Virus record (IMG/VR): IMGVR_UViG_3300050120_000361
Coordinates: 1-64,000 of that record
Length of the DNA: 64,000 nt
Direction: 5' to 3' (one strand)
Shown: one piece after another, positions 1 to 64,000 of the stretch
Layout of the letters: every line of letters starts with the position of its first letter
Position numbering within the stretch: position 1 is the stretch's first letter
Program-made: the position numbers and the translations under genes
The notes under the pieces: generated by a model
What the model saw: the letters and a program-made list of their open reading frames with translations, nothing else
Told to the model about the DNA's origin: nothing
Databases searched by the model: none

Positions 1-127
1 TTTCCTGCAGGTATACTATCGCTTCCGAGGTGTGCAGCATCTCCATGTCGGCTTGCGTGAACTTCTCCTTTGTTCCGTTCCAGTGCTGCCATATCGCCAA
101 AAGGCATATAAGCTTTGTCGTTTCCAT
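1..127 (-). CDS. hypothetical protein, runs off window edge (METTKLICLL...)
   Basis: ATG at 127 after A-rich leader and cassette hairpin; frame open to position 1; not in ORF track. Confidence 0.65.
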   Translation of the reverse strand, partial: METTKLICLLAIWQHWNGTKEKFTQADMEMLHTSEAIVYLQE

Positions 128-142
128 AAATTAAATGTGTTT

Positions 143-180
143 GATACCCATTAAAGGCCGACACTCACGCGCCGGCCTGC
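143..180 (-). promoter_or_regulatory. cassette hairpin + linker
   Basis: AGGCCG...CGGCCT stem followed on sense strand by TTTAATGGGTATC and A-rich leader. Confidence 0.55.
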
Positions 181-196
181 ATTAATCAATTTTCGG

Positions 197-496
197 TTAC
201 CCCCACTGGACTACGTAACCGCATCTCGAGCAAGACCACCCGTGCGACCCGTTTGGCCTTTCGAAGTATTCGGGACTCACGTGCTCTGCCATGTCCGCGT
301 CATCGCCACAGCACTCGCGTATCTCATTCAATTGTTGCTGTGTGTTCATTTCAGGTATCGGCATGAAACTGTCCATGCCCCGGACCTTGTCGACATTGTT
401 AGCCGAAAGGAATTTGGCGAACTCCTGAAGCTCTTCATCCGTAGCTACTATCGCATGCTCCATTCCGCCGCGCCTTCCGTAACCCCTACTGCTCAT
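197..496 (-). CDS. hypothetical protein with C-terminal CxxC zinc-ribbon-like motif
   Basis: 99 aa ORF; GWSCSRCG; start could be 463. Confidence 0.7.
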   Translation of the reverse strand: MSSRGYGRRGGMEHAIVATDEELQEFAKFLSANNVDKVRGMDSFMPIPEMNTQQQLNEIRECCGDDADMAEHVSPEYFERPNGSHGWSCSRCGYVVQWG

Positions 497-1160
497 CGCT
501 CGTTTCCCCCTTTCTGTGTATTGGGTGCTCAGGGTCGAATATCGGCTTCCACCACGCGAGCGGCATGCACTCGTTGGCCCATTTGAGCGCCGCCTTGTGG
601 GTGTTGCGCTCCCACATAGAAATCAGAAGGTTCGGGCAGTCATTGCGGCTGTCCCATTGGATGCTGTAGGCCGTGCGCGGGTCCTCGCCCTTCTGCTTGT
701 TCGCAAGCTCGGCCTCTATTTCTGTTATGGCGAGCCTCACGACAGCGGCGCACATGTCCTCGAAAAGCCCGCAAGCGTAAAGCCTTGCCTCGAGTTCCAT
801 ACGCACCGTTCTGCGCTGTTTGAGGATTGGATCCTTCTGTTCCGCACCGTCGCTGAAATGCGTCACCTTATCGAAGCCCTTGCAGGTCTCGTAGGCCTTG
901 ACGCATTCCTCAGCGGTTACGTAGTCTCCGAGCATTTCCATAACCCTTGAGCCTTCGCCGTCCCTGTGCGTCCACCTCGACAGGCCGAATGGCTTGTCCT
1001 CGTAAAGCGCGACGGACACCATGTAGGTTCCATCGATGTCAACTCCGGCGTCCGTCAGGTTGCCCTCGTCGAGCGGCGTAACCTCATTGGGGATTACCCC
1101 AATCTGCCAGAGCAGCCTCGCCACCCTGACCTCGTTCTTTAGTTCGTCTTCTATAAACAT
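486..1160 (-). CDS. hypothetical protein
   Basis: 224 aa ORF, A-rich leader, typical codon usage. Confidence 0.8.
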   Translation of the reverse strand: MFIEDELKNEVRVARLLWQIGVIPNEVTPLDEGNLTDAGVDIDGTYMVSVALYEDKPFGLSRWTHRDGEGSRVMEMLGDYVTAEECVKAYETCKGFDKVTHFSDGAEQKDPILKQRRTVRMELEARLYACGLFEDMCAAVVRLAITEIEAELANKQKGEDPRTAYSIQWDSRNDCPNLLISMWERNTHKAALKWANECMPLAWWKPIFDPEHPIHRKGETSDEQ

Positions 1161-1167
1161 GATTTTT

Positions 1168-1212
1168 GTTTCTTACCAATTAAAGCTCCACATCAATGAT
1201 GTGGAGCTTGTT
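1168..1212 (-). promoter_or_regulatory. cassette hairpin + linker
   Basis: AAGCTCCACATC/GATGTGGAGCTT stem then sense TAATTGGTAAGAAAC. Confidence 0.7.
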
Positions 1213-1222
1213 TCCATGCCTG

Positions 1223-1432
1223 TCAGGCGGACACGTACTCGGCGCTCTTTGCGGGGTCGCCGTAGAAGACTACCTGGTTCTTCAGGGAGTCCACTATCTG
1301 GACCACCTCATAGCCCACGCACGGAAGGGCCGCGAGCCCGGCGTCGACGGCCTTGTCGTGGCTGCTGTGGAAGTCCCCGAAGCCGCCCATAGGCTCTCCA
1401 GGGTTGAACTTGAATACCCAAAACCTTTTCAT
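1223..1432 (-). CDS. hypothetical protein
   Basis: 69 aa, ATGA-coupled to upstream gene. Confidence 0.75.
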   Translation of the reverse strand: MKRFWVFKFNPGEPMGGFGDFHSSHDKAVDAGLAALPCVGYEVVQIVDSLKNQVVFYGDPAKSAEYVSA

Positions 1433-1827
1433 AATTTCTTTTCGTTTATTGTTACAAGTCTACCAAGATTAACTCCTTTGTTAAGGTCTGCTGTCATGCC
1501 ACTCGTTACTGTGGTGTTACGCATTACCATTGCAACGCCGTATCTTTCAATTTCCTTGTAGTTAGCAATTCCAAAAAGTAGTACAGCAGTTGTCTTATCA
1601 GCGGCTTTGTCATAAGCTTCGCCAAAAGCCTTACAGAGCTTGGCGAGCTGTTCATCCACTTTGTCGCGAATGTGCGGTTTTGCGTACTTATTAAGCAGAA
1701 GCCATTCCTTGATTTTCCTGCTCTTATCGTCCTTGTTTAGCTCTTCCTTGAACTTTTCCTGGGCTTTATCCCAGTTAGCATCGGAAACCTTATGCTCCCT
1801 TCCGCTTATCAATATAATGTGGCTCAT
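1429..1827 (-). CDS. hypothetical protein
   Basis: 132 aa, ATGA overlaps both sides. Confidence 0.75.
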   Translation of the reverse strand: MSHIILISGREHKVSDANWDKAQEKFKEELNKDDKSRKIKEWLLLNKYAKPHIRDKVDEQLAKLCKAFGEAYDKAADKTTAVLLFGIANYKEIERYGVAMVMRNTTVTSGMTADLNKGVNLGRLVTINEKKL

Positions 1828-2117
1828 GACTCAAGCATTTTAATGTAACCCAAAGATAATGCTTTGTCGATAAGCGTGTCGCTTAGCATGTCCTTCACCT
1901 GCTCCTCAGTGGACCTTTTGAAGGTGTCCCTATGGTCCGTGTAGTCTCCGCCGTCCGGTGCGAGCCAAGCGAACTTGGTGCCCATAATCCCCTTAAAAGC
2001 CTCGTCAGACACGCACCACGCGCTCGAGGCGAAGCACCCCTTAACGGCAATTCCCAAGGCCTTATTATCCGTTGTCAGGACGAAGGGCTTGATGTCAATG
2101 ATTTCAAATTCTTTCAT
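1824..2117 (-). CDS. hypothetical protein
   Basis: 97 aa, cassette leader upstream. Confidence 0.75.
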   Translation of the reverse strand: MKEFEIIDIKPFVLTTDNKALGIAVKGCFASSAWCVSDEAFKGIMGTKFAWLAPDGGDYTDHRDTFKRSTEEQVKDMLSDTLIDKALSLGYIKMLES

Positions 2118-2132
2118 GATTTTTATTGTTTT

Positions 2133-2177
2133 TGTTTCTTACCAATCAAAGCCCAAGCGTCTCCGCCCGGGCTTTTT
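2133..2177 (-). promoter_or_regulatory. cassette hairpin + linker (contains 27-bp direct repeat copy 1)
   Basis: AAAGCCCAAGCGTCTCCGCCCGGGCTT at 2148-2174; sense linker TTTGATTGGTAAGAAAC. Confidence 0.7.
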
Positions 2178-2192
2178 GCTATTGGCTCGCCT

Positions 2193-2702
2193 TCAGTCGA
2201 GTATCTCTCCGAACAGCCATTCGCGCAGCTCCATCATCAGGTACTTCATTCCAATGTATGTATCTGCATTGAATTTTTGGTTTCTGTCTGGGTAGGGAAG
2301 TGGCTCGTTCTCAAGTACTGATTTAACGTTCCGAGACGCTTCAGAGTCTGTTAATTCGACTCTTTGGTCCCTCTCTATTTCGCAGTGCCTCATTCTGAGG
2401 TCCAGCCACCCTTTCAGGATTGTGACTTCCTTGCGCTCGAGAAGTATCTCATTATTCGCGCCCCACCTTAGCTCCATGTTCATTATGGATAGCTTTGAAA
2501 GGAGCCTGGTCTCGTCGTAGTTGTTGCCGTCCTCAGTTTCAAGCTTGATGGCGTGTCCAGCAATGAACTGGAATATTGAGAATTCTGAAAAGGAGAAAAT
2601 AGCTCCCTGATTGAACCTTACGAGCCGCCTGTCCTCGACGAAATCGTTCTTTTGTGCAACGAACCCGGTTTCGGGTATGTTGGCATGATTGTGTTTTTCC
2701 AT
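2193..2702 (-). CDS. hypothetical protein
   Basis: 169 aa; start moved to ATG 2702, just after cassette leader. Confidence 0.75.
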   Translation of the reverse strand: MEKHNHANIPETGFVAQKNDFVEDRRLVRFNQGAIFSFSEFSIFQFIAGHAIKLETEDGNNYDETRLLSKLSIMNMELRWGANNEILLERKEVTILKGWLDLRMRHCEIERDQRVELTDSEASRNVKSVLENEPLPYPDRNQKFNADTYIGMKYLMMELREWLFGEILD

Positions 2703-2709
2703 TTGTTTG

Positions 2710-2755
2710 TTTCTTTTATACCAATTAAAGCCCAAGCGTCTCCGCCCGGGCTTCT
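2710..2755 (-). promoter_or_regulatory. cassette hairpin + linker (27-bp direct repeat copy 2)
   Basis: identical 27-mer at 2727-2753; sense linker TTTAATTGGTATAAAAGAAAC. Confidence 0.7.
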
Positions 2756-2772
2756 TAAGAAACGAAACAAGC

Positions 2773-3135
2773 TCATGAAAGCTCGTCCCCTTCCGCTTCA
2801 ATTTCCTTGAACAGTTCGGCGTACATATGCGATGCACCCTCTTCCATATCGTATATGTTCCCTATCTGTTCTGTATAGTACTCGGTGTCGCTGAAGTCCA
2901 CAACGCTTTCCTTCCTGAACGCGCAGTCCCTGTTTACTTCAATGAACATCCGCTTCATACTCTTCGCATGCTCGTATATTTCCAGCACAATTCCCAATTC
3001 CTCGGGAGTGGCCGTTGAGCCGAATATGCTCTCCAATCTTTTCTGTTTGTGGAGGCGCGTAAGCCCCTTCACATTCTCCGACATGATGACCGTCATGATG
3101 TCGTGCTGCTTGAGCGTAAGTCCCGTTATCTTCAT
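2773..3135 (-). CDS. hypothetical protein
   Basis: 120 aa ORF. Confidence 0.75.
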   Translation of the reverse strand: MKITGLTLKQHDIMTVIMSENVKGLTRLHKQKRLESIFGSTATPEELGIVLEIYEHAKSMKRMFIEVNRDCAFRKESVVDFSDTEYYTEQIGNIYDMEEGASHMYAELFKEIEAEGDELS

Positions 3136-3149
3136 GTTCTTTCGTTTTG

Positions 3150-3191
3150 GTTTCCTACCAGTTCAGGCCCTGAGCGTTGAAGCTCAGGGCC
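3150..3191 (-). promoter_or_regulatory. cassette hairpin + linker
   Basis: GGCCCTGAGC/GCTCAGGGCC stem then sense TGAACTGGTAGGAAAC. Confidence 0.65.
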
Positions 3192-3221
3192 ATTCCTGTC
3201 AATCATACATATCCGATAATG

Positions 3222-4001
3222 TCAATCGTTATGGGCAATCCTCTCGATTTCGGGGTACTCGTTAGCCGTTATCCTGATAACCACGTCCCCGCACATGACA
3301 ATGAAGTGGGTGCCCTTGCGCACCAGCTCGAGCTCCGTGGTCTGCTTGAGCTTCATAAGCTTGGCTACCCTGATGCCGTCGTAGTACGCGAAGGACGCCA
3401 TGTGGCTCTCGCCGTCGTCCTCGTACAGCCAGACGTCGATTGTCTTTGGCTTCGTCTCCTTCAGCTCGTTGCGCTCGTCCAGTGCTGTTATGGTCGTTCC
3501 GAGCATGATGTTGAGGTCCGTGAGGGTGTTCCTGAAGTCACCGCTCGGAACGGCGTTTATCCATCGCTCGAGCCTTTCGCCGAATGCCCTGAGGGTTTCA
3601 ATTCCTATGTCCGTGCGCTCGGCGTCGCTTCTTACCTTGTCGGCGATGCGCTTCACGTCCGCGTCCCTGAACCTTACGAACCACTCCATTGCGTCCTCAA
3701 GGTACTTCTTCCTGTCGGACAGTTTTACGAAGTGGTAGGCGTCCAGAGTCACCTTGTCACCCAAGTTGGCCTTTATCTTATCCGATATTAGCATGAAGCC
3801 GTTTATCGCTGATACGTCCACCTTCACGTGCATTACGCCCTTTTCATCGAGTTCTCCCCAGTCCCACATCACGAGCATCCTGTCGAGGATTGTGTCGTGG
3901 TGTATAACCATTTCGGAGTTCTCATTAAGCCACCGGCACATTTCGCCGGTGTTGGAGAGCACCAGCTTGAGCTGGTGCTCTGTAGGTCTTTTGAGTTCCA
4001 T
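3222..4001 (-). CDS. hypothetical protein
   Basis: 259 aa ORF. Confidence 0.8.
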   Translation of the reverse strand: MELKRPTEHQLKLVLSNTGEMCRWLNENSEMVIHHDTILDRMLVMWDWGELDEKGVMHVKVDVSAINGFMLISDKIKANLGDKVTLDAYHFVKLSDRKKYLEDAMEWFVRFRDADVKRIADKVRSDAERTDIGIETLRAFGERLERWINAVPSGDFRNTLTDLNIMLGTTITALDERNELKETKPKTIDVWLYEDDGESHMASFAYYDGIRVAKLMKLKQTTELELVRKGTHFIVMCGDVVIRITANEYPEIERIAHND

Positions 4002-4011
4002 ATACTTGTTT

Positions 4012-4058
4012 TCGTTTTACACCAATTCAAGCCCGCACGGAGACGTGCGGGCTTTTAA
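4012..4058 (-). promoter_or_regulatory. cassette hairpin + linker
   Basis: AAGCCCGCACG/CGTGCGGGCTT stem then sense TGAATTGGTGTAAAACG. Confidence 0.7.
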
Positions 4059-4059
4059 A

Positions 4060-4488
4060 TTAGATTGTGTGCTGTTCCGTGAAGTCCTCAACGGCCTGCC
4101 ACACGGCCAGCGCGATTGACTCGGCCAGGTAGCCGCTCTCCACGTATTCCAAATTCTTTGGGTTGTCGACTCCCCAACTCCTTCCAAAGCCGGCGTAGCT
4201 TATGAAGTGCTCGCCTGGGGCTGTTGGGTGGTGCTCGAAGTTCACGTGGCATTCGGCGCTCACTGCTGGGACGCTTTTCCAGCAGTTCAGCTCGTATTCG
4301 GAGCCAGCGGTCTTGTTGCCCTTCACGAACATAATGAACTTTCTTGGATTGTCGCTTCCAATTGTGAACTCGAACGGTTTGGCGAACTTTCCCGATTTCC
4401 GGAGCTCTTCCACAGCTCCCTTGGCCGTCTTGGAGACATAGGCTATAAGCTTTTCCGCATCCTGTTTGGTTTTTTCTGCTTTGTCCAT
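4060..4488 (-). CDS. hypothetical protein
   Basis: 142 aa; start ATG 4488 after cassette leader. Confidence 0.75.
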   Translation of the reverse strand: MDKAEKTKQDAEKLIAYVSKTAKGAVEELRKSGKFAKPFEFTIGSDNPRKFIMFVKGNKTAGSEYELNCWKSVPAVSAECHVNFEHHPTAPGEHFISYAGFGRSWGVDNPKNLEYVESGYLAESIALAVWQAVEDFTEQHTI

Positions 4489-4495
4489 AAGTGTT

Positions 4496-4541
4496 GTTTC
4501 TTTAACCGTCAAAGGCCCATCGGTTAACCGATGGGCCTTTT
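4496..4541 (-). promoter_or_regulatory. cassette hairpin + linker
   Basis: near-perfect palindrome AAAGGCCCATCGGTTAACCGATGGGCCTTT then sense GACGGTTAAAGAAAC. Confidence 0.7.
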
Positions 4542-4543
4542 TA

Positions 4544-4786
4544 TTACCTTTCCCTGAATTTCACGTACTTATCGAGATGCACTCCTTTTGAAAGGTCCGA
4601 TATGAATTTTGTGGGTATTCCCGAAAGTTTGACAATCTTGGGCATCACGCCTATTTCAGACAGCTGCTTGGCATGCCTCAAACCGAACAGTATTACCTGT
4701 ATGGACTGTTCGTGGCGTTGGGCGTTGTTCCATGCGCCGTGGAGCTTCTCCGCAAGCGCCTGAATTTCCAATGGAATTACTTCCAT
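4544..4786 (-). CDS. small HTH-like protein
   Basis: 80 aa; ILFGLRHA...SGIP...KGVHLDKYV resembles a widespread small helical family (from recollection). Confidence 0.5.
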   Translation of the reverse strand: MEVIPLEIQALAEKLHGAWNNAQRHEQSIQVILFGLRHAKQLSEIGVMPKIVKLSGIPTKFISDLSKGVHLDKYVKFRER

Positions 4787-4788
4787 GG

Positions 4789-4923
4789 CTATTGAAGTCT
4801 TACGTGGTTTACTATCTCAACAGCTTCCATGCGCACAAGCGCCCTGTCTACGTCCTCAACCACCTTGTGCACAGGATAGTCGTCCTTGACTTCCACGCTA
4901 ATTTGAATTACAACCGTTTTCAT
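4789..4923 (-). CDS. hypothetical protein (44 aa, MKTVVIQISV...)
   Basis: read by hand; cassette leader upstream, stop 2 nt before next ATG. Confidence 0.65.
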   Translation of the reverse strand: MKTVVIQISVEVKDDYPVHKVVEDVDRALVRMEAVEIVNHVRLQ

Positions 4924-4933
4924 GATTTTTATG

Positions 4934-4980
4934 TTTCGTTTTAACCGTCAAAGGCCCAATGCTTGCGCACCGAGCCTATT
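4934..4980 (-). promoter_or_regulatory. cassette hairpin + linker (imperfect stem)
   Basis: shares TTTAACCGTCAAAGGCCCA with 4501-4519. Confidence 0.6.
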
Positions 4981-4990
4981 TTAAAATTCC

Positions 4991-5188
4991 TTAGTCTTTG
5001 TATTGTTCGAGTTTCTCCCTGAGCGCCGTGCGCCTCGCAAGGCTCTCAGACAGGGTAATGTTCGCCTTTATGCCGTCTTCTGAGGAAAGGTTTTCCTTCA
5101 TTTGGGCCTTGGTTTTCGTTATCGAAAGTGACAGCACATAGTGCATAAGGTCGATTTCTTCACTTTCCAATGGAATGCTTTTTGTCAT
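4991..5188 (-). CDS. hypothetical protein
   Basis: 65 aa ORF. Confidence 0.7.
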   Translation of the reverse strand: MTKSIPLESEEIDLMHYVLSLSITKTKAQMKENLSSEDGIKANITLSESLARRTALREKLEQYKD

Positions 5189-5199
5189 GATTTTTAGTG

Positions 5200-5250
5200 T
5201 TTCGTTTCTTACCTATTAATGCCCGATACACTTGCGCGTACCAGGCCTAC
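5200..5250 (-). promoter_or_regulatory. cassette hairpin + linker (degenerate)
   Basis: sense TTAATAGGTAAGAAAC after imperfect GC stem. Confidence 0.5.
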
Positions 5251-5254
5251 CTCA

Positions 5255-5650
5255 TTAATAGGTCCGTTTGTGGTTTTCCTTGAGGTATGCTATGACCTCT
5301 TCGAAAGTGCCTATCAGGACGGGCATTTTGCGTAGGTTGTTCACGTCGCATGCGGAACTGTCTCCCGTATATGTTCCGATATAAACCTCAAAGCCTTTCG
5401 CGTATACGCAAATCTGTCCCTCATTTCCGCCAAGAGACACGTCTATTGAGTGTTCGGAAGTTCTTCCGACATCCTCGAAACCCTCATCGTAGAACTTTTT
5501 GCGAAGCTCATCCGTGAATTTTTTCGAAGCACCTGTGAGCTTTTCTATATTCTCTTTGGTATCGTATTGCGGATAGTATTCCCATGCGCGTCTTTCCTGC
5601 ATGCGGTTCCATCCATTTTCTCGACTTTCGTCAAATGGCACTACTTTCAT
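5255..5650 (-). CDS. hypothetical protein, first gene of cassette array
   Basis: 131 aa; ATG 5650 lies just downstream of promoter motif. Confidence 0.75.
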   Translation of the reverse strand: MKVVPFDESRENGWNRMQERRAWEYYPQYDTKENIEKLTGASKKFTDELRKKFYDEGFEDVGRTSEHSIDVSLGGNEGQICVYAKGFEVYIGTYTGDSSACDVNNLRKMPVLIGTFEEVIAYLKENHKRTY

Positions 5651-5677
5651 GATTTGTCTTGTTTTCTTATATTGTAC

Positions 5678-5705
5678 ATATCCCATAAACGTCCGTATTA
5701 TAGGG
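5678..5705 (-). promoter_or_regulatory. phage promoter-like motif
   Basis: CCCTATAA-N13-GGGATAT. Confidence 0.75.
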
Positions 5706-5737
5706 CATTCGTTACGTTTCGACAAGCGTCCGCCCAA

Positions 5738-6023
5738 GCGCACCGGTGCAACGGGCCTTTTTGACGGCACGCCTTGGCAAATGGCTTGGAATATCCCGAA
5801 AGTACCGTATTATTGCGTATTTTCCGGTGCGCCGGGTTGTTGCTCCCCATGGCTCGGGTGCGTCGAATTGAATGCCCGTAATGTATGGGTTTCAGTGGGA
5901 TATGCCATGTTTTGGGAACCTTTCAATTGTGCGCACCGGATATGGAGGCCATTCGGCCGTTATCCTTGGCAAATGCCTTTGCGGTTTTGTGGGAACCCCT
6001 TATTGTGGCATTGTCCGGTGCGC
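5738..6023. repeat. five-site inverted-repeat module A
   Basis: GCGCACCGG 5738, CCGGTGCGC 5824, CGGGTGCGT 5855, GCGCACCGG 5931, CCGGTGCGC 6015 (spacing 86/31/76/84). Confidence 0.9.
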
Positions 6024-6074
6024 ATTGGCGGAACGGGCAATAGAAAAGTCCCAATTGGGACTTGAATGCGAATG

Positions 6075-6227
6075 CTATTTAACTGTCAAATGGAACACCG
6101 CCCTGCAAACCTCCTTGATATGGAACATGTCATGCTCGTGCAAATCAATGGACAAATAGCCGAATGTTAGGGAAACGATGATTTCGAAAAGGGATTTAGT
6201 TGTTTGTTTCTTGATTAGTTTCTGCAT
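6075..6227 (-). CDS. hypothetical protein (50 aa, MQKLIKKQTT...)
   Basis: read by hand; has its own promoter motif at 6277-6303. Confidence 0.6.
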   Translation of the reverse strand: MQKLIKKQTTKSLFEIIVSLTFGYLSIDLHEHDMFHIKEVCRAVFHLTVK

Positions 6228-6276
6228 GACGTTTGGGTTTTAGTTTATGATAAATGATTGTTTTCTTATATCATTT

Positions 6277-6303
6277 ATATCCTGAAACTCCAAACATTAT
6301 AAG
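6277..6303 (-). promoter_or_regulatory. phage promoter-like motif
   Basis: CTTATAA-N13-AGGATAT. Confidence 0.7.
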
Positions 6304-6354
6304 ATAATCGAGCATTATCCGCAATATATGCCCAATACCTTATTGCACAACTGC

Positions 6355-6448
6355 GCGCACCGGATACGGGACCAAAACAGGGGCTGTCCTTGACTAATGC
6401 CTTGCCAAACAGTTTGGCCTGCATTCTGACGATAAGTTTCCGGTGCGC
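6355..6448. repeat. single 94-bp inverted-repeat unit
   Basis: GCGCACCGG 6355, CCGGTGCGC 6440 (spacing 85); central AATGCCTTGCCAAAC. Confidence 0.9.
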
Positions 6449-6468
6449 ATGCGGCCTATGGGCAAAAT

Positions 6469-6501
6469 AAAAGGGTCACCGAACTCGCTTCGGGACCCTT
6501 T
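6469..6501 (-). terminator. intrinsic terminator of 126-aa gene
   Basis: AAAGGGTC...GACCCTTT stem with sense-strand U tract. Confidence 0.65.
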
Positions 6502-6545
6502 CAACCTAAACCTTATCACAATCTGCGGCGGTTGCCGCATTCTCT

Positions 6546-6926
6546 TTATGCTACGACCAATTCGGCTTTTGCGGCTTTGGCTTTCGCCTTTGAAGCGCGG
6601 CTTGCCTTGTTGCGGGCCAAACGTGCTTTCTTTTCTTCAGGAGTTTCAACTTTTGCAACTGTTTCGATAACTTCAACCTTGTGGGTTACGGGAACGATTT
6701 TCGCAAGCATTGCGTCCTTAACGCTGTTGGTTGCGGCTTCGATGAACAGGCCCTTGAAAACAGGCAGTTCGATAACGTCTTCTGAACCAGCTTCGATACG
6801 GTCAGCGATTTCGAATGCAACGTCTTTTTTGATGCTCAAACGTTTTGCGGTTGCAACTACGAAGTTTAATTTTGCGCCGAATGATTTAGTTGAATACAAT
6901 GCGGCTGATTTGAATGATGCTTTCAT
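6546..6926 (-). CDS. small protein with Lys/Ala-rich C-terminal tail (putative DNA-binding)
   Basis: 126 aa; tail KKARLARNKASRASKAKAKAAKA; monocistronic. Confidence 0.7.
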   Translation of the reverse strand: MKASFKSAALYSTKSFGAKLNFVVATAKRLSIKKDVAFEIADRIEAGSEDVIELPVFKGLFIEAATNSVKDAMLAKIVPVTHKVEVIETVAKVETPEEKKARLARNKASRASKAKAKAAKAELVVA

Positions 6927-6979
6927 GATTTTAATTTTTTAAGTTTGTTTAAATAATTTGTTTGTTTCTTATGATAATT

Positions 6980-7007
6980 ATATCCTGAAAACCCAAACAA
7001 TATAGGG
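6980..7007 (-). promoter_or_regulatory. phage promoter-like motif
   Basis: CCCTATAT-N13-AGGATAT. Confidence 0.75.
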
Positions 7008-7041
7008 AATACGGGAAAATAGTTCATATAGTTATGCTTAC

Positions 7042-7329
7042 GCGCACCGGTACATCATGAATTATTGGTTGTATGCAGGGCATTTGGCAACCAATCCCGA
7101 ATACATGGCCTTTTCTGTTCCCAATACCGGTGCGTACGGTTGCGTACCAATAAGGTACTGGTGCGCGCGGTTGTATCGATTATTCAATGGGAATATCGGG
7201 CATTGCATGGCAAACGGAAACCAATTGCGTTCCATGCGCACCAGACAGTCATTGAATATCTGCCATTGACAAGGCATTATGCCTGATGGTTCCAATACGG
7301 TCCCAATACGGTCAACAGTGCCGGTGCGC
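7042..7329. repeat. five-site inverted-repeat module B
   Basis: sites at 7042(R), 7127(L), 7158(L), 7236(R), 7321(L); spacing 85/31/78/85. Confidence 0.9.
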
Positions 7330-7347
7330 GCGAACGGCCGTATACAG

Positions 7348-7372
7348 AAAAAGCCCGACTTTCGTCGGGCTT
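7348..7372 (-). terminator. intrinsic terminator of 253-aa gene
   Basis: AAGCCCGAC-TTTC-GTCGGGCTT with sense-strand U tract. Confidence 0.75.
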
Positions 7373-7403
7373 AATCTTCATTAGTCAGTTAATTGTTTCT
7401 TTA

Positions 7404-8165
7404 TTACAACGCCTCGATTGCAACGGTTTGCTTAACCGAAAGAGGGATAAGGTATGCCTTCAATGAAGCGTTGCCGTCATTGGCATCCTTGAATTTGATT
7501 TTGGCCTCTTCGAAAGCCGCAACGGGAACGTCGTATATTTCGCCGTCGATTTGCAGCGGTTTTGTAACGACTTTGGTAGATAGCGGTTTGCGGGGTTTGT
7601 AGTAGGTTTTGGCGTAGCGTATACGGTCAATACCTGTTTGCATTTCGGCGATGATGTCAACCTCTTTGGCAAGTTCAACTTGCATGTAGACATCGGCAGC
7701 GTAGCCCTTAGCAGCGGCCTCGTCGTCAATCATTTTCTTGATTGCTGTACGGGCGGGCTTAACTTCCCACCATGAAGACAACAGCAACAGGAGAGGATTG
7801 ATTGATTGGCCTGCAATCTGAATGGTTGAGATAACCTTCAAACCGTCCAAAATCTTAGGCTCGCGCTCTTTGTCGTATTTGGACGATGCAACGGTCTCGT
7901 TGATATAGTCCAATGGGCTGTGAGCTTCCAACCATTCGCGGTCCGTGAACTGCGGAGTGTTTTCATCAACAACGTGCATTGACAAATTGCCTTGCGCGGC
8001 GTCTTCCAGGTCATTTCCAAGCTCGGGGTCAGCGGCGCCAGCGTTTGGCTGTTCGTTCTGAGCTCCTTCGTTTTGCTCGTTTTGTGCGCCTTCTTTGTTG
8101 GCTGCTACTGATTGGTTTTGTTGTGCTTTAGCGGCTTTTTCAGCGGCTCTGTTTTTGTTTGACAT
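7404..8165 (-). CDS. early paralogue-family protein (253 aa), acidic/disordered N-terminus
   Basis: C-terminal half aligns with 11584-12150 and 12210-12524. Confidence 0.8.
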   Translation of the reverse strand: MSNKNRAAEKAAKAQQNQSVAANKEGAQNEQNEGAQNEQPNAGAADPELGNDLEDAAQGNLSMHVVDENTPQFTDREWLEAHSPLDYINETVASSKYDKEREPKILDGLKVISTIQIAGQSINPLLLLLSSWWEVKPARTAIKKMIDDEAAAKGYAADVYMQVELAKEVDIIAEMQTGIDRIRYAKTYYKPRKPLSTKVVTKPLQIDGEIYDVPVAAFEEAKIKFKDANDGNASLKAYLIPLSVKQTVAIEAL

Positions 8166-8206
8166 GACTTTAATTTTTGGATTGATTAATTTGTTTCTTA
8201 TTTACT

Positions 8207-8235
8207 GTATCCCAAAAATGATGGAATTATAAGGG
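8207..8235 (-). promoter_or_regulatory. phage promoter-like motif
   Basis: CCCTTATAA-N13-GGGATAC. Confidence 0.7.
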
Positions 8236-8299
8236 ATTTGGAAAGTTTTTTCGTTTTGTTTTCGTTTAGATGTTCAAATCCTCATCGCTTATATTATAT

Positions 8300-8326
8300 A
8301 TATCCCAAAAAACGTTATTATATAGG
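8300..8326 (-). promoter_or_regulatory. phage promoter-like motif (tandem with 8207)
   Basis: CCTATAT-N13-GGGATAT. Confidence 0.75.
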
Positions 8327-8369
8327 AATATCGGAAACTTTGTGCTAATAGGCAGTTATGGACAGTCGC

Positions 8370-8657
8370 GCGCACCGGTTATTCGGCATATTTTAAGGTT
8401 GTGCAAGGCATTTATCCTCATGGCTTTCCTACACGGCATTCAATAAATAGTGTTCCGGTGCGCTTGGATGTTATAGTCTTTGCGGGCCGGTGCGCCGGGT
8501 TGAGCCTCCAAAACTGAAAAAGCCCCTGTTTCCCAAGCATTTTTGGCATACCGACAGCATCTATGCGCACCGGATATTATCCGATAATCCAGAAACCGTT
8601 GGCATTCATCAGGGCTTTAACAGTATTCGGAGGCTTCCGCAGGATTGTCCGGTGCGC
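8370..8657. repeat. five-site inverted-repeat module C
   Basis: sites at 8370(R), 8455(L), 8487(L), 8565(R), 8649(L); spacing 85/32/78/84. Confidence 0.9.
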
Positions 8658-8670
8658 ACAGCACAACAAA

Positions 8671-8699
8671 CCCTATAAGTATTGGCGTCCAACGGATAT
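8671..8699 (+). promoter_or_regulatory. phage promoter-like motif
   Basis: CCCTATAA-N14-CGGATAT, 13 bp from module C. Confidence 0.7.
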
Positions 8700-8722
8700 A
8701 ATTTCTGTTAAAACTTACGAAC

Positions 8723-8947
8723 ATGCAACAGCACACAACCTCAGAACTAATCGACCATTTGGCCCATATCATATATGATTTGGGATGGCCCATAGTAATA
8801 CCAATAATCATACTCGCTCTGGTGCTGATGGCTCTGGTGCGCGTACTGAGATTGATATTCAAAATCCCTATATTAACATGGATTTTCGGATATATAATAT
8901 ACAAGAGAACATCAAACAAAGACAAACAACCAAAATGGAAACAATAA
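8723..8947 (+). CDS. small membrane protein
   Basis: 74 aa, long hydrophobic stretch then basic tail. Confidence 0.65.
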   Translation: MQQHTTSELIDHLAHIIYDLGWPIVIPIIILALVLMALVRVLRLIFKIPILTWIFGYIIYKRTSNKDKQPKWKQ

Positions 8948-9180
8948 CCAAAATCGTAGACGGTCTGAAAGGCCAGCCAATCTACATACAAGCAGCAGCA
9001 ATCCTTTTCGCATTAGCGTTGGGACTTTTCATCGGATTGCTGCCAAAAGTGATACTCGTTGACATCATGGGATTGCCGTTCAATCCACCAAAACTGAAAT
9101 TCTTAGGGGCCAACAGAGCCCCTAAAATTTTGCCTGTTCGGAGCGTGCGCACCAGCGCACGCTCCCAGAGCATCGTGTAA
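8935..9180 (+). CDS. small membrane protein
   Basis: 81 aa from ATG 8935; one or two hydrophobic segments. Confidence 0.6.
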   Translation: METITKIVDGLKGQPIYIQAAAILFALALGLFIGLLPKVILVDIMGLPFNPPKLKFLGANRAPKILPVRSVRTSARSQSIV

Positions 9181-9238
9181 TTAAATTGCCTTGGCAAACG
9201 CCCGCAAATACGGCAATAATTGGAAATGCCCGGTGCGC
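9147..9238. repeat. single 92-bp inverted-repeat unit
   Basis: GCGCACCAG 9147, CCGGTGCGC 9230; central TTGCCTTGGCAAAC; left arm inside hairpin GAGCGTGCGC/GCGCACGCTC. Confidence 0.85.
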
Positions 9239-9253
9239 GTGAATGTCTTAAAT

Positions 9254-9281
9254 CCCTATCTTTTCGGCTTGCATGGGATAT
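9254..9281 (+). promoter_or_regulatory. phage promoter-like motif
   Basis: CCCTATCT-N13-GGGATAT. Confidence 0.7.
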
Positions 9282-9306
9282 AGGAAACTAAGAAACATAC
9301 AATAAC

Positions 9307-9582
9307 ATGGAAGACAACACGAAAACAGACAGCACCGAGCAAAAAGCTCAGGTGGAAATTGGGCCAATGCCCACGCTGCACGAGGACATGGTGCTCACTT
9401 GGCAGGAGGCCGACATGCTCGCCGCTTTCAGGCTGATGGGACTTACCCCAGAAACGGTGGTAGTCCTCATAAGGGGCACGATTGACATACTGTCAATAAG
9501 GACGGGCGGAACGGAGCAAATCAGGCTTCTTACCCAAAAGGAGAACCTCAGCTCACTGTTGAACCTTTTAACGGTAAAATAA
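9307..9582 (+). CDS. hypothetical protein
   Basis: 91 aa, follows promoter. Confidence 0.75.
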   Translation: MEDNTKTDSTEQKAQVEIGPMPTLHEDMVLTWQEADMLAAFRLMGLTPETVVVLIRGTIDILSIRTGGTEQIRLLTQKENLSSLLNLLTVK

Positions 9583-9998
9583 TGGAAAAGGTAAGAATAT
9601 CAAAGCACAAGACCCTCGGCTACATTGAAGTACAATTCGAGTTCGATGAGGAGAACGCCACGGGCAAGGAGGCCATAGTAAGGGGCATATCACAGCCTGG
9701 AAGCTACACCGTGAAGCAGAAGGACTACAAATCCTCTGAAATTGAGGTTGACTGCTGGGACGGGGTGTATGAAAAGGGCGTTGTGGCGCATCTCGCCAAG
9801 GGGCTCCTGCTGCTCGCCGTGGACCCAAATGACGGCATGATTGAGCACCTGCACCTGATGAACGTCAGGGCGATAAGGTGTCCAGCGAAGGGCGAGCGAA
9901 TACTGATTGAGTGGATTAACTACGCGCACATCGAGCAGAACCGCAAGACGTACGCCACGGACATCTGCATAGTCAACGAAACCCTCTGGAATGACTAA
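9582..9998 (+). CDS. hypothetical protein
   Basis: 138 aa, TAATG coupling. Confidence 0.75.
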   Translation: MEKVRISKHKTLGYIEVQFEFDEENATGKEAIVRGISQPGSYTVKQKDYKSSEIEVDCWDGVYEKGVVAHLAKGLLLLAVDPNDGMIEHLHLMNVRAIRCPAKGERILIEWINYAHIEQNRKTYATDICIVNETLWND

Positions 9999-10075
9999 AA
10001 TTGTGAAAATGACGGTAGACGCGATAGTCGTGGTCATACGTACGCTTTAAGACATGTTTTCTTATGTGTTGTCAA

Positions 10076-10120
10076 ATGCCTGCTGGTTAAAATCAGCGGG
10101 CTTTGTCCGTTAAAAAACAA
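10076..10120 (+). promoter_or_regulatory. cassette hairpin + linker
   Basis: GCCTGCTG/CAGCGGGC stem then TTTGTCCGTTAAAAAAC, like the 4496 element. Confidence 0.6.
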
Positions 10121-10129
10121 ACCATTAAA

Positions 10130-10651
10130 ATGAAAAAGACAAGACCATCGCACTTCACGAATTACCCGTGGAGCAGCGTAAAGCAGAAATCCGAATGGGA
10201 GTCGATAGCGCAGAACATCATGAGAGTGATGTCAGAGCACGGCAACGACTTCTCGATAGGCCTCAGCCTGGAACAGTACACCGCCTACAGGGAAAAGGAG
10301 GGCGGTTCGGTGCGCATCTCCCAAGAGAGTTTTGATGAACTTATGGAGTACTGCAAAAGCGCTGAAACGGCTAAGCTGTTCAGTAAGGACTGGAAAGACG
10401 GCGTGCACATGGAAGTATTCGGCAACGACGAAAAGACCTCCAATGAAGACCATAACTCTCGCGAGATAAGCGTTGTAATGACTGTTGGGAACCGCGGGCT
10501 CATTGAAGCCGCCTTGAACCATTACTGGAACGACGCCAACGCCAACCTGCAGCGCAGCGACCTGGGCGACCTTGAGCGCTTTATGTACGAAAAGACCAAG
10601 ACATCCACAAAGGAATTGCTAATGGTTATTGACCTAAACTGGTACCTGTAA
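10130..10651 (+). CDS. hypothetical protein
   Basis: 173 aa from ATG 10130; HFTNYPWSSV motif. Confidence 0.75.
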   Translation: MKKTRPSHFTNYPWSSVKQKSEWESIAQNIMRVMSEHGNDFSIGLSLEQYTAYREKEGGSVRISQESFDELMEYCKSAETAKLFSKDWKDGVHMEVFGNDEKTSNEDHNSREISVVMTVGNRGLIEAALNHYWNDANANLQRSDLGDLERFMYEKTKTSTKELLMVIDLNWYL

Positions 10652-10655
10652 ACAT

Positions 10656-11372
10656 ATGGAACTTTCAAAGAAAGAACAGGACCTGATGCTCAGAGCATTG
10701 GGTTTCCTCCGCAAGGCAATGGCGTGTTCGGAAGAGCAGGAAGACCTGGAAAACGAAAAGGCCCTGGCATCGATGATGGTTTCCGTTAAGGAGGCGCCAA
10801 CCTACGAGAGCACCTCGCGCTACCAGATAGCATCCTTCAAGGAGGACAAGCAACTGATGGTGATGCTCCACAGGGACCTGCTCGCGGCTCTGAAGCCTAT
10901 TGACAGGAAGTACGGCGTTAGGATAACTGGCGGAACGCTCAGGTATGAGGACAAGGGTTTCGGATTGCGCCTGCAGTGCGTGATACCAGCAGGGAGCATG
11001 GAACAGCTCGTAGCGGGGCTCCGCGAGGGCGACCAGTTCAAGCGCAAGGGCACCATATTCACGGTAACATCGATAGACCATCAAACAAAAAAGGTTTCGG
11101 CAATCACCGAGCGCAGGAAGCGGTACCTTGTAAGGTTCGACCAGCTGATGCAGATGATTAAGGTTGAGCGTTTCGCCGGCGGCGCGATGGCCTTTAAGGA
11201 GCTTCAGACATTCGTCAACGTTTCAGAGGCAACCAGGGATGTTGACCAATTGGACTTCGCGAACCTGCCCGTCGGGGACGGAAACGGTGAGATTGTCGTT
11301 GACGAGCCGCTAAAGAAGAAGCTCCTGATTAATGGCAAGCTTTGGAACGTGGACGACATAGAGGTTATCTGA
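10656..11372 (+). CDS. hypothetical protein
   Basis: 238 aa; ends DDIEVI. Confidence 0.8.
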   Translation: MELSKKEQDLMLRALGFLRKAMACSEEQEDLENEKALASMMVSVKEAPTYESTSRYQIASFKEDKQLMVMLHRDLLAALKPIDRKYGVRITGGTLRYEDKGFGLRLQCVIPAGSMEQLVAGLREGDQFKRKGTIFTVTSIDHQTKKVSAITERRKRYLVRFDQLMQMIKVERFAGGAMAFKELQTFVNVSEATRDVDQLDFANLPVGDGNGEIVVDEPLKKKLLINGKLWNVDDIEVI

Positions 11373-11397
11373 TAATTCAGACCAAATGAAAACGCTA

Positions 11398-11426
11398 GGG
11401 CCCGACGGAAATCCGTCGGGCCCTTT
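11398..11426 (+). terminator. terminator of plus-strand island
   Basis: GGGCCCGACGG-AAAT-CCGTCGGGCCC-TTT. Confidence 0.75.
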
Positions 11427-11517
11427 ACGTCTTGTTTAAATGCTGTAAACCAATTCTGATGAAGCCGTACAATTACATCACCAGTTAAGGTAAGGGGAAC
11501 CCTCGCGGTTCCCACCC

Positions 11518-11551
11518 AAAAAAGCCCTGTGGAATTTCCACAGGGCTTTTT
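11518..11551. terminator. bidirectional terminator
   Basis: AAAAAAGCCCTGTGGA-ATT-TCCACAGGGCTTTTT. Confidence 0.8.
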
Positions 11552-11583
11552 ATCATTCCGATTGAACGGGGCAGGTGGGGAGG

Positions 11584-12150
11584 TTACAATACCTCTACGC
11601 CTTCGTTCTTTTTGGTGTTCGGGTCTGCTAACAATGCAGCGCGTTTCGAAGCTGCGTCCATACCTGACAGTGATGCCAAGAAGTCTGCCGATACTTCGTA
11701 AAGGTCGCCGCTGATGCTTACCTGGATCAGTTTTGTTTTCGCGGTTGTTGCGCGACGGGCGTAGAATGATTTTACGTTGTTCAGCGTTGAAGCCGCTTTC
11801 TGCAAGCCATTGATAACTGCCAATTCTGTTTGGAAGTCGCCGTCGATGTAATTTTTGAACTCTTCCGAACCGCCGAAGCTTTCGATAACCGAAGCCTTAA
11901 CCGGAGCTGAAGCGTCTTTGTCATGCCATACCGGCACCAGGCTCAATACCTTCGCGAAGTTAGCGCTAACGCCGAACTCGTTGATTTTGGCAACTGCAGC
12001 TGTAAGGCCGGCAATTTCTTCAGGGGTTAATTCTTTCGGCTCTTTTGAGCTTTTCTTGGTTTCAGTACCTTCAGCCGGTGCTGTTGAAGTTTCCAAATCG
12101 GAAACGTTTAATTCCTGGTCTTCAGCAGGAGATTGTGCGTCGTTTGACAT
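11584..12150 (-). CDS. early paralogue-family protein (188 aa)
   Basis: aligns with 7404-8165. Confidence 0.8.
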   Translation of the reverse strand: MSNDAQSPAEDQELNVSDLETSTAPAEGTETKKSSKEPKELTPEEIAGLTAAVAKINEFGVSANFAKVLSLVPVWHDKDASAPVKASVIESFGGSEEFKNYIDGDFQTELAVINGLQKAASTLNNVKSFYARRATTAKTKLIQVSISGDLYEVSADFLASLSGMDAASKRAALLADPNTKKNEGVEVL

Positions 12151-12209
12151 GTTATTGGTGTTTAATGATTAATTAATTATTTTTGTTATCTCTTGTTATT
12201 CGGTATTTC

Positions 12210-12524
12210 CTATATCTCAAGGACTGGTGGGGCCGAGGCTATTATCTCATCGATGAGCTTTTGCTTGCTCTTCTCCGACTTCATCTCCTTCAGCCTCTCG
12301 TACATCACCAGGCTTATCGTGTAGTGTCTGCCCTTGAGGGTGACGGCTATGCTTCCTGTTGGCGTGCGTGGCTTCTTAGCCTTTTCCTCTTTGACTCGAG
12401 CAGTCTGTTCGGCAAGTTTTTGTTCGAGCTCGTTGAACTGGTCTATGTCGAGGTTGTTCCAATCAACCTGTGAAAAGTCGATTATTTCGGTTTCCTTTTG
12501 ACCTTGCGCATTTACGTTGCTCAT
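12210..12524 (-). CDS. early paralogue-family protein (104 aa)
   Basis: shares the C-terminal V-x-I/L-x-G-x2-Y module. Confidence 0.75.
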   Translation of the reverse strand: MSNVNAQGQKETEIIDFSQVDWNNLDIDQFNELEQKLAEQTARVKEEKAKKPRTPTGSIAVTLKGRHYTISLVMYERLKEMKSEKSKQKLIDEIIASAPPVLEI

Positions 12525-12578
12525 ATACAGGCCTCCTTACTTTCTCATGTTTTAATATGTTTTTCTCTTATGATTATA

Positions 12579-12606
12579 TTATCCTTGAAAAGGAATTAAT
12601 ATAGGG
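12579..12606 (-). promoter_or_regulatory. phage promoter-like motif
   Basis: CCCTATAT-N13-AGGATAA. Confidence 0.7.
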
Positions 12607-12690
12607 AGAATAGGGCAAAATGGCAAACTATTTTAAAATTGTCTTTGGACTGGATTTGCGTGGTATCGGGTCGGATATAGGCCGGACAGT

Positions 12691-12984
12691 TTATCCTCTG
12701 CTCGGCCTTGGCATGCCCAGCCTTCCGCACATTTCGTCAATGGTCTTGCTCTCAGACGATGCAGGCATGTAGTCGACGCACAGGACGCCCTCATGCGCCA
12801 CGTAGCCGAACTCCACCACTATCCACTTGGCCCTTTCGAAAATTCGCTCACCATAGGAGTAGTCGTAATCGTGCCGTAAAGCGTTGAATTTGGCTTTCCA
12901 CTCCTCGTTCAGGAATGCTCCCGTCTTTTGGTGCATGCCCCTTTCTTCCAGGGCTGTTTTGTCAGACTCTTCGGTATTTTCCAT
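12691..12984 (-). CDS. hypothetical protein
   Basis: 97 aa. Confidence 0.7.
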   Translation of the reverse strand: MENTEESDKTALEERGMHQKTGAFLNEEWKAKFNALRHDYDYSYGERIFERAKWIVVEFGYVAHEGVLCVDYMPASSESKTIDEMCGRLGMPRPSRG

Positions 12985-12988
12985 GATA

Positions 12989-13267
12989 TTATTGCTGCTG
13001 GGTTGCTATCTTTTTCTGGTCCTGCTCGTGCTGCCAAGACATGTTGTTCTCAACCGTTCCGTATATGTGCAGTTCCATGAACAGGTCATACTCCTCCTTG
13101 GTTATCTCCTGCCACGATATGATGCTGTACCTGTAGTTGCTGCCGTCGTTCATTTCCTTAACGGCCCTGAACGGGTGCTTGTCCTTGCTGACGCAAGACA
13201 GAACCGCCATGTGCGGCGGTTCGTAGTACTGGGCCGCCGAGTAGAAGTAGTGTTTGGTTCTCGCCAT
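12989..13267 (-). CDS. hypothetical protein
   Basis: 92 aa. Confidence 0.7.
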   Translation of the reverse strand: MARTKHYFYSAAQYYEPPHMAVLSCVSKDKHPFRAVKEMNDGSNYRYSIISWQEITKEEYDLFMELHIYGTVENNMSWQHEQDQKKIATQQQ

Positions 13268-13271
13268 TGTC

Positions 13272-14123
13272 TTATTGTCTAAATGGGCAAAGTAAACAGG
13301 CGTTTTGACACCTTATCGGGTTCGTGGCGGAAATCACGTTCACTATCGGCTTCCACCTGTTGTTGTTCTCGTATGTTATCAGTTTAGTTATGGTGCCGTC
13401 CCTTTCCGTCCATGAGTTGTTCAGGCCGAACGGAAGCAGTTCGCGCACGCCAATCAGGCTTTCTTCGCCCTTGTCGACCGTCAGTATGGCCTCATACTTC
13501 TTGAGGAGCTTGTAGTAGTCGCGCGTGAAGGACTCGGTCTTTATCAGGTAAGGCATTATTCCCTTGGTTGAGGGGCGCTTGTTTATGTTGTTGTTTGCCA
13601 CCATGTACTTGGTGGCACCCTTCTTCTTGAGGTATTCGGGCTGCGGCTTGTCGTCGGCGTACCTGTAGGAAAGCAGCTGGACCCGAAGGTTCCTGAGCCT
13701 GAGTATCTTGAACTCCGTGAAGACGCGCAGGAGCAGCTCAAGAGCCCTGAGCCCGTTGTCGTTGGACAGGACAGGGTTCACGAAAACCAGCACCTGCTTG
13801 GCCGGGAACCCTCCCCTTATGAGCTTTGCGAGCTGGAAGAACGTCTCCTTTACCGATGGGATGTTCGGCTCGAGCGTGGTTTTGCCCATGCCCGTAATGT
13901 TGACGTGCAGGTATATGCGGGCCTGCTCCCTTATGCAGAACTCCACGAAATCATCGCTGAGCCTCTTGGTGAGTATCACGTTTATCTCCGTAAGCTGGGG
14001 GACCCATGCAAAATTGACATTGCATGGGTCCCCAGACTTCCAGTAGGATATTGTTGGCCTGTCGCGCCACTCCCTTATGTTGGGGAGTTCGTTACGCTGC
14101 CTTAGTTCGCTGAGTGTCGCCAA
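13272..14123 (-). CDS. DUF1848/spore-photoproduct-lyase-like protein
   Basis: ILTK...YLHVNITGMG..LEPNIP...GFP...VNPV and terminal C-x3-C-x2-C (CQNACLLC). Confidence 0.5.
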   Translation of the reverse strand: MATLSELRQRNELPNIREWRDRPTISYWKSGDPCNVNFAWVPQLTEINVILTKRLSDDFVEFCIREQARIYLHVNITGMGKTTLEPNIPSVKETFFQLAKLIRGGFPAKQVLVFVNPVLSNDNGLRALELLLRVFTEFKILRLRNLRVQLLSYRYADDKPQPEYLKKKGATKYMVANNNINKRPSTKGIMPYLIKTESFTRDYYKLLKKYEAILTVDKGEESLIGVRELLPFGLNNSWTERDGTITKLITYENNNRWKPIVNVISATNPIRCQNACLLCPFRQ

Positions 14124-14649
14124 TGCTTATATGGTTAATGTGCTTCAACTCCTCAAAAGAGCGCACGGTTTCAATGCAGCTCTGCTTTATGTGCTCCGGG
14201 TGGAAGGCGGATATGAACTCGAGCACGCCCGTAAGCGCCGTGGGGTTGAAGTGCTTGACGTCCTCGCCGTTCTCCTCAATTCCCCACACGTTGCTTTCAG
14301 CAAGGTATGACAGCACCACCGGCGTGTCCCCGCGCGTGGTGAGCATCAGCTTGGGCATGTCCTTCTGCCTGATGCCTGCTGCGGCAAGCGCCTTTGTGTC
14401 CCTTCCCATCCTGAACATCGTGGCAAGGAACACCTGGTATGGCGTTAGCTTGTCGATGTCGTTGAGGTCGATTTCCTCAATTTTGTTGTTTTTCATTTCT
14501 TCAAAGTTTTTGAACGCCTCGCACAGGTGATGTCTTTTGTGCGTTCGTATTTCCTTACGTGGGCCGCTTTTCACGTCAGGAAATACGAGAGGCTTGTTTT
14601 GGTTACGGCCTTTCCTCTTTCTTTCATCGGTTCGGTTATGGTACCCCAT
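14092..14649 (-). CDS. hypothetical protein
   Basis: 185 aa, follows promoter motif. Confidence 0.7.
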   Translation of the reverse strand: MGYHNRTDERKRKGRNQNKPLVFPDVKSGPRKEIRTHKRHHLCEAFKNFEEMKNNKIEEIDLNDIDKLTPYQVFLATMFRMGRDTKALAAAGIRQKDMPKLMLTTRGDTPVVLSYLAESNVWGIEENGEDVKHFNPTALTGVLEFISAFHPEHIKQSCIETVRSFEELKHINHISIGDTQRTKAA

Positions 14650-14680
14650 GGTAGTAAAATATTTAACTGTGATGTAAATT

Positions 14681-14707
14681 ATATCCTATGGCTTTGGATT
14701 GTATAGG
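14681..14707 (-). promoter_or_regulatory. phage promoter-like motif
   Basis: CCTATAC-N13-AGGATAT. Confidence 0.75.
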
Positions 14708-14755
14708 CTATCAGTTCGGTTTCGAGAAAACTATTTAACTGACTGCTTTGAAGAG

Positions 14756-14989
14756 TTAGCGCCTGTTTTTTGGCTTGAGCAACTCGAGGTCCACTGGCCT
14801 GAAGCCGAGGAAGTAGTCCATTTCAGGCATGAAGACGAAGACCTTGCCCTCTTTTTCGGGACCCATCACGGTTCCCGTCAGGCCAACGAAATACTCGTGC
14901 CCGTCGCCAATTGCTTTGTGGTGCTGTCCGTCGGAAACTGAAACAATTTCGACTTCGTCGCCTTCCTGGTATTCTGGTTCATTACTCAT
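14756..14989 (-). CDS. small SH3/KOW-like beta protein
   Basis: 77 aa; GDEVEIV...GLTGTV...VFV pattern. Confidence 0.5.
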   Translation of the reverse strand: MSNEPEYQEGDEVEIVSVSDGQHHKAIGDGHEYFVGLTGTVMGPEKEGKVFVFMPEMDYFLGFRPVDLELLKPKNRR

Positions 14990-15158
14990 TGTCTTTGATT
15001 TTTATGGTTCTTTTGCGGGAGCGTATCTCCGATACGAGCCTGTCCCTTGCGGACTTGCCTGCGGAGTAGGCGTACCATATTATGTACGCTGTAACGCTGA
15101 AACCAGTAAATGCTATAGCTATAGCCCAGAACTTCAGTGCTCCCATAAGCCTAAACAT
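14982..15158 (-). CDS. small membrane protein (58 aa, MFRLMGALKF...)
   Basis: read by hand; one TM then basic tail; fills the gap with short overlaps. Confidence 0.65.
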   Translation of the reverse strand: MFRLMGALKFWAIAIAFTGFSVTAYIIWYAYSAGKSARDRLVSEIRSRKRTIKIKDNE

Positions 15159-15489
15159 TTGGGACGCGTTCGGGTATCAAGTCCTTGCGGGACAATTGCC
15201 TGTGCATTTCGAAGAGCGCCGTCTTTAGCGACGAAATCACCATAGGAGCTTCAGGGTGCCGGGGGCTCCTTGAGTCTGGGAAGTTCGTGCGGTACTGCAC
15301 AACCCACAGCGCCCCGCCGCCGTCTATTGAAATCGAAAGCCCGAATGGCTCGCAATGGTAAAGCTTTTTTGGAAGCCTCTCGAGCAGTTCCTCTATGGTG
15401 AATTTCCTTTCGACTTCGCGCTGAGTCTTGATGCGCACGATGCCCGTTTCAGCTACTTCCTGCGCCTTTGTCTTCTTTTCAGTTTCCAT
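15151..15489 (-). CDS. hypothetical protein
   Basis: 112 aa. Confidence 0.7.
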   Translation of the reverse strand: METEKKTKAQEVAETGIVRIKTQREVERKFTIEELLERLPKKLYHCEPFGLSISIDGGGALWVVQYRTNFPDSRSPRHPEAPMVISSLKTALFEMHRQLSRKDLIPERVPNV

Positions 15490-15703
15490 TTCCTGTCCTC
15501 CGCTTCGCTGTCCATAGTATTCTGGCTATTCTCCATAGCCCGAGAAGCAGGCCTGCCGAGCCGAGCAATGTCGCCCCGCCGAGGCATGCGTTGGAAAGCA
15601 CGCCAAACCACCAAAGCATTAACAGCGCCCCGGACGCGAGCAGAAGCACTACCGCGAAAACCCCCTCGCCTCCGTAGTTCAGTTCATTCTTGTCTATTTT
15701 CAT
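15479..15703 (-). CDS. small membrane protein
   Basis: 74 aa, two hydrophobic segments. Confidence 0.7.
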   Translation of the reverse strand: MKIDKNELNYGGEGVFAVVLLLASGALLMLWWFGVLSNACLGGATLLGSAGLLLGLWRIARILWTAKRRTGNGN

Positions 15704-15730
15704 GATTTTTATGATTTATCGTTGCTCCAC

Positions 15731-15758
15731 ATATCCCATGGGATATGGTGTTATAGGG
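15731..15758 (-). promoter_or_regulatory. phage promoter-like motif
   Basis: CCCTATAA-N13-GGGATAT. Confidence 0.8.
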
Positions 15759-15951
15759 CATCATTGCCCGTGCGTTTATCCCAAGGTAGTGAGCTTGTAA
15801 GCAACGTCAAAGCGCAAAAGGACAGTACGAATATTGCGGTATTGGTCTGAACATCATTAAATGGCGTCCAATCCCTTGAGTAGTGGAAGTACCACAGCAG
15901 CAGTATGTCAAGCAGTCACCCTACGCCAAAACCAAATGAATTCCATTTCAT
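15751..15951 (-). pseudogene. small membrane protein interrupted by in-frame TGA
   Basis: MKWNSFGFGVG*LLDILLLWYF...NDAL; TGA at 15916-15918; fills the whole gap. Confidence 0.55.
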
Positions 15952-15953
15952 GT

Positions 15954-17906
15954 TCAGAGCTTTAGGAATGTCACGCGCTTGGTTATGAAGTCCTGCGTCT
16001 TGAATATGAGCTTCTCCAATGAGGAGTCGAGCAGGTATGTTACAGACCAGTCCTCTACGAAGCGGTTGGTACGGCCAATGGCCTGAACCAGCTTCTCAAG
16101 CGTCTGCCTCTCGTACCAGAAAGCGAACCTGTCCATCTTCTTTTTTGTGTATTCCGTCAGGCCTGAGTAAGGCGCCTTGACCACGATGTTGAAGCGCCCC
16201 ATGTCACCAGAAAGGTCGAGGCCCTCGTACAGGGACGGCCCTACGATGACGTACGGCGGAGAAGACAGGTCCTTCATCCTGCGCACAGCCTCCTCCTTCT
16301 CGGCGGAGTTCGTGTAGAACAGGTACCTGTGCGGGTGGGTTACGGCGCCGGCCCGGTACACGGCCTCCTTGAGCTTTTCAGCTATCTGGAATGTTGACGT
16401 GTGTATGATGCCCTTCTCCTTTGGGTGCCTCTTCTCAGCAACCTTAATGGCGTCCAGGAGGACTGAGTGTATGTTCTCATTGAACTTAGAGTAGTTGAGG
16501 TAGCCTGACTTGGTCAGGTATATCGGCGACTTGTCGAAGTTGAAGTTGGACGCGAGCCTGAAGCCGGAGTACTCCTCCTTCTTCATGCCCATCAGCAGAG
16601 CGAACTCGTCCACGTTTCCGAGCGTGGCGCTCATGAACACCGCGCGGTCAACCTTTGTCAGGAAGTGCTTCCTGCACATCTCGGCCTCGTTCATGTCGTA
16701 CACGGTGTGCCTGAAAGTCTTGTACGAGCCGCCCTCGATTATGCTGTTCGTCACGAACTCGCTTTCTATGAAAAGGTCGTCAGGCCTAAGCGCGAGCTCG
16801 TCCAGGTACTTGATGTCAGGCATGCCCTTCATCTCCTCCACGATCTTCTTCACCTCCTTGTCGAACATCTGCTTGAAGGTCTCGTTCTTGGCCTTCATCT
16901 CCGTGTTCAGCGCTGCGAGCCACTTGACCAGGAGCAGGTAGTTGTCAACGTGCTCGCGTATGTCGTCCAGCGTGGGCCTGTCCATACTGAACAGCTTGAA
17001 GGCGGCCATCAGGGGCTCCCTGCCCTCCTTGAGCATCGCGCCGGCCGCGTTCTTGAAGTTTATCTCGACCTGCTGGAATATCTTGTATATCCTGTTCATG
17101 CCCCACTGCGTGAGGGCCAGGTTGAAGTGGCTGAGCACTATGTCAGGAACCAGGTGGGCCTCATCGCATATCGTTAGCGGCCTGATGCCGAAGTACGGGT
17201 TCTGCTTCATCTTCATTATGTTGATGAAGTACGCGTAGTTAAGCACGGCGCAGCCGGCCTCCGAGGTCTGGAACCTCTTCTGTATGTACGGGCACGTGTC
17301 GTAGCAGCCGAGCGCCATTATGTCTGGGCGCTTCATTCCCAGACAGTACCTGTCAGGGTACTTCACTGGAACCTTCTCCTCCTCGGTCAGGAGCGTGCAA
17401 AGGTAGTTGGACGTGCCCTTAAGCATTGAGAACCAGCGGTGCATGTCGAACTTGTCGAAGTCCTGCTCGAGCTGTTCCTGCAGGGCCTTGGAACTCGTCA
17501 GGAAGTAGGAGTGCCCGCTGAAGTTCCGCAGGTATGCTCCCTCGCCGTCTATGGGGTCAACGCCCTCCATCACCCAGTCAAGGTAGGCCGTGCAGTAGTG
17601 TATCATGTCGCCTATTATCGACTTGCCCGTGCCGGTGGGTGCCGACAGCAGAACGTAAGGCTTCTTCTCAATGTAGAGCGACTTCAGCACGCTGTAGAGA
17701 GTTATTATGAGGGTCTCATCCTTCCTGAAGAGCGGGTTGAAGTTGAGGCATGTACCCAATGCGACCCTGATATGGCTGTCCATTTCAGCCGCGTTCGGGA
17801 ACAGCACCTGTTCGTGCTGGCTTGGCTCCTCCTCAGGAGCTGGGATTATAGCTGTCTCTCCAAGGGGGTCTTCATCGTCCCAGTCAAGGTCTCCGTATTC
17901 AATCAT
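15954..17906 (-). CDS. dinG: DinG/XPD-family ATP-dependent DNA helicase
   Basis: SAPTGTGKS, DEAH, four-Cys Fe-S region, GIIHT, QAIGR. Confidence 0.9.
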   Translation of the reverse strand: MIEYGDLDWDDEDPLGETAIIPAPEEEPSQHEQVLFPNAAEMDSHIRVALGTCLNFNPLFRKDETLIITLYSVLKSLYIEKKPYVLLSAPTGTGKSIIGDMIHYCTAYLDWVMEGVDPIDGEGAYLRNFSGHSYFLTSSKALQEQLEQDFDKFDMHRWFSMLKGTSNYLCTLLTEEEKVPVKYPDRYCLGMKRPDIMALGCYDTCPYIQKRFQTSEAGCAVLNYAYFINIMKMKQNPYFGIRPLTICDEAHLVPDIVLSHFNLALTQWGMNRIYKIFQQVEINFKNAAGAMLKEGREPLMAAFKLFSMDRPTLDDIREHVDNYLLLVKWLAALNTEMKAKNETFKQMFDKEVKKIVEEMKGMPDIKYLDELALRPDDLFIESEFVTNSIIEGGSYKTFRHTVYDMNEAEMCRKHFLTKVDRAVFMSATLGNVDEFALLMGMKKEEYSGFRLASNFNFDKSPIYLTKSGYLNYSKFNENIHSVLLDAIKVAEKRHPKEKGIIHTSTFQIAEKLKEAVYRAGAVTHPHRYLFYTNSAEKEEAVRRMKDLSSPPYVIVGPSLYEGLDLSGDMGRFNIVVKAPYSGLTEYTKKKMDRFAFWYERQTLEKLVQAIGRTNRFVEDWSVTYLLDSSLEKLIFKTQDFITKRVTFLKL

Positions 17907-18367
17907 CTCTTGTTTGCTAATTTGTTGTAGTAGTAGTGCCTTTCGATTATCAGCTCAATGTACCTGCACACCGTGTCAAAATCGAGCATGGTGTCATCCT
18001 CGTCGTAAAGCACGTCCTTGACGTCCGGATGGCGCATAACGGTCACGTACTCCAAAGGCTCGCATATCTCAAGCAGACGTTCAGTTATGGGTTCAAATGC
18101 CTTGTGGTCGTCAAGCTCATTGTCTTCAAAGCCCGTATTGGCCCCGTAGTACCAGTCTACCGTGAACCCGATAGCATTGTCCTCCGGGAACACGAGTATG
18201 GTCAAATCGTTTTTGAAGCAGTCGTAGGTCAGCATCGCCCTGTCAGTGCCGGTTATGCCGACGGCTATCTGCTTTTTGCCATCGTGCAGCACGGCCTTTT
18301 CCATCAGGAAAGTGAACATGTCCTGCAGCACAGGACTGAGCGTGGTTATGTCTATATTGTTTTCCAT
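17903..18367 (-). CDS. hypothetical protein
   Basis: 154 aa. Confidence 0.75.
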   Translation of the reverse strand: MENNIDITTLSPVLQDMFTFLMEKAVLHDGKKQIAVGITGTDRAMLTYDCFKNDLTILVFPEDNAIGFTVDWYYGANTGFEDNELDDHKAFEPITERLLEICEPLEYVTVMRHPDVKDVLYDEDDTMLDFDTVCRYIELIIERHYYYNKLANKR

Positions 18368-18378
18368 TCAAATTTGGC

Positions 18379-19116
18379 TTAAAAGTTCCCGTAACAGAAC
18401 AGGTTAATCACGAATTTTTCGGCGTCCTCCATGCGCACCACAGAGCCGTACAGCTTGTCGTACTCGAGGAACCTAACATTGTCAAGCGAGCGGTTCTCGT
18501 TGAGGTCGGACGACAACACCTTGAATATGGTGTAGTTGAATGACACGCTGTTGTTCTGGCTGAACTTGATTATGTACTCGAAGCGGTTGTACATCTTCTG
18601 CATGAAGACCTGCTGGTTCTCAAGCTTTCCGCCGATCTTGGACTTGTATGGGATGAGGAAGTACGAGTTGGTCAGTAGGTCATGGTACTTCGGCTTCTCA
18701 ATCATGTTCACTATGTTCCTGATGAGCTGGTTGGGAACGTCGTTGTAGCCCAGGCACACGCGGTTGTACATCTGCAGGTACTGGAAGAAGCACGTCTCCA
18801 CCTCGAGCATGTTCCTGTTGATGGACTGCATTATCTTCATCTCCTCTGGGCCCATTGGCTTCAAGGCGTGCACGAGCATTTCGTTCCTTTCCACCATAAG
18901 CTTTACAAAGCCCATGATGATTATGCTGTCCGAATTGAATATGAGGTCCGACTTGATGTTGAGCTGGTTGGGCGCTGCGACGCGGGAGTAAGGCCCGTAT
19001 ATGACGTCGTTGAGGCGGTCGCTTATCTGCAGCTGGAAGTTGTTGAATGCGCTCAGAGGGCTCTCTATCTCCCTGAATGCCTTGTCGAGTACTGGTGATT
19101 GGTTGTTGGCGCTCAT
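18379..19116 (-). CDS. hypothetical protein
   Basis: 245 aa from ATG 19116. Confidence 0.75.
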   Translation of the reverse strand: MSANNQSPVLDKAFREIESPLSAFNNFQLQISDRLNDVIYGPYSRVAAPNQLNIKSDLIFNSDSIIIMGFVKLMVERNEMLVHALKPMGPEEMKIMQSINRNMLEVETCFFQYLQMYNRVCLGYNDVPNQLIRNIVNMIEKPKYHDLLTNSYFLIPYKSKIGGKLENQQVFMQKMYNRFEYIIKFSQNNSVSFNYTIFKVLSSDLNENRSLDNVRFLEYDKLYGSVVRMEDAEKFVINLFCYGNF

Positions 19117-19262
19117 GTCTCTATATCTTTTCAACTACCTTGAGAATTTCAGAACAGTGCGGTTTCTTGCGGAACAGTCCAGCTACGACTTTCAGTATCG
19201 AAAGGAGTCTGAACCTTATGGATTGGGGCCTTCTCATGCTATTTGCGTTTATCTTGTTATCG

Positions 19263-19670
19263 TTAATTTTTGGTTTCTGGTGGTGCGGGGTTTTCCGCCT
19301 TTTCCTTGCTGAGCCTGTAGTACTCGTTCCAGTAAGCCACCTTCTCGTTTATCAGGGGTATGAACTTGGTCTCGAACGTGTCTTCGTACCAGCTGGTGGT
19401 GTTTATTATCGCGGACATCTGCATCATTTCGAACGCCTCGTCCTGGTCGAGGCCTCCCTTGTATGGGAAGTCCCCGTGGTTTGTCACGCCGTAGGAGCCT
19501 ACGCTCATGCTGCCGCCGTTGCAGTACAGCAGGTAGGCGTAGCGCACCCACCGCTCAACAGTCGGGTTCTCCAGGGGCATGTGTGGCTGTTGGTGGTGCT
19601 TGTGGCTTCCGTGCAGTTGGTTGTCAATTAGGGTTGTCATCCAAACCGTAAGTGGTGATGTTTCAGGCAT
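19263..19670 (-). CDS. hypothetical protein
   Basis: 135 aa. Confidence 0.7.
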   Translation of the reverse strand: MPETSPLTVWMTTLIDNQLHGSHKHHQQPHMPLENPTVERWVRYAYLLYCNGGSMSVGSYGVTNHGDFPYKGGLDQDEAFEMMQMSAIINTTSWYEDTFETKFIPLINEKVAYWNEYYRLSKEKAENPAPPETKN

Positions 19671-20094
19671 TGTCGTTTGGGTTTTTCTTTACCATAAAAT
19701 CGAATTTGTTTCCCTTCATCATCGGGTTGCTTCCGCAGAATGCTATAGTACCTATGTGGTAGTCGGACGCTGACCAGCTGAAGTAGCCCTGGCGCCTCTC
19801 GATAAAGGCCTCCGTTCCCTGCAGGTCCACCCTGTCGTTAACGTGGAGCATTATGCCGAATGACTGGTTGTCAGGGAATATAGGTATGAGCATCCCGGTG
19901 GGCTCGCACATGGTGTGCGGAAGCACCTCAACGTAGCTTTCTATTTCGAGCATGTTTATCTTTGAGCGCATGAAGTACCAGGCCTCCCCTATGTATATCG
20001 GATAGCCGAAGCACCAGTGCCCTTCAACGCTAACCGCCTTCCATGGGGCTGTATTCGGTCCGTCAATGAATTTCAGGTTGTTCCTCATTATCAA
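19663..20094 (-). CDS. YopX-like protein
   Basis: WCFGY...VEVLPHTMCEPTG pattern. Confidence 0.4.
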   Translation of the reverse strand: MIMRNNLKFIDGPNTAPWKAVSVEGHWCFGYPIYIGEAWYFMRSKINMLEIESYVEVLPHTMCEPTGMLIPIFPDNQSFGIMLHVNDRVDLQGTEAFIERRQGYFSWSASDYHIGTIAFCGSNPMMKGNKFDFMVKKNPNDNA

Positions 20095-21100
20095 GTATGT
20101 TTTTAATGTCAGCGCCCATAGTAAGCCTCCTCTGAAGCTCGGTTAGGAAACCGCGCATCGCGTCAGACTCGCCTATGTTCATCTCCCCTTCGAAAGTGTT
20201 CCTTATCATGTTGAGCCCCTTGCCAAAGTCCCTGTAAACCGCGAGAACCATAAGGTACAGGGCGTGCGCCGGCTGCTGGTTGTCATCCGTTTTGGGTATG
20301 CCGGCAATCCAAAGCCTCTTGGCCCTGTGGTCGACTTCCGCCCTGAGCTGGTTGTTAAACCAAATGGTGTTCACTCCGTTTCGCGCGTTCAGCAGCAGCA
20401 CCCCATTGTCGGCAATATCCACGTAGTGGGAAAGAAGTGGCTCGTTTCGGTGCCTCCACTGCAGGTTTGGCACATTCAGCACAAGGCCTTTCTTCCAAAC
20501 CAGGTCAATGCCCAAACGCCACATGTCCTCGCGGAACTGCCTGTACGATGTGACGGGCAGGTCGTAGGTGTGCACTGTTGGCTTCTTGCCCATTCCAGCG
20601 TTCACCAGAACCTCCCAGGCCATTGGCCTGTTCAGGTAGGGCGCGCAATACTTTATGATGTGCTGAGTGGCGCCGTACTCGTCGGTCACGTTCCAAACTC
20701 CCTGCTTGTCAAGGACAACGTTTTCGTAGTACTGCTCAATAGCCTCCCTGTTGAAGCTCTCGTCCACGTCATGCCGCGAAGGATGCCACCTATCGCAGTC
20801 GTAAAACCACCCGATGGTTTCCTTCTGTTTGGAGTGCCTGGCCACATCGTCTTCGTGTATTGTACGCCAATTGTCCTTGGAGTCAAGGACCTTAACACGC
20901 ACGGCGCACTCCGCGAAGTAGCATATTGACTCGTTGGCCGGAACCACGATGTGCTTCTCCCAATGCCTTTTGGATATTGCCGCGTCTGAATTGTGCTCCT
21001 TTTCGAACTTGTCCCACAATTCTTGCTCGTACCGCTTGCTGAATGGGTTGACGTACATGACCTTGCCGTATACGTACTGCAGTATGTGGTTGTTAAGCAT
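20063..21100 (-). CDS. hypothetical protein
   Basis: 345 aa. Confidence 0.8.
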   Translation of the reverse strand: MLNNHILQYVYGKVMYVNPFSKRYEQELWDKFEKEHNSDAAISKRHWEKHIVVPANESICYFAECAVRVKVLDSKDNWRTIHEDDVARHSKQKETIGWFYDCDRWHPSRHDVDESFNREAIEQYYENVVLDKQGVWNVTDEYGATQHIIKYCAPYLNRPMAWEVLVNAGMGKKPTVHTYDLPVTSYRQFREDMWRLGIDLVWKKGLVLNVPNLQWRHRNEPLLSHYVDIADNGVLLLNARNGVNTIWFNNQLRAEVDHRAKRLWIAGIPKTDDNQQPAHALYLMVLAVYRDFGKGLNMIRNTFEGEMNIGESDAMRGFLTELQRRLTMGADIKNILDNEEQPEIH

Positions 21101-21105
21101 TGACG

Positions 21106-22080
21106 TCAGTCGGCCATCTCAACCAGTATGTCCGAAACGGATACCAGGCTCTGCGCGTAACCCTGGAACAGCTCGCGGAGCTTGTCTATGCCCTCGGACG
21201 CGTCAAGGAACTCCTGCACGTCAAACTTGGTGGTGGTTCCAGCGTTGGTGAACCTGTAGAAGGTCAGTTCGAAACGTCCCTTAATGGCGGTTATCTTGGC
21301 GTAGTTGATGCTCTCTCCGTCTGAGGAGTAGGGTATGCCGTTCCCGCTGAATATGAAGTCGGAGAAGTTGAATATCCGGTTCAGGCCTATCTTGTTGTAG
21401 TCGCGCTCCTCCTTGGATTTGGTAAGCTCGGCAATCATTTCCTTTGTGGAGATTTCCGACCTTACGGTGAATTCCCTGAACTCGACGTACTCGCCCTCGT
21501 TGCCGCCATCAATGGTGAGCCTGTCGCGGAATATCACGGTAACGTCCGTTGCGTCGTCGCCCACAACGTTTATCTTCAGCAGGATGTTCTCAGACCACGG
21601 AAGTATCTTGTTGACCAGCTGCTTGTAAGCCGGGTTCTGCTGCAGGCGGGACTTCTTCTCCTTGAGGACGGACTCGCGTATCAGGTCCAAAAGGGTTGAC
21701 TTGTTGCTGGATGGGAGCTGCACATTCCATATAATGCGCCTTATATCAAAGTCTATTGGGAACTCGTACCATGCCCCGCGGGACACGAGAAGCTTGGAAT
21801 TCTCAGGATTTTTGTGGTCCACCTGGCGTATAACCGTTATTGGAAGCATTATGTTTCCGTCGAGTATCACCTTGTCGCCCTCTGGCGGTGTCTCGTAGTA
21901 GTACTCGCGCGTTCCCGTATTGAACTTGATAACGCCCTTGGCGAGCAGGGTCTCCACTATATCGTTGAGCGTCTTTTCGGAAACTGACATGTTCGCCTTC
22001 AAGGCGTCAAAGGTCCGAAAGCCTTCGTTGAATTTTGACAAGAATGTGGCCTCAAGAGAGGTCAAGGATTTGACTTCCAT
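21106..22080 (-). CDS. hypothetical protein with N-terminal winged-HTH-like segment
   Basis: TFDALKANMSVSEKTLNDIVETLLAKGVI...EYY. Confidence 0.55.
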   Translation of the reverse strand: MEVKSLTSLEATFLSKFNEGFRTFDALKANMSVSEKTLNDIVETLLAKGVIKFNTGTREYYYETPPEGDKVILDGNIMLPITVIRQVDHKNPENSKLLVSRGAWYEFPIDFDIRRIIWNVQLPSSNKSTLLDLIRESVLKEKKSRLQQNPAYKQLVNKILPWSENILLKINVVGDDATDVTVIFRDRLTIDGGNEGEYVEFREFTVRSEISTKEMIAELTKSKEERDYNKIGLNRIFNFSDFIFSGNGIPYSSDGESINYAKITAIKGRFELTFYRFTNAGTTTKFDVQEFLDASEGIDKLRELFQGYAQSLVSVSDILVEMAD

Positions 22081-22111
22081 TAGTTTATATTAATTAGTAC
22101 GTTTAAGATTT

Positions 22112-22399
22112 TTAATTCAAGTTGATGTCCATGAACTCTTCCATGAACATCCTGCTCAGTCTCTTGCGCTTGGGTTGCGCTTTGGAGGCGGGCTTCTCCT
22201 GCCCCTTTATGGATAGGGCTTTGATGTTGGTCAGGTCGTCCCAAGGTATCTCTTCAGTGGTGGCGAGTTCGGTGACTATGGACACGTAGCCCGTCTTGGC
22301 GTGCATGTAGGTGCGCCCGATTACGTACAGGCCGTCGTAGTACGCGGTTACCCAGATGTCGTTCACGAATTTCACCTTTCCTGGGCTTTGTGCGTTCAT
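22112..22399 (-). CDS. hypothetical protein
   Basis: 95 aa, follows promoter motif. Confidence 0.75.
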   Translation of the reverse strand: MNAQSPGKVKFVNDIWVTAYYDGLYVIGRTYMHAKTGYVSIVTELATTEEIPWDDLTNIKALSIKGQEKPASKAQPKRKRLSRMFMEEFMDINLN

Positions 22400-22427
22400 G
22401 GCTGTTTTGTTTTATTCGATAGATAAC

Positions 22428-22454
22428 ATATCCTGCGGAGCGGATATTTATAGG
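22428..22454 (-). promoter_or_regulatory. phage promoter-like motif
   Basis: CCTATAA-N13-AGGATAT. Confidence 0.8.
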
Positions 22455-22520
22455 CTTTCTAACGCAACTCGCACGATTATTTCTAACATGCGGGCCGCGT
22501 CAGTTTTATGGCGCATGGTA

Positions 22521-24377
22521 TCAGGCCTCGCCTTTCAGGCCCTGTTCGTAGGTCAGTATTCTGAGGTTGTATTTCCGAGCACGATTTAATTTGCTGCTGT
22601 TTGAGCTCAGGGTGTCAACGAAAAGCACCTTCGTGTCCTTCGTCAGGGAGACGTGCACCGAGTTCGGGTACTGCTGCTTCAGCTTGGCAGCGAACTCCCC
22701 CTTGGTCATGCCAGGCGGGGTTCCCGTCATTTCGAATGTTAGGCTGCTGTCGTCAATCTTTATGGGACGCACGACCCTGACTCCGTATGTAACCAAAAGC
22801 TTCATAGCGTCGTTTATGCGCTTGAAGCCCTCTCCCCGGCACACCATATTCAGCACGTTCTTGTCTATGCCCGCAACCGACTGCGACTTGTCTCCGAGTA
22901 TTATGTTCGCAAACGTCCTGCTCAGGACCTTGCCGCAGCCGTTGAACTGTAGCAGGTTTATGAGCATGTCCAGGGTGAGTGTCCTGGTCTGGTAGAATAT
23001 GTCGAACTTGTCCCACACCTTGCCGCCGCCAAGAACCAGCCTTATTGCGGGCTTGTTCGCAGTGTCGAAAAGCTTGATTATGTCGTAGTCCACTATGGCT
23101 CCAATCTGCATCGCAAGGGTCTCGCCTATCCCGTCTATCTGTAGCAGTTTCAGGCCGAGAACGAACTTGTAGCTCGTGGACACCTCCATGTTAACGGCGT
23201 ACATGTGCTTTCCGGAGATGTAGTACTCGACATCGGGCATTGGTATGTTGTCAGAGCGCTTAAGGACCTTGTCCACTACAGGTATTATGTCCCCCGACTT
23301 GGTTATAAGGACCTCGGCTCCGATGCCTATGTGCAGCACCTTCAAATTGTTGTAGTTGTATGCGGTCGCGCGGGAAGGGTAGGAGCCGTCAAGCAGCACT
23401 GGGTCGTAAAGCACCACAGGGGTAAGGGCTCCAGACTTCTTTTGGGTATATATTATGTCCTTTATGGTGACCTTTGCCGATGGCGCCTTGAACTTAACGG
23501 CAATCATGTTCTTGACGTAGTTGTCCTTAATCTCCTGCTTCTCAGCCGGATAGCCCACCACCACCCCGTCCGTCTGGTATGGGAAATCGTCTGATTTGAA
23601 GAACTGGTGGGCCGCCTCTATGCCGTATATCTCCTGCTCGTTGTTGAAGGCCTTCCAGATGTTCTGCCTGTTGGACCCGTCAAGTGGCTGAAGCGGCGAT
23701 ATCCCGTCAGTGCACGGCATGAACTTCAGGTCGTTCGGGTCACGCTTCAGGACGCCAGGAACCGCGTTGCGCGCGTTGACGTAAGGGTGTATGTTGCCAG
23801 ACTCTTCTGACCACTTCTCGAGGAAAAGCCTCTTGGGCAGCACGAGCTCCCCGTGTATCAGCAGCGTGCCGATGTTCCAGTCCTTTTCAGAGAACTGAAA
23901 GTCCTTGTGGAACATGAGTATGTCCGTGACGTCAAGCCCGCCCCGCGTTATAATCATTTTCGGCTGGTAGTAGCCGTTTATGGGCGGGTCGAGAAACACC
24001 TTAATGGCGATGCCGTCCAGCTTGGGCCCGTACATCAGACCCACTCGCCTGTCAAGGAATTTAAGCAATACCAGGACGCTCGCGCGGCTCTCGTACTTCT
24101 CCTTCTTGAGGGAAACCATCTGCGATACCGCCTCAGTGGCTGGAACCAGTCCGCCCTCAGACCATATGGTGGTTGTCAGCCATTTGGTCAGCTCCGGCAC
24201 GTTCAGCGAGAGGAGCTCGGAGTGCAGCTGCTCGAACTGCTCGTCGCTCATCAGCGGCTCATCCTCGGACTCGCCCTTGGATATGTCGTAGTAGGACTGG
24301 TTTGCGTCAAGCCAAAGGCTGAACTTTTCCTTGTCTTCATGGGATAGCCCCAACGCGTCAATGGCTTCAGTCGTCAT
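22521..24377 (-). CDS. ligA: NAD+-dependent DNA ligase
   Basis: KLDG adenylation motif, TRG, NARN, DGVV, AVKF, SGDIIP, C-terminal BRCT. Confidence 0.95.
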   Translation of the reverse strand: MTTEAIDALGLSHEDKEKFSLWLDANQSYYDISKGESEDEPLMSDEQFEQLHSELLSLNVPELTKWLTTTIWSEGGLVPATEAVSQMVSLKKEKYESRASVLVLLKFLDRRVGLMYGPKLDGIAIKVFLDPPINGYYQPKMIITRGGLDVTDILMFHKDFQFSEKDWNIGTLLIHGELVLPKRLFLEKWSEESGNIHPYVNARNAVPGVLKRDPNDLKFMPCTDGISPLQPLDGSNRQNIWKAFNNEQEIYGIEAAHQFFKSDDFPYQTDGVVVGYPAEKQEIKDNYVKNMIAVKFKAPSAKVTIKDIIYTQKKSGALTPVVLYDPVLLDGSYPSRATAYNYNNLKVLHIGIGAEVLITKSGDIIPVVDKVLKRSDNIPMPDVEYYISGKHMYAVNMEVSTSYKFVLGLKLLQIDGIGETLAMQIGAIVDYDIIKLFDTANKPAIRLVLGGGKVWDKFDIFYQTRTLTLDMLINLLQFNGCGKVLSRTFANIILGDKSQSVAGIDKNVLNMVCRGEGFKRINDAMKLLVTYGVRVVRPIKIDDSSLTFEMTGTPPGMTKGEFAAKLKQQYPNSVHVSLTKDTKVLFVDTLSSNSSKLNRARKYNLRILTYEQGLKGEA

Positions 24378-24750
24378 CTCTCTTGAATTTTATGTTTATC
24401 CTGAAATCTCCCTGAGGCATGCGCAATTCGTAGATTTCGCGCTCAATGTCTATAAGGGATATTATGTCGTTTGACCACCATCCACCCAATTCACCTGGGT
24501 GGTTCTTAAGCTGCTCGTCGTGCCATGAGGCACGGAGGCTGAGCGTGGTTTTGCTCTTCTTTATATCGAGCCCGTATCCCAAATCGCCCTCCTTCTCAAC
24601 CGTGACTACGACCTCGTAGTCGCCGGCCGGTATGCATGATAGCTCCAGCGCGTGCTGTATGTCCACGCGCTCATCGGCGCCGGCGTACCTTATGTCGCTT
24701 CCCTCGATGCGGCACTTTATCTCGAACTCGGTTTCGTTTTCCACTTTCAT
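24367..24750 (-). CDS. hypothetical protein
   Basis: 127 aa. Confidence 0.7.
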   Translation of the reverse strand: MKVENETEFEIKCRIEGSDIRYAGADERVDIQHALELSCIPAGDYEVVVTVEKEGDLGYGLDIKKSKTTLSLRASWHDEQLKNHPGELGGWWSNDIISLIDIEREIYELRMPQGDFRINIKFKRDDD

Positions 24751-24753
24751 CGA

Positions 24754-24891
24754 CTATTCCCCCATAGGTATTTTGTTGGAATTGCCTGGTGCCGCGGTTG
24801 TCGTCTTTCTGACTATTCCGCAGGAGCACAGCCACATAGCGGCCAGGAATGCGACGAGCAGTATCAGTTTGGTCCTGTTTCCTATTCTCAT
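24754..24891 (-). CDS. small putative lipoprotein
   Basis: 45 aa; hydrophobic signal then LCSC. Confidence 0.55.
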   Translation of the reverse strand: MRIGNRTKLILLVAFLAAMWLCSCGIVRKTTTAAPGNSNKIPMGE

Positions 24892-24967
24892 AATATATTT
24901 GTTTATTGTGCATATCCCATGGAATGTCGCCGCAAAGGGCAACTTATTGGAATTGGCAATAATTTAA

Positions 24968-25333
24968 TTAAAGCTTTGGCTTTGGCTTGCCCTCAGGCCA
25001 CAGGGAGTGGCTGGTGGCGCAGTGGAACAGGTAAGGCTCAAGTATCGGCACGTCCCAAATGGCCTGTACCCTGTTGCACTGATGGGCCGTCATGTCCAAT
25101 TGCCCGCAGTTCCATGCTATGCAGAGTATCTGGCAGTCGCGGAACTTCTGAAACCCCTGCTGGTCGGACTGTATCAGCTGGTCGGCGTACTGGTTCACCA
25201 TTACCGGGTACCAGCCCGACTTGAACTTGATTGCTCCTATCTTGGTTTCTGTGCGGAACTCTACAGCCACCATGGGGTGCTGAAGCTCAACCGGGCGCTT
25301 GTCGGCTATTTTGATGTTGTTCTCTATGCGCAT
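24968..25333 (-). CDS. hypothetical protein
   Basis: 121 aa. Confidence 0.7.
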   Translation of the reverse strand: MRIENNIKIADKRPVELQHPMVAVEFRTETKIGAIKFKSGWYPVMVNQYADQLIQSDQQGFQKFRDCQILCIAWNCGQLDMTAHQCNRVQAIWDVPILEPYLFHCATSHSLWPEGKPKPKL

Positions 25334-25346
25334 GTCGTTATTGTTG

Positions 25347-26657
25347 TTATGGCCTGTTATTGTTATTGAAAAGAAGCATGAACCTGTCCAGACCTATCCT
25401 GCACCCGGCGGAGCCTTCGTGCCCGCCGCCGTTGTCGAGTCCCACATTTGAAGCGAGTTCGGCGCAGTTGATGTTCCCGCCTATGTCCCTGAACGACAGC
25501 TTGACGACCCTTTTGATGAAGTCTATCTTGTAGGACATGAGCACTTCGGAGGCGGGCATCCAGTCGTGCAAGTGCATACTCGCCATTCGGTCCGTGTCGG
25601 TCTTGAGCTCGCGTATGAACTGCGAGTTGTAGTGGTCCGCCTGGCCCTGACAAGTAACGCAGTGCACCGGATTTCCCTTTGGCCCGACGCCAGGAAGTAT
25701 CACCATGGTGTAGTCCTTGTTACGGGCGGCCTTCTGCTTGTCGCGCAGGTAGCGCCATCCGACGTTGGTTTTGTCAACCCAGTTGGGCTCCCACGCGCCG
25801 AGCACAGCCTCGTGGCTCTTCCACTTGATGTCCTTCCAATTGCCCGCGTTCCTGCCGAAGAAGCAGTCGTAAACGAACTGCATGTTGAAGTCCGAGCGCT
25901 CCAGCCCGTAGAACCACTCATTGAACGCCAAAGGGTCCATTGAGCGCTGCGCCCAGCTCTCATCTCTTTGGGCTGCGGGTATTGCCGACCATTCGGCGTA
26001 CCACCCCCAAGTGTCGAACCTGCTCACCATGTCCACTATTGGTTGGAAGTACTTCTGCGTGAGCCACCGGTCGAGCCCCTCGCGTATCGCGCTTCTCATC
26101 TTGCGCTTCGGCAGCAGGTTCCGTATGCGCCCTATCACGTTACCGTCCATGTTAAGCCGGTCTATGAGCGGGTCAATCCAGAACCTCATCTCGTAAAGGG
26201 AGTTGTGGTATATCTTGGCGCCGCTCTCGTCCGAACAGAACCACCACTTAACGTGGTCTGAAGGCCAGTCCTCGGTATCCTTCATCGCCTCCGTCATGTC
26301 CCCAATCAGCTGCTGCCACCCCTTGTAGACGAATGGGTGGTGGTCGAAAACCTCCACTACCGGGTGCCATGGGCCATTGTCCAGGCGTAACGTCTGTCCC
26401 TTCATTGAGAAGGTCTTTTCAATCCAATCAAGGGGCGGAGTAACGTCTATGAACTGGTAGTGGTCGTAGGGTTCGGCTATGATGTCAAGCCACTTGTCCT
26501 GTTTGGGGTCGGTGCCGTAGTTGTACCCGACGTGCTCCGCGTCGAAGTCCAATTCCTTGGACACTATCTCCAACGCCTTTTTTGCGATAGCGCCCGACAT
26601 CAGCCCGTCCATGTCCGCGCTGTGGTGCACCACGAGCATTCTGTATCTTCTGTTCAT
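25347..26657 (-). CDS. DHH-family phosphoesterase (DHH + DHHA1)
   Basis: HHSADMDG, FIDV, FDHH, SFR, GGGHEGSAG. Confidence 0.85.
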   Translation of the reverse strand: MNRRYRMLVVHHSADMDGLMSGAIAKKALEIVSKELDFDAEHVGYNYGTDPKQDKWLDIIAEPYDHYQFIDVTPPLDWIEKTFSMKGQTLRLDNGPWHPVVEVFDHHPFVYKGWQQLIGDMTEAMKDTEDWPSDHVKWWFCSDESGAKIYHNSLYEMRFWIDPLIDRLNMDGNVIGRIRNLLPKRKMRSAIREGLDRWLTQKYFQPIVDMVSRFDTWGWYAEWSAIPAAQRDESWAQRSMDPLAFNEWFYGLERSDFNMQFVYDCFFGRNAGNWKDIKWKSHEAVLGAWEPNWVDKTNVGWRYLRDKQKAARNKDYTMVILPGVGPKGNPVHCVTCQGQADHYNSQFIRELKTDTDRMASMHLHDWMPASEVLMSYKIDFIKRVVKLSFRDIGGNINCAELASNVGLDNGGGHEGSAGCRIGLDRFMLLFNNNNRP

Positions 26658-26687
26658 TGTTATCCTGTGTTATCGGTAAATTACTGT

Positions 26688-27734
26688 TTAGTCCTGAACC
26701 CTTACGGTTCCCTCGAAGAACGCCTCTGTTGTCACAGTAAGGCTGAATGTGCCGTCCTGGCCCTGTACCATGTCCGGGTACGGGCCGCCAACGAGTGTGT
26801 CGTACCATCCCTCCTTGTACGCTGTCATGGAGGCTATCGCGTCCTGTCCGACAAGGTCGGTGAGCGCCTGCTGATTGCGCTCAAGTATCGGAGGTATGAG
26901 GAAATCTATCGGCTTCAGAGTTATCTTTATGAGGTGGTGGTCATCCTCGTCATTGGCGGGCACCGCATCCCAATACTCAACGAATGTCGTGTTGTCGTTT
27001 GAGAAGTATGGGGACAGGTAGTTCTGTGTGAGGTGCCTGTCAACAGCCTGCAATTGGTTCGCCTGCACCTGAAGCCTGTAGATTTGGTACAGGACCGGGG
27101 TTTCGATACCTATCGGCACCTGCGCCGCTACCGAGCCCGCGAATATCGCGGAGGCGTCCGCGAGTGCGTTGGCGGACGCCCATGAGCCGAGGAGCTGGGA
27201 CTTGAGGTCCTGTCCAGTGGTAGAGTAACCGGTCTTGACGATTTCGTTCAGGTATTGGAACGTGTACCTCAGGTCCTCTCTCGTCACGTCGTTCAGGTAC
27301 ATGGAGCACCACAGCTCGAAATGGTCAACGAGCGCGAGGACTGTAACGAGCTGGCGGTAGAAGGAAACTGAGTCCGCCTCAGTCAGCAGCCATCCGCTGA
27401 ACACCTTCGCAACTGTCATCGCCTCGCCCATTGGCACTATCACAGCCCCGAGGTTTTGCTGCCAATTGGGCGGCGCGTACGCGAACAGTATGACCGACTT
27501 CTGGTTGGCTAGAAGCGTTGTCAACGATGCCTGGTTAGGCGGAAGCTCAAAGAAGATGTACCTGTCGTACGCGTTAGCGGTCTGCGGGTCTATCGGGAGC
27601 TCGGTGAGGTTCCTGCCGTCGTACGGTATGAACACGTCTCCCGTCAAGGAAAGGTACCCCATGTAGTTCTTGTACAGGAACGTGCACAGAAGGCTGTCGA
27701 TGCTGTTCGCGTCGTAGTAGATTATTGTTTTCAT
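26688..27734 (-). CDS. degenerate DHH-like paralogue
   Basis: N-terminus aligns with neighbour (YDRYIFFELPP vs YDHYQFIDVTPP); DHH motifs absent. Confidence 0.55.
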   Translation of the reverse strand: MKTIIYYDANSIDSLLCTFLYKNYMGYLSLTGDVFIPYDGRNLTELPIDPQTANAYDRYIFFELPPNQASLTTLLANQKSVILFAYAPPNWQQNLGAVIVPMGEAMTVAKVFSGWLLTEADSVSFYRQLVTVLALVDHFELWCSMYLNDVTREDLRYTFQYLNEIVKTGYSTTGQDLKSQLLGSWASANALADASAIFAGSVAAQVPIGIETPVLYQIYRLQVQANQLQAVDRHLTQNYLSPYFSNDNTTFVEYWDAVPANDEDDHHLIKITLKPIDFLIPPILERNQQALTDLVGQDAIASMTAYKEGWYDTLVGGPYPDMVQGQDGTFSLTVTTEAFFEGTVRVQD

Positions 27735-27756
27735 TTATTGACTGTTTTATGGGTTT

Positions 27757-28116
27757 CTAATCTTGATTAGTCATTGCATCGAATTCGGTCTGAAGCCTGC
27801 CATTGTCGAATGCCTTGAATATGGGGCTTGTCTTCATGCGTTGAGCGTCCTTTTCGTCGTACTCGAAAACAACGAACGGTTCCTTTATGACTTCGGATAT
27901 TGGCGTATGTATGAACCAGTAGGCCGCTGTGATTTCCCACTTGCGCCTGGCCTTCGCCCTTGACTTCAGAGTGCCGCCGTACACCTCGCCCTTAATGGTG
28001 CAGGAGTGCCCGTGCTTCTTGGCGAACCAGAACACAGTTTCCTTCACGGTTCCTTTGGGCGGGTCGCCGATTTCGTGGGCAGGCTGTATAGGCCTCTGCG
28101 GGGTGTTGTATCTCAT
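27757..28116 (-). CDS. hypothetical protein
   Basis: 119 aa from ATG 28116 (ATGA coupling). Confidence 0.7.
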   Translation of the reverse strand: MRYNTPQRPIQPAHEIGDPPKGTVKETVFWFAKKHGHSCTIKGEVYGGTLKSRAKARRKWEITAAYWFIHTPISEVIKEPFVVFEYDEKDAQRMKTSPIFKAFDNGRLQTEFDAMTNQD

Positions 28117-28535
28117 AATATATGTTTTTTCCTTGATTTGGCGTAAGTCCTGAACATCCTGTATGTGGCAGAGCATCCGGCTATTATAATCGGCGAGCCT
28201 ATCGCGAAGTAGTGCCAATCCCTCAGGCCCATTACAACCGTAAGCCCCACGGCGAAGAACAGTCCGAAGAAAGCCACGAAAGACAGCCCAATCACTGCGC
28301 CCATGCCGAAGCCGAGAAGCCTCTCATTAGGAGCTGAAAGGTCGTTGAACCATTGGGGCCTGATTGAGTACACGAGACCGAATACGAAGCACGCGAGCAA
28401 GAGCATCCCAATAGGCATGAACTGGAACCTGCCCCTGGCTATTTGCGTCGCGCACACGACCGTCATTGGCGCAGAGGCCGCGAGTATCAGAAACGGCAGT
28501 ATTGTCCGCAGCTTGTCAAGTCTTGATTTCTTCAT
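28113..28535 (-). CDS. four-TM membrane protein
   Basis: 140 aa, four hydrophobic segments. Confidence 0.75.
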   Translation of the reverse strand: MKKSRLDKLRTILPFLILAASAPMTVVCATQIARGRFQFMPIGMLLLACFVFGLVYSIRPQWFNDLSAPNERLLGFGMGAVIGLSFVAFFGLFFAVGLTVVMGLRDWHYFAIGSPIIIAGCSATYRMFRTYAKSRKKHIL

Positions 28536-28619
28536 CTATGTCAGTCGTGTATTCACGGATTTAGCCCGCACGTTTCCGCGCAGGCCTTGTCCGTCCTTAT
28601 TGGGTCAGTCAACCAATTC

Positions 28620-30698
28620 CTATTGTTCTACCAGTCCTACCACGGAAGTGTACCCGTTCTCCCACTCCCGCTGCTGGTCTGGGTGCTGGTACGGGTTGAA
28701 CGCTATCCCGTTCTGTCCGTCCTCAACACCCTTGTTGAATGCTATGTCCTTGTACCTCTGGCCGTTCTTCTCGCCTATCCCCCACCCCTGCAGCCATATA
28801 GAGTGCTTGAGCGGCTCCAAAACAACATTGAACGGGTTCTCGTCATCGGTTATGTAGCCCTCTATGCCGGCCTCTATGATCTTCTCCTTCTCGCCGGGCT
28901 CCATTATCAATAGCTCGTCCTTTGCCCTCTCCTCAGCCAGCTGCCAGCCGTCGGCCCACAGCTCGAACTCTTCGGTTGACTTCGCCCTGTCATACGGGTT
29001 CTCGTTCTTGTTGGCGAGAGACTGCACGTAGGCGGTGAAGCCCTCGCACTCAGGGGGCTGAAGGTCCGACAGGCCCATAGTCCTCCTGACGCCCTTTTTA
29101 GGCAGCGTGTCCTCGGCGCGCAGAAGGGAGCATTCGTATATGAAGCCCTGGTCCCATGCCGCGGATGGAGTAAGCAGCCCCTTGCCCAAATCGTCGGTAT
29201 TGCCGAAAGGGTTCTGGTCGAGCGAGCCTCCGTGCTGCTTCCATATCCTGCCGCCCTCGAAGTGCCAGTTCATCTTGTCCTGGTAGCGGGCGTTCCTGCA
29301 GAGCTCTGACTTTGACGCGAGCAGCCACCCCTCCTCCCAGGCCTTAGCGGCCTCGTCGCTCGTGTATGGGTTGTCATCCAAGTCCTTACCCTCCGAGTAG
29401 GCGCCGTGCCCGGTGTGGAAGGCGTTCTCCTGGAACTGCGTGCGGTTGCCGGACTCCTGCTTGGTGTATGCCGCCAGGAACTCGTTGTGCCTGTCTTCCC
29501 AGCCGCGCGTCCATATAGCTATCCGCTCATCCCCGTCCAATGGGCATTCTGTGAGCTGCATTCCTTCAGCGTACTGCCTGCGCCCCATCTCGTACAGTGA
29601 GCTTTCGATAGGCCTTTCGCGCTTGGACTCCGTTTCCCTGCACACCGCATCTGCGGACTTCCAGCCAAGGTCCCACTCGCCCACGAAGCCTATGGCCTTT
29701 ATGGTTTTCATGAAGTCCTTGGCGTAAACCGTGTTCTCTACGAGGTGCGGGTTCGAGCACCTGCGCATGTCGTTGAAGCGGGCCTCGTATCCTGCCTGGA
29801 ACTGCTCAGGCGCGTCCTTTTCGTACACTGGAACCTCGCCAATCACCTTCTTCTCCATTGAGTCGAAACGCTCGGATATGTCCTTGTCGAAAAGTGAACG
29901 CTTTCCCCACCCGGCATTCCACGACTGCCATACGAATGTGTCCAAATCGGACTTGAAAGGCTCGTCACCGACACCGAATGGATTATCCGCTTTTGTAAGC
30001 CCCCTGTCGTACGCCCTCTTGCCCATGTCCCCACAAATAGTGCCAATCTCCCCAGCGGTTTTGTCATTGATGGCGTTCCACATATTCCTAAGCTGTCTGA
30101 GGGTCTTTATCTCCGAATTCGAGAAGGTGAACTCGATGCTGTCGGCGTCAACAAGCCCGATAAGAGGCGTTGCCTTTTTGGACATGAACTCCTTTTCCAT
30201 GGCGGAATTGTTGGCCACGTGCCATCCGTCAGCCCAGTTGGTGGCTGCGTTGTCCTTGGCGTCCGGCGTAACTATCCACGGATTGTCGGTAAGCGCCTTG
30301 CCGGCAACGAACGCCCGCTGGCCCTCATTGTACTGGTTCCCATTGTCCCACCCGATCGACCACATCTTCTGCATCATGCCAGGCCCGAATGGGTTCTTGA
30401 ACTTGTCAATGCCCGTAATAACGGCATCCTTCCAGCCACGAGCCTTGGCCTCGGCGTACTTCTCCTCATTCGCGTTGCGAGGGTTCTCGATGTCAAGCAC
30501 CACCTGACGCTCAACCACATCCGGCTGTATGCTTCCAGCTATCTGGTTCAGAATGTCCTGCTTTGAGTGCTCCATTATGCCGAGTATCTCGTATGGAGTG
30601 AACCCGTCGTTGCGGCGCTTGATGCTCATTGCGCCCTCGCCGTCCTCAACGCTCATGGTGTACACGCGCTTTTTGCTGTCCTTGTTTTCTTTGTCCAT
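28620..30698 (-). CDS. protein with 10 RMF/CrpP-like repeats
   Basis: 10x G-x(8-12)-[NC]P[FYW]-x(7-25)-W-x2-G[WFY]. Confidence 0.75.
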   Translation of the reverse strand: MDKENKDSKKRVYTMSVEDGEGAMSIKRRNDGFTPYEILGIMEHSKQDILNQIAGSIQPDVVERQVVLDIENPRNANEEKYAEAKARGWKDAVITGIDKFKNPFGPGMMQKMWSIGWDNGNQYNEGQRAFVAGKALTDNPWIVTPDAKDNAATNWADGWHVANNSAMEKEFMSKKATPLIGLVDADSIEFTFSNSEIKTLRQLRNMWNAINDKTAGEIGTICGDMGKRAYDRGLTKADNPFGVGDEPFKSDLDTFVWQSWNAGWGKRSLFDKDISERFDSMEKKVIGEVPVYEKDAPEQFQAGYEARFNDMRRCSNPHLVENTVYAKDFMKTIKAIGFVGEWDLGWKSADAVCRETESKRERPIESSLYEMGRRQYAEGMQLTECPLDGDERIAIWTRGWEDRHNEFLAAYTKQESGNRTQFQENAFHTGHGAYSEGKDLDDNPYTSDEAAKAWEEGWLLASKSELCRNARYQDKMNWHFEGGRIWKQHGGSLDQNPFGNTDDLGKGLLTPSAAWDQGFIYECSLLRAEDTLPKKGVRRTMGLSDLQPPECEGFTAYVQSLANKNENPYDRAKSTEEFELWADGWQLAEERAKDELLIMEPGEKEKIIEAGIEGYITDDENPFNVVLEPLKHSIWLQGWGIGEKNGQRYKDIAFNKGVEDGQNGIAFNPYQHPDQQREWENGYTSVVGLVEQ

Positions 30699-30724
30699 TT
30701 TGACTGACTGTTACTTTATGGTTT

Positions 30725-31255
30725 TTACTTTATCTCTGGAATGTTCACGACCTGCAGAACCTCTGTTCCCATGCGGTGGAGAAACGCACGCGGTGAGTAG
30801 TACCCTATGTCGAATTTGGTCTCATGCTTCTCGATGAACAGGAGCCGGTGTATGCCGACATGGGCAGTCATCTTTGAGCACTGCAGGCACGGCGCGTATG
30901 ACACGTACATTGTCATGTTGTCCAAGTTGCCCCTGTTCTGCATCTTCATGTAGTGAATGGCGGCCTGCTCCTCGGCGTGTATAACGTAGGGTATCGAAAG
31001 CTGGTCGTCCACGTCGTCCTCGCACCTCTGCACGCCCAGGCTGTCGAACATTTTATTGTACCCTATCGACAGCATGACGCCGGTCTTGTGGTCGCCTATT
31101 ATGGCGCCAACCTTCTTCTTGACGGCGGGCGAGAGCATGCGTATCGCGTTCAGCTGCGTTACGAGAAGCTGCTCCTTTACGGTCAGTTTCAAATAGTCTA
31201 TCCTTTTTGTGTCTATGAAGTACTTCTCTCTGTCGAAGCTGAGCTCTTCCGCCAT
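30725..31255 (-). CDS. dCMP deaminase-family protein
   Basis: KVGAII, SIGYN, HAEE, PCLQC; start 31255 after promoter. Confidence 0.85.
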   Translation of the reverse strand: MAEELSFDREKYFIDTKRIDYLKLTVKEQLLVTQLNAIRMLSPAVKKKVGAIIGDHKTGVMLSIGYNKMFDSLGVQRCEDDVDDQLSIPYVIHAEEQAAIHYMKMQNRGNLDNMTMYVSYAPCLQCSKMTAHVGIHRLLFIEKHETKFDIGYYSPRAFLHRMGTEVLQVVNIPEIK

Positions 31256-31284
31256 GTTCAATCGTGTTTTTTGTTGTAAATGAA

Positions 31285-31311
31285 ATATCCCGCAGACCAT
31301 GTAGTTATAGG
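31285..31311 (-). promoter_or_regulatory. phage promoter-like motif overlapped by an inverted repeat
   Basis: CCTATAA-N13-GGGATAT; CCCGCAGACC/GGTCTGCGGG arms. Confidence 0.75.
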
Positions 31312-31353
31312 TCTGCGGGACAGTTTCGGCCCTAAAGTTGCTAACGCCGGGCG

Positions 31354-31737
31354 CTACTTGGCGTTTATCAGCGCCAAAATGTACTTCTGCTTCTGCGCGG
31401 TATCGGCCCTCAAAAGCTTTATCTCGTGCAGCAGAGGCTCCTTGCCGGACTGTTTCAATATCCTGCGGAGTTCCATGTTCTCGCGCTTCAGGCCCGCAAC
31501 CACGACGGAGCGCAGCACGTATGTAGGAAAGAATACCGTGTCCCTGCCGTAGAACACTATGGAAACCTTGCTTGAAGTGTCTCCTCCAGAAATCTCCTGC
31601 TTGTAGGCGTAGTCGATAACCGATTGTGTCAATTGTCGCTGACAGTTCCAGCGCTCGTACCACCCTGTCAGCAGGATGAGGGTTACGGTCCATGCCATTA
31701 CGACTATTTTCTGCTGTTTGTTGAGGTTCAGTTTCAT
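31354..31737 (-). CDS. membrane-anchored protein
   Basis: 127 aa, N-terminal TM. Confidence 0.7.
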   Translation of the reverse strand: MKLNLNKQQKIVVMAWTVTLILLTGWYERWNCQRQLTQSVIDYAYKQEISGGDTSSKVSIVFYGRDTVFFPTYVLRSVVVAGLKRENMELRRILKQSGKEPLLHEIKLLRADTAQKQKYILALINAK

Positions 31738-32150
31738 GGCTGTGTTTGGTTTGATGGGTTTGCCTGGCTTTCAAGCGAAGACAGTTGCGGAAGTATGTCG
31801 TTGAGGCACTCCCTCAACAGGCTCATTAGCTCGTACATTTTCAAGTTGGCCGGCGAATGGTCACTGTACTGGTACACCTTGAACATCTGCTCCTCAAGGT
31901 TTTTCTGGTATTCGGCCAACTGCTCGTGACTGAACTTCTGGTGCAGGAACCTGAGGTCGTCGTGGTGCAGCTGCAGCAGGGACATGTCGCTGCCATCCAA
32001 TTTGGGCGTGAAAGTGGCGAACATGTTCCAGGCGTCCCCGTTCACTGCAACGGCCTGACACAGTATCCCCTTGTCCCGCCTCTCGTCACCGAGCACCTCG
32101 AGTAGGCCGTCTATGGTGTGGAACGGCTCCGTCCTATCAGTCCTTGGCAT
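31734..32150 (-). CDS. hypothetical protein
   Basis: 138 aa. Confidence 0.7.
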   Translation of the reverse strand: MPRTDRTEPFHTIDGLLEVLGDERRDKGILCQAVAVNGDAWNMFATFTPKLDGSDMSLLQLHHDDLRFLHQKFSHEQLAEYQKNLEEQMFKVYQYSDHSPANLKMYELMSLLRECLNDILPQLSSLESQANPSNQTQP

Positions 32151-32457
32151 GCTGGGGCTTGTTGCGTATGTCCCTTGACGGATAGTATGTCTCGAATTGG
32201 AACGTGCCGCGCGAGAAGCGCTTGGTTTGAACGTGCGTTGGTACCATGGCGAACTCGTAAAGCTCCTCCTTTGTCATGAGGTCCAACAGCTCCTTGCTCG
32301 CCTTGAAGTGCACTACCTTGCTCGTTTCCCAGTATATTGTCAATTCGCCCCCCTCGAGCGTTTTCACTGCGAGTGACTGGTTGTCCTCGCGCTGCAGCAG
32401 GTTGCGTATCAGTGAGCCCTTTTTGGGCATTTCTTTCAATTGTCTTGTGACAGCCAT
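32137..32457 (-). CDS. hypothetical protein
   Basis: 106 aa. Confidence 0.7.
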   Translation of the reverse strand: MAVTRQLKEMPKKGSLIRNLLQREDNQSLAVKTLEGGELTIYWETSKVVHFKASKELLDLMTKEELYEFAMVPTHVQTKRFSRGTFQFETYYPSRDIRNKPQHAKD

Positions 32458-32504
32458 AATCTTATATTATTGTTTTGTTATTATTCCTTTGGTAATCAAC
32501 GAGT

Positions 32505-32535
32505 AAAGGGCGGCAACCTAAATCACCGCCCTTTT
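32505..32535. terminator. terminator after endolysin
   Basis: AAAGGGCGG...CCGCCCTTTT. Confidence 0.7.
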
Positions 32536-32559
32536 GGTAGAAGCCGAACTGCGAGGCCT

Positions 32560-33144
32560 TTACGCCGCCTTGGCGTATGTCTTAAGTCTGGATGTCCACA
32601 CCTTTCCGTATATAGGCCAGTCCTTGTCGCGCTTGTAGTGCACGAGGCGCTGGTCGTTTATCGTGCCGTACAGCTTCTCCTGGTCGCACCTCGCCTGGGC
32701 CTGAAGCGTCTTGGGCCCGATGCCGCCGTCCGAAACTACCGTGCCGGAACCCAAAAGGATGTTTATCGAGTCCTGCAGGATGTGCGCCGCCATTCCCGTG
32801 CCCTGGTTGACCCCGCAGTCGTAGAGGTTGTCAGCCACCTGGTTGTCGGTAACCTGAGACAGGAGGTTCACGTTCCAGAAATTGGCCATATAGAACCCGC
32901 TCACCAGCTGGACAACCACTGGGTTTCCGCGGAGCTCAAGGTTTATGTTGTGGGTGTCCGCCTGCGTGGCGCCATTGTTGAATTTCGCCATCGCGGCGCG
33001 CACGTACGGCCACCCGCCCCATTTGGGCCAGAACGTGCTGGCTATGCCTGCGTATGTTAGGCCGCCGTGGTCTTGAGGATCATTGGTAAATCCGCCTTCG
33101 TTTATGGCGGTAAGGTGGTCCGCCTCGTTGAAATTTCCGTTCAT
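32560..33144 (-). CDS. glycoside hydrolase family 108 endolysin with peptidoglycan-binding C-terminus
   Basis: EGGFTNDPQDHGGLTYAGI, FY..NFW, DCGVNQG, DGGIGPKT. Confidence 0.9.
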   Translation of the reverse strand: MNGNFNEADHLTAINEGGFTNDPQDHGGLTYAGIASTFWPKWGGWPYVRAAMAKFNNGATQADTHNINLELRGNPVVVQLVSGFYMANFWNVNLLSQVTDNQVADNLYDCGVNQGTGMAAHILQDSINILLGSGTVVSDGGIGPKTLQAQARCDQEKLYGTINDQRLVHYKRDKDWPIYGKVWTSRLKTYAKAA

Positions 33145-33327
33145 AATGTAATGATTTGATTTTCATTACATATCCGGAAAATTACCGCGGATTTAAGAAG
33201 TCCTCAATGGCCTATCGGCTCGTCCTAGTCCTCTGTCACGATGAACGGAAGGCACAGCAGGAACAATACGATTATAGCGCAATAGCCGACCATTGGCCGG
33301 TTCGTGTTCCCCCAATGGATTGCCTTA

Positions 33328-33639
33328 TCAATGGCCTTCATCATCCGCTACTTGCTTGTAGATTTCGCCCTGGGGCAGTCCCATGCAAAGCTTATCCACA
33401 TAGGCTATGGAGTCCTTCAGGGATTTTGGCTTTTCACGTCTTGGGTCGTGGTGGAAGGACTTTATCGCCATCAGCCTTCCGTCCCTTTTCCATATGGCCT
33501 TTATTTGCTCGTCCTTTTCAGGTCCAAGCGACTCTATTAGCATGGAATTCACGAGCTCGGCCACCATGCTCAGTTCATGCTTGCTTAGCTTGTTGAGCCA
33601 TTTCTCGAATGACTCAAAGTTTTGTGGTGTATTTTCCAT
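33328..33639 (-). CDS. hypothetical protein
   Basis: 103 aa. Confidence 0.7.
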   Translation of the reverse strand: MENTPQNFESFEKWLNKLSKHELSMVAELVNSMLIESLGPEKDEQIKAIWKRDGRLMAIKSFHHDPRREKPKSLKDSIAYVDKLCMGLPQGEIYKQVADDEGH

Positions 33640-33643
33640 AATG

Positions 33644-33943
33644 TCAAACTGATGTCAGCGGTGTCGTGATGCCTCCCCACGGGGAGCTGTTCGTGGCGAC
33701 GCACCGAGTTAGTTTCAGCTTCAGACCGTGCAGCAGGTTCACGGAGGCTACCGCCTGTTTTGCGTGCCCTACGGCGTCGTCCATTGTATCGACGCCCTGC
33801 CGCCAGCAGCAGTTGAATGGAAGCGTGAGCTCCCTGTCGTTGTTCTTCCACGCCTTGTGGTAATCGTGCTTCTCGACAAGGCAGTCTATAACCTTGTCCA
33901 AATGGGTGTTGTCGTTCAGTTCAATCGCGAGTACCGGGTACAT
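33644..33943 (-). CDS. hypothetical protein
   Basis: 99 aa. Confidence 0.65.
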   Translation of the reverse strand: MYPVLAIELNDNTHLDKVIDCLVEKHDYHKAWKNNDRELTLPFNCCWRQGVDTMDDAVGHAKQAVASVNLLHGLKLKLTRCVATNSSPWGGITTPLTSV

Positions 33944-34211
33944 GTCCTTTTTCCTTTAGTTTTTCGTGTATCTTTTCGTATGCGTCCGGCAGAAGGCCGT
34001 TCAGAATGAACTCCCTCTCATCGGCGCTGTGCCTTGGGAAGGCCTCCTGCACCTTCATGCCGTCTTCGGCGAAGGCCTTTATTCTGTCCGTGTCGGCCGC
34101 CGGCATATCCATTTGGAATGGGCCGTTGCCGAACAAATCGTTTCTGGTGACCCTCATCATTTCACCTCTGTTTGGGTCCGTGAAGAATTCGAATGTCGTC
34201 GTAGCGTTCAT
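33921..34211 (-). CDS. hypothetical protein
   Basis: 96 aa; VQEAFP..SADEREFILNG motif common in phage proteins. Confidence 0.7.
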   Translation of the reverse strand: MNATTTFEFFTDPNRGEMMRVTRNDLFGNGPFQMDMPAADTDRIKAFAEDGMKVQEAFPRHSADEREFILNGLLPDAYEKIHEKLKEKGHVPGTRD

Positions 34212-34232
34212 GGTTTTTCTTGTTTGTGTCAA

Positions 34233-34580
34233 TCATCTTTCGAGAGGCTCGTAAGTAGGTATGCCGAGTTCCTCAAGCTCTGTAAGCAGCAGTTCATCGG
34301 CATTGCTTTCCTCGGTTTGGCCGACGCTTGCGGTCTTCCGAAAGCGCCAAGTAGCGAACGCCGGTTCCTGTGTCCTGTTTATTATTTTGAAGTATATCGG
34401 TATGTTGCGTATTTCCTCGAGAAGCACCCCAGTTACTATGTTGTCGTTGTGGTACACTTCCCTGACTGTATACTCCTGTCCCTTGACCACCCATTGCTGG
34501 TAGGCGTGCAGGAATTCGAGTATGAACTCGCTTTTTACCGATTGGTCCACGCAGATGACTCTTTCGCCTATTTCAAACAT
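34233..34580 (-). CDS. hypothetical protein
   Basis: 115 aa; MFEIGERVICVD SH3-like start. Confidence 0.7.
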   Translation of the reverse strand: MFEIGERVICVDQSVKSEFILEFLHAYQQWVVKGQEYTVREVYHNDNIVTGVLLEEIRNIPIYFKIINRTQEPAFATWRFRKTASVGQTEESNADELLLTELEELGIPTYEPLER

Positions 34581-34804
34581 GTTTTAATGACTTTACGTTT
34601 CCTAACCAAAAGTGTAATGACACCAATCAATAAGTACAGCGGTCCCAGTAAAAAGCTAAAGAGAATATATGCAACCCACCAAAATGGTTTCCGATTTTCA
34701 TAGTGTTCTGGTCGGGTTTTTCTTAAAATGAAGTATGCTGCTACGCCTTGTATTGCCCATAGCAAACGAGCAATTTCCACATTATCTTTAATTAGTTGTA
34801 TCAT
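34568..34804 (-). CDS. small membrane protein, AT-rich
   Basis: 78 aa, two hydrophobic segments; lower GC than neighbours. Confidence 0.65.
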   Translation of the reverse strand: MIQLIKDNVEIARLLWAIQGVAAYFILRKTRPEHYENRKPFWWVAYILFSFLLGPLYLLIGVITLLVRKRKVIKTCLK

Positions 34805-34821
34805 TTGTTTTCCATTGATTT

Positions 34822-35061
34822 TTATCGTGTTTTCCTTATGGCCTTGACGGCCCGCCAGACCGTTCTCCTGTCGGTTCGGTGCTCCCTGACCGTCATGTCC
34901 ACCGATTTGCTTATGCCGTTTCCCATCTCCATCTACGCGGCAACCGAGTAGAAATACTTCGAATACCTGAAATACTTAGGCGATATGAAGCCCGTGCCTA
35001 TGAGGTATTCGAGCGTACCGTCCTGTTCCGCATTCAGCAGAACCTCCTTCTTCTCAAGCAT
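34822..35061 (-). pseudogene. small HTH-like gene interrupted by in-frame TAG
   Basis: MLEKKEV...YSVAA*MEMGNGISKSVDMTVREHRTDRRTVWRAVKAIRKTR; TAG at 34933-34935. Confidence 0.55.
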
Positions 35062-35066
35062 GTCAG

Positions 35067-35405
35067 TCAGAGTCTGGGTGAGAGAACGAGCCGCCCATTT
35101 TCATTAAAAAGAATACGGCGCAACCCCAGAAAATACCAACTTATCTGCATCAGCATCTTCTCGTTCGACTCCCTCCTGCTTTCGGGAAGGTCGCTTATCT
35201 CCATGGAGTGCACTCGAAGCAGCGCCTGAGTTATTCCGAGCACCTCGCACATATTCTTGATGGTTCCTGGGTGCGGCCTGACCTTGTTTGACTCTATGTG
35301 AGAGAGCGCCGTCTGCGTTATACCAACCGCCCTGGCGAACTCAACCTGTCCGATGCCCAAGCCGCTCGCCCTGCGAAGGTCTTTTACGGCCTTTCCGAGG
35401 TTCAT
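35067..35405 (-). CDS. XRE-family HTH transcriptional regulator
   Basis: LGKAVKDLRR...QVEFARAVGITQTALSHIESNK..P. Confidence 0.85.
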   Translation of the reverse strand: MNLGKAVKDLRRASGLGIGQVEFARAVGITQTALSHIESNKVRPHPGTIKNMCEVLGITQALLRVHSMEISDLPESRRESNEKMLMQISWYFLGLRRILFNENGRLVLSPRL

Positions 35406-36088
35406 GGCTTGCTCCCCTTCCAAACGAATATCCTGTTCAGGGACTGGTCCGCCGCGCGCGTTATAAGCCATGGGAATTGTAGTTCCTCGTGAGGAAGCTT
35501 GAGTAGGGGCTCGTTCCTGTGGGTCTTCAGGTTGCCGACCATCACGTACATCTTAAGCAGCTTCAGGAAGCCCATGGTGTCCGGTCCGTAGACGTTCCCG
35601 CTCTGGGTGGCGTCATCGAACCTGTGGGTTATGAAGCACCCGAAAGCAGTGTCCGAGGCGTAGTGCCTGATGGCCTCGGTCGCCTCCATCTTCACGACGT
35701 CTTCGGGGTACTCGGTTGGCGGCTGCTTAAGAGCGAGCATGTACATTCGGTACTCGAGAGAGTCGTGCATCTTTGAGTCGGTTATGGGGAACCCGAGGTC
35801 CCTGCCTATGGCGCCGTTTCCGCAACCTATTTCGACCCTTCGGCCCACGCAGCAGTTGGACACCCAGTCGGAAAGCTCCCTTGTGGGCACCACGTACATC
35901 CCGTGCTTCCACATGAAGGTCTGCACGGCGTCCAATCCCCAATCATTCCAGAAAGCCGCTGACCTTACGATTAGCTTGTTGCCGTTCAGGAACTGCTTCT
36001 CCATTTTCATGAGAGTTTCCTGGGACACTCCTCCGAGACGGGTCCCCTGCGGCGCCTTTACAGTTTCATGCATGACGCCTCCTTCCAT
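35402..36088 (-). CDS. class I SAM-methyltransferase-like protein
   Basis: YVVPTREL...VEIGCGNG glycine-rich motif I. Confidence 0.55.
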   Translation of the reverse strand: MEGGVMHETVKAPQGTRLGGVSQETLMKMEKQFLNGNKLIVRSAAFWNDWGLDAVQTFMWKHGMYVVPTRELSDWVSNCCVGRRVEIGCGNGAIGRDLGFPITDSKMHDSLEYRMYMLALKQPPTEYPEDVVKMEATEAIRHYASDTAFGCFITHRFDDATQSGNVYGPDTMGFLKLLKMYVMVGNLKTHRNEPLLKLPHEELQFPWLITRAADQSLNRIFVWKGSKP

Positions 36089-36786
36089 GGGAACACGTGG
36101 TTGGGGTGCAGGTTGATGCGGAGCAGCTGCCTGTTGCAGTGGAACCCGGGCGCAATCCCCTCGTGGATGCCCAGCGCGTTGACGTAGTAGACGGTGTTCG
36201 CGTCCATTGGAACCATCTCCAATCCGTCAAGCGATACCTGCGAGCAGTCCCCGCCAGGCAGTATGTTCCCCTCGAACCGTCCGCGCCAGCCGTTGCATGC
36301 GTAGACGTTGGAGAGCATCAGCATTCCGCCGTGCGTCTCGTCTTTTGAAGCTCCTGGGTAGTGGTCATGTCCCGGATGCCTACGGTGCCCGTGTCCTGAC
36401 CCTAAGTCATGCACGCCCTTGACAGGCACGTGGTCTGGATGAGCTGTTGGCACAACAGCCCTGTGGTACGGCATGCCGTCAGTGTGTCGGCCGCTTCCAG
36501 CGCCGTCGTGTGCCGTCGCGCCTTCATGCCAGTTGTAGTCCACGTGCACTCCCGGCCTGCGATGCACTTGGTTCGGCTTGAGCCACTTCTCGTCGATTGT
36601 TACGTAGGCCGTTATCTCCCGCTCGGGGAGCTGGCGCGCTATTTGCTGCAGCGCGACCGACCAGTCCGCGAAAGCGATGGGCAGGACCAGCTGGTCCATC
36701 CTTACCTTCTCCATGTATAGGAGCCTGTCGCCCCTGAACGGGGGCATGTCCACCGCGTACGGCAGACCCTGTATCACGCTTTCCAT
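36058..36786 (-). CDS. 2OG-Fe(II) oxygenase-like protein
   Basis: RRPGVHVD (HxD), distal HE, RQLLRI; His-rich insert. Confidence 0.6.
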   Translation of the reverse strand: MESVIQGLPYAVDMPPFRGDRLLYMEKVRMDQLVLPIAFADWSVALQQIARQLPEREITAYVTIDEKWLKPNQVHRRPGVHVDYNWHEGATAHDGAGSGRHTDGMPYHRAVVPTAHPDHVPVKGVHDLGSGHGHRRHPGHDHYPGASKDETHGGMLMLSNVYACNGWRGRFEGNILPGGDCSQVSLDGLEMVPMDANTVYYVNALGIHEGIAPGFHCNRQLLRINLHPNHVFPWKEASCMKL

Positions 36787-36789
36787 GTC

Positions 36790-36936
36790 CTATCTGAAGG
36801 CGTTATCGAAAATGTTTGGTGTCTTCGGCTGTGGCGGGACCTGCTGCTTGGGCGCGAATAGGGCCGTTGTGAACTCCTTTGATGCTGGCTGCTTGATGCG
36901 GGGCCTCTTGGCTTTTTGATTGTTCTGGTTTATCAT
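36790..36936 (-). CDS. hypothetical protein (48 aa)
   Basis: read by hand, MINQNNQKAK...NAFR. Confidence 0.55.
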   Translation of the reverse strand: MINQNNQKAKRPRIKQPASKEFTTALFAPKQQVPPQPKTPNIFDNAFR

Positions 36937-36958
36937 GATTTTTGGATTTGTTTTCTGT

Positions 36959-37537
36959 TTACTTCCTTAGGTTCCGCAGGTCTTCGACAATGGATGCCAG
37001 CAGAGATATGCGCATGTCGTCCAGTTCCTCGAAATCGAACTCGTTGTGCCTCTGCTCCTTTGTCTTCTGCGCTATTTCCAGAGCGGTCTTGTACTTCAGC
37101 AGGTCCCTGTCTATCAGGGCCTGCATAGGATAGTAGTCGAACAGGGCCCAGCACAGGCACTTGAAGCGCCACGAGCCCTTCACGGCCGCGTACTGCATAA
37201 GGGAGTGCACCATCACCATTCCCTCTGTTCCCGAGTACAGCTTCGAATAGTCCTCGGCGGTGATGGGGCGCTCGTCCCCGTATATCGCGAGCCTGGTGCT
37301 GATGTCATTTGCGCATTGGTGCCAAAGCTCCCAAGTAACTAATGAGTCTTTGTCCCATTTCTGCATTCCCTCGCTGCCGTGGGCTATCCCGTATATGACC
37401 TCTATCTGGTACCGCAGGCAAGACTGCAGCTCCCCGTTCCCGAACATGAAGTGCATTAGAGACGCCTTGTCCCTGTTGGTCATAAGGTCGCTATTAGCGT
37501 TTGTATGCTCAGAGTAGTTGTATATTGTTTCTTCCAT
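36959..37537 (-). CDS. hypothetical protein
   Basis: 192 aa. Confidence 0.75.
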   Translation of the reverse strand: MEETIYNYSEHTNANSDLMTNRDKASLMHFMFGNGELQSCLRYQIEVIYGIAHGSEGMQKWDKDSLVTWELWHQCANDISTRLAIYGDERPITAEDYSKLYSGTEGMVMVHSLMQYAAVKGSWRFKCLCWALFDYYPMQALIDRDLLKYKTALEIAQKTKEQRHNEFDFEELDDMRISLLASIVEDLRNLRK

Positions 37538-37538
37538 A

Positions 37539-37775
37539 TCAGTTTTGTATTGTCTCCATTATGCCGTATTTCTGTACCATCTTCTCATAGCACCCTCGGC
37601 CGATAAGCGCCGTTTTCTCATCGGTTCTATCGGCCTTCCTGAACCAGGGGTTTTCAGTGTGCACCACTATTCGCAGAGCCTCCTGTCCGGAAACTATCTT
37701 TTGCTTGCAGCGTTCGCAGTGCCTTCCATCAGGAACTTTGGCGTTATTGTCTGGGTCTAAGTAGTACCAATCCAT
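37539..37775 (-). CDS. small CxxC protein
   Basis: 78 aa; HCERC...GRGC. Confidence 0.65.
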   Translation of the reverse strand: MDWYYLDPDNNAKVPDGRHCERCKQKIVSGQEALRIVVHTENPWFRKADRTDEKTALIGRGCYEKMVQKYGIMETIQN

Positions 37776-37858
37776 GTTCGCAATTTGGTTAAATGAAAAC
37801 GCCCGCAACTACCAAACGATAGTATGCGGGCGCATGTCAGTATTTGGTTACATTACAT

Positions 37859-37885
37859 ATATCCTATGGGAATATGCCGTATTGG
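37859..37885 (-). promoter_or_regulatory. phage promoter-like motif (one mismatch)
   Basis: CCAATAC-N13-AGGATAT. Confidence 0.55.
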
Positions 37886-37906
37886 ATAACCGGCCGAATT
37901 CGGGCA

Positions 37907-38491
37907 TTATTTTTGGGCGTCCAGCTTGTCCATGATTGCCTTAAGGCCCTGCAGTGTCGCGACGCTCACATCTGTCAGCTTGTTCGGAACGGCTGGGAAG
38001 TGGAGCGGCACTGTGGACGCGATGTACTTCATGTTGTGCTCGATGTATATGTCCTCGGGCGTGAAGCCGAAGACCCCGTCGCCGTTGGTCCCGTAGCTTC
38101 CGTCCTCAGCGGGCGAGGGGAGCACCCCGTACCCTCCGCCGGAGCCGCCGTACACGAGCTGCATGGTATTCGTAAGCTGGCTGTTGACGGATGAGACCTT
38201 GTTTATCTGGTAGTACCCCACAGGCACACGGTCCCCCTCTATGAACACGTACATGTAGAACACCACGCCGCGGTCGTTCATCAGCAGGAAGCGCTTTATA
38301 AGGTTCTCCCGCTCGAGCGACCACTTAACGTTTGGAGGAGGCTGCGTCCTGTTCAGGGAGCGCTGGTTCAGCTCCGTATGGGCCTGCTCATCCTTGGCCG
38401 AGGTGTTCGATGGCCTGTCGTCGCAGCCCTCCGAGGACATCAGTGCGAATAGCCCGATGCATGCTATTATTGTCAGTAGTCTGGTTTTCAT
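37907..38491 (-). CDS. lipoprotein
   Basis: signal peptide + EGC; WSLERENL, KVSSVNSQLT, EDGSYG. Confidence 0.75.
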   Translation of the reverse strand: MKTRLLTIIACIGLFALMSSEGCDDRPSNTSAKDEQAHTELNQRSLNRTQPPPNVKWSLERENLIKRFLLMNDRGVVFYMYVFIEGDRVPVGYYQINKVSSVNSQLTNTMQLVYGGSGGGYGVLPSPAEDGSYGTNGDGVFGFTPEDIYIEHNMKYIASTVPLHFPAVPNKLTDVSVATLQGLKAIMDKLDAQK

Positions 38492-38503
38492 TTCCTTATG
38501 TTT

Positions 38504-38881
38504 TTACGGTGTTTGTGTGCAAATGGTGTTTGGGTCCAATTGGTACGGAAGGTCCTTGCGCTTCCACAGGCTTTTGCGGAACTTGTGCGTGTTTGCGTTG
38601 TATTCGCTGACAACCTTTGACAGGTTCATCTCAAGGGCGGATATGCGGTCCTCGTTGGAGAAGTTCGCGTCGCTCGTCTTCTTCGCCTTAAGCACCTGTA
38701 TGTTCTGGCATATCTTCTGGCAGGCGGCGTACTCGTCCTCGAACTCCTCGTACGAGCTTATAACGTTTTCGGTGCTGACGGTGGCGTCGAACAGGCCCAC
38801 TCCGGTATTGCATGACCGTATCACGAGTCCTGCGAATATCAGGCCGACAACAATTCCTATTATCTGTAGCGTGGTTTTCAT
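38504..38881 (-). CDS. membrane-anchored helical protein (LemA-like C-terminal pattern)
   Basis: N-terminal TM, coiled coil, YNA...LP.QL. Confidence 0.65.
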   Translation of the reverse strand: MKTTLQIIGIVVGLIFAGLVIRSCNTGVGLFDATVSTENVISSYEEFEDEYAACQKICQNIQVLKAKKTSDANFSNEDRISALEMNLSKVVSEYNANTHKFRKSLWKRKDLPYQLDPNTICTQTP

Positions 38882-39660
38882 ATCGATGTCTCTCCTCCCC
38901 TTCTTCTGTTATTGGTTTTCGGCGCGTTTGCCTGTTTCGGCTTGGCGGCATCGCCGTCCGCCTGCTTCTTACTGCGCGGCTGCTGTGCTCTTTTCTTTGC
39001 TGGAACCGCAGGGTCCTTGGGGTCTCCCTTGGCTTTAACGAACTTCGACACCTTAGCTGGGTCGGCCGCACCCGGGTGGGTGTCCGAGCGCTTGTCGCGA
39101 GCTATCTGCGAGGCCATAGCCTCGGCCGTCATCTGCGGCTTGTCGGAACCGAGTATCTGCTTTGCCTGCTCGCGCTTGTCCTGAGCGTGAGCGACCTCCT
39201 TCTTGCCGCGCTCCCCAGGCTCGTTCCTGTAGTTTCCGTCGTGGTAGAAGCGCATGTCGGCCGTAACTTTGGTAAGGTCAACGATTATCGGAGGTATGGT
39301 CCACCACTGGTAGTCCAGTCCGGCCATCTGCAGCGGGTTGATTGTCACCACGTCCTGTGTTACAAGGGTCTTGGTGAACCTGTGCGCTTCCCACACGCTC
39401 AGCGGGTAGTGCTGGCGCAGTATCTCGCGCTCCAGCTGGTACGGCAGGCAGTCGGCTGACTTCACTATCAGGTGCCATGTCGTGGCACTGCTCAGGCCGT
39501 GCCACCTCTTCTTGCGCACTCCCCTGTAGAGTTCAAGCCTGTTGCGGCTCGTCATTGTCTGAATTTCCTCCACTTTGTAGTGGACCGGCTTCAGCTTCTT
39601 CCAGGCGGCCGTCTTCTCGTCCTCGGACAGCTGACGCTCCTGTTGTCTTTCATTGCTCAT
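38878..39660 (-). CDS. hypothetical protein with basic low-complexity tail
   Basis: 260 aa. Confidence 0.75.
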   Translation of the reverse strand: MSNERQQERQLSEDEKTAAWKKLKPVHYKVEEIQTMTSRNRLELYRGVRKKRWHGLSSATTWHLIVKSADCLPYQLEREILRQHYPLSVWEAHRFTKTLVTQDVVTINPLQMAGLDYQWWTIPPIIVDLTKVTADMRFYHDGNYRNEPGERGKKEVAHAQDKREQAKQILGSDKPQMTAEAMASQIARDKRSDTHPGAADPAKVSKFVKAKGDPKDPAVPAKKRAQQPRSKKQADGDAAKPKQANAPKTNNRRRGGETSI

Positions 39661-39696
39661 TGGCTTTTCGTTTTTGGTTTCTATTTATCGGTTAAT

Positions 39697-39906
39697 TTAT
39701 TCGTATCCGTCGTAGCCTTCCCAGTTTAGGGAGGTGTTGTTTGCCCGCTGCTCAACCGCGAATGTCCTGATGCGGTGCACGCGCTGTGCGTGCGTCTCGC
39801 CGGCGTGCTCCGCCTTCTTGGCCTTAGACTTCGCGCGGTTCCTGTTGGCGCCGTTGGGTCTGTGCTTATTCCTGCTGCCGGCCATGCTTTTCGGTATCGG
39901 TTTCAT
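39697..39906 (-). CDS. small basic protein
   Basis: 69 aa (start may be 39885); R/K-rich. Confidence 0.6.
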   Translation of the reverse strand: MKPIPKSMAGSRNKHRPNGANRNRAKSKAKKAEHAGETHAQRVHRIRTFAVEQRANNTSLNWEGYDGYE

Positions 39907-40228
39907 TGCCTTCCCTGTGGCTCAAAAGGGCCTCTTTTATCTCACGGATTGGAGTCACCATGTCATCAGATTTCTCCCAAGCCCTAACCACATTCCTGAG
40001 AAGGGATATGCACTTCAGGTGGGCGCCCACGCCATTGGTCTTGGAATTGGACCAGGTTACCATTACCCCGTAATTGACCGTCTGCCTTGTTGCAATGTCC
40101 GTGTCGCTCATTTGGTCGATGCGGGTTTCAAGCAGTATCGGAGTAATTGTGTGGACGCGCTTTTCGGGGTTGTCGAGCTGCCATTCGGCAAGCTCATCGT
40201 CTGTTTCGAATTGTTGGAAGTGTATCAT
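39866..40228 (-). CDS. hypothetical protein
   Basis: 120 aa. Confidence 0.65.
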   Translation of the reverse strand: MIHFQQFETDDELAEWQLDNPEKRVHTITPILLETRIDQMSDTDIATRQTVNYGVMVTWSNSKTNGVGAHLKCISLLRNVVRAWEKSDDMVTPIREIKEALLSHREGNETDTEKHGRQQE

Positions 40229-40238
40229 TTCTGTGTTG

Positions 40239-40802
40239 TTATTTCAATAGGTGCTTTGATGGGTCGACGCGGAAGTCCCAGCCCCATTGGAGCATGGACT
40301 GACAGGCGCGCGGGTACAGTTCCCGAGCGTTTCCCATGGGTTCGCCGCGCCTTTCCATCTTATTGGCCAGCCCTTTCCATTGCCTGCTGACGAATGAACG
40401 GAACCTGTCTATCTGCCTCGCGTCGTCGTATGTGCGCCTGCCCGAATGGTAGTTGATGTACCACTGGTACCAGCCGTAAGGGTCCATTGGGTCGAGCAGT
40501 CCCTTGTCGCGCCACCAAAAGAAATCTAAACCAGCCCTTATGTGAAAGTGGTTCACTTTCTTGAAGTCTGGGCAGTTCCTCAGGTTCGGCCACGAAAGTA
40601 TTTCTGGGGTTTTGTCCGCCTGCCTGTCGAATTCCGTATTAGGAATAGCCTGCTCGTAAAAGTACCCGCCCCCAAAGACGCCCATAAGAGCCATCTCTTC
40701 AGGGGTGTGGCATGTGCTGAAGTATTCGCTGTACTTGTTCATATTTTGCTTATACCTGTAAAAGCCGGCGAAAGTTTCCGCCGGCTTGTTTTTGATTTTC
40801 AT
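40239..40802 (-). CDS. conserved hypothetical protein (family also seen in giant viruses and eukaryotes)
   Basis: TPEEM..GVFGG.YF, DPYGWYQWY..Y..GRR..DD.RQI.R. Confidence 0.6.
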   Translation of the reverse strand: MKIKNKPAETFAGFYRYKQNMNKYSEYFSTCHTPEEMALMGVFGGGYFYEQAIPNTEFDRQADKTPEILSWPNLRNCPDFKKVNHFHIRAGLDFFWWRDKGLLDPMDPYGWYQWYINYHSGRRTYDDARQIDRFRSFVSRQWKGLANKMERRGEPMGNARELYPRACQSMLQWGWDFRVDPSKHLLK

Positions 40803-40830
40803 GGATTTTTAAATTTGTTTATGAAATCCA

Positions 40831-40858
40831 CTATCCCGTGGGATGTTCCGTTATAGGG
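40831..40858 (-). promoter_or_regulatory. phage promoter-like motif
   Basis: CCCTATAA-N13-GGGATAG. Confidence 0.75.
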
Positions 40859-40874
40859 TATCGGATAATGTGCG

Positions 40875-41546
40875 TCACTTCCGCCTGTGCTTGGGAACCC
40901 GCTGGACCTCAACCTCCGCCGGCCTGGAACGGTCGAGGTCCTCCTGCATCGTGGCGCGTATGGACTCCTCGTACTGCAGCTGCGTCCTGCCGGCAAGCTC
41001 CCTGTTTATGAAGGTGTTGACGACCGTGACGTTCTTGCCGTGCTTGTTTCCCAGCAGGAAGCCGCCGTCGACCACTCCGAACACCTCTTCCTCCTCGTTC
41101 CTGAGCAGCTTGAACACGACCTCGGCGTTAGCGTCGAAGAAGGCCTCAATCATGTCCATTGGCTGGACTATGCCCTTTCCGAGCCGTTCGTTCCATCGCT
41201 TGACCGCGTGGCTGTTGACCACTATGAACCCCTCCCTGAAGTCCTTGGCGGAGTTCACGGATATGGCCCGTATGCCCTTGGAGGTGTAGAAGTACACGAG
41301 CATGGTGCACCAGACGGCCTTGTCCCGCCCGGGCACCTTGTCTATCAGTATCATCCAGGTGTTCTTCCGCTTCGTCTTAATCATGAAGCGCCTCTTCCAC
41401 GTCTGGGAGTTGGGCACCTTGGCCTTCTGGCGGGCCCTGAGGTACTCGTCCTGCAGTCGCGACAGGGTGCTCGAGGTCCTTATCACCTCGGCGTCGGCCC
41501 GCGCCTCAGCGCACGCCTGGTCGAGAGTCATCGTCTCCAGTATCAT
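40875..41546 (-). CDS. hypothetical protein
   Basis: 223 aa from ATG 41546 (ATGA coupling). Confidence 0.75.
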   Translation of the reverse strand: MILETMTLDQACAEARADAEVIRTSSTLSRLQDEYLRARQKAKVPNSQTWKRRFMIKTKRKNTWMILIDKVPGRDKAVWCTMLVYFYTSKGIRAISVNSAKDFREGFIVVNSHAVKRWNERLGKGIVQPMDMIEAFFDANAEVVFKLLRNEEEEVFGVVDGGFLLGNKHGKNVTVVNTFINRELAGRTQLQYEESIRATMQEDLDRSRPAEVEVQRVPKHRRK

Positions 41547-41731
41547 TTCCTGGGCCCTTTCCAAACGAACCAGATTGCGAACAGGACGCAGGCGAGCACT
41601 ATGCCAAGTCCGACCTTCCACCAAAAGGGTATGTCAAGGGTCATGCAGTACGCCAGCATGTGAGCAGCTACAATGGCGTTTCCGGTCACTGCGTACTTTA
41701 TGGGGGAATTGTTAGGGTATAGCTTGTTCAT
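41543..41731 (-). CDS. small membrane protein
   Basis: 62 aa, two hydrophobic segments. Confidence 0.7.
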   Translation of the reverse strand: MNKLYPNNSPIKYAVTGNAIVAAHMLAYCMTLDIPFWWKVGLGIVLACVLFAIWFVWKGPRK

Positions 41732-41738
41732 GTCCTTA

Positions 41739-44700
41739 TCAGTTTATGTCTATGTACATGGAACCCTTTTCTGAGGGGATTACTTGAAACGCATGAGTCT
41801 CGAACATCTGCTCGAGGTTGTGGTCTATTACAAAGAGGTTCTTGGACTCAAAGCGGTTCAGAAGCGTTATGAACATCTCCTGATAATTCACTATATTCTC
41901 CTTTTTAGAGAGTTCTTTGCCGCTGTTGAGCTGACCCGAGAGCTCGTCTATGAATATGCATGAAACACTGTTCTTGACATTCAGGGTGGATATGGCGTAT
42001 ATTAGCGCAAGTCCCTGGAATGCTGTTTCCATGCCTGATACGAGCTGAACCGGCCTGAATACGGCGTGGCCGTCTTTCATCTCCACCATGTAAAGCTCGC
42101 CGCTCTCGTCCCAGAACAGTTTGAAGCTGAGCCCCTCAAGCAGCAGGTTGAGCGTGTTGTTCAAAAAGCTCCTGTAGTAGTTGAACACTATGTCCTTAAA
42201 GTCCCGCTTGATGAGCTTCTCGTATATCGCAAAAACCATGGACTTGCGCTGCCACTCCACGTACTCTCTGATGAGCTTCTCATTGGACTCTATCTTGAGT
42301 TCGTGCCTTTGGAGCGCGAGGCTGTGCTGCGCCCGTTGCGTGTTCATGACCGACATTGACTCGTTTTCGTCTCGCTCATTCCTTTCTTGCTCGTCAAGCC
42401 CGGCCACCGCCTCATCCCACATAGGCTCCTTAAGCCTCAGGTTTTCAAGAGTGGATGCCTCCAAAGCGTGTGTCTGCTTCAGCTGGTCAATGCTACGGTT
42501 GTGCTCATCGACAGTGAGGTTGTGCCGGCGCACGGCGTCCAAGGCTTCGTTGTGCGTCTTTAGCCTGTCGCCGTATGACTTCAAATCCTTTGAGTACTTT
42601 TCCGTGGCTTCGGTTGCCGCCCTGACTATTTTCTCAATGCCCTGGTACAGCAGGGCCATCTTGTCTGATGAGTCCTTTGCGCCTTTGGTCCACATATCCA
42701 ATTTGGCCTTGGCACCGGCCTGCTCATCGAACACCAGCAGTGTGGCGTCCTTTCGCAGGGTCACCTCCCGAAGCGCGGCGAGCTTGGTAAGCCTTGCGGT
42801 AATCACGTCCAATTCGATGTACAGGTTCTCATCGGCGCTGTAGTCCTTCTTCTGCTCCTTAGCGGCTTCGGCCGTTGTTTTGAGCCTGTTCCACTTGTCC
42901 CTTGCAGTCACGGTCGCGACAGCCAATGGGCGTATCGCGTCATTGTAGGACGCGTGCTCAGCAAGCACTGTATTCCAGTCGCTTTCAGCCGAGGCCACGC
43001 TTGCAAGTATTCCGTAGGTGTCGACATGCGTCTTCGCCGCTGCGGCGAGGCTTTGCTGCTTTTCCAGTTCAGGAGTGATTTGCGTCAACTCTATCACTAT
43101 CGCCTCATTGTCGTCCTTTAGCCGCTGCTTGAGAACCTCCCAATGCCCGGCATCCCCTGATATTGGTTTATTGCAGGTGGGGCATATGCCCGACTCGAGC
43201 TGATTTTTGTTGGAAGACAGCCTGTCGCTGAGCGCTTTCTGCCTGTCCTTGATTTCCTGGACCTTCTCATTGAATGTCTTTTCCTTGGCCTGCAGGACTT
43301 CGTGCGTTTCCCTCACCGCATCGAGGTAAGCGCCACCTGCGGTGTCAAGCTCTATTTTTGCGGTTGCCGCTGCATTGGCGTAGTCCTGTTCGATGCGCCA
43401 GTACTCCTTTGTAACCTCCTCCCAGCCTCCGTCAATTTCCGCTTGTGTCTGCTTCTCGAGGATGTCCCACATGGCGGCTATGTCATCAGCGTATGCTTCA
43501 TTTACCGTCTTCAGCGCGCCTATTTCATCAGCAAGTATTTCAATCTCTTCCTTATCAGCTTCTTTGGTGTCAGGCTCAATTGGCTCGGTTTCAGTGAATA
43601 TCGGCTCTTCCCGCTTTTCCCTGCTTTCGAATGAGTCCACGGCCGCCTTGGCGTTATCCACCTTGACCTGCTGCTCCTTAATGAGCGTTGGCACGTTGCC
43701 CAATTCGAGCTTTTTCTGGTGGCCCTCGGCTATTGCCCGCCTTATGTGATTGAGCCTGTTTTCTGTGAATGCCTTGGAGTCGTCGAGCAGCTCAATTTTG
43801 TTCTGGGCGGCGTTCCTGTCGGCAATCGCCATTATTATCTCCTCCTTGAGCTGGGTCATGTTCACCTTTGGCTTAACGAGGTCGTAGTATGACTTGACCG
43901 ACGCGAGGTTGCCTTCAAGCACCTGCAGGTAGTCTACGCCTATGTAGTTCAGGACCATTTGGGTCAGCTCCGCGGGCGGCATGTTCAGCATCGACAGTAT
44001 CTTCGCCTGGTTCAGTATCATTATGGTATTCGGAACCTCACCGAACCATCTGTCCAATAGCTGCTGGGCCTCGTCGCCTATCTTCTCCACTGGCTCCGCG
44101 CCCTCCTTGTGAACCTGAAGCTTCAGGTTCCGCGTCACGCCGCTCACGTACTGCTTCCAATTCAGGGAGCGCTTCATCTCGTCTGTGGTGTTCTGCTTCC
44201 ACGCGCGCTGCGCCCAGCGTATCGCGTGCACCTTTGTGCCGTTTGCGCGGAATATGAGCCTTACCATTATGGTGTCAATCTCCGGAAGCTTGTCGTTGAA
44301 CAGGTGCAGTGAGTTCTGAACCTTCTTGGCCTTCGGCATGCCCTCCATTATCTCGTCCTTCAGCACCCACCGCAGCATATTGTACATGGTGGTCTTGCCT
44401 ATTCCATTGGTGCCGGTTATGCGTGTCAGTCCTGGTATGTTCAGCTTTATCTTGTTTTTGCCGAGGGCCATGAAGCAGTTGCACTCGATGCTCTCGAGCT
44501 CGTTCACGTAGTTTGAGGTCTTGGTCAATGAGTTCGAGAGTTGCTCAGAGAACAATTGCCTTATCTCGGCCAGTATCTCATTGACGTCCTCCTCCTCAAC
44601 GAACTCCTTCTCAATCGTTTTCTTGTGTCCTTCGAGCACCTTGACGAACAGTGCGTGCAGCTTGGCCTCATCGAGTACCATCTCATCCATGGTTTCTTCA

Positions 44701-45827
44701 GGCTCTTCACCCTCTCCTTCCGTAACGGCCTCAGTAGGTTGGACTTCGCTTTGGTTCATTACGAACTTGTCGTACTGGCAGTTAACTGAAACGGTTCCCA
44801 TCCGCTGCGAGCCGAGCTCGTGCGTCACGCGTATCAGTTCGAGCTCGTGCTTTGAGTAGGTGCTCGAGAGCTTGAACTTTATGAACGTGTTGCACGTTCC
44901 CCAAACGCTGTCGAGCCTGAGCACCGCGAGAACCTGCTGCAGCCAGTTCTCAGAAACCGATGAGGTAGTCATGTCGAACGTCACGTAGCTTATCAGGTTT
45001 GTAAGCGGCTCATCCCTTACGGTCCATGAGCCGTTCTCGATGTCTATTATCTTGACTACCTTTTGGTCGCCTACCGCCAGTCCGGGCTTGTTGCGGACCT
45101 TGGCGAATGTGCCCTCGGAGTGGTCGCGCTGTATAGGCGAGCCTGGATATATGAAGGTTTTGGACTTGTCGATGCTCTGGACCGTCCAGTTCACGTGAAT
45201 GTCCCCTGCGAGGGTAAGCGTGGAGAGGAAGTCCTCAACGGACGCGAGCCTCTCGTACCTGTCCTTCTTTACCGGAAGCTTTGTGGCGTCAACGTACTCC
45301 CGCAGAATGTCGTGGTACACGCATATGTTGAAGGTGTAGGGGTCTATGCCTTCCGCCTTGATGTTAGCCCCGTTTGACGGCCCGTCCTCCAAAGAGTAGG
45401 AAATCCATCCGAGCCCTTCAACCCGTGACCTGTAGTACCGCTGCTCCTTCAGGTAGGTCACCTTCTTGCTGAGCTCGGGCTCAAGCTTGTCTATGAACGA
45501 CTTGAACGTGTCAACGGCGTTGTGCCCCTTCTCGGCCTCAAGCGCCTTCCGCATGTCGTGAAGGTCGTGGTTGCCGTTCATTACGCAAATCTCAACCAGG
45601 GTGGGTATCGCAAGGCATTCTGACAGGTGGTTGTATATCGCCTTCTTCTCAGCGTCATTCGAGGCCGCATACTCCGTAAGGTCGCCGGCCAGCAGGTATA
45701 CCTCAACGCCCTCGCGAACGATAATGTCCCGTATCTCCGCAAGCACAGAGGCGTACGGCTTGGTCAGGTCCCGCTCGCGCAGCTTGACCTGGATGTCTGC
45801 TGTGTGCAGTATTCTTGTTTTCAGCAT
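41739..45827 (-). CDS. fused SbcD/Mre11 nuclease - SbcC/Rad50 ATPase (gp47-gp46-like)
   Basis: HTADIQ, AGDL, GNHD, AGDIH; GTNGIGKTT, coiled coil with CPTC hook, VSGME signature, FIDE Walker B. Confidence 0.9.
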   Translation of the reverse strand: MLKTRILHTADIQVKLRERDLTKPYASVLAEIRDIIVREGVEVYLLAGDLTEYAASNDAEKKAIYNHLSECLAIPTLVEICVMNGNHDLHDMRKALEAEKGHNAVDTFKSFIDKLEPELSKKVTYLKEQRYYRSRVEGLGWISYSLEDGPSNGANIKAEGIDPYTFNICVYHDILREYVDATKLPVKKDRYERLASVEDFLSTLTLAGDIHVNWTVQSIDKSKTFIYPGSPIQRDHSEGTFAKVRNKPGLAVGDQKVVKIIDIENGSWTVRDEPLTNLISYVTFDMTTSSVSENWLQQVLAVLRLDSVWGTCNTFIKFKLSSTYSKHELELIRVTHELGSQRMGTVSVNCQYDKFVMNQSEVQPTEAVTEGEGEEPEETMDEMVLDEAKLHALFVKVLEGHKKTIEKEFVEEEDVNEILAEIRQLFSEQLSNSLTKTSNYVNELESIECNCFMALGKNKIKLNIPGLTRITGTNGIGKTTMYNMLRWVLKDEIMEGMPKAKKVQNSLHLFNDKLPEIDTIMVRLIFRANGTKVHAIRWAQRAWKQNTTDEMKRSLNWKQYVSGVTRNLKLQVHKEGAEPVEKIGDEAQQLLDRWFGEVPNTIMILNQAKILSMLNMPPAELTQMVLNYIGVDYLQVLEGNLASVKSYYDLVKPKVNMTQLKEEIIMAIADRNAAQNKIELLDDSKAFTENRLNHIRRAIAEGHQKKLELGNVPTLIKEQQVKVDNAKAAVDSFESREKREEPIFTETEPIEPDTKEADKEEIEILADEIGALKTVNEAYADDIAAMWDILEKQTQAEIDGGWEEVTKEYWRIEQDYANAAATAKIELDTAGGAYLDAVRETHEVLQAKEKTFNEKVQEIKDRQKALSDRLSSNKNQLESGICPTCNKPISGDAGHWEVLKQRLKDDNEAIVIELTQITPELEKQQSLAAAAKTHVDTYGILASVASAESDWNTVLAEHASYNDAIRPLAVATVTARDKWNRLKTTAEAAKEQKKDYSADENLYIELDVITARLTKLAALREVTLRKDATLLVFDEQAGAKAKLDMWTKGAKDSSDKMALLYQGIEKIVRAATEATEKYSKDLKSYGDRLKTHNEALDAVRRHNLTVDEHNRSIDQLKQTHALEASTLENLRLKEPMWDEAVAGLDEQERNERDENESMSVMNTQRAQHSLALQRHELKIESNEKLIREYVEWQRKSMVFAIYEKLIKRDFKDIVFNYYRSFLNNTLNLLLEGLSFKLFWDESGELYMVEMKDGHAVFRPVQLVSGMETAFQGLALIYAISTLNVKNSVSCIFIDELSGQLNSGKELSKKENIVNYQEMFITLLNRFESKNLFVIDHNLEQMFETHAFQVIPSEKGSMYIDIN

Positions 45828-46111
45828 TTTATGAGTGGTTTAGCTTTTTCGTATTTGTCCGCGTACAGATGCGGTAGGTTGTACTCGAATGTCTTGAACG
45901 ACTCGAGTATTTTCCACTTATCAGTGAGCGACACTATGTCGCCGTACATTATGCACAAATCCCTTCCACTATCAGATAGTGGAAGGGCGGTTAGTTTGAT
46001 GCGCTTTTCGTAGTTGGTTTCGGTTACGGCTTCCGCCGTGAAATCCAGTATATGCCCCGTGGGGAAGACGGCTATGGCCTCACGAGCCTGAAGCGTGAGT
46101 ATCGTTATCAT
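45821..46111 (-). CDS. hypothetical protein
   Basis: 96 aa. Confidence 0.65.
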   Translation of the reverse strand: MITILTLQAREAIAVFPTGHILDFTAEAVTETNYEKRIKLTALPLSDSGRDLCIMYGDIVSLTDKWKILESFKTFEYNLPHLYADKYEKAKPLIKC

Positions 46112-46335
46112 GGCTTAATCAGTGTATCGAACTTTGAGGCGGCTTCAGTCCTTATATGGGCGAGTATCTCCTTACCCCTATCGGACAGGCACCGCATTGT
46201 TGGATTAAATGCATGGTCCAACAGGCCCCTGTTATGCATTGACCTAAGGTCGCTTTCGAGCATTAGTGGAGGCATCTCACTGTTCTCCTCGAGCCACAGC
46301 ATTGCTATAAGCTCGGCATTGGTCATATCCCTCAT
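46108..46335 (-). CDS. hypothetical protein
   Basis: 75 aa, ATGA coupling. Confidence 0.65.
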   Translation of the reverse strand: MRDMTNAELIAMLWLEENSEMPPLMLESDLRSMHNRGLLDHAFNPTMRCLSDRGKEILAHIRTEAASKFDTLIKP

Positions 46336-46892
46336 ATGCTTCCAAAGTTTGGTATCTCCCTGTTGTAGTTTTCAAGCTTGGTGAGCTTTTCGTTCATGAT
46401 TATCTCGGCCTGCGTGTCGCTGAACCTGAAAAGGGCGCACAGCCTGTAGATATGGCACCTTACCTCCATGATGCCCTCGGCCATCGGGCCGAAGTCCTTT
46501 GTCGACTTGCGCTTTGTCACAAACTGCACGAGCATGCGCGCGAGTGCCGTGAAAGAGGAGACCGAGTTGAAGGTTCCGGAACTGTGCTCCCAATGCCCGT
46601 GCATCTCAATCTCCTTATCGATTTCCATGCGGTCCTTTATCAGTATGTCCTTTTCAGGGCTGCCGTGCCTTTCCTGCATAGCGGCGATAACGAGCATCAC
46701 GTCGCAGAGTTCCACGCAAACGTCATGGACTTGCTTGCGCCTGCCTACCTTAACGTCCGCGAACTTCAGGTACTTAAGAAGCTCCTCGGACAGTTCGAGA
46801 AGCTCCTCGGACGCCTTCATCAGCAGGTACTGGTCCGAGTGCTTGGAAGTTGCGTTCAGGAGGCGCTGCTTGACTGTACTGCTGAGTATCAT
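46332..46892 (-). CDS. MazG-like NTP pyrophosphohydrolase (tandem domains)
   Basis: KASEELLEL...VELCDV motif plus degenerate second copy; start 46892. Confidence 0.7.
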   Translation of the reverse strand: MILSSTVKQRLLNATSKHSDQYLLMKASEELLELSEELLKYLKFADVKVGRRKQVHDVCVELCDVMLVIAAMQERHGSPEKDILIKDRMEIDKEIEMHGHWEHSSGTFNSVSSFTALARMLVQFVTKRKSTKDFGPMAEGIMEVRCHIYRLCALFRFSDTQAEIIMNEKLTKLENYNREIPNFGSI

Positions 46893-47149
46893 TCGCCTTC
46901 TCCTTCCGCCTTCTTCTTGGCCTTTTCGTACTTCTTCTTGGTGTACGACACGACCCCGCGAAGGCTGCTGAACGTCATTCGGAACGGTATCCAGATGGGG
47001 CATGTAAGCAGGGTGTACTTCACTATTATTACCACAAGCCACCAAACGGCCGGCAGTATCAGGAACATCCACCAGTGGTTGAAGCCGGTGATGTCATCCT
47101 TGACGCCTTCGAGCATGTACTGAAGGTAGTCGGTTAGCAGTTTCTCCAT
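46889..47149 (-). CDS. small membrane protein
   Basis: 86 aa, hydrophobic core. Confidence 0.7.
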   Translation of the reverse strand: MEKLLTDYLQYMLEGVKDDITGFNHWWMFLILPAVWWLVVIIVKYTLLTCPIWIPFRMTFSSLRGVVSYTKKKYEKAKKKAEGEGE

Positions 47150-47153
47150 AGCG

Positions 47154-47975
47154 TTACATTTTCGTTGGCGGTACGATGCGTCTCCAGTGCGTTATGTCCT
47201 TGTTGTCGTACGCCCAGCCCGTGTTGTTCCAGGTCTGGTACTGCTGCTTCTTGCAGCCCGCGCGGTAAACCTCGTACTTTCCGTACTCCTTAGGCTTATC
47301 GTCTACCATCCTTACCCATCCTTTGTCCTCAAGGCTTGCCGGCGCAGTGCTGGCAGTCTCGACATCGGCCACAGGGTCGCACCGAAGAAGGTCCACGAAG
47401 CGGTACCCGTGTATGTTGCCCTCTGATGGCTGGTGGACCTCCTCGTTCAGTTCACGCCAGCCGTAGGGCCAGTCAGGCATTCCAGGAAATATTACGTACT
47501 CATTGTCTCCATGCGCATAAACCGTGGTGGCAATAACTGTCATGTGGAACACATCTATTACGTCCATTTCCAGAAACTTGGACCATATCTCAGAGCCTCC
47601 TATTACGTATGCGGTCATTGCCCTTTCATTGCCCTCCTGCATCAGCGCCCCAGCGAACAGCTGCGAGGCTATCTGCAAAGCACGCTCAGGGCTGTTCACG
47701 AGTATGGTCTCCCCATCAACCTGGTACCCCACGCGACGTGAAATCACTATGTTGTACCTGTCCTTCAGCGCTTTGCTGCCCATGCTCTCATAGGTCTTGC
47801 TGCCCATTATGACTATATTGCCCGTGGTTAACGCTTTGAAGCGGGCCATATCCGCCTTTTGCGTGCCGAATTTCCACGGCAACCGGCCGTTAATTCCCAC
47901 CACATTGTCGGCAGTTGTTGCCCCTATGCCGTGCACCGCCATTTTCGGCACCGCCCTGTTCTCATTCTCAATCAT
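47154..47975 (-). CDS. folA: dihydrofolate reductase with DUF551-like C-terminal domain
   Basis: VVGINGRLPW, DMARFK, IMGSKTY, L..R.NIVIS, IGGSEI; tail ends ITHWRRIVPP. Confidence 0.9.
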   Translation of the reverse strand: MIENENRAVPKMAVHGIGATTADNVVGINGRLPWKFGTQKADMARFKALTTGNIVIMGSKTYESMGSKALKDRYNIVISRRVGYQVDGETILVNSPERALQIASQLFAGALMQEGNERAMTAYVIGGSEIWSKFLEMDVIDVFHMTVIATTVYAHGDNEYVIFPGMPDWPYGWRELNEEVHQPSEGNIHGYRFVDLLRCDPVADVETASTAPASLEDKGWVRMVDDKPKEYGKYEVYRAGCKKQQYQTWNNTGWAYDNKDITHWRRIVPPTKM

Positions 47976-48015
47976 TGTCAGTGAATTTAGTGTAACTAAT
48001 TTTTGGTGTGGAAAC

Positions 48016-48052
48016 AAAAAAGGGCCCCACAGATTGCTCTCGGGACCCGTTT
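48016..48052 (-). terminator. terminator after acidic protein
   Basis: GGGCCCC/GGGACCC stem with sense-strand U6 tract. Confidence 0.55.
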
Positions 48053-48091
48053 CTCTGGTTAAACAAATCGGTTCAATCCTAAAACCGAAGG

Positions 48092-48310
48092 TTAGTCTTC
48101 TGAAGCCGTGTCGGCGTCTTCGTCTTCGTCTTCGGCGTCAGACGGGTCTGCGTCATCCTCGGTCAAATCCTCATCGGCCGGTTCGGCGTCAGACAAATCG
48201 TCATCGGATGTTGCGGCTTCGTCTCCGCCAGTTGTTTCTTCAGCTGCTTCGCTGGTTCCAGTTGTTTCTTCGTTTTCGTCGAATTGCTCTTCGCCTTGGT
48301 TGATGTTCAT
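48092..48310 (-). CDS. hyper-acidic 72-aa protein
   Basis: 33 D/E, no K/R/H; own promoter and terminator. Confidence 0.75.
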   Translation of the reverse strand: MNINQGEEQFDENEETTGTSEAAEETTGGDEAATSDDDLSDAEPADEDLTEDDADPSDAEDEDEDADTASED

Positions 48311-48361
48311 CGCTTTTGGATTTTGTTGTTTATGGTTTTTGTTAGTTACTTATTAGTATTC

Positions 48362-48390
48362 ATATCCCATTGGGCTTTACGGTTATAGGG
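48362..48390 (-). promoter_or_regulatory. phage promoter-like motif
   Basis: CCCTATAA-N14-GGGATAT. Confidence 0.75.
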
Positions 48391-48406
48391 CGGCGGACCG
48401 CAAATT

Positions 48407-49327
48407 TTAATACCCTCCCGGCCTGTTCTGACGCTCTATGTTGTGCGCGTTCTTGCTGAAATACATATTCACAATGTCCTGCATTCCCATTCCCATAACC
48501 TTAGCCATTTTGAGCAGTGCCACAAGGGCCTCGCACCACACGGAATGTATTTCCTGCTCCTCAACGAATGTTCTTTCGCCCATTGGTGAGCCATTTATAA
48601 AGTCGAACAATATCAAATACTGCTGCTGCCACTCCTTCTGCCTGTTGTCAATGTATGTCAGCAACATCGCATTGTTGCTTCGGTACGACTCCCACGGCGC
48701 ACCCTTGCCTATGTGGGCATACATCGAAAGCGACCAAGCGGGCATGCCCGTACCTCCAAAACGTGGCGCGCCCTTGACCGTTGAGCCGTAGGCCATCCAG
48801 ATGTCCCTTCCCTCTATTCCGAAAGCGTGCCCAACGTTGAAGTGAAAGTGCAGCAGGTCTATCAGTTCAAACCAAGCCTCAAGCCTGTCAGTATCCGTAA
48901 GATGCGAAAAGCCGTCGGCCTGCGCCTTTTTGTGGTCTGATTTCCATGTCTTCCAGAAAGCCATGCCCCACTTGGACATTCCGCCAAGGGCTGTATACAA
49001 TTCTCTGATTTCGTCCTGTTGAGCGTTCCAGTTCCAATTCACGAATTCCATCAGCTTATTCTCATCCGCTTGCAAGGAGTCAAAGTCTATTTTGTAAACG
49101 TCTCGCTGCACCTCGTATTGAAGCTGGTATATTGCTCCCAAACCGTCTCTGCCACTACGGGCGAGTTCAGACCATTTGTCAATTACTTGCAGGCCGGCGC
49201 ACGACTGAAAGTTCGCTGCTATGCCCTTTTCCGTTTCAAGCGTGAATTCTTCTGATTTAAAAGCATCCGGCATCCCGTCCATCATTTGGACCAGCCTGTC
49301 ATCATCCATGTTTTTTCTTTCTTCCAT
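48407..49327 (-). CDS. dimeric (all-alpha) dUTPase
   Basis: DEIREL, FWKTWK, ELIDLLHF, Y..KN..N..RQ..GY. Confidence 0.8.
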   Translation of the reverse strand: MEERKNMDDDRLVQMMDGMPDAFKSEEFTLETEKGIAANFQSCAGLQVIDKWSELARSGRDGLGAIYQLQYEVQRDVYKIDFDSLQADENKLMEFVNWNWNAQQDEIRELYTALGGMSKWGMAFWKTWKSDHKKAQADGFSHLTDTDRLEAWFELIDLLHFHFNVGHAFGIEGRDIWMAYGSTVKGAPRFGGTGMPAWSLSMYAHIGKGAPWESYRSNNAMLLTYIDNRQKEWQQQYLILFDFINGSPMGERTFVEEQEIHSVWCEALVALLKMAKVMGMGMQDIVNMYFSKNAHNIERQNRPGGY

Positions 49328-49331
49328 AATA

Positions 49332-50288
49332 TCAAACGGCTATTTTCGCTGGTATGTGCGGGTATGACTTGTAGTCGTAAATCTTGAGGTCTTGCAGGCC
49401 GTTTTCGAGCATGTCGTCCAGCCAGTGGTCTACCTCGAAGTCCCTGCGCGTGTAGGACGGCGCTATGAACAGGCTCGTCTTCCTCCCTATGAGCCTTTCC
49501 GGGTCGTTAACCCAATTGTCGAGGTACTTCCGCACGGCCTCCTCGTGGTTGAGGTACATGTGGTAGTCGGCTATCTGATAGTGTATGTGGCCGCACGGTA
49601 TGCCCACCATTTCGGATATTGCCCTGAAGAACATCGTGAAAAGCACGAAGTCGTACGGTATTCCCAGAAAGCTGTCGCCGCTTCGCTGCGTGACGTGCAT
49701 GTCCATCATAGGCGCGTCAGTCTCCTGGTCCAGATACACGCCCACCTGGTACATTAGGTGGCACGGCGGAAGCTTCTGCAGGTGGAGTTCCGTAGGGTTC
49801 CACAGGCTCATCATGTGGCGCCTGCTGTCCGGGTTGTTGCGTATGGAGTTTATCAGGTCTGAGAACTGGTCCTTTCCGCCGAAGTCGCGCATCTGCTTCC
49901 CGTATATAGGGCCCAACTGACCGTTCTCGTCCGCCCAGTCGTCCCAGTAGTGCACGTTGCGCTCGTGCAGGAACTGCAAGTCCGTGCGGCCCTTCATCAT
50001 CCAGAAAGCCTCAATGAATATCTTCTCTCCGTGTATCTTCTTGCCGTTCAGCATTGGAAGCGCCCCCTCGCGCACGTCGAGTCGGAAGTGCTGCCCCTGA
50101 ACCTTAATGGTTCCCGTTCCCGTGCGGTCCGCCGAGGGCCTTCCGTAGTTGAGCAGGTTGACGAGCGATGCCGCGTACTGCGCCTCGAAGTTCTCTTGAA
50201 ACAGCGTATCGTATCGGTCGGACTGCTGTATGAGGTATTGACCCATTTTGTGGGTTTCAAACCATTTTAGGTTTTTGCTGTTTTCCAT
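49332..50288 (-). CDS. thyA: thymidylate synthase
   Basis: DRTGTGT, WD.WA, LGPIYG.Q.R, DSRR, LPPCH, QRSGD.FLG.P.D. Confidence 0.95.
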   Translation of the reverse strand: MENSKNLKWFETHKMGQYLIQQSDRYDTLFQENFEAQYAASLVNLLNYGRPSADRTGTGTIKVQGQHFRLDVREGALPMLNGKKIHGEKIFIEAFWMMKGRTDLQFLHERNVHYWDDWADENGQLGPIYGKQMRDFGGKDQFSDLINSIRNNPDSRRHMMSLWNPTELHLQKLPPCHLMYQVGVYLDQETDAPMMDMHVTQRSGDSFLGIPYDFVLFTMFFRAISEMVGIPCGHIHYQIADYHMYLNHEEAVRKYLDNWVNDPERLIGRKTSLFIAPSYTRRDFEVDHWLDDMLENGLQDLKIYDYKSYPHIPAKIAV

Positions 50289-50297
50289 CAGGTATGG

Positions 50298-50863
50298 TTA
50301 TGAGGGCCTCGTGAATTTCATGGCCGGTCTTTCTATCCTGCAGAAATGCGTGGGTATAAAAGGGTGCAATTGCTTGTTCTTCCTGTAAGTGTCGTTCAGA
50401 ACCGTGTCGCCGGAACCGTGTCGCCGGAACCGTGCTCGCTTTCGAAGCGGAACCCTTTCTTGTCTATGCCCATTAGCTTGCCAACCGTGAACAGCTCCGT
50501 TGTCCTGTCTTCATGGTCCCCATCCTCTTCGAGGAACATCGCCAAAAAGACGCGCTCTTCGAATTCTGGCCTGTTGCTGCTGTCGAGTTTAATCCATTCC
50601 ATATTTTTAATCATTGATGCCATATCCCATTTGTGTTTTCTGTAGGTGCCCCTGCCGACCTTTCCCCATATCGGAAGCCAAACCTTTTCGCAGAACTGCA
50701 TGCAATCGGCGCACAGGTAAAGTTCGGGGTCTCCCAGGCATGCTGGCACGACCTTTACCTGTGCGCAGTGGCAGTGCGATTTGGCCACGCTCATTCCGTT
50801 GTGCGGGTTCTCGGGGTTCAGGGCCTCTATCCCGAAATTTGGCTTATTGTCCCTGTTCCCCAT
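50298..50863 (-). pseudogene. DUF551-like gene truncated by a 14-bp tandem duplication
   Basis: as sequenced stops at 50396; removing one 14-mer restores ...PTHFCRIERP... to TAA at 50298. Confidence 0.65.
50401..50434. repeat. 14-bp tandem repeat (ACCGTGTCGCCGGA x2.4)
   Basis: read directly. Confidence 0.9.
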
Positions 50864-51278
50864 TTGGAAATAGTTTGCTGTTCAACATGTCTGTAGCGGC
50901 CCTTATGGTTGAGAGCTCGTGGTACGAGAACACCGTGGCGCCCTTGAAGCTTATCTGGTTTATCGTGCACCCTCCAAACAGCAGTGGTTTGCCGTCAACT
51001 TCGGAAGTGCCGTACATTGCGGCCATGAAAAGGTGCGAGAGCATGCTGTCCTCTACGGTCATGTCCACGGTTATGCGCTGCCCCTTCATGAAACTGGTCC
51101 TTCCGAACATGTCCCTGACGTGCGGGTGGTTCAGCTGCTCTATGAGGTGCCCGCGCGACATGAAGTTAGAGAACAGTTTGAGGTGGTCGCTTATCGCCTT
51201 TTCGTTGTATTCGAGCACCCTTCCGTCAATCTCCAATGGTTCAGGCAGTTCCTGATCCTCTCTGTTTGTTTCCGCCAT
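50844..51278 (-). CDS. hypothetical protein
   Basis: 144 aa. Confidence 0.7.
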   Translation of the reverse strand: MAETNREDQELPEPLEIDGRVLEYNEKAISDHLKLFSNFMSRGHLIEQLNHPHVRDMFGRTSFMKGQRITVDMTVEDSMLSHLFMAAMYGTSEVDGKPLLFGGCTINQISFKGATVFSYHELSTIRAATDMLNSKLFPNGEQGQ

Positions 51279-51943
51279 TATTTCTTGTTTTTGTACTTAC
51301 TTCTTGATGCTGCCCGGCGCTCGGCGCGCGTTGGCTGTACTGCTGGTTGTTTTTCATTGCCTGTCGGTGAACTGACTACAACCGTACCGAATGCCGCGCT
51401 CTTGACCGTTATATTGTTTGTGTTTTCGTTTATGATGTCAGAGCCTGTGCGCTCGTCAACCAGGACGTGCGAGTGGTCGTGGCCCGGCAGGCGGCGCACT
51501 ACTTGCATCCTGCCACTGTTCTCGGCCCAGGCCAGATAATCCGGCTCCGCAACGTAACCGTTGTCCAGGCGGCTCCAAACAGCCGTCATCGGCAGGCTTT
51601 TCTGGTCCTTTGTGTCTGGGCCCTCCATCCAAAGCTGCTTGGCCCAGTCCCTGCGCGACATTGTGTTAGACGCCATGTAGGCGTGCCCAACGCCAACAAT
51701 ACCAAAATCCCTGAGCGGGTTCGGTCCTCCTATGGCAAATGGTCCGCACCCTGGCTGCATTGGCGGGTTCTCCGGGTCCCAGCCCGGTCCCTTGACGCGT
51801 GGGTCGTCTCCAGGCCCCTTTGGCCAGCGGTCCAGTGCCCGCATGAGCCTCATGGCGCGCAGCCGCGCCTCAACAGCCTCTATAAGCTCAGGCGACCATT
51901 CGCCTATTGACTCGTACAATTCCTGTTCCTTTTCCGTGAGCAT
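51278..51943 (-). CDS. hypothetical protein, Pro/Gly-rich middle
   Basis: 221 aa. Confidence 0.65.
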   Translation of the reverse strand: MLTEKEQELYESIGEWSPELIEAVEARLRAMRLMRALDRWPKGPGDDPRVKGPGWDPENPPMQPGCGPFAIGGPNPLRDFGIVGVGHAYMASNTMSRRDWAKQLWMEGPDTKDQKSLPMTAVWSRLDNGYVAEPDYLAWAENSGRMQVVRRLPGHDHSHVLVDERTGSDIINENTNNITVKSAAFGTVVVSSPTGNEKQPAVQPTRAERRAASRSKYKNKK

Positions 51944-51983
51944 GGTATGGCTATCCTCCGTTTACGTGCCTTCATCAGGCGTT

Positions 51984-53600
51984 TTAATCCTCGATCGCTT
52001 TCCAGTAGGATTTGCGCTTGCCGAGCGTTAGCCTGTTCTGACGCTCAAGACCTGTGGACATTATCAGCTTGGGGTCGTTGGTCATTAGGTTGGTGAAGCG
52101 CATGCCCTCCTCGTTGTTCAGCTTGTTCGGGTTGAGCGTGCCTGAAACAACCACGTCTATTATGTCGTTCTTTGATATTTCGTGCGCAGCTATCACGTCG
52201 AACATGTGCGTTATTACCGGAACGCAGTAGTTGGAGTAGTGCTTCACCAGCGATGCCCGGCCAATATCCTCAATGGCCCAGATGTCCTTCTCCACGCCGA
52301 AGACGCAGTACCCGCGCTCTATCAGGTAACGTGCCGCATTGGCCTTTCCGAGAACCTTCTCAACGGTGCGTATCACGCGGTTGTCAGTCATGAAGTCCTC
52401 GACAATCCTCACGTTCGCGAAGTGCCCTTTGAAGCTCACCCTGGTGAGCGTGCCGTAATCGTTCATGCGCCGGATGCACACTATGTCCCTGTAGGTCGTG
52501 TCGAGCATTGTGGTCAGAAGCGATTTGAGCACGTTCCTGTCGTACTCGTACTGCGAAGGGACCTTCCAGCGGGCCCAGTCTATTTGCGCCCTTATGGATG
52601 GCACCAGGTGCTCCTCGGCTATGAAGCACTCGTGGCTGTTGGCGAGGTAGTCCTTTCCTATCACGCCGTTTGTGGAGTGCACCCGTATCGTGAACTTTGA
52701 GGTGTATATGTAGAACTCGCGCGGGAACACGTATATGGAGTACTGACCCCTGTCGCCGTTGAACATCTGCACCAGGCACTTGTCAAGGGCCTCGTACAGC
52801 CGGTTCTTCATTGCCTCGGTCTCCTTCCACCAGGCGTGCAAGGTGTCGAGCTGCTGCTCCGATATGGCCACGGATGTCTTGGTGAATTTGGCGCAGGCCT
52901 GCGCGAGCTTCCTGTTTGATGTCGTGTCGGAAACCCATGTGGCCCTGAAGCCGAATGTGCCGCAGCGAAGCGCTGAGTATTCCATGAACTTGGCGAAAGC
53001 GGGCAGCTTGTAGAGTATGGGCCATGCGGACTGTAACAGTGACATGCCGTTCTTCGGCTTTGTCATCCTGCCAACAACCCCGCTTCCCCAGCCGTAACCC
53101 AGCTCAAATGGGGTGCTCTGCGGGCCGCTCATGGCGGCGCACCATATCCTGGTCGGTGTCATCTCCAGTTCCCAAACAACCTTATCGAGCCCCTTATTCA
53201 CCAGCGCCTCTTCCACGCGCACGTAGTGCAGGAACACCATGGTGCAGTACGCCATTATGCGGTCGTACTGGCGCAGGTTGCACATGAGCATGTTCTCGAA
53301 CGTGGCGTAGAGCTCCCGAAGGTCGCCTCTCACGTAGGCGTCCTTTTCCGCATCGGTTATTGTCGCGTTTATGAAGGGCTTTACCCGGAGATAGTCCGTG
53401 TCTTCAAACAGTAGTGGATTGTTCGTTATTAGCGATGACCACCTCCAGTCAAAGCCCTCTACCTTGTCGAAGTTGCTGGCGATGAAGTCGCCTACGTTCT
53501 TTACGTATTTCGTGTTTTCGAGGCTTGAGGACTCGAAAATAGAGCGCATGCTGATGACCTTTTCGCGGTCGGTCAGCAAGGCCTCCTTCTCATTTGACAT
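51984..53600 (-). CDS. hypothetical protein
   Basis: about 538 aa, no motif recognised. Confidence 0.8.
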   Translation of the reverse strand: MSNEKEALLTDREKVISMRSIFESSSLENTKYVKNVGDFIASNFDKVEGFDWRWSSLITNNPLLFEDTDYLRVKPFINATITDAEKDAYVRGDLRELYATFENMLMCNLRQYDRIMAYCTMVFLHYVRVEEALVNKGLDKVVWELEMTPTRIWCAAMSGPQSTPFELGYGWGSGVVGRMTKPKNGMSLLQSAWPILYKLPAFAKFMEYSALRCGTFGFRATWVSDTTSNRKLAQACAKFTKTSVAISEQQLDTLHAWWKETEAMKNRLYEALDKCLVQMFNGDRGQYSIYVFPREFYIYTSKFTIRVHSTNGVIGKDYLANSHECFIAEEHLVPSIRAQIDWARWKVPSQYEYDRNVLKSLLTTMLDTTYRDIVCIRRMNDYGTLTRVSFKGHFANVRIVEDFMTDNRVIRTVEKVLGKANAARYLIERGYCVFGVEKDIWAIEDIGRASLVKHYSNYCVPVITHMFDVIAAHEISKNDIIDVVVSGTLNPNKLNNEEGMRFTNLMTNDPKLIMSTGLERQNRLTLGKRKSYWKAIED

Positions 53601-54930
53601 CAATTCCCTCCACGCTTCTTGGGTTCACCTGTATGCCACTACGCGTCATCACCTCATCCATTGCGGCGGTCTGGTCGTCCCTGTTGTCCATGCAGATGTT
53701 CTGCACGTCGGACATTGAGATGCCCGCAGGGAAGGCCTGCTCGCTGAAGTACTGCTGCAGGTACTCCTCATTGCGCCCGTTTCCGTAGAACAGTGCGAAG
53801 TACTTCTCGATTGTCCTTTCGTCGGGGTTCTTGACGGTCAGGTGGTAGTCCATCCTGCCCGCCCGTATCAGTGCCGGGTCGAGCTCGGACTTGCGGTTCG
53901 TCGTGAATATTACAATCATGCCTGGCTTGTGCATGGCGCCCGATATGCTGTTGAGTACAGCCGAAAAGGACAGTTCGGACTTCTTGTTCCTTATCTCCCT
54001 GCCATTAAAGAACGTGTCGATGTCCTCCACCAGGAGTATCGCGTTTTCGCCTATGTTCTTCACTGCCATCTTCAAAGACATGTTGCCGTTCAGTTCGTTA
54101 AAGTCTATGGTGTACACGTCCCTGTTAAGGTGCGAGGCGAGCGCCAATGCCAATGTGGTTTTACCGTTTCCTGGGTCTCCGTCGAATATGTAGCCGCGCG
54201 TGTATGGTATGCCCATTCTCTCATACCAATCCCTGTCGCCCGCAAACCTCTGCATGTCAGCGAGCAGGTCGGTGACCGTGTCGTCGGTCATCACCACCTT
54301 GTCGAGAGGCTTCACGTCTATCTTGTTGGCGAGGTAGTACCATCCGCCGTAGTCGGCAGCGTACACGCGCACCGAGTTGGGGTTCTGCTTCTTGTTGGTT
54401 GCCTCAACTATTGTTTCCAGAAGCTCGTTTATCTCCTTCTTGGCTCGGACGCCTATTATCGTGTACTCGTTGAAGAACATGCTGAGCACACTGTTGGTGT
54501 TCGTGAGCCTTTCCTTGTTCTTGAAGATATAGACCCGCTTGCCGTTAAGGCGTATCACGAACTTGCCCTGGTTCTGCCTGTAGAACACCCTCCGCGCCTT
54601 CTCCACCTCCTTGCCGCTGTCACCCTCCTTGGGCAGCGCGGACTTGTCAACATGGTTTCCGAAAGCCTCGTACTCCTGGGTCGTCGCCACCACGTTGCGG
54701 TACTTTACGGAGTGGTTGGCGTAGAACCAGTTCTCAAAGTCGAAGTACAGCGGGTCGGTCTGGTTGATGTTGACCCGGTACATTACCAGGCCCTCGACCT
54801 TCCAGTAAATGGCCTGCGGGACAGTCCTCAAATAGTACAGTATGGAACCCATCGAGCCAGCGAGCGCGGCCGCGGAAAAGAACTGATTGGTCTCAAGCTG
54901 GTGCCTGACCCATAGCCATATTTCATGCAC
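53590..54930 (-). CDS. BCS1-like AAA+ ATPase
   Basis: N-terminal TM; GIPYTRG...GDPGNGKT, VEDID, TTN, LDPALIRAGRMD. Confidence 0.85.
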   Translation of the reverse strand: MHEIWLWVRHQLETNQFFSAAALAGSMGSILYYLRTVPQAIYWKVEGLVMYRVNINQTDPLYFDFENWFYANHSVKYRNVVATTQEYEAFGNHVDKSALPKEGDSGKEVEKARRVFYRQNQGKFVIRLNGKRVYIFKNKERLTNTNSVLSMFFNEYTIIGVRAKKEINELLETIVEATNKKQNPNSVRVYAADYGGWYYLANKIDVKPLDKVVMTDDTVTDLLADMQRFAGDRDWYERMGIPYTRGYIFDGDPGNGKTTLALALASHLNRDVYTIDFNELNGNMSLKMAVKNIGENAILLVEDIDTFFNGREIRNKKSELSFSAVLNSISGAMHKPGMIVIFTTNRKSELDPALIRAGRMDYHLTVKNPDERTIEKYFALFYGNGRNEEYLQQYFSEQAFPAGISMSDVQNICMDNRDDQTAAMDEVMTRSGIQVNPRSVEGIDVK

Positions 54931-55246
54931 GTTGAGTCCCTCCCATATTTGTTTGAAACTCGTGGTACAGGTAGTCTATCGGGTGCTCCGAAACCACGAG
55001 GGTTGTCATGAACCCGTTAACGCCTCCAAAGACCTTGGCCTCGCTCGGGAACCTGCCGAGTATCCGGTCTGGAAGGGATGTCATGCACAGCTCAAACCAG
55101 TGTATTTTCGGAAATGAGTTGGTTTCAACCATTCCGTCCTCCCCGCAGGTGCGCGGCCCGTACTTGTCCGGCCAGAACGCCTCAATCATCTCAGCGAGTT
55201 TGGCCCGCTGGTGCGGCGTTGTTTGCATTGTGAAATCTATCGGCAT
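54923..55246 (-). CDS. hypothetical protein
   Basis: 107 aa. Confidence 0.7.
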   Translation of the reverse strand: MPIDFTMQTTPHQRAKLAEMIEAFWPDKYGPRTCGEDGMVETNSFPKIHWFELCMTSLPDRILGRFPSEAKVFGGVNGFMTTLVVSEHPIDYLYHEFQTNMGGTQRA

Positions 55247-55250
55247 ATCA

Positions 55251-55778
55251 TTACTTTTTAAGCGTTTCCCTGAACCAAGAAATGAACCCCCAATTGGCTA
55301 TTCCAATTCCAATTCCAGGCTCTTCCGCTTTCACACGACCGAGCCTGTTGGCAATTTCATCATGCACTGGGAGTACGATTTCCTTACCGTCATAGCCCTG
55401 CCTGCCCTCTCGGGTCTTCTGCGCCCACCGGTCCTTCATTTCCTCGATGAATATGTCCATGTAGTCGAATGTAGTGAAAAGGTCGATGCGTTGCCTGGTG
55501 CTTAGGTCTTCAAGCCTGTTTTCTGCGTGCGCGTTCGAAGCCCTTTCGAGCGTTTCGCCGTGCCTTGTCATGGTGATGTAGTCGGCGCCGCACGCTATGG
55601 TCAGGAACTTGTCCACTGCCTCGCGCTGGTTCGGCGTCATGCCGTCATAGGTCCGCTCAATCATGGTCTCTATAACTTCCCCATTCTGCTCTGCCTTTTC
55701 GCGGAGCCTTAACGCCATTTGGTGCGGGAGTGTTAGCGGCTGCTGAAGCCTTTGCTGCATTGTTTTGTCGTTGCTCAT
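55251..55778 (-). CDS. hypothetical protein
   Basis: 175 aa (alternative start 55664). Confidence 0.7.
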   Translation of the reverse strand: MSNDKTMQQRLQQPLTLPHQMALRLREKAEQNGEVIETMIERTYDGMTPNQREAVDKFLTIACGADYITMTRHGETLERASNAHAENRLEDLSTRQRIDLFTTFDYMDIFIEEMKDRWAQKTREGRQGYDGKEIVLPVHDEIANRLGRVKAEEPGIGIGIANWGFISWFRETLKK

Positions 55779-56157
55779 ATTCTTGTGTTTTCTCGTGGTA
55801 GTTGTCCAATTCCCCGTTCAGGGCGCGCATCTGGAAGTCTCGCGCTATCGCCTTCTTGTCAGCTCCGGAACCGATGTCCATCTGTATGTACTTGCATACG
55901 GCCTCTGAGGTGTTCACGCCGAGTACAGAATGCACTGTGAACCAGCTCCTGGCCCCTCCCTGGGTCTTGACCTTTTCTGGAACGTTCAGCAGAACGAACC
56001 ATCCGACGTCTGGGACCCTGAAGCAGTAGTGCCTTCTGCCGTATTTGCAGAACTGTACCGTTATCGGCAGAGGCTTGACCTTGCCGCCGTGCACGTGGCT
56101 TTTGCCGCCCTTTCCAGAAGCGGCTTTGGGTATTACAGGGGTGCTGTATCTACTCAT
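55657..56157 (-). CDS. hypothetical protein
   Basis: 166 aa; overlaps next gene by 122 nt if 55778 is its start. Confidence 0.65.
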   Translation of the reverse strand: MSRYSTPVIPKAASGKGGKSHVHGGKVKPLPITVQFCKYGRRHYCFRVPDVGWFVLLNVPEKVKTQGGARSWFTVHSVLGVNTSEAVCKYIQMDIGSGADKKAIARDFQMRALNGELDNYHEKTQEYEQRQNNAAKASAAANTPAPNGVKAPRKGRAEWGSYRDHD

Positions 56158-56185
56158 TTCCTTATGTTAATTGTGTGTTTTGGTT

Positions 56186-56647
56186 TCAGTATATCTCCTC
56201 TGAAGTCAGTGGGTCGCCCTCCTTCCACCAGAGTATTTGCCCGCACCTGTACGCGAGCACCGCGGCCTCCTCCCTGCTGAGGAAGATGTTCTTGCTGGTG
56301 ACGAAGCCCTGTATTATGCGCCTCGGGCCTGTAAGCCTGGCGAGATTAACAATATCCCCCGATGGCATGCGCACTTCAGAGGGGCCAAGGCCGCCGCTAA
56401 GGGCCGACTTTGTGGCGTAGCAGTTGTCGTGCCTCTTTCCCGTTATCACGAACCCAGACTTGATATTGAACGGCTGTCCCCAATGCTCGTGGCCGTCATC
56501 GAACCAGATAGCGGACATCGCGACGTACTCGCGCCAGATGAGCACCCAGCGCCACCTGAGCCTGAACCTTTTGAAGCCTTTGAAGCCTTTCGCTATGTGG
56601 TGTATGTTCTTTCTCATCTGTTGAAGTATCTTAATTCCTTGCCGCAC
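56186..56647 (-). CDS. hypothetical protein
   Basis: SAIW...G.RH..C...QGFVTS...FL.REEA, a common phage family. Confidence 0.7.
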   Translation of the reverse strand: MRQGIKILQQMRKNIHHIAKGFKGFKRFRLRWRWVLIWREYVAMSAIWFDDGHEHWGQPFNIKSGFVITGKRHDNCYATKSALSGGLGPSEVRMPSGDIVNLARLTGPRRIIQGFVTSKNIFLSREEAAVLAYRCGQILWWKEGDPLTSEEIY

Positions 56648-56853
56648 CTTAGGCAGGTTAGGCCCTTGTCGTCGCTTAGGAAATTGCGCTTGGTTCCTGC
56701 AATAACGTATTCCTTATCCAGCTTGAACTCAATGCCATTGGATATTCTGTGACTTATGGCGCATATCACCGCTATCCCGTCAATTGTTACAGTTGCCGGC
56801 AATGGGTCCAAATGGCTGCCGATTTCGCACCGACACAATTCGTTTTCTTTCAT
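56614..56853 (-). CDS. small Cys-containing protein
   Basis: 79 aa; CRC...CLRC. Confidence 0.6.
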   Translation of the reverse strand: MKENELCRCEIGSHLDPLPATVTIDGIAVICAISHRISNGIEFKLDKEYVIAGTKRNFLSDDKGLTCLRCGKELRYFNR

Positions 56854-57284
56854 ATAGATTTGTAGATGTTCCTGCGCATGGCGTCCATCGCCTCGATGTC
56901 CCTGACGCGCTTTTCGGGGGATTTTGTCAGTCCGGTCCTGGCAACGTGCTCGAGCACCCACTGTATCTGGTGCGGGAGCTGCACGTTGCACCCGAGCCAG
57001 TGGTCCCAGTAACGGGATATTTTCCACTCGGGGTCCACAACCATCACGTCGACCTTCCAGTCCCGGATATGCATAGGCTCGTGCACCCTGACGGTGAATT
57101 CGGGGAATTCGAGGATGTTGACGAGCTTTCCGCCGTGCCTCCTCACTATGAGGTCCAGGTCATTCGGCACCCGCTCAAGGAAGCCGAGATGGTGCAGAGC
57201 CGCCGACCCTCCTAGAACGAACTCGGGGCAAAGGACACGCAGGTCCTGCAGCACCTTTAATACGCCCGTATCGGATGAAATCAA
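56850..57284 (-). CDS. nucleotidyltransferase-like protein
   Basis: FVLGGSAAL...NDLDLIV (GS + DxD, Pol-beta superfamily). Confidence 0.6.
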   Translation of the reverse strand: MISSDTGVLKVLQDLRVLCPEFVLGGSAALHHLGFLERVPNDLDLIVRRHGGKLVNILEFPEFTVRVHEPMHIRDWKVDVMVVDPEWKISRYWDHWLGCNVQLPHQIQWVLEHVARTGLTKSPEKRVRDIEAMDAMRRNIYKSI

Positions 57285-57757
57285 GCGTTCGCGGCCCTTC
57301 TAAGCTCCTCGCCGTTCAATAGCATGAAAGCGTATATGGCGGACACGTCCGCGGTGGGGCTCTCGCACAGTTTCCAAACCGCCTTATAGTCAGAGTATTT
57401 GGGAACCCTGTTCCCTGTTGTGGCGAATGCGAGCACGGCCGCGTTGTATATTCCGGGAAAGGTCTGCACCATTGCCATCCAATTGATTTCCTCCATTGTG
57501 GTCATATTGGTCGGTACGAGGTGGTTTCCCTGGTCTTTCTTCATTGGTATGAAGAACAGAACGTCAGAGGCGTCAATTGTCGCCATTCCAGTCTTGCCCT
57601 TGGGCTCGAGGCACAGGCAGTCGCCTTCCGGGTTCCGCTCAATCACCTGCACCAGCTTGCCTTCAAAGGCCTCATTGCCAGGCATGCAGTGGCTAGTCTT
57701 GCTCATTATCGGGTTTGCTATCATGGCGTGCCCTGTCTCCTTGTCATTTCCAAACAT
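57281..57757 (-). CDS. hypothetical protein
   Basis: 158 aa. Confidence 0.7.
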   Translation of the reverse strand: MFGNDKETGHAMIANPIMSKTSHCMPGNEAFEGKLVQVIERNPEGDCLCLEPKGKTGMATIDASDVLFFIPMKKDQGNHLVPTNMTTMEEINWMAMVQTFPGIYNAAVLAFATTGNRVPKYSDYKAVWKLCESPTADVSAIYAFMLLNGEELRRAANA

Positions 57758-57758
57758 T

Positions 57759-57983
57759 TTATTGCTCCTTGAGTACTGGGTTATTGTATATGTTGTCCTC
57801 TGTCACTATGTGGACTGCTGACGGGTTCAGGAGGACGTTTCCCTGTATGGTGCTGAATATCACCGCCTTGCCGTTGTTCCTTATCAGGTCTCCCATAAGG
57901 TCATGGAAGTTGTTCCTGCCGATTTCCTGTATCTCCTGGTTCGGCTGCATCGCGAAGTACTTGGTTTTTTCTGACATGTTCAA
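57759..57983 (-). CDS. hypothetical protein
   Basis: 74 aa. Confidence 0.7.
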   Translation of the reverse strand: MNMSEKTKYFAMQPNQEIQEIGRNNFHDLMGDLIRNNGKAVIFSTIQGNVLLNPSAVHIVTEDNIYNNPVLKEQ

Positions 57984-58720
57984 TCGGTTATTTCAACAGT
58001 GTAATTAATAAGTGCTATGTAAACATTATCGGTTATAAAGCCTTTCCATTTTTCAGCAAGCTCTTTCAGCTTAGTCTCCTTTTGCTCCTTATACCAAAGA
58101 AAGGCTTCTTCGGGTGTCGCGCACAGTGGCCCAAAAATCTTCTTGCCGTTATTGTCTAAAAGCTGTCCCCTGTAATATTTACCGTTAAGCATTACTCCAA
58201 TAGGTAAAACACCCCTTGCGCCATCGCTTTTGCAGAAGAAGTTGTTTATCTCCTTCGGCACGAAGCAGCACCTGAGCGGATGGTATGCCTTGTTGCCTTT
58301 TACGAGAATGTCCTTGTCCAGCTCCCAACCCTCAACGTAGTTCTCTTCGAACCAGTCGCCGAAAACCTGGAAATCAGCCCATCCCTTGAATACTGCTGTT
58401 TCAGCGTATGTCGGATTTCTTCCATGCAGCTTCTTGTCCATTACCCTCCTAATCATTGCCTGCCAAACAACATACTTTACGCAGGGTTTTTGGTCAACAT
58501 TGCATTTGTGCTTTCCTATACCCAAATAGCCAAAACCGTATATGTTCGGTATGTATGGGTTCCTGACCTTTCCACCAAGCAGGTTGCTGTACGACACCTT
58601 TTCAACCACGTGGCCGTCGTCAAACCTTACGGTTGCATCGTGCGGCCCCTTGTATTCTATTATCTCAAGAAACATGCCATTACCCATTTGCATTCGCTTT
58701 CCAGTAAAGTCTCTTGCCAT
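57980..58720 (-). CDS. HNH-like/AP2-domain homing-endonuclease-like protein
   Basis: W..M..R, W.DFQ.F.DWF, LDKDIL..GNK.Y....C.FVP..IN, AP2-like tail; AT-rich. Confidence 0.75.
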   Translation of the reverse strand: MARDFTGKRMQMGNGMFLEIIEYKGPHDATVRFDDGHVVEKVSYSNLLGGKVRNPYIPNIYGFGYLGIGKHKCNVDQKPCVKYVVWQAMIRRVMDKKLHGRNPTYAETAVFKGWADFQVFGDWFEENYVEGWELDKDILVKGNKAYHPLRCCFVPKEINNFFCKSDGARGVLPIGVMLNGKYYRGQLLDNNGKKIFGPLCATPEEAFLWYKEQKETKLKELAEKWKGFITDNVYIALINYTVEITD

Positions 58721-58721
58721 A

Positions 58722-59342
58722 TTAGTCTGTCTTGAAGTGCGTGAACTCGTTGTGCTCGAACATTACCATTACCCTGAGGTGCTCCGCGTTCGGCAGGTGA
58801 TCGAGCGCGACTATCAGGTCCGAGGCCTTAAGCGGGTAGCTGTCGGACTGGCCGAACAGCCAAAGCACGGGTTCCTTCCACAGGTAGGCTTCCAAGTCGA
58901 ATGACTGATGCACGTCGCGTGGCGTGTTCTTCATGGCGTTTTCGCACTGGTAGGAGTAGAAGCCGCCACCGAGCACCGCCCAACCTTCGGCCTCTGGAAA
59001 CAGCACGGAGTACTCATCGACTATTGCCTTGTGCGGCATGCGCCTGTTGGCGAACTGCCATGAGTACCGGTTCCCAGGGCCTCGAAGCACCACGTACTTA
59101 AGTGCTATGCACGGGTAAGTTGAAACCCTTTCCATGTAGCGCCTTTCCATGCCTGTTGGGGACGCGTTTTCAAGCGCTGTCCGCTCATCAAGAGTTATCA
59201 ACTGGCTCGCTTCCTGTATGTTTGAGTATTGGAGCAGTGACATTCCGGCACTCTTTATCTGGTAGAGGCCGTAGTCCAAATGCGTCATGTGCGTGTTGTC
59301 GCTGAAGTACACGAATTCAGGGTCTGTGTATATCACGTTCAT
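58722..59342 (-). CDS. hypothetical protein
   Basis: 206 aa from ATG 59342; PHK...LGGGF...L.GQS.SY. Confidence 0.7.
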   Translation of the reverse strand: MNVIYTDPEFVYFSDNTHMTHLDYGLYQIKSAGMSLLQYSNIQEASQLITLDERTALENASPTGMERRYMERVSTYPCIALKYVVLRGPGNRYSWQFANRRMPHKAIVDEYSVLFPEAEGWAVLGGGFYSYQCENAMKNTPRDVHQSFDLEAYLWKEPVLWLFGQSDSYPLKASDLIVALDHLPNAEHLRVMVMFEHNEFTHFKTD

Positions 59343-59608
59343 ATCTTTCCGTATTTGTGGAGCATTACGATAATTCCTATTGCTATTTCGATGTGTATTA
59401 TCCAAAAGTACCATCCCCACTGTATGAGCAGTGGCGTGGCACCTTCGGCGAATTCAGCGAGCGTGTGCTTGTGCCGCTTCCACGGGTGTTCCGGCCTCAT
59501 CCACGGAAAGCACGCGGCGTATATTAGCCATGGTATGAGCACGGCCACTTGGCGCCAGAAGCTTGAAGGGCCGTTCGGGCCGTCCAATAGTTCAAGGTTG
59601 TTCCCCAT
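59339..59608 (-). CDS. small membrane protein
   Basis: 89 aa from ATG 59608. Confidence 0.65.
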   Translation of the reverse strand: MGNNLELLDGPNGPSSFWRQVAVLIPWLIYAACFPWMRPEHPWKRHKHTLAEFAEGATPLLIQWGWYFWIIHIEIAIGIIVMLHKYGKI

Positions 59609-59619
59609 ATCAGTATCTT

Positions 59620-59931
59620 TTAATGTCGGTTCTGGCCAATGAGCTGTTTGAATGCCCAGAACCTGATGCGCTTTGCGGCTGGCCTGTTCGCCCAATGGAT
59701 GTTGAGAACCAATTGGAAGCAAAGCAGTACGACGCCAAGCCTCCACCAAGTGGTGGCGTGAGTTTTTGCGGATTGGTCTCGCACTATAAAAACAGCGGGC
59801 ATTGACAATCCAAAGCATGTCGTGAATGACCACTCGAACTTCAGGTCGAGTTCAGGATTGTCTGATGCCTTCAGCACAACAAGCGCCGAAACGAAAAAGG
59901 CGAATGCCGCAAAGTCTATGGCGTATATCAT
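59620..59931 (-). CDS. membrane protein
   Basis: 103 aa, three hydrophobic segments. Confidence 0.65.
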   Translation of the reverse strand: MIYAIDFAAFAFFVSALVVLKASDNPELDLKFEWSFTTCFGLSMPAVFIVRDQSAKTHATTWWRLGVVLLCFQLVLNIHWANRPAAKRIRFWAFKQLIGQNRH

Positions 59932-60185
59932 GGCTTTGACGTGTTTGGGTACGGCGCGTAAGGCCCAACGGACCTTGAATTGTAGTGCTGCTTCTGCAGA
60001 CCGTCAATAATTTCCTGGTAGCCCATCTCCAAATGGATTATGACGCTTTCCACGTGGCTGTTGAGCGTGCCCTCATCCATTACTCCTGATGTCTCTTCGG
60101 GAAAGAACTGGTAGCCCGTGTTTTCTATGCTTTCTATCAGCTTGACCATTTCAGGTAATGGCTGGTAACCGAATTTTGCTTTCAT
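59928..60185 (-). CDS. hypothetical protein
   Basis: 85 aa. Confidence 0.7.
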   Translation of the reverse strand: MKAKFGYQPLPEMVKLIESIENTGYQFFPEETSGVMDEGTLNSHVESVIIHLEMGYQEIIDGLQKQHYNSRSVGPYAPYPNTSKP

Positions 60186-60409
60186 TAGTTGTCGAAGGTT
60201 ATTTCGTGTATTGTCAGGCCGAAGCGGCCCTCGGCATCGTACTCAACGGAAGGCTTGCCCAAGTCCCAATCGGAACTGTCGCCTGAGCCCTTTGCGGAAC
60301 GGCACTCCTCGCTTTCGAGGAAGGCCTTTTCGAATGCGCCGCTTTCGAAGAACATCGCAACGGCGTTCGCGCCAATTTTGCTAAGTCCTGTAATCTTTAT
60401 GTCTGCCAT
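60185..60409 (-). CDS. hypothetical protein
   Basis: 74 aa from ATG 60409, follows promoter. Confidence 0.7.
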   Translation of the reverse strand: MADIKITGLSKIGANAVAMFFESGAFEKAFLESEECRSAKGSGDSSDWDLGKPSVEYDAEGRFGLTIHEITFDN

Positions 60410-60429
60410 AATAGTTGTGGTTTTATACG

Positions 60430-60457
60430 CTATCCCGTAAGCGCGTGCAGTTATAGG
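60430..60457 (-). promoter_or_regulatory. phage promoter-like motif
   Basis: CCTATAA-N14-GGGATAG. Confidence 0.7.
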
Positions 60458-60470
60458 CATTCAGGACAAA

Positions 60471-63400
60471 TCAGAACTGCTGTATGGCGAGCACGATGTG
60501 CTTCTGCTTCAGCTTGTTCTGCCTGTTGTCTATCAGCTCATGGCTCAGCTTGAACATGTTCGCGACTATGCCGTCGATGCTCCGCCTGTTCAGGACCTGC
60601 GCGCTGTCCGTTTCGGGCAGCCTGTTGTAGGTGAACCTTATGCCGTTCTTTCCCGAGGACTTGGTAGCAAGGTCGGCCAGCATCTCCTGCAGCCCGTCGC
60701 GTATCTTGTCGAAGCCGTACTTGGTGTTCACCCTGATGCCAAGGCTGTCGATGTACTCGTTGGTCCAAGCGTCAATAATGGCCTGGTGGGTCTCGTAGCC
60801 TATCCGGAAATCCTTGCGGGACTCGAACCTGTCCACGAGGTCGTACATCTTGCCGAGCGCCTGCGTTATCGGCTCCGCGAGCTCATTGGCCTCCGAACTG
60901 TCTATCAGCTTAAGCAGGTTGATGGCCCGGTTGAAGTTCTTAATCTTCAGTATCCCGTCGTCGCCCACGTACGAGTATATTATCTCGAGCGCCTTGACCA
61001 TTGAGTACTTGCGCACCATGTAGTGGGCAGAACGGTATATCTTGTCAAGCGCTTCCCGCGAACGGACCACTACCTGCTGCGGCGTGGCGAAAAGGTCGAA
61101 TATCACCGCCACGTGGCAAGGCTCTGGATTGCCCTCGGAGTCAAGCCGAGTGAGCTCCCTGTCCTCTATCACCTTGTCTGCGTGCTTGCCCACCCACTCG
61201 ACCACGTTGGAGAACTCGAGCCCGTGCTCGTTCACGTGCACGTCGCCCCTGACGAGGTCCACGTATGTGCCGACCAGCAGGTTGTGCTTGCGCACCTTCT
61301 CCTCCTTGGCCGCCTCTATGCCCATCTTCTTGAGGGTCTCCTTCTCGCTTTCAGACAGCCCCTCGTACTCGGTGCTCACAGAGACCTTGTAGCCGTACTT
61401 GGCCAGCTCGCGCGCGACCTTTATCGGGTGCTGCATGCACTCCGAGTACTTGTTCTCAAATGAGACCAGCTCGTACTCCTCGAGGTTGAACACTATCTTG
61501 CCGTTGAGCAGCGAGAAGCCTGGGGTTACTATGCGGTGCAGGACCGGGTCGTAAGTGGCTATGAACTCGGTCTTGGCGGAAGCGATGGCCTTGTCGTCTA
61601 TGAAGAACATCTGGTCCTCGTCGGTTATCTTCAGAAGCAGGTCGGGCTCGTTCATCAGGGAGTCGTTTATCGTGCCGTCCATCTTCGTGGTGGTTATGCA
61701 GTATATCGACCTGATGCCCATCCTGCGTATGCGCGCGTTGAACTGCTCAATCTCATAGCCGCTGAAAGCCCCGAGGTATATTGAGGCGAACTTGCACTCA
61801 TCGTTGATGTCAACCCCCACGCTCAGGTAGTTGGAGCAGAATATGATCTCGTAGTCCCCCACTGTGTTGTCCACGTTGATGAGCCTGCATATCTCCTGTT
61901 CGGTGTTCGAGCGCTTGTAGTAGCCGTACTTTACGGGCCGCTGCAGCAGGTATGAAACCATTCCAATTATCTTCTCTGAGTATATCTCGCCCTTGTTGGT
62001 GGGTATCATCAGCTTGTAGCCCTCCCGCAGGAGCTCCACCGCCTTCGCGGCAAGCCTCGTAACTGAGTCCAATGTGTCCCCGCACACCATGAACTCCATA
62101 AGCTTCTCGTGGCTTGGCTTGGTCATGCGTATCACGTTTGCAACCTGACTGAAGAAGCTCAGCTCCCCGGTCTCAGTGCCGGTGAGCATTACCAGTTTTG
62201 CGGCGAAAGGGTCGTTGGACGATATGAAGAACAGTTCCTTCATCTTCTTAATCACATTGGACGTTGCCTCTATGCGGTATGCGGAAGTGAACAGCAGGTG
62301 GCTCTCGTCTATCAGTATGTAGTCGAACATCCTGCTCAGCTTCTCGTAGTTCGACCTGCTGAACTTGTCGAAAGTGGTCACAGCGTTCCTGCCGTACTGT
62401 ATGTCCTTTATGTCCTGTGAGCCGTAGAAGGTGTCAAACATCTCCGTTATCGAGGCGTCATTGACCACCTTGTTCTTTATCACGCTTATGTACGGAAGCA
62501 CCAGCAGTATGCGCTTCCCGTCGCGCGCCATCTGCTTTATCCATTCGGTCTTACCGCTGCCGGGTGGGGACAGGACTATGTTCACCCTGTCGCCGACAAC
62601 GAGCTTGTAAAGCTGCTCCTTGTAGTCTGAAATGTACTCGTGCTCGGACATTATGAACATCGGCACCAGCACGTCGTTCTTCAGGCTCTTCATTATCTTT
62701 TCGGAGAAGTTCCGCCTGAAGTCGTTGTCCACCTTTTCGGCGACCTCGGGCTCTATGGACTTTATGATGCCTGACCGCTTGAGTATTTCAAGGCCGTATT
62801 TGGTGGGCTCCTTGCGGTTCGACATGGCGCAGGAGTAGAACGAGTTTATTTCGCCCTTGTTCTTGAGCTGCTCGGAGTTCAGTATAATGTGCGCTATGGG
62901 CAGTCCGTTCTTACCGAAAAGGGCCGCGAGCGTGTTGCATACGTTGTACCTTATGTTGTAGTCTATCTTTCCGGTAATGTGGACTATCGCGGAAAGGTCC
63001 CCTCCGAGCGCGACGAATTTGGACAGGTCGACCTTCTCCTCGCGCTTCCTCAAATGCTCCACGGGCTCCTCGACCACGAGCTCCTCGTTCAGGCGGGTGG
63101 TCAGCCGCGTGGTTCGCATCAGCACCCTGTCAATTGTCTTTTGGCTTTCATACCCGTCAGGCGTCTGGCCGAGCGCGAGCGAGCAGTGCAGGTCCATGAA
63201 GTTATGGTTTATCAGCGGCATTGGGTCGTAGGCGAGGCGTATGCCCGCGGTTATCCTCGCAACTACGTTGTCCATGTACCTGTTCTCAAACACCTGCTTT
63301 CCGTCGCCGTCCCTGTAGTCGAAGGAAATCCCATTACCGTTTATGTTGTGCAGGCGCCACAGGGCCTCGTGTATGTTGCTCGACTTGACGTGGTAGTTCA

Positions 63401-63986
63401 CCTGGTGCCAGTACTGTGAAACGTACTCGTTGTCGCTGTCCATGGTGTAGACGTGGTGCGGCGGGGTGGACTTGGTGTATATGTGCAGTCCGTTCCCAGA
63501 TGCGGACTTGCATATCCAAAGGTACCAGTGGAACTCGCACATCATGGCGTGAAGGGCTGTCTTCAGGAGTTCAAGGTCACCACCCATCTTCTTCCAGTCC
63601 TTCAAGTCCAAATCGAAAACCTGCATGCCGTTCCACTTGTGGTAGTCAGTCATAGCAGGCCTGAAGCCGTCATATGTCATGTATATCTGCTGCCTTTCGG
63701 CCTTCGACTGTTCCGACACGTCCACGTTAGTTATCTCGAGAAGCAGTTCCCCAAGCGTCCGCGTGCGGTACACGTGCTCCGCAGTCATGTTGTTGACGTA
63801 CATTGTCTCGTGGCAGGTGACGCTGTTGTTGGTTATGAAGGCCTTTGAGAAGAGCACTCCGAGCATCCTGTTAGAGATTATCTGCTGGTACACGAGCCCC
63901 TGCAGCGCCGAAAGCGCGCCTGTGACCGGAAGGAACTCATTGACTATGTTCTTGGCTGTGTCCCCGGAAGCTACCTTATTGAACAT
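60471..63986 (-). CDS. primase-like (BT4734/VirE-N or AEP-type) domain fused to SF2 helicase-like domain; may extend past window
   Basis: VFDLDLK, KSASGNGLHIY; SPPGSGKT, IDESH, SVGVDI, EQFNARIR; frame open upstream to the edge. Confidence 0.7.
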   Translation of the reverse strand: MFNKVASGDTAKNIVNEFLPVTGALSALQGLVYQQIISNRMLGVLFSKAFITNNSVTCHETMYVNNMTAEHVYRTRTLGELLLEITNVDVSEQSKAERQQIYMTYDGFRPAMTDYHKWNGMQVFDLDLKDWKKMGGDLELLKTALHAMMCEFHWYLWICKSASGNGLHIYTKSTPPHHVYTMDSDNEYVSQYWHQVNYHVKSSNIHEALWRLHNINGNGISFDYRDGDGKQVFENRYMDNVVARITAGIRLAYDPMPLINHNFMDLHCSLALGQTPDGYESQKTIDRVLMRTTRLTTRLNEELVVEEPVEHLRKREEKVDLSKFVALGGDLSAIVHITGKIDYNIRYNVCNTLAALFGKNGLPIAHIILNSEQLKNKGEINSFYSCAMSNRKEPTKYGLEILKRSGIIKSIEPEVAEKVDNDFRRNFSEKIMKSLKNDVLVPMFIMSEHEYISDYKEQLYKLVVGDRVNIVLSPPGSGKTEWIKQMARDGKRILLVLPYISVIKNKVVNDASITEMFDTFYGSQDIKDIQYGRNAVTTFDKFSRSNYEKLSRMFDYILIDESHLLFTSAYRIEATSNVIKKMKELFFISSNDPFAAKLVMLTGTETGELSFFSQVANVIRMTKPSHEKLMEFMVCGDTLDSVTRLAAKAVELLREGYKLMIPTNKGEIYSEKIIGMVSYLLQRPVKYGYYKRSNTEQEICRLINVDNTVGDYEIIFCSNYLSVGVDINDECKFASIYLGAFSGYEIEQFNARIRRMGIRSIYCITTTKMDGTINDSLMNEPDLLLKITDEDQMFFIDDKAIASAKTEFIATYDPVLHRIVTPGFSLLNGKIVFNLEEYELVSFENKYSECMQHPIKVARELAKYGYKVSVSTEYEGLSESEKETLKKMGIEAAKEEKVRKHNLLVGTYVDLVRGDVHVNEHGLEFSNVVEWVGKHADKVIEDRELTRLDSEGNPEPCHVAVIFDLFATPQQVVVRSREALDKIYRSAHYMVRKYSMVKALEIIYSYVGDDGILKIKNFNRAINLLKLIDSSEANELAEPITQALGKMYDLVDRFESRKDFRIGYETHQAIIDAWTNEYIDSLGIRVNTKYGFDKIRDGLQEMLADLATKSSGKNGIRFTYNRLPETDSAQVLNRRSIDGIVANMFKLSHELIDNRQNKLKQKHIVLAIQQF

Positions 63987-64000
63987 TATGGCCGAGAGCC

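What the first reader, a model, noticed from the sequence alone, without database searches (positions are those of the whole stretch)
143..5250. Gene-cassette array: each gene block is preceded by a GC hairpin fused to a conserved TTTAATTGGTAAGAAAC-type linker
Seen: nine intergenic elements (143, 1168, 2133, 2710, 3150, 4012, 4496, 4934, 5200) plus one on the plus strand (10076). Each has a GC stem-loop, then TTT/TGA-(A/G)TTGGTAAGAAAC or TTTGACGGTTAAA, then an A-rich leader and ATG. The stems differ in sequence but usually begin with GCCC or GGCC, and the U tracts are too short for strong terminators. Only one promoter motif (5678) feeds the whole array. Inference: these are RNA processing or stabilising sites that cut one early polycistron into single-gene mRNAs (as RNase III sites do in the T7 early region), and/or homology anchors for shuffling accessory genes (as PeSL cassettes do in T4-like phages).
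Basis: partly seen in the sequence, partly recalled or inferred. Interest (0 to 1): 0.62.

Follow-up and report, generated by a model that had tools for sequence, protein, structure and literature searches.

The report
Hairpin-plus-leader junctions in a phage operon
The small early genes of an uncultured 208-kb peat phage are separated by a repeated two-part signal, an RNA hairpin followed by a fixed ribosome-loading leader, which most likely punctuates one long transcript; this is a variant of known phage intergenic signals, not a new kind of system.

Summary
All ten listed elements exist. A covariance model built from six of them recovers the rest. It also finds a further array copy beyond the window start and three or four copies elsewhere in the 208,538-bp phage genome.

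Each element has three parts:
- a stable GC hairpin of 9-11 bp, usually closed by a GNRA loop on the transcribed strand;
- a 9-nt U-rich spacer ending in an almost invariant GG;
- a leader of the TAAGAAAC type that places adenines at -14 to -11 from the ATG, the signature of Shine-Dalgarno-less Bacteroidota translation.

The same octamer follows this phage's own two-box promoters. The hairpins have weak U tracts: their terminator scores are -31 to +11, against +14 to +34 for five of the six operon-end terminators scored. The linker never occurs without a hairpin and holds no recognisable promoter.

My best reading (about 0.5) is intercistronic punctuation of one early operon. The operon is fed by the promoter at 5702-5677 and by an internal candidate at 3232-3208. 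The hairpin would act as a leaky terminator or RNA-end stabiliser, and the leader as a ribosome entry site.

RNase III-type processing is poorly supported, because only 2-4 elements have long duplexes. Shuffling is plausible but untested: no close relatives and no RNA data were found.

The parts
5677..5705 (-). Main promoter candidate of the array (two-box class P): first box with TATAAT at 5702-5697, second box GGGATATG at 5684-5677
   Evidence: Joint top PWM score, 27.6, in the genome; sequence read. About 27 nt upstream of the ATG at 5650.
5255..5650 (-). First gene of the array (131 aa, ORFan)
   Evidence: ORF list, called gene, no family
5204..5246 (-). E1: hairpin 5246-5221 (GNRA loop) plus linker 5220-5204; ATG at 5188
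   Evidence: E 7e-4; dG -17.2, d-score -30.9; 10-bp outer complementarity, 0 of 500 shuffles
4933..4976 (-). E2: hairpin 4976-4953 (GNRA loop) plus linker 4952-4933; ATG at 4923
   Evidence: (training set)
4496..4537 (-). E3: hairpin 4537-4514 plus linker 4513-4496; ATG at 4488
   Evidence: (dG -20.1, d +10.1); shares 19 identical nt with E2
4008..4052 (-). E4: hairpin 4052-4031 plus linker 4030-4008; ATG at 4001
3208..3232 (-). Internal promoter candidate (class P), overlapping the stop codon of gene 3222-4001; its second box ends 16 nt before hairpin E5
   Evidence: PWM score 19.2, not in the training set and the only hit inside the array; coordinates
3150..3191 (-). E5: hairpin 3191-3166 (6-nt loop) plus linker 3165-3150; ATG at 3135
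   Evidence: E 1.8e-3; dG -21.4, d -18.5
2709..2751 (-). E6: hairpin 2751-2730 (GNRA loop; identical to E7) plus linker 2729-2709; ATG at 2702. The complement of the leader lies just upstream (2752-2768).
   Evidence: (27 identical nt with E7)
2134..2172 (-). E7: hairpin 2172-2151 plus linker 2150-2134; ATG at 2117
   Evidence: (best hit, 64 bits)
1168..1207 (-). E8: hairpin 1207-1185 (3-nt loop) plus linker 1184-1168; ATG at 1160
   Evidence: (E 7.5e-7, not in the training set)
139..177 (-). E9: hairpin 177-156 (GNRA loop) plus linker 155-139; ATG at 127. The gene runs over the window start into the far end of the genome.
10078..10118 (+). E11: the same composite inside the small plus-strand operon (hairpin 10078-10101, linker 10102-10118, ATG at 10130)
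   Evidence: E 0.019; linker PWM 16.4
40738..40789 (-). E13: hairpin plus linker-like tail downstream of promoter candidate 40855. Ambiguous: it may lie inside the first 20 codons of gene 40239-40802.
   Evidence: (E 1.6e-5)
1..5188 (-). Remaining genes of the array in the window: 13 small genes in nine blocks (4991-5188, 4789-4923, 4544-4786, 4060-4488, 3222-4001, 2773-3135, 2193-2702, 1824-2117, 1429-1827, 1223-1432, 486-1160, 197-496, 2-127)
   Evidence: Ten were scanned against PHROGs and Pfam; only 4544-4786 and 1429-1827 match a Pfam family, PF24718 HTH_73, and 1223-1432 weakly matches one PHROG of unknown function. The 259-aa protein has no homologue beyond itself.

Best explanation
The elements are intercistronic junctions of one early, polycistronic array of about 21 small ORFan genes in a jumbo myovirus whose host probably belongs to the Bacteroidota.

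Each junction is read as RNA and has two working parts:
- Part 1 is a stable GC hairpin, often closed by a GNRA tetraloop, followed by a short interrupted U tract. It would act as a leaky intrinsic terminator (attenuator), and as a 3'-end or 5'-end protective stem on whatever RNA ends there.
- Part 2 starts exactly 9 nt after the stem. It is the phage's standard Shine-Dalgarno-less leader (TAAGAAAC type, then an A-rich run). It keeps the 24-33 nt before the ATG unstructured and puts adenines at -14 to -11, so ribosomes can load afresh on each gene block.

Transcription would enter mainly from the promoter at 5702-5677, with a booster candidate at 3232-3208.

Shown: the anatomy, the strand bias, the weak U tracts, the sharing of the leader octamer with promoter-proximal leaders, and the absence of free-standing linkers.

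Inferred: read-through, attenuation, stabilisation, ribosome loading, and the host phylum.
For: - Composite confirmed: the covariance model recovers all copies. Ten of about 14 copies lie in 7.8 kb of a 208.5-kb genome.
- Structure is selected but stem sequence is not: 94.8% of pair cells are canonical across 14 elements, and the inner pairs show 4-5 pair types each.
- RNA orientation: 8 of 13 tetraloops are GNRA on the transcribed strand, where about 1 in 32 is expected by chance (loops read).
- Weak terminators: d'Aubenton-Carafa-type scores are -31 to +11, against +14 to +34 for five of six operon-end terminators in the same genome; the sixth scores -1.1. The built-in terminator scan does not list them.
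- Leader: genome-wide adenine frequency peaks at 54-60% at -14 to -11, and only 17 of 242 genes have an SD-like motif. This matches the Flavobacterium johnsoniae initiation signature (PMC6847099).
- Octamer: TAAGAAAC occurs 10 times in the genome, 8 of them in the first 10 kb. Five copies follow a promoter's GGATAT box by 2-8 nt and three follow hairpins by 9 nt.
- Coupling: the linker PWM gives no hit above 16.1 without a preceding hairpin.
- No promoter inside: there is no -10-like box at a fixed distance. The A-rich block before the ATG is anchored to the ATG, not to the stem. There is no Bacteroidetes TTTG/TAnnTTTG pair, and no class-P score of 14 or more except at 3233.
- The region downstream of the stem is predicted unpaired in most elements.
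Against: - No RNA data exist for this phage, so read-through, 3' ends and ribosome loading are all inferred.
- The almost invariant GGT at +7 to +9 after the stem, and the fixed 13-nt distance from the last GGG(C) of the stem to the leader, are more conserved than a U tract or a generic A-rich leader needs. This suggests that a specific factor reads them.
- In two distant relatives the equivalent intergenic positions carry a real promoter after each terminator. By position, therefore, a promoter would be expected here.
- Ten leaky terminators in series would leave little transcript for the last genes unless each is very weak.
- The octamer is not above expectation in the relatives.
Confidence: 0.5

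Rival explanations
1. Terminator-promoter composites of the PeSL type. The hairpin ends the upstream transcript, and the linker (perhaps with the GGG(C)TTT end of the stem) is a compact promoter of a class not yet recognised. Each gene block would then be its own transcription unit.
For: - Relatives carry a promoter after each hairpin at the equivalent place. L062 has class-P boxes. L069 has canonical Bacteroidetes TTTG-N19-21-TAnnTTTG promoters.
- The end of the stem plus the U tract sits at the same distance (13-15 nt) from the leader octamer as the GGGATAT box does in true class-P promoters.
- About half of the linkers begin with TTTG, the Bacteroidetes -33 box.
- Degraded PeSLs that keep the stem and only the upstream box are described in PMC4122927.
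Against: - Only 24-33 nt separate the stem from the ATG, too little for a two-box promoter plus a leader.
- There is no first box (TATAAY), and no TAnnTTTG follows.
- The linker never stands alone, for example at the head of an operon.
- One element (E5) lies directly downstream of a class-P candidate, which would be redundant.
Confidence: 0.15
2. RNA processing sites. A host endoribonuclease cuts at or next to the hairpin (RNase III in the stem, or an RNase E/G/Y-type enzyme in the single-stranded U-rich spacer). This would yield monocistronic mRNAs with a 3' hairpin and a common 5' leader.
For: - The hairpins are RNA-oriented (GNRA loops).
- The conserved single-stranded spacer lies next to a stem.
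- Processed 5' ends would resemble the promoter-proximal leader that starts near the same octamer.
- E1 and E10 have significant outer pairing that gives duplexes of about 20 bp.
Against: - Seven to nine of eleven elements have only 9-11 bp stems, short for RNase III.
- The phage has no RNase III, RegA or RegB gene.
- No Rfam family matches.
- No RNA ends can be examined.
Confidence: 0.12
3. Operator array. The hairpin plus the invariant TT...GGT...AAAC stretch is the binding site of a phage or host protein that coordinately shuts off, or times, translation or elongation of the early genes. Models are T4 translational operators on RNA, and mycobacteriophage stoperators on DNA.
For: - Sequence-specific positions (GGT in 13-14 of 14 elements) exceed what a U tract or a leader needs.
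- The elements have one orientation and a strict register to the stem.
- Two array genes carry an HTH-like domain, PF24718.
- In E6 and E10 the leader can pair with an upstream complement.
Against: No candidate binder is identified. There is no RegA homologue. Copies also occur in late operons, where co-regulation with early genes is not expected.
Confidence: 0.1
4. Mainly evolutionary residue. The shared flank reflects spread of one junction by duplication and recombination (homology anchors for cassette gain and loss), with little sequence-specific function beyond a hairpin.
For: - Neighbouring elements are the most alike: E6/E7 share 27 identical nt and flank one gene, E2/E3 share 19 nt, and E7/E8 share 18 nt.
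- All array genes scanned are ORFans, as in hyperplastic regions.
Against: - Stems diverge while the linker stays conserved, the opposite of what plain duplication leaves.
- Three metagenomes show no deletion, insertion or joint at any element.
- Copies in unrelated late operons keep the same register.
Confidence: 0.08

Closest known systems
PeSL / PmSL composite terminator-promoter motifs of T4-like myoviruses (PMC2839356; PMC4122927)
   Same: A stem-loop lies immediately upstream of a conserved motif, a ribosome site and the start codon. The motif is repeated between small ORFan genes in a variable early region of a large myovirus. The stems vary while the flank is conserved. Direct repeats flank single genes.
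   Different: PeSLs contain a full -35/N17/-10 (or Mot-box) promoter and a Shine-Dalgarno site. Here no promoter boxes are found, the space is too short for one, and the ribosome site is an SD-less A-rich leader. Recombination at the elements is not documented here.
Intrinsic (factor-independent) terminators used as attenuators inside phage early operons
   Same: A GC-rich stem with a tetraloop is followed by Ts, sits just after stop codons (6-30 nt), and is oriented with transcription.
   Different: The U tract is only 3 Ts and then interrupted, so scores fall below those of this genome's own operon-end terminators. A strictly conserved non-U sequence follows.
RNase III processing sites of the T7 early region
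   Same: Hairpins lie between the genes of one early polycistronic transcript.
   Different: As I recall them, T7 sites are irregular duplexes of about 20 bp or more with an internal loop. Most stems here are 9-11 bp with no extension.
Start-associated sequences (SAS) and extended SAS of Cluster K mycobacteriophages (PMC3203893)
   Same: An asymmetric conserved motif lies just upstream of start codons of non-structural genes. It has one orientation, is often preceded by an inverted repeat, and is proposed to act in translation initiation.
   Different: The SAS is a 13-bp GC-rich motif that contains an SD core. The ESAS repeats are conserved in sequence and do not support RNA pairing. Here the stems pair but vary in sequence, and the motif is A-rich.
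Bacteroidia SD-less translation initiation regions (PMC6847099)
   Same: Adenines at -14 to -11, and A-rich unstructured sequence before the ATG.
   Different: That signature is a loose composition bias. Here a defined octamer and a fixed register to a hairpin are added.

Membership tests
PeSL (promoter-early stem-loop) | Stem-loop directly upstream of the conserved motif, in intergenic spaces of a variable region of small ORFs | tested here: met
   The array genes scanned have no functional assignment: two carry only the Pfam HTH_73 domain and one weakly matches an unknown-function PHROG.
PeSL (promoter-early stem-loop) | A host-type early promoter (-35, about 17 nt, -10) between the stem-loop and the ribosome site | tested here: not met
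   Only 24-33 nt separate stem and ATG. No box lies at a fixed distance from the stem. The sigma-70 scan lists only one weak hit, at E2. No TTTG/TAnnTTTG pair. No class-P match.
PeSL (promoter-early stem-loop) | Insertions, deletions or replacements between close relatives that map at the elements | tested here: inconclusive
   No close relative was found. Three metagenomes carry the same arrangement without joints.
Intrinsic terminator | Stable GC-rich stem-loop | tested here: met
   dG -13.5 to -21.4 kcal/mol for 22-26 nt hairpins
Intrinsic terminator | U-rich tract of about 7-9 nt directly after the stem | tested here: inconclusive
   T-tail scores are 1.0-3.2, against 2.8-5.1 for operon-end terminators. 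Combined d-scores are -31 to +11, against +14 to +34 for five of the six operon-end terminators scored; the sixth scores -1.1.
Intrinsic terminator | Transcript 3' ends at the U tract | not testable with these tools
   No RNA run holds the phage
T7-type RNase III site | Extended duplex of about two helical turns with an internal loop | tested here: not met
   Flank complementarity is beyond shuffles only for E1 and E10 (fraction 0.004 or less) and marginal for E6 and E7. The other seven are no better than shuffles.
Integron attC cassette array | Adjacent tyrosine-recombinase integrase | tested here: not met
   No PF00589 match in the whole genome, while all 14 control genomes matched
Integron attC cassette array | Conserved inverse-core and core sites at the two ends of an imperfect palindrome | tested here: not met
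   Only the 3' flank is conserved. The 5' flank has no shared motif.
Cluster K SAS/ESAS | The 13-bp SAS consensus a few nt before the start codon | tested here: not met
   The conserved block here has a different sequence and ends 7-18 nt before the ATG. The SAS definition is from PMC3203893.
Bacteroidia SD-less initiation region | Adenine enrichment at -14 to -11 and lack of SD | tested here: met
   for the whole genome. The leaders of E1-E8 place A at these positions.

The most novel reading that the evidence does not exclude
The hairpin, the invariant GGT and the leader octamer together form a cis-element that a dedicated factor reads. Two forms are possible. In one, it is a new hairpin-dependent promoter or re-initiation signal for a Bacteroidota RNA polymerase. 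In the other, it is a translational operator that lets one phage protein switch about twenty early ORFan genes off together. This would be a regulon defined by a structured RNA junction rather than by promoters.
Probability: 0.12. Interest if true: 0.7.

Novelty: new variant of a known kind. Interest (0 to 1): 0.4.

Why it matters
Little appears to be known about gene expression signals of phages that infect Shine-Dalgarno-less Bacteroidota. This array gives a compact natural part: a hairpin insulator joined to a leader. It could be tested as an expression or insulation module in Bacteroidota. It also suggests how PeSL-like junctions may look when the promoter is missing. Finally, it points to a phage-group-specific two-box promoter that is conserved from 24% to 53% GC. 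If the invariant positions turn out to be read by a factor, the array would be a simple model of coordinated post-transcriptional control of phage early genes.

Tried and rejected
- DNA similarity to 50,697 GenBank phage records: no match.
- Rfam at a permissive threshold: only sub-threshold chance hits.
- Exact 17-mer linker in IMG/VR: 34 hits, all single, none next to a hairpin, about the number expected by chance.
- Relatives through array or neighbouring proteins: none.
- Relatives through terminase, helicase and two conserved early proteins: only distant ones, 43-61% identity. The model R1 finds no convincing composite in them.
- The 180-kb record behind L049 and L069 could not be searched whole.
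- RNA evidence: no RNA run holds the phage. The three holders are DNA assemblies. They show only contig breaks at the palindromes, not variants.
- Sigma-70 reading of the linker (TTGAnn as -35): rejected. The A-rich block before the ATG keeps its distance to the ATG, not to the linker.
- Virion or phage RNA polymerase as reader of hairpin promoters (the N4 or crAss idea): no polymerase family or DxDGD motif found.
- Integron reading: no integrase.
- A general extended outer stem: true only for a minority of elements.
The check was redone from coordinates alone.

Full report
**What the window is.** The window is the first 64 kb of an IMG/VR virus record of 208,538 bp. The record has 52.9% GC and a 127-bp direct terminal repeat, so it is a circular assembly. 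PHROG matches to tail sheath, tail protein, portal, maturation protease, large terminase, topoisomerase II, helicase and NAD-ligase mark it as a jumbo myovirus. It comes from peat metagenomes and is present in three samples. Only 17 of 242 predicted genes have an SD-like motif. Adenine peaks at 54-60% at positions -14 to -11 before start codons. That is the signature described for Flavobacterium johnsoniae and other Bacteroidia (PMC6847099). A relative, L069, carries about a dozen canonical Bacteroidetes TTTG-N19-21-TAnnTTTG promoters. A Bacteroidota host is therefore likely, though inferred.

**Check of the observation.** All ten elements are present at the stated places. The genes of 1-5650 are all on the minus strand. 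Because the assembly is circular, the array runs on past position 1 to genome position 206352. It holds about 21 small genes in 11 blocks. There is one further element at 207612-207665, and a closing hairpin near 206340 that faces a convergent gene.

A covariance model was built from six elements with an 11-pair stem and run over the whole genome on both strands. Full-length hits:

| Element | Place | E-value |
|---|---|---|
| E8 | window 1159-1211, minus | 7.5e-7 |
| E13 | window 40738-40789, minus | 1.6e-5 |
| E12 | genome 173891-173942, plus | 4e-4 |
| E1 | window 5195-5250, minus | 7e-4 |
| E5 | window 3141-3194, minus | 1.8e-3 |
| E11 | window 10074-10127, plus | 0.019 |
| E10 | genome 207612-207665, minus | 1.2 |
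| E14 | genome 169494-169547, plus | 4 |

Hits on the opposite strand cover the palindromic stem only. Ten of about fourteen composites thus lie in 3.7% of the genome, always in the direction of transcription and always in front of a gene.

**Anatomy.** In the structure-aware alignment of 14 elements, 94.8% of pair cells are canonical. The four outer G-C pairs are nearly constant, and each of the five inner pairs shows four or five different pair types. After the stem come:
- TT (14 and 12 of 14 elements);
- four variable, mostly A/T, positions;
- GG (13 of 14 each) and T (14 of 14);
- an A-rich run ending in AAAC.

The ATG follows 24-33 nt after the stem (39 nt in E10). Eight of thirteen tetraloops are GNRA on the transcribed strand. 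By chance about one in 32 would be. This strand-specific bias indicates that the hairpins are selected as RNA.

**Are they terminators?** The hairpins are stable, at -13.5 to -21.4 kcal/mol. Their T tails are short and interrupted. On the d'Aubenton-Carafa type score they reach -31 to +11. Five of the six hairpins scored at operon ends in the same genome reach +14 to +34, and the sixth scores -1.1; the array's closing hairpin reaches +13.6. The built-in scan, which asks for five Ts in eight, does not list them. They sit 6-30 nt after the upstream stop codon. I read them as weak terminators or plain RNA stems. A promoter candidate whose second box ends 16 nt before hairpin E5 would make no sense in front of an efficient terminator. 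That point is an inference, because the promoter is only predicted.

**The linker splits in two.** Its 3' half is a leader.
- The octamer TAAGAAAC occurs ten times in the genome, against five expected, and eight of the ten lie in the first 10 kb.
- Five copies follow the GGATAT box of the phage's own promoters by 2-8 nt. Three follow array hairpins by exactly 9 nt.
- In the junctions the octamer and the A-run behind it place adenines at -14 to -11.
- The stretch after the stem is predicted unpaired in most elements.
- The octamer also occurs in leader position in two distant relatives, three times in all. There its count is not above expectation, so I give this little weight.

The 5' half (TTTRAYnGG) behaves as a short U tract plus GG. 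A PWM of the whole linker gives no hit above 16.1 anywhere in the genome unless a hairpin precedes it. The linker is therefore tied to the hairpin and is not a free-standing signal.

**Promoters.** A two-box motif (CCCTATAAY, then 12-13 nt, then GGGATATG) precedes many genes of the minus-strand early and replication region.
- A PWM from 16 instances gives about twenty hits at 18.6 or more. A shuffled genome gives six hits at 14 or more on one strand.
- The only hit inside the array is at 3232-3208 (19.2, not in the training set).
- The motif recurs in relatives of 24-27% GC, L062 and L068. It therefore belongs to the phage group.
- No phage RNA polymerase was found.
- Only a sub-threshold Sigma70_r2 match was found, at genome 180759-180926.

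**Relatives.** No close relative exists in the collections searched. Distant ones keep the gene order from the ligase to the homologue of 11584-12150. Two of them, L068 and L069, also hold a conserved 253-aa early protein, the homologue of window gene 7404-8165. Arrays of small co-directional genes then follow in L062 and L069.
- In L062 each block is preceded by a terminator hairpin, a two-box promoter and a short leader.
- In L069 each block is preceded by a terminator, an inverted-repeat element of about 107 bp and a host-type promoter.

The positional equivalents are thus PeSL-like terminator-promoter units. The phage studied here has the hairpin and the leader but nothing recognisable as the promoter. 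This keeps the promoter reading alive as a rival. It also suggests, as speculation, that the junctions derive from such units by loss of the promoter.

**Shuffling.** Neighbouring junctions are the most alike. E6 and E7 share 27 identical nt and flank the single gene 2193-2702. E2 and E3 share 19 nt, and E7 and E8 share 18 nt. Such direct repeats could mediate loss or gain of blocks, as shown for PeSLs (PMC4122927). However, contigs from three peat samples show no indel or joint. They show only assembly breaks at the palindromes and at the duplicated hairpin.

**Mechanism.**
- Most likely (0.5): one early operon is punctuated by hairpin-plus-leader junctions. The hairpin attenuates transcription and protects RNA ends. 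The leader reloads ribosomes on each block in a host that ignores SD sequences.
- Rivals: a compact unknown promoter (0.15), endonuclease processing sites (0.12), an operator for a regulator (0.10), and mainly recombinational residue (0.08).

The near-invariant GGT and the fixed register are not explained by the favoured model. They are the main reason for keeping the factor-binding readings open.

**Comparison and novelty.** The junctions work like PeSLs without the promoter, and like intrinsic attenuators with an attached leader. They fail the defining promoter feature of PeSLs, the long-duplex feature of T7 RNase III sites, and the integrase and core-site features of integron cassettes. They also differ in sequence and in pairing behaviour from the SAS/ESAS of Cluster K mycobacteriophages. 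I rate this a new variant of a known kind and of moderate interest. The regularity is striking. The likely function is ordinary, and nothing could be tested at the RNA level.

Noticed in passing
window 5677-5705, 6270-6305, 6975-7008, 8205-8328, 8674-8700 (+), 8869-8895 (+), 9257-9285 (+), 12575-12607, 15725-15759, 22425-22456, 31280-31313, 40825-40859, 48355-48391 and others: A two-box promoter-like motif (CCCTATAAY, 12-13 nt, GGGATATG) lies upstream of about twenty genes, mostly in the early and replication region. Several copies contain an inverted repeat that includes the second box. The same motif occurs in relatives of 24-27% GC (L062, L068). It matches no host promoter consensus that I know.
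   Followed up: partly
window 5739-9240: The gene-poor control region between the array and the plus-strand block holds about 16 copies of the 9-mer CCGGTGCGC on both strands. Six pairs are divergent and spaced 76-78 nt. Relative L069 has seven convergent pairs of a related 15-mer, 91 nt apart, in the intergenic spaces of its array. These could be iterons, regulator sites or a small inverted-repeat element.
   Followed up: partly
window 28620-30698 (-): A 692-aa protein carries a ribosome modulation factor domain (Pfam RMF, E 8e-23, residues 425-458). This is unusual inside a large phage protein and in a phage with a presumed Bacteroidota host.
   Followed up: no
window 4544-4786 and 1429-1827 (-): The only two Pfam-family-bearing array genes are distant paralogues with the HTH-like domain PF24718. 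They are possible regulators.
   Followed up: no
window 7404-8165 (-): A 253-aa protein with tandem promoters and its own strong terminator (7372-7351) is conserved at 43-56% identity in relatives of 24% and 41% GC. It has no family match and is the best marker gene next to the variable array.
   Followed up: partly
window 4958-4987, 2170 and 2724-2731: Public assemblies of the same phage break exactly at hairpin E2 and at the duplicated hairpin of E6 and E7. This is an assembly artefact of palindromes and repeats, not biological variation.
   Followed up: yes
window 2097-2131: A 5,174-bp contig of another organism in the source sample shares 30 of 35 nt with the leader and the first codons of gene 1824-2117. 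Its loose ends show no GC hairpin, so this is probably only A-rich leader similarity.
   Followed up: partly
genome 83063-83145 (-) and 99361-99432 (-); genome 180759-180926 (+): The phage carries tRNA-Leu(GAG) and tRNA-Gln(UUG) genes. A 121-aa ORF has a weak, sub-threshold Sigma70 region 2 match and may be a late sigma-like factor.
   Followed up: no
genome 124888-134010 (+): A 3,040-aa protein in the structural region has no Pfam or PHROG match and no DxDGD polymerase motif.
   Followed up: partly

What the first reader, a model, noticed from the sequence alone, without database searches (positions are those of the whole stretch)
5678..60457. Phage-specific bipartite promoter motif CCTATAW-N13/14-RGGATAT (16 copies)
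Seen: copies at 5678, 6277, 6980, 8207, 8300, 8671(+), 9254(+), 12579, 14681, 15731, 22428, 31285, 37859, 40831, 48362 and 60430. Each is oriented with the downstream gene and lies about 20-90 bp upstream of a start codon (8300 and 37859 lie further, about 135 and 85 bp). The spacer is 13 bp in 13 copies and 14 bp in three. Half-sites occur at 24912 and 33170. Established: this matches neither the sigma70 consensus (TTGACA/TATAAT, about 17 bp) nor the Bacteroidota primary-sigma consensus (TTTG/TAnnTTTG). Inference: it is read by a phage-encoded sigma factor or RNA polymerase encoded outside this window.
Basis: partly seen in the sequence, partly recalled or inferred. Interest (0 to 1): 0.6.

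Follow-up and report, generated by a model that had tools for sequence, protein, structure and literature searches.

The report
Conserved jumbo-phage pre-late promoter motif
A two-box DNA signal, CCTATAW, 13 or 14 bases, then RGGATAT, sits just upstream of 17 genes in the replication part of an uncultivated 208-kb peat phage and at the same places in distant relatives, so it is very probably a phage-specific promoter, but no polymerase or sigma factor that could read it was found.

Summary
The window has 7 exact, 8 one-mismatch and 5 two-mismatch copies, against 0, 0.03 and 1.1 expected. Seventeen copies are intergenic, point the same way as the next gene, and end 20-54 nt before its ATG (83 and 134 nt in two cases).

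The window is the first 64 kb of a complete 208.5-kb jumbo phage from peat. It is distantly related to Chryseobacterium, Tenacibaculum and Sphingomonas PAU jumbo phages.

The motif is the top-ranked bipartite word in relatives with only 27-31% GC. It holds orthologous positions there: before g011 and g017, after the helicase, and after the ligase. One relative (G005) keeps the GGATAT box but has acGGGTW in place of CCTATAW. This suggests two separate recognition modules.

The genome encodes no T7-like or multisubunit RNA polymerase, no full sigma-70 or ECF sigma, and no MotA or AsiA. The only sigma-like gene is a T4 gp55-like factor at 180.6 kb. A separate ATAAATA class upstream of structural genes fits that factor better.

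Best reading: this is a pre-late promoter class used by the host RNA polymerase, directed by an unidentified specificity factor that is probably phage-encoded. The promoter role is well supported.

The parts
5678..5704 (-). Promoter copy, exact, N13. Lies 27 nt before the ATG at 5650 (131-aa ORF).
6277..6303 (-). Promoter copy (CTTATAA, 1 mismatch), N13. Lies 49 nt before the ATG at 6227 (50-aa ORF).
6980..7006 (-). Promoter copy, exact, N13. Lies 53 nt before the ATG at 6926 (126-aa Lys/Ala-rich ORF).
8207..8233 (-). Promoter copy (2 mismatches), N13. Lies 41 nt before g011 (ATG at 8165). It is the proximal member of a tandem pair, and the pair is also present in relative G004.
8300..8326 (-). 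Promoter copy, exact, N13. It is the distal member of the tandem pair, 134 nt before g011.
8672..8699 (+). Promoter copy (CGGATAT), N14. Lies 23 nt before the ATG at 8723 (74-aa membrane-like ORF).
8867..8893 (+). Lies 41 nt before the ATG at 8935.
9255..9281 (+). Promoter copy (CCTATCT), N13. Lies 25 nt before g012 (ATG at 9307), which starts the + strand island g012-g015.
12579..12605 (-). Promoter copy (AGGATAA), N13. Lies 54 nt before g017. A motif copy sits upstream of the g017 homologue in all eight genomes examined.
14681..14707 (-). Promoter copy (CCTATAC), N13. Lies 31 nt before the ATG at 14649.
15731..15757 (-). Promoter copy, exact, N13. It lies just after the helicase gene and 27 nt before the ATG at 15703. 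The same position is occupied in G001 and G004.
22428..22454 (-). Promoter copy, exact, N13. It lies between the NAD ligase gene and g033. The same position is occupied in G001, G004 and G005.
31285..31311 (-). Promoter copy, exact, N13. Lies 29 nt before g042, which looks deaminase-like from its HAE...PCxxC motif.
37859..37885 (-). Promoter copy (CCAATAC), N13. It is followed by a strong hairpin and U run, and lies 83 nt before the next ATG.
40831..40857 (-). Promoter copy (GGGATAG), N13. Lies 28 nt before g062.
48362..48389 (-). Promoter copy, exact, N14. Lies 51 nt before g071 (acidic 72-aa ORF).
60430..60457 (-). Promoter copy (GGGATAG), N14. It lies just after the 1413-aa helicase-like gene g091 and 20 nt before g090. 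The same position is occupied in G004 and G005.
24912..24918 (-). Downstream box alone (GGGATAT) with a degenerate upstream box. Possibly a weak promoter.
33170..33176 (-). Downstream box (CGGATAT) with CTTAAAT 14 nt upstream, 26 nt before g046. A weak variant.

Best explanation
The motif is the promoter of the phage's pre-late (early/middle) transcription class. It drives the replication, repair and nucleotide-metabolism arm and a cluster of small genes at 5.6-9.3 kb. It has two recognition modules about two helical turns apart. The first is a -10-like box, GGATAT(a), kept across the whole clade. The second is a -30/-35-like box, CCTATAW, preceded in some genomes by tCTGAATG, that can change between lineages. 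The phage encodes no RNA polymerase, so the host's multisubunit enzyme must transcribe these sites. Its targeting most likely depends on one or more phage-encoded specificity factors that have no detectable similarity to sigma-70/ECF sigmas, MotA or AsiA. Transcription probably starts about 6-9 nt after GGATAT and gives A-rich leaders of about 12-45 nt without Shine-Dalgarno sequences. Shown: the motif, its statistics, its position, its conservation and the absence of known readers.
For: (1) Statistics: 7 exact copies against 0 expected, and the top-ranked dyad in the genome.
(2) All 17 good copies are intergenic, co-oriented with the next gene, and lie 20-54 nt before its ATG in 15 cases.
(3) The same motif is the top or second dyad in relatives G001 (27% GC; 11 seen, 0.05 expected) and G004 (31% GC), whose proteins are only about 30-60% identical. 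Counts at up to 1 mismatch are 12 in G002, 19 in G004 and 8 in G006, against 0-2 for the reversed-pattern control.
(4) Orthologous placement. Before g011: G000, G001, G004 and G005, and tandem in both G000 and G004. Before g017: eight genomes. After the helicase: 3 genomes. Between ligase and g032: 4 genomes. After g091: 3 genomes.
(5) The genes served are a helicase, NAD ligase, an SbcCD-like nuclease and, in G004, DNA polymerase, topoisomerase II and helicases. No motif copy lies in the capsid, tail-sheath or tail-gene blocks. Weak variants do precede g167 and g207, whose functions are unknown.
(6) G005 keeps cAGGATATa, but GGGTW occupies the position of TATAW (unbiased 5-mer test: 5 seen, 0.2 expected at -19). 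L173 keeps CCTATAT but has CATATAT downstream. So the two boxes vary independently.
(7) The four related Bacteroidota-type jumbo phages in GenBank have zero copies in about 890 kb, and MA9V-1 shows host-type TAnnTTTG sites instead.
(8) No RNA polymerase and no sigma with region 4 is encoded. Group 2 jumbo phages are described as lacking an RNA polymerase and using host enzyme with phage sigma-like factors (PMC7824862).
(9) A distinct ATAAATA class is placed 5-80 nt before the starts of structural and other genes. It fits the gp55-like factor and leaves this motif as the earlier class.
Against: There are no transcript data. The only sequencing runs holding this DNA are peat DNA metagenomes, so no start site has been seen.
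No candidate reader was identified. g017, a small conserved protein whose basic C-terminal helix differs in G005, gave a fold with no match to sigma, HTH or gp33 (best Z 3.9).
If these are the very first promoters used after infection, a phage-encoded reader would have to be delivered with the virion, and there is no evidence for that.
Hosts are unknown. A host sigma of unusual specificity cannot be excluded.
The G005 contrast rests on a single genome.
Confidence: 0.6

Rival explanations
1. The phage's gp55-like minimal sigma (g192, 180639-181004), alone or with a flap-binding partner that contacts the upstream box (a split sigma), reads the motif.
For: It is the only sigma-like gene (phrog_234, E 4.5e-7; PF04542 E 0.01, below cut-off), and it is conserved in all four compared genomes at 43-53% identity. 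The GGATAT box is conserved in the same genomes, including G005. GATATAT differs from the T4 late box TATAAAT at two positions. SPO1 late promoters, read by gp34 with gp33, use a GATATT -10 box (PMC3601020).
Against: A separate ATAAATA class, much closer to the T4 gp55 target, sits upstream of structural genes. In G001, G004 and G005 the operon holding the gp55-like gene is itself preceded by the motif, which gives a circular dependency. The genes served are replication genes, which are needed before clamp-dependent late transcription. No paralogue of the factor exists.
Confidence: 0.15
2. The motif is read directly by a host sigma factor, either the primary sigma of an unstudied lineage or a conserved alternative sigma. 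The sites would then be true early promoters that need no phage protein.
For: The dense cluster of promoters in front of small ORFs at 5.6-9.3 kb looks like a classical early region. No phage reader was found. Few host-type Bacteroidota promoters are present anywhere in the genome. The geometry fits a sigma-70-family holoenzyme, with 16-18 nt between CCTATA and the TAT of the downstream box.
Against: The motif fits no known consensus. Relatives that infect Chryseobacterium, Tenacibaculum and Sphingomonas lack it. It is kept in phages from 25% to 53% GC, whose hosts probably differ, while the upstream box switches in G005. Near-perfect conservation of 14 positions is unusual for host promoters. 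The exact 14-nt pattern occurs only as single, chance-level hits in unrelated viral contigs.
Confidence: 0.17
3. The motif is an operator for a phage regulator (repressor or activator) that sits next to promoters, and is not itself the polymerase recognition element.
For: The box centres are 21 bp apart, so both lie on one face of the helix. Some copies carry a palindrome that includes the downstream box (15731, 40831). The region has other repeated binding-site-like words.
Against: The two boxes are unrelated in sequence and strictly directional. Most copies have no other shared promoter-like element that could do the job. The distance to the ATG is tight. The palindromes are not conserved at orthologous sites.
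Confidence: 0.06
4. A phage-encoded RNA polymerase, possibly virion-borne as in N4 or crAss-like phages and hidden in one of the giant ORFs, reads the motif.
For: The 3022-aa ORF g155 (124942-134010) has no Pfam, PHROG or PDB sequence match. The 1244-aa ORF g164 has no Pfam or PHROG match.
Against: There is no hit to PF00940, with a positive T7 control, and none to PF00623 or PF00562. The only lead for g155 is a weak one to pectate-lyase-like tail proteins, and it lies among tail genes. Single-subunit enzymes use contiguous or hairpin promoters, not two boxes with a free spacer. Group 2 jumbo phages are reported to lack an RNA polymerase (PMC7824862).
Confidence: 0.02

Closest known systems
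T4 middle promoters (MotA box at -30 plus a sigma-70 -10 box; sigma appropriation by MotA and AsiA)
   Same: A bipartite promoter of a T4-core phage that serves replication genes before the gp55-dependent late class. An upstream box replaces the -35 element and lies about 12-13 nt from the -10-like box. The host polymerase is redirected by phage proteins.
   Different: The box sequences are unrelated. The downstream box is not the host -10/-7 consensus. No MotA C-terminal domain or AsiA is detectable. The host is probably a Bacteroidota-type organism whose sigma-A differs from sigma-70.
SPO1 late promoters, CGTTAGA-N17-19-GATATT, read by gp34 with gp33 (PMC3601020)
   Same: A phage-specific two-box promoter unlike the host consensus, with a -10 box (GATATT) nearly identical to GGATAT(t/a). 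Recognition needs two phage proteins.
   Different: The upstream box differs, and the spacer is 15-16 nt rather than 17-19 when counted to GATAT. It is a late class in SPO1 and a pre-late class here. No gp34-like sigma-70-family protein was found.
T4 late promoters (TATAAATA; gp55, gp33, sliding clamp)
   Same: The phage has a gp55-like factor and an ATAAATA class placed just before gene starts.
   Different: That is a separate single-box class. The motif studied here has two boxes and serves other genes.
Bacteroidota sigma-A promoters (TTTG at -33, TAnnTTTG at -7)
   Same: This is the expected host consensus, given the phage's relatives, the A-rich leaders and the scarcity of Shine-Dalgarno sequences (13% of genes).
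   Different: No TAnnTTTG occurs at any copy. Genome-wide, TAnnTTTG is not enriched and is rarely placed upstream of genes.
Promoters of phage-encoded sigma factors (phiEco32 / 7-11 group; PMC4331800, title and abstract only)
   Same: A strongly conserved phage-specific consensus repeated through a genome module.
   Different: Those phages encode a recognisable sigma-70-family protein. This one does not.

Membership tests
Sigma-70-type promoter (TTGACA-N16-18-TATAAT) | -35 TTGACA-like and -10 TATAAT-like hexamers 16-18 nt apart | tested here: not met
   CCTATA is unrelated to TTGACA. Only the TAT of the downstream box is shared, and T at -7 is not conserved. The consensus scanner picks up only a few copies, by accident, e.g. 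14705-14678 read as TATACA-16-TATAAT.
Bacteroidota sigma-A promoter | TAnnTTTG at -7 with TTTG at -33 | tested here: not met
   No same-strand TAnnTTTG lies at or near any copy. There are 53 occurrences genome-wide, mostly genic or antisense to leaders.
T4 late promoter class | A single TATAAATA-type box at -10 with no upstream element | tested here: not met
   The motif needs two boxes. A distinct vATAAATA class exists elsewhere: 21 copies, 14 intergenic where about 2 are expected, nearly all 5-80 nt before starts.
T4 middle promoter / sigma appropriation | A MotA box (TGCTT core) at -30 and genes for MotA and AsiA | tested here: not met
   There is no TGCTT box. PF09158 and PF09010 give no hit at E up to 10. 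The controls for these two families did not ring above the cut-off in any control genome, so these negatives are weak.
T4 middle promoter / sigma appropriation | Upstream box 11-13 nt from the -10-like box, serving pre-late replication genes | tested here: met
   The spacer is 13 in 14 copies and 14 in 3. The genes served are a helicase, a ligase and a nuclease.
SPO1 late promoter class | CGTTAGA-N17-19-GATATT and a gp34-type sigma | tested here: not met
   Only the -10 box resembles it. TIGR02937 gives no hit and PF04542 scores only 13.6 bits.
Single-subunit (T7-like) RNA polymerase promoter | A contiguous promoter of about 20 bp and a PF00940 polymerase gene | tested here: not met
   The motif has two boxes with an unconserved spacer. 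PF00940 is absent from G000, G004 and G005, while T7 scores 1e-109 in the same call.
Multisubunit phage RNA polymerase (phiKZ / AR9 type) | Beta and beta-prime-like genes | tested here: inconclusive
   PF00562 and PF00623 give no hit. Phage versions are very divergent, so Pfam can miss them. The literature places this phage group among those without a polymerase (PMC7824862).
T4 gp55 late sigma family (for g192, not the motif) | Sequence match to the family profile; small sigma region 2-only protein | tested here: met
   phrog_234 at E 4.5e-7 over residues 38-110, protein of 121 aa. PF04542 is below cut-off, and there is no PDB sequence match.

The most novel reading that the evidence does not exclude
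A clade of uncultivated jumbo phages with a T4-like core redirects a Bacteroidota-type host RNA polymerase to its replication genes with a specificity system of a new kind. One or more proteins unrelated to known sigma, MotA or AsiA families would read both a conserved GGATAT box and a lineage-variable upstream box. That would amount to a replacement or split sigma that co-evolves with its promoters.
Probability: 0.3. Interest if true: 0.75.

Novelty: new variant of a known kind. Interest (0 to 1): 0.6.

Why it matters
Phage-specific promoter classes are how large lytic phages schedule gene expression. Each one that has been solved (T4 MotA/AsiA, T4 gp55/gp33, SPO1 gp28 and gp33/34, phiKZ and AR9 polymerases) revealed a new way to control RNA polymerase.

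Almost nothing is known about transcription control in large phages of Bacteroidota-type hosts, whose primary sigma is itself unusual. This case offers three things:
- a sharply defined promoter that is conserved across phages;
- a natural variant with a swapped upstream box;
- no recognisable reader.

Together these make a clean starting point for finding the factor. The motif can be used immediately to annotate operons and temporal classes in this clade of metagenomic jumbo phages, and later as a compact orthogonal promoter part.

Tried and rejected
- **Transcript evidence.** Only three peat DNA runs hold this sequence and none is RNA. Read laying was therefore not used, because contigs cannot show starts.
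- **Host identification through the CRISPR repeat carried by relative G005.** There was no exact match in 185,579 genomes. A degenerate form gave four single chance hits.
- **Reader candidates by presence or absence against G005.** g017, g037, g184, g185, g212 and g216 have no Pfam or PHROG match. g017 does turn out to have a divergent homologue in G005. Its model (pLDDT 72) matches nothing above Z 3.9, and a PDB profile search returned only compositional hits.
- **Search for a second gp55-like gene** by iterative HMM over all ORFs of four genomes found none.
- **Other proteins examined.** g155 (3022 aa) has no PDB sequence match and only a weak lead to pectate-lyase-like tail proteins. By inspection, g020 and g200 look like an enzyme and a basic structural or end-binding protein, not sigma-like.
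- **Literature searches** for the motif or for promoters of Bacteroidota jumbo phages found nothing that matches.
- **Terminator or RNA-element reading** was rejected. The spacer is unconserved in sequence, fixed in length and directional.

Full report
**What the window is.** The window is bases 1-64000 of a 208,538-bp virus record with 53% GC. Its "direct terminal repeat" is only 127 bp and lies inside a gene, so the record behaves as a circular or permuted map and coordinate 1 is arbitrary. My own gene calling gives 225 genes. One arm is on the minus strand (106 kb down through 0 to 206.3 kb) and the other is on the plus strand (106.4-206.3 kb).

Window genes include a helicase (15954-17906), an NAD-dependent ligase (22521-24377), an SbcCD-like 1362-aa protein (41739-45827) and an AAA ATPase. 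The rest of the genome holds topoisomerase II subunits, a large terminase, more helicases, a tail sheath, tail proteins and a DNA polymerase.

The nearest named relatives, at 26-31% protein identity, are Chryseobacterium phage MA9V-1, Sphingomonas phage PAU and Tenacibaculum phages pT24, PTm1 and PTm5. A published survey places PTm1 in group 2.2 of the jumbo phages. Group 2 phages have a T4-like core, no RNA polymerase of their own, and minimal sigma factors plus a gp33-like factor (PMC7824862).

The DNA is held only by peat metagenome runs. Only 13% of genes have a Shine-Dalgarno-like word, and the 20 nt before starts are 46% A. A relative encodes a protein with a T9SS sorting domain. A Bacteroidota-type host is therefore likely but not shown.

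**The observation.**
- Seven copies fit the written consensus exactly. The others have one or two mismatches.
- The two plus-strand copies start one base later than written.
- One more copy exists at 8867-8893(+).
- Exact, one-mismatch and two-mismatch counts are 7, 8 and 5, against 0, 0.03 and 1.1 in simulated sequence.
- A count of all 5-mer pairs with gaps of 10-19 nt, made with no prior knowledge of the motif, ranks CCTAT-N16-GGATA first after a family of periodic CTGCT/AGCAG repeats, which I take to be coding periodicity (16 seen, 0.26 expected).
- All 17 good copies are intergenic and point the same way as the next gene.
- The distance from the end of GGATAT to the first ATG that opens an ORF is 20-54 nt for 15 copies. 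It is 83 nt at 37859 and 134 nt at 8300, and the latter is the distal member of a tandem pair upstream of g011.
- All good copies lie between 5.6 and 60.5 kb of the 208-kb genome. A handful of weaker variants lie elsewhere.

**Conservation.**
- *Relative G001.* A helicase search found an IMG/VR contig (G001; 68 kb, 27% GC, helicase 43% identical) with the same motif.
- *Five further relatives.* A profile of the conserved 596-aa protein g209 found G002-G006.
- *Copy numbers.* With up to one mismatch the motif occurs 12 times in G002, 19 in G004, 8 in G006, 3 in G003 and 0 in G005. A reversed control pattern gives 0-2.
- *Ranking.* It is again the top or second dyad in G001 and G004.
- *Synteny.* G001 is syntenic with G000 across 164-205 kb and 7-45 kb.
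- *Orthologous positions.* Copies hold the same relative places upstream of g011 (G000, G001, G004, G005, and as a tandem pair in both G000 and G004) and upstream of g017. They also hold the same places directly after the helicase, between the ligase and g032, and after g091.
- *The g017 site.* Upstream of g017 homologues the motif is present in eight genomes, with informative variants. G002 and L175 have the standard form. L173 has CCTATAT-N13-CATATAT. L180 has CTTATAG-N13-GGGTTAG. G005 has a different upstream box.
- *Extra upstream word.* In the AT-rich genomes the upstream box is preceded by a further conserved word, tCTGAATG. It is also visible at 60430 and 5678 in the window.
- *GenBank relatives.* The four related GenBank phages have no copy in about 890 kb. 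MA9V-1 shows host-type TAnnTTTG sites, for instance upstream of its ligase.

**The G005 variant.** G005 (162 kb, 43% GC) shares most core genes with G000. It has many cAGGATATa sites upstream of orthologous genes, but where the other genomes have TATAW it has GGGTW. An unbiased test finds GGGTT at -19 from GGATAT, 5 seen against 0.2 expected, whereas CCTAT/CTATA tops that test in the other three genomes. Together with L173, which changes the downstream box instead, this shows that the two boxes vary independently. That is what two separate recognition modules would produce.

**Which genes the motif serves.**
- In G000 the motif precedes small ORFs at 5.2-9.6 kb, then operons starting at g017, g021, g025, g033, g042, g062, g071 and g090 within the replication and repair arm.
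- In G004 it also precedes the DNA polymerase, both topoisomerase subunits, g091 and two helicases.
- No copy lies within the capsid, sheath or tail-gene blocks in any genome. Weak variants do precede g167 and g207, whose functions are unknown.
- A second class, vATAAATA, has 21 copies in G000. Fourteen are intergenic although intergenic DNA is about 10% of the genome, and nearly all lie 5-80 nt before a start. The genes include tail-module genes g144, g161 and g163.
- The site upstream of the g207 homologue is kept in G005.
- This class resembles the T4 late promoter, TATAAATA (established knowledge).

**The search for a reader.** In the complete genome:
- PF04542 finds only a sub-threshold match at 180759-180926. 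That gene (g192, 121 aa) matches the PHROG for late sigma factors at E 4.5e-7.
- g192 is conserved in G001, G004 and G005 and has no paralogue.
- TIGR02937 and PF08281 find nothing, with controls ringing.
- PF00623 and PF00562 find nothing, with controls ringing.
- PF00940 finds nothing in G000, G004 or G005, while T7 scores 1e-109 in the same call.
- MotA C-terminal domain and AsiA profiles find nothing, but their controls are weak.

The polymerase must therefore be the host's, and the only recognisable sigma is gp55-like. I assign that factor to the ATAAATA class for two reasons. First, that class is its family's type of target. Second, in G001, G004 and G005 the operon that contains the gp55-like gene lies downstream of motif copies on the same strand. 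That ordering fits a cascade from motif class to gp55 to late class, as with T4 gene 55 (established knowledge). Co-transcription across that operon is inferred, not shown.

**Candidates that led nowhere.** g017 is a 104-aa protein under its own motif copy. Its basic helix, RLKxMKSEKSKxKLIDEI, is nearly invariant in nine genomes that carry or probably carry CCTATAW, and it is largely different in G005. That is suggestive, but G005 is also the most divergent sequence overall. The predicted fold (one helix, a beta hairpin, two helices; pLDDT 72) matches nothing above Z 3.9.

**Mechanism proposed.** The host core polymerase is directed to these sites by a factor or factors that contact GGATAT(a) near -10 and CCTATAW near -30 to -35. 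The box centres are 21 bp apart, which is two helical turns. CCTATA is 16-18 nt from the TAT of the downstream box, which is sigma-70-family geometry. Independent variation of the two boxes, absence of the motif from related phages of known Bacteroidota hosts, and its persistence across phages from 25% to 53% GC favour a phage-encoded determinant. An unusual host sigma is the main rival. Both remain untested because no transcript data or host exist.

**Comparison with known systems.**
- T4 middle promoters are the closest in logic: an upstream box 12-13 nt from a -10 box, serving pre-late replication genes, with the host enzyme redirected. The sequence and the proteins differ.
- SPO1 late promoters are the closest in sequence at the -10 box: CGTTAGA-N17-19-GATATT, read by gp34 with gp33 (PMC3601020).
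- I found no description of this motif in the searchable literature.

**Verdict.** The finding is a real, strongly conserved, phage-specific promoter class of a new sequence type whose reader is unknown. The promoter role is very likely (about 0.85). A phage-encoded non-canonical reader is the leading but unproven explanation.

Noticed in passing
window 5700-9300: There are eight palindromic cassettes of about 95 bp. Each has a central GGCATTTGCCAAGG-like palindrome (centres near 5779, 5971, 6395, 7083, 7277, 8410, 8606 and 9196) flanked on both sides by outward-facing CCGGTGCGC. That word occurs about 17 times here and almost nowhere else in the genome. The outward arms are followed 15-55 nt later by motif promoters. 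Sigma-70-like consensus hits are enriched in 1-20 kb, which includes this region (36 seen, 17.6 +/- 4.4 expected). G005 has TCATGA arrays at the same locus. This could be a regulatory hub or an origin.
   Followed up: partly
window 37800-37885 (-): The 37859 promoter is followed about 25 nt later by a strong hairpin with a U run (-26.6 kcal/mol, z -3.5) before the next ORF. It is a candidate small RNA of about 60 nt or a transcription attenuator.
   Followed up: partly
whole genome G000; in the window 39682(-): There is a second promoter-like class, vATAAATA (T4-late-like). It has 21 copies, nearly all 5-80 nt before gene starts. Several are so close to the ATG that the mRNAs would be almost leaderless.
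   Followed up: partly
whole genome G000; in the window 26670(-) and 39685(-): C[CG]GATAA is enriched in intergenic DNA (24 of 59 copies), co-oriented with genes and often only 3-30 nt before the ATG. That is too close for a -10 box in several cases. It resembles the downstream box GGATAA/GGATAT. Its function is unknown.
   Followed up: no
window 15731-15757, 40831-40857, 22428-22454: Some copies carry a palindrome that ends in the downstream box, e.g. the perfect 16-mer ATATCCCATGGGATAT at 15731. The palindromes are not conserved at the orthologous sites in G001.
   Followed up: partly
window 7404-8165, 10656-11372, 11584-12150, 12210-12524; G000 180639-181004: g011 and g016 are paralogues (pairwise E 0.007). 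g011, g015, g016 and g017 all end in I/V-E-x-L. The gp55-like proteins carry S-I-D/E-x-L-F near the C-terminus. This may be a shared docking tail, for example for the sliding clamp.
   Followed up: partly
G005 152100-153300 (loci L167): Relative G005 carries two CRISPR arrays (13 repeats of about 35 nt beginning GTTGTGAACCCC) next to a duplicated small gene. No bacterial genome in the collection has the repeat.
   Followed up: partly
G000 1-127 and 208412-208538: The "direct terminal repeat" is 127 bp and lies within a coding region. It is an assembly overlap of a circular or permuted map, not a physical terminal repeat.
   Followed up: yes
G000 83063-83145(-) and 99361-99432(-): The phage carries tRNA-Leu(GAG) and tRNA-Gln(TTG) genes outside the window.
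   Followed up: no
G000 189000-189735 and 196800-197850: Two AT-rich gaps without called genes contain the few well-placed host-type TAnnTTTG words. They may be inserted mobile DNA or host-type promoters.
   Followed up: no

What the first reader, a model, noticed from the sequence alone, without database searches (positions are those of the whole stretch)
5678..9281. Every inverted-repeat element sits directly upstream of a promoter motif
Seen: module A ends 32 bp from promoter 5678-5705; the 6355 unit is 51 bp from 6277-6303; module B is 34 bp from 6980-7007; module C lies between divergent promoters (43 bp from 8300-8326 and 13 bp from 8671-8699); the 9147 unit is 15 bp from 9254-9281. The 6355 unit and module B lie between a terminator and a promoter, so they are probably not transcribed, and the nine promoter motifs further right (12579-60457) have no such element. 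Inference: two promoter classes exist, and the repeat-linked class is specially activated or silenced, for example by a virion-delivered factor acting before phage protein synthesis.
Basis: partly seen in the sequence, partly recalled or inferred. Interest (0 to 1): 0.72.

Follow-up and report, generated by a model that had tools for sequence, protein, structure and literature searches.

The report
Repeat modules flanking phage early promoters
A 208-kb uncultivated peat jumbo phage, and at least seven distant relatives, place precisely built ~93-bp "arm–palindrome–arm" DNA units between the terminator of one small early gene and the promoter of the next. They are most likely protein-binding control modules of a kind not yet described; what they do is inferred, not shown.

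Summary
All 14 exact copies of GCGCACCGG/CCGGTGCGC in the 208,538-bp genome lie in 5738-9238. The promoter motif (CCTATAA-N14-GGGATAT, 20-55 nt before start codons) gives 16 strong hits genome-wide against 0 in a control.

The same architecture recurs in seven metagenomic relatives (GC 22-45%). These have 59 units; 42 of them are 91-92 bp from core to core. The arm core is CGCACCRG (CACACCWG throughout one phage). A central palindrome sits about 5 bp off-centre. The promoter motif is shared, and a syntenic 253-aa early protein with no recognisable fold is always present.

There is no covariation and no unit-specific stem, so these are DNA sites, not RNA. In 40 of 68 promoters an arm ends 15-52 bp upstream (median 33.5).

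Best reading: looped nucleoprotein modules that control or insulate early promoters. Several relatives carry units or a lone arm at convergent junctions with no promoter. No evidence points to a virion-delivered factor. Rivals are an origin/enhancer hybrid, recombination linkers and an injection-stop signal.

The parts
5738..6023 (.). Module A. Unit A1 5738-5832, degenerate orphan arm 5855-5863, unit A2 5931-6023. Central palindromes at 5775-5784 and 5967-5976.
6355..6448 (.). Single unit S1: arms 6355-6363 and 6440-6448, centre about 6391-6400.
7042..7329 (.). Module B. Unit B1 7042-7135, orphan arm 7158-7166, unit B2 7236-7329. Same arm spacing as modules A and C (85, 31, 78, 85 bp).
8370..8657 (.). 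Module C, between divergent promoters. Unit C1 8370-8463, orphan arm 8487-8495, unit C2 8565-8657.
9147..9238 (.). Single unit S2, in the opposite polarity: its centre 9193-9202 is displaced toward the + strand promoter. The left arm has 1 mismatch and overlaps the end of ORF 8935-9180.
5678..5705 (-). Promoter-like motif P1 (CCTATAAT-N13-GGGATAT), 27 nt before the ATG at 5650. Followed by the leader box ATAAGAAAAC.
6277..6303 (-). Promoter-like motif P2, before gene 6227-6075.
6980..7007 (-). Promoter-like motif P3, before gene 6926-6546.
8206..8326 (-). Tandem promoter-like motifs (8299-8326 and 8206-8233) before the conserved 253-aa gene. The tandem arrangement is seen in six of the seven relatives (L090, L091, L092, L093, L113, L116) but not in L089/G001, which has a single motif.
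8671..8700 (+). Promoter-like motif P5, before gene 8723-8947.
8867..8894 (+). Promoter-like motif inside ORF 8723-8947, 41 nt before the ATG at 8935. No unit directly upstream.
9254..9282 (+). Promoter-like motif P6, before gene 9307-9582.
7351..7372 (-). Intrinsic-terminator hairpin after the 253-aa gene, 21 bp from the distal arm of module B.
6470..6501 (-). Hairpin followed by a T run (on the minus strand) after gene 6926-6546. Seen by eye; missed by the scan.
6046..6063 (-). Terminator hairpin after gene 6227-6075.
9103..9125 (+). Terminator-like hairpin just before unit S2.
7404..8165 (-). Conserved 253-aa early protein: disordered acidic N-terminus, confident C-terminal domain with no fold match. 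A homolog lies next to the units in all eight phages. Candidate binder; not shown.

Best explanation
The units are double-stranded-DNA binding modules for sequence-specific protein(s). They form the upstream control region of the phage's early promoters.

Anatomy of a unit. Two inverted copies of a ~12-bp arm (core CGCACCRG) lie about 85 bp apart start to start, roughly 8 helical turns. They flank a ~16-bp palindrome (CTTGRCA-WW-TGYCAAG) displaced about 5 bp from the midpoint. Units stand alone or in composites (arm-85-arm-31-arm-78-arm-85-arm). They fill the space between the terminator of one small gene and the promoter of the next. The proximal arm ends about 34 bp before the first promoter block, which places it near -70 if GGATAT is the -10 element.

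Inferred mechanism. A dimer on the palindrome bends the DNA so that the two arms, which lie on the same helical face, are held together by an arm-binding factor. This gives a compact looped particle next to RNA polymerase. The particle would boost the early promoters at the start of infection, or shut them off once the binder accumulates, and would insulate each cassette from its neighbour. The binder is probably phage-encoded. The only gene linked to the units in all eight phages is the 253-aa early protein.

Shown: the anatomy, its conservation, the linkage to promoters and to that gene, and the absence of RNA-type covariation. Inferred: protein binding, looping, the direction of regulation and the identity of the binder.
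For: Clustering and fixed geometry in the window.

The same system occurs in seven relatives that differ greatly in base composition (GC 22-45%, against ~46% in this region and ~52% genome-wide). These are L089/G001, L090-L093 and L113/L116, the last two found by DNA pattern alone.

59 units are 89-94 bp core to core, 42 of them 91-92 bp. A second peak at 123-124 bp reflects an orphan arm 31 bp further on.

Arms are GC-rich islands kept even in 22%-GC genomes. In L092 all copies read CACACC instead of CGCACC.

Only the arms, the centre and the spacing are conserved; the interiors diverge.

There are no compensatory changes. Flank complementarity within a unit is no higher than between units: 4.4 vs 6.3, 6.5 vs 6.1, 6.0 vs 7.2, 10.6 vs 9.9 and 10.7 vs 9.6 matches of 16.

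40 of 68 promoter motifs have an arm ending 15-52 bp upstream. The centre is displaced toward the promoter in roughly 18 of 23 promoter-proximal units (my tally).

A 253-aa homolog is adjacent to the units in 8 of 8 phages.
Against: There is no experimental or transcript evidence; no RNA run was listed. No binder is identified. The 253-aa protein has no recognisable DNA-binding fold, and its dimer test gave no answer. HTH_73 proteins in the early block are absent from the G001 fragment.

Units or arms without an adjacent promoter exist at convergent junctions in L089, L091, L092 and L116. The gap to the promoter varies from 13 to 52 bp. Adjacency is partly forced, because the units fill short intergenic spacers. 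The concerted arm change in L092 would also preserve base pairing.
Confidence: 0.5

Rival explanations
1. Origin of replication, or a dual enhancer/origin comparable to baculovirus homologous regions. The arms would be initiator binding sites spread through the early region beside the replication module, and the adjacent promoters would provide transcriptional activation.
For: Repeated oriented sites on one helical face (spacings of 85 and 31 bp). The units occur only once per genome, next to the replication gene block (helicase 15954-17906, ligase and others). A conserved unknown protein is always adjacent. Some units lack promoters.
Against: There is no AT-rich unwinding element; region GC is about 46% against 52% genome-wide. 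The detrended GC skew shows only the local dip expected from divergent transcription. Units are interleaved with five or more genes over 3.5 kb rather than forming one compact origin. The 253-aa protein shows no likeness to a known initiator.
Confidence: 0.15
2. Recombination linkers, as with PeSL cassettes of T4-type phages. The repeats would persist mainly because they give homology for shuffling, duplicating and exchanging small ORFan cassettes, with no protein-binding role of their own.
For: The region is hyperplastic. Only a few local genes are shared even with the closest relative L093, and they sit in a different order and on different sides of the divergence point. L093 has two paralogs of the 126-aa gene, each with its own units and a near-identical promoter and leader. 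A diverged co-occurring strain carries an equal-length replacement of module B. PeSLs are ~100-bp promoter/terminator composites flanking ORFans (PMC2839356, PMC4122927).
Against: Homology-driven linkers should be conserved along their length. Here the interiors diverge freely while 8-12-bp arms, a palindrome and a spacing of +/-1-2 bp are held across phages whose helicases are about 43% identical. That pattern indicates site-specific recognition.
Confidence: 0.1
3. DNA-entry or domain-boundary signal, comparable to the repeat-rich injection-stop region of T5 (recalled from memory). Protein bound at the units would pause genome ejection or delimit the first-expressed domain.
For: Units or arms mark the convergent boundary of the early block in L089, L091, L092 and L116. 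The region consists of small early-type genes.
Against: The genome's termini and packaging mode are unknown. The record is a circular assembly with a 127-bp overlap, so nothing shows that this region enters the cell first. Most units are internal and promoter-linked.
Confidence: 0.07
4. Structured RNA or single-stranded-DNA elements: a long-range 9-bp stem closing a central hairpin, acting on read-through transcripts or on replication intermediates.
For: Arms and centre are self-complementary. Unit folding z-scores are -1.3 to -3.2. The L092 arm change keeps pairing.
Against: RNAalifold finds only the invariant terminal stem, with no compensatory pair. Variable arm and palindrome positions do not covary, and stems do not extend in a unit-specific way. 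There is no Rfam or tRNA match. The units lie after terminators and before promoters.
Confidence: 0.05
5. Selfish miniature inverted-repeat elements (MITE-like) that multiplied locally.
For: Short terminal inverted repeats, ~93 bp long, in multiple copies.
Against: Copies are confined to one syntenic region in every genome and absent from the other 205 kb. Interiors are not alike. There are no target-site duplications. Positions and polarity are conserved across very distant relatives. No bacterial genome shows clustered copies.
Confidence: 0.03

Closest known systems
PeSLs (promoter-early stem-loop cassettes) of T4-type phages (PMC2839356, PMC4122927)
   Same: Repeated composite regulatory cassettes of about 100 bp in hyperplastic regions. 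They combine a terminator hairpin and a strong early promoter, flank small ORFan genes, and are linked to duplication and shuffling of those genes. This phage also has a T4-like late sigma and a T4-like terminase.
   Different: As described in those papers, PeSLs consist of an AT-rich region, a sigma-70-like promoter, a stem-loop and a Shine-Dalgarno site. They include no separate arm-palindrome-arm unit with fixed 8-turn spacing. Here an extra element of 93 to 290 bp sits between terminator and promoter and is conserved as sites, not as sequence homology. The promoter is not sigma-70-like.
Baculovirus homologous regions (hrs). Comparison from my own knowledge; PMC6669502 and PMC3989284 turned up in the literature search but were not read.
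   Same: Dispersed clusters of imperfect palindromic repeats in intergenic DNA of a large virus. They enhance neighbouring early promoters through a dimeric early protein and are also candidate origins.
   Different: A eukaryotic virus with different repeat anatomy and no sequence relation. Neither the enhancer role nor the origin role is tested here.
Phage phi29 p4/p6 switch region (PMC3100819)
   Same: Inverted-repeat binding sites between divergent early and late promoters. Phage early proteins bend the DNA into a hairpin-like nucleoprotein complex that activates and represses promoters.
   Different: phi29 has one region of about 220 bp with four p4 sites. Here there are 5 or more loci per genome, different site geometry, and no p4 or p6 homologs detected.
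E. coli BIME/RIP elements (inverted REP pair around an IHF site). From my own knowledge.
   Same: Extragenic units of about 100 bp placed after terminators, made of two inverted repeats around a central site for a DNA-bending protein.
   Different: REP arms are ~35-bp palindromes scattered around a bacterial chromosome. Here the arms are 8-12-bp non-palindromic sites, confined to one phage region and coupled to promoters.
KorB/OB operator network of IncP plasmids. From my own knowledge.
   Same: One recognition sequence repeated upstream of many promoters at variable distances, giving coordinated control of a set of establishment genes.
   Different: OB is a single 13-bp palindrome bound by a ParB-family protein. 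No ParB-like protein or comparable site was found here.

Membership tests
PeSL regulatory cassettes | Conserved composite of an early promoter plus a stem-loop terminator in intergenic spaces of a hyperplastic region flanking ORFans | tested here: met
   The order terminator - (units) - promoter - small ORFan repeats 5 times. Local proteins have no family matches.
PeSL regulatory cassettes | The promoter is sigma-70-like (host -35/-10) | tested here: not met
   The conserved blocks CCTATA and GGATAT do not match TTGACA/TATAAT. The Bacteroidota-type TAnnTTTG is also absent upstream of genes.
PeSL regulatory cassettes | The cassette is essentially promoter plus stem-loop, with no additional large repeat | tested here: not met
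   Arm-palindrome-arm units of 93 to 290 bp lie between terminator and promoter.
Structured RNA family | Conserved secondary structure supported by compensatory changes, or a match to a curated family | tested here: not met
   No Rfam hit. Only an invariant terminal stem with 0 compensatory pairs. No unit-specific stem extension.
MITE / transposon-derived repeats | Terminal inverted repeats with target-site duplications, similar interiors and scattered insertion sites | tested here: not met
   Inverted repeats are present, but there are no duplications, the interiors diverge, and all copies lie in one syntenic 3.5-kb region.
Integron attC cassette sites | Imperfect inverted repeat with RYYYAAC / GTTRRRY cores at cassette boundaries, plus an integrase | tested here: not met
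   Arm cores are CGCACCRG, not the attC consensus (consensus recalled from memory). No integrase turned up among the roughly 45 ORFs scanned against Pfam/PHROGs, but the whole genome was not searched for one.
Iteron-type replication origin | Clustered initiator sites next to an AT-rich unwinding element and an initiator gene; replication starts there | tested here: inconclusive
   Oriented repeated sites and an adjacent conserved unknown gene are present. No AT-rich element or skew signature was found. Initiation cannot be tested with these tools.
Operator/enhancer array for a transcription factor | A recognition sequence recurring at a constrained position upstream of a promoter set, conserved across relatives | tested here: met
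   40 of 68 promoters have an arm ending 15-52 bp upstream, median 33.5 bp. Arms, centre and spacing are conserved in 8 phages.
Operator/enhancer array for a transcription factor | A cognate DNA-binding protein, and an effect on transcription | not testable with these tools
   Only candidates exist: the 253-aa protein and the HTH_73 proteins. No RNA data were available.

The most novel reading that the evidence does not exclude
The units are a new class of phage enhancer/silencer particle. A previously unseen early protein family (the 253-aa protein, with no recognisable fold) would bind the arms and, with a palindrome-binding dimer, wrap about 93 bp of DNA into a defined loop. This loop would time the host-takeover promoters and possibly also fire replication, making it a bacterial-virus counterpart of baculovirus hr/IE-1 elements. 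It would be conserved across a whole uncultivated jumbo-phage clade whose early promoters match no known sigma consensus.
Probability: 0.25. Interest if true: 0.8.

Novelty: new variant of a known kind. Interest (0 to 1): 0.62.

Why it matters
Very little is known about early gene control in jumbo phages outside a few cultured models. This system offers a compact and strongly conserved cis-architecture: a four-block promoter, a 93-bp two-fold unit, and a linked protein with no recognisable fold. It appears across phages whose GC content ranges from 22% to 52%, so it is under strong selection and can be studied with synthetic DNA and protein without cultivating a host.

If the units are regulatory, they define a new promoter-proximal looping module and a new DNA-binding family. 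If they also act as origins or recombination linkers, they would help explain how hyperplastic host-takeover regions are organised and reshuffled. The arm-centre-arm pattern is also a specific marker for this clade in metagenomes: it recovered two new members and no clustered bacterial copies.

Tried and rejected
- **RNA and tRNA scans:** Rfam and tRNA scans of the window found nothing.
- **Phage DNA similarity:** blastn of 5000-10000 against cultured phages gave no match.
- **GC-rich unit pattern in IMG/VR:** only single, chance-like hits.
- **Local proteins:** PHROGs and Pfam found nothing for the small local proteins, except HTH_73 in two proteins further left.
- **The 253-aa protein:** no relative in IMG/VR by peptide patterns or in cultured phages. 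No PDB sequence match. No fold match in PDB, BFVD or the wide VIA-align search, best Z 4.3. No atlas lead. The homodimer prediction gave no answer and counts neither for nor against.
- **Cultured relatives:** PAU, PTm1, pT24 and MA9V-1 lack the promoter motif beyond chance.
- **Reverse-strand T7-like reading of the motif (...TATAGGG), firing into the repeats:** rejected. Repeat-free copies all lie 25-55 nt upstream of same-strand start codons, and no T7-like polymerase was found (though that family's control rang in no genome).
- **Sigma-70-like or sigma-54-like promoters inside units:** considered because of TTGGCA and TGGCA-N-TTGC resemblances. Rejected because they are not conserved and the spacing is off by one (and inspection).
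- **NtrC half-site likeness:** the arm core resembles the NtrC half-site TGCACCA. This is recalled from memory and untested.
- **Phage RNA polymerase:** none detected.
- **Sequencing runs:** no RNA run was listed. DNA contigs of three peat runs are identical to the window, so there is no polymorphism to exploit.
- **Bacterial genomes:** 9 hits to the arm-centre-arm pattern, all isolated single units in unrelated taxa, mostly GC-rich, about the number expected by chance.
- **Unavailable DNA:** the 196-kb contig carrying P0004 and the 18-kb contig carrying P0003 could not be fetched.

Full report
**Context**

The window is the first 64 kb of a 208,538-bp IMG/VR virus record. The record is a circular assembly with a 127-bp terminal overlap. 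Sequencing runs that hold the sequence are peat metagenomes.

The terminase and a conserved 1060-aa protein are about 26-33% identical to those of phage PAU, Tenacibaculum phages PTm1 and pT24, Chryseobacterium phage MA9V and Lak-type megaphages. This makes it an uncultivated jumbo phage, distantly related to phages of Bacteroidota.

It encodes a helicase, an NAD ligase, an SbcC-like protein, topoisomerase II and a T4 gp55-like late sigma (phrog_234). No RNA polymerase was detected.

Genes run leftward from about 8165 (wrapping round to 206352), rightward from 8723 to 11372, leftward from 106189 to 11584 (replication genes) and rightward from 106419 to 206282 (structural genes). The finding therefore sits at a local divergence point within about 13 kb of small genes that have no family matches.

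**Checking the observation**

The 9-mer GCGCACCGG and its complement occur 14 times exactly in the whole genome, and all 14 lie in 5738-9238. With the 1-mismatch copies they form eight units in which GCGCACCGG is followed 83-86 bp later (start to start) by CCGGTGCGC.

Modules A, B and C share one plan: arm-85-arm-31-arm-78-arm-85-arm. In module A the middle arm is degenerate.

Unit interiors align poorly (mean column identity 60% including the arms). The exception is a central near-palindrome of the type TTGGCAAATGCC, which lies about 5 bp off the unit midpoint.

The promoter-like motif is CCTATAA-N14-GGGATAT. A two-block PWM gives 16 hits at 17 bits or more, against none in the reversed sequence. 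Eight hits lie in 5677-9282 and eight elsewhere, each 25-55 nt upstream of a same-strand ATG.

That placement fixes the motif's direction toward the genes. It also rules out the tempting reverse reading as a T7-like ...TATAGGG promoter firing into the repeats.

Terminator hairpins precede module B, module A and unit 9147. One at 6470-6501 precedes unit 6355. The repeated order is therefore gene - terminator - about 20 bp - unit(s) - 13 to 51 bp - promoter - gene.

**Relatives**

The decisive evidence is comparative.

- A helicase search found a 68-kb IMG/VR fragment (G001, GC 30%, helicase 43% identical). Its equivalent region carries the same system: arms ACGCACCAG / CTGGTGCGT, the same spacing, a central palindrome AAGACATATGTCTT, and the promoter motif CCTATAT-N13-GTGGATAT. 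It also has a 225-aa gene 40% identical to window gene 7404-8165.
- A search with that 253-aa protein returned 25 metagenomic homologs, none with a name or a Pfam domain.
- Four of their contigs could be read (L090-L093; GC 22%, 22%, 22% and 45%). All four carry units and promoter motifs around the gene.
- A pattern search for arm-centre-arm in metagenome contigs recovered two further members, L113 and L116 (GC about 25%). Both also encode the 253-aa homolog beside the units.
- The same pattern in 596 Gb of prokaryote genomes gave only nine isolated hits, about the number expected by chance.
- Cultured relatives lack both the protein and the promoter motif.

**What is conserved**

Across the eight phages there are 59 units. 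Core-to-core length is 89-94 bp, and 42 of 59 are 91-92 bp. A second peak at 123-124 bp reflects the orphan arm 31 bp beyond a unit.

The arm core is CGCACCRG. Some arms in L116 read CGTACC, and all copies in L092 read CACACCWG. The centre follows CTTGRCA-WW-TGYCAAG and lies 4-6 bp off the midpoint in most units.

- an AT-rich upstream box of the type TTTTCCGAAT, mostly in the repeat-linked copies;
- CCTATA (CCCATA in L113 and L116);
- GGATAT, 14 nt further on;
- TATAAGAAAC, about 6 nt after that.

The last box is not promoter-specific. It also precedes genes that have only a hairpin upstream, so it is more likely a leader.

Of 68 promoter motifs in the eight loci, 40 have an arm ending 15-52 bp upstream (median 33.5). 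Twelve more have their nearest arm 83-316 bp upstream; nine of these are the second member of a tandem pair (116-149 bp). The remaining 16 have no arm within 400 bp.

By my tally, the centre is displaced toward the adjacent promoter in about 18 of 23 promoter-proximal units. The exceptions are mostly in modules that serve two divergent promoters.

Several relatives also have units, or a lone arm, between convergent terminators with no promoter nearby. Examples are L089 7950-8334, L091 4965-5053, L092 5069-5178 and the arm at L116 ~4227.

**DNA site or RNA stem?**

RNAalifold finds only the invariant terminal stem, with no compensatory pair.

The one variable arm position and the variable palindrome position do not covary within units. 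Complementarity of arm flanks is no higher within units than between units of the same phage.

Low folding z-scores stem from the arms alone. There is no Rfam or tRNA match.

The units also lie after terminators. Taken together, this pattern fits recognition of double-stranded DNA by proteins. What is conserved is short oriented sites, a palindrome and helical spacing, while the interiors evolve freely. GC-rich arms are kept even in 22%-GC genomes, and the arm changed in concert in one lineage.

**Mechanism (inferred)**

The two arms are about 8 helical turns apart, so they lie on the same face of the helix. The palindrome sits about 3.5 turns from one arm and 4.5 turns from the other.

A bend at the palindrome would bring the arms together, giving a compact loop. 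Its proximal arm would be centred near -70 if GGATAT is the -10 element and CCTATA the -35-like element. That is a classic position for activators or loop-forming repressors.

I therefore rank first the explanation that these are upstream control and insulation modules of the early promoters (confidence 0.5). Whether they activate or silence is open.

The binder is unknown. The 253-aa protein is the only gene linked to the units in all eight phages. It is transcribed from a single or tandem promoter beside a module in every phage. Its conserved C-terminal domain has nine invariant basic residues. However, its confident model (pLDDT 76) matches no known fold, and the dimer test gave no answer.

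**Rivals**

- **Origin or hr-like enhancer/origin (0.15).** Not excluded, but there is no unwinding element or skew signal.
- **PeSL-like recombination linkers (0.10).** This fits the hyperplastic gene content, the duplicated cassette in L093 and the strain-level replacement of module B. It does not explain conservation of sites and spacing without conservation of sequence.
- **Entry or boundary signal (0.07).** Suggested by the units and arms at convergent junctions, but the genome's ends and entry order are unknown.
- **RNA or single-stranded-DNA structure (0.05).** There is no covariation, and the units lie after terminators.
- **MITE-like elements (0.03).** Copies are confined to one syntenic region, and there are no target-site duplications.

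There are two contexts for one promoter motif, and the linkage is conserved and polar. However, the linkage is not universal in relatives, and the core motif does not differ clearly between contexts. Nothing singles out a virion-delivered factor for the linked class. If an unusual factor is needed, it is needed by all promoters of this type, because the motif matches neither the sigma-70 nor the Bacteroidota consensus.

**Novelty**

No paper in the searched library holds the arm sequences in a relevant context, and none describes such units.

The closest described things are:
- PeSL cassettes of T4-type phages (PMC2839356, PMC4122927);
- the phi29 p4/p6 region (PMC3100819);
- from my own knowledge, baculovirus hrs, BIME/RIP elements and KorB operators.

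I file the finding as a new variant of a known kind: promoter-linked repeat and operator cassettes of phage early regions.

Noticed in passing
window 1160-1222, 2117-2192, 2702-2772, 4001-4059, 4488-4543, 5188-5254; also 10000-10130: Downstream genes of the leftward early block lack the promoter motif. Instead each is preceded by a GC-rich hairpin followed by TTTAATTGGTAAGAAACAAA, the same leader box that follows the promoters. This looks like a second, PeSL-like cassette type (terminator or processing site plus leader).
   Followed up: partly
window 8867-8894 (+), inside ORF 8723-8947: A full-scoring promoter motif (23 bits) lies inside a coding region, 41 nt before the ATG at 8935 of the next small membrane-like ORF.
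   Followed up: no
window 11584-12150 (-) and 12210-12524 (-): The 188-aa protein is a weak paralog of the 253-aa protein (25% identity over 132 aa, E 0.007). By eye, the 104-aa protein shares the C-terminal I-x-G-x-x-Y-x-V motif. Both have homologs in the G001 relative.
   Followed up: partly
window 4544-4786 (-) and 1429-1827 (-): Two small early proteins carry the Pfam HTH_73 domain (E 6e-14 and 8e-9). The 196-kb relative contig also has one in the same block, but the G001 fragment has none.
   Followed up: partly
genome 180639-181004 (+), outside the window (L094:1381-1746): A 121-aa ORF matches the T4 gp55-type late sigma factor (phrog_234, E 4.5e-7). The heptamer GATAACA occurs in 13 upstream regions against 0.9 expected, mostly before structural genes and before this ORF. 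It may be the late promoter element.
   Followed up: partly
window 8935-9180 (+): This ORF runs through a terminator-like hairpin (9103-9125) and ends inside the left arm of unit 9147-9238. Either its last ~25 codons overlap regulatory DNA or the ORF is shorter than called.
   Followed up: no
L093 4330-5470: The closest relative has two tandem paralogs of window gene 6546-6926. Each is preceded by two units and a near-identical promoter and leader, which amounts to a duplicated regulatory cassette.
   Followed up: partly
window 6990-7321, in run X1: A low-depth (6x) contig of a diverged co-occurring strain matches the flanking genes at 80-90% identity. It has 317 unalignable bases in place of the 330 bases of module B.
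   Followed up: no
genome ~83050-83160 and ~99350-99440 (outside the window): Upstream regions of two minus-strand genes contain tRNA-like T-arm sequences (GGTTCGAGTCC and GGTTCGAATCC), so the phage probably carries tRNA genes. None lies in the window.
   Followed up: no
L079:888-10010 (genome 124888-134010, +): A 3040-aa ORF in the structural block has no Pfam or PHROG match at all.
   Followed up: partly
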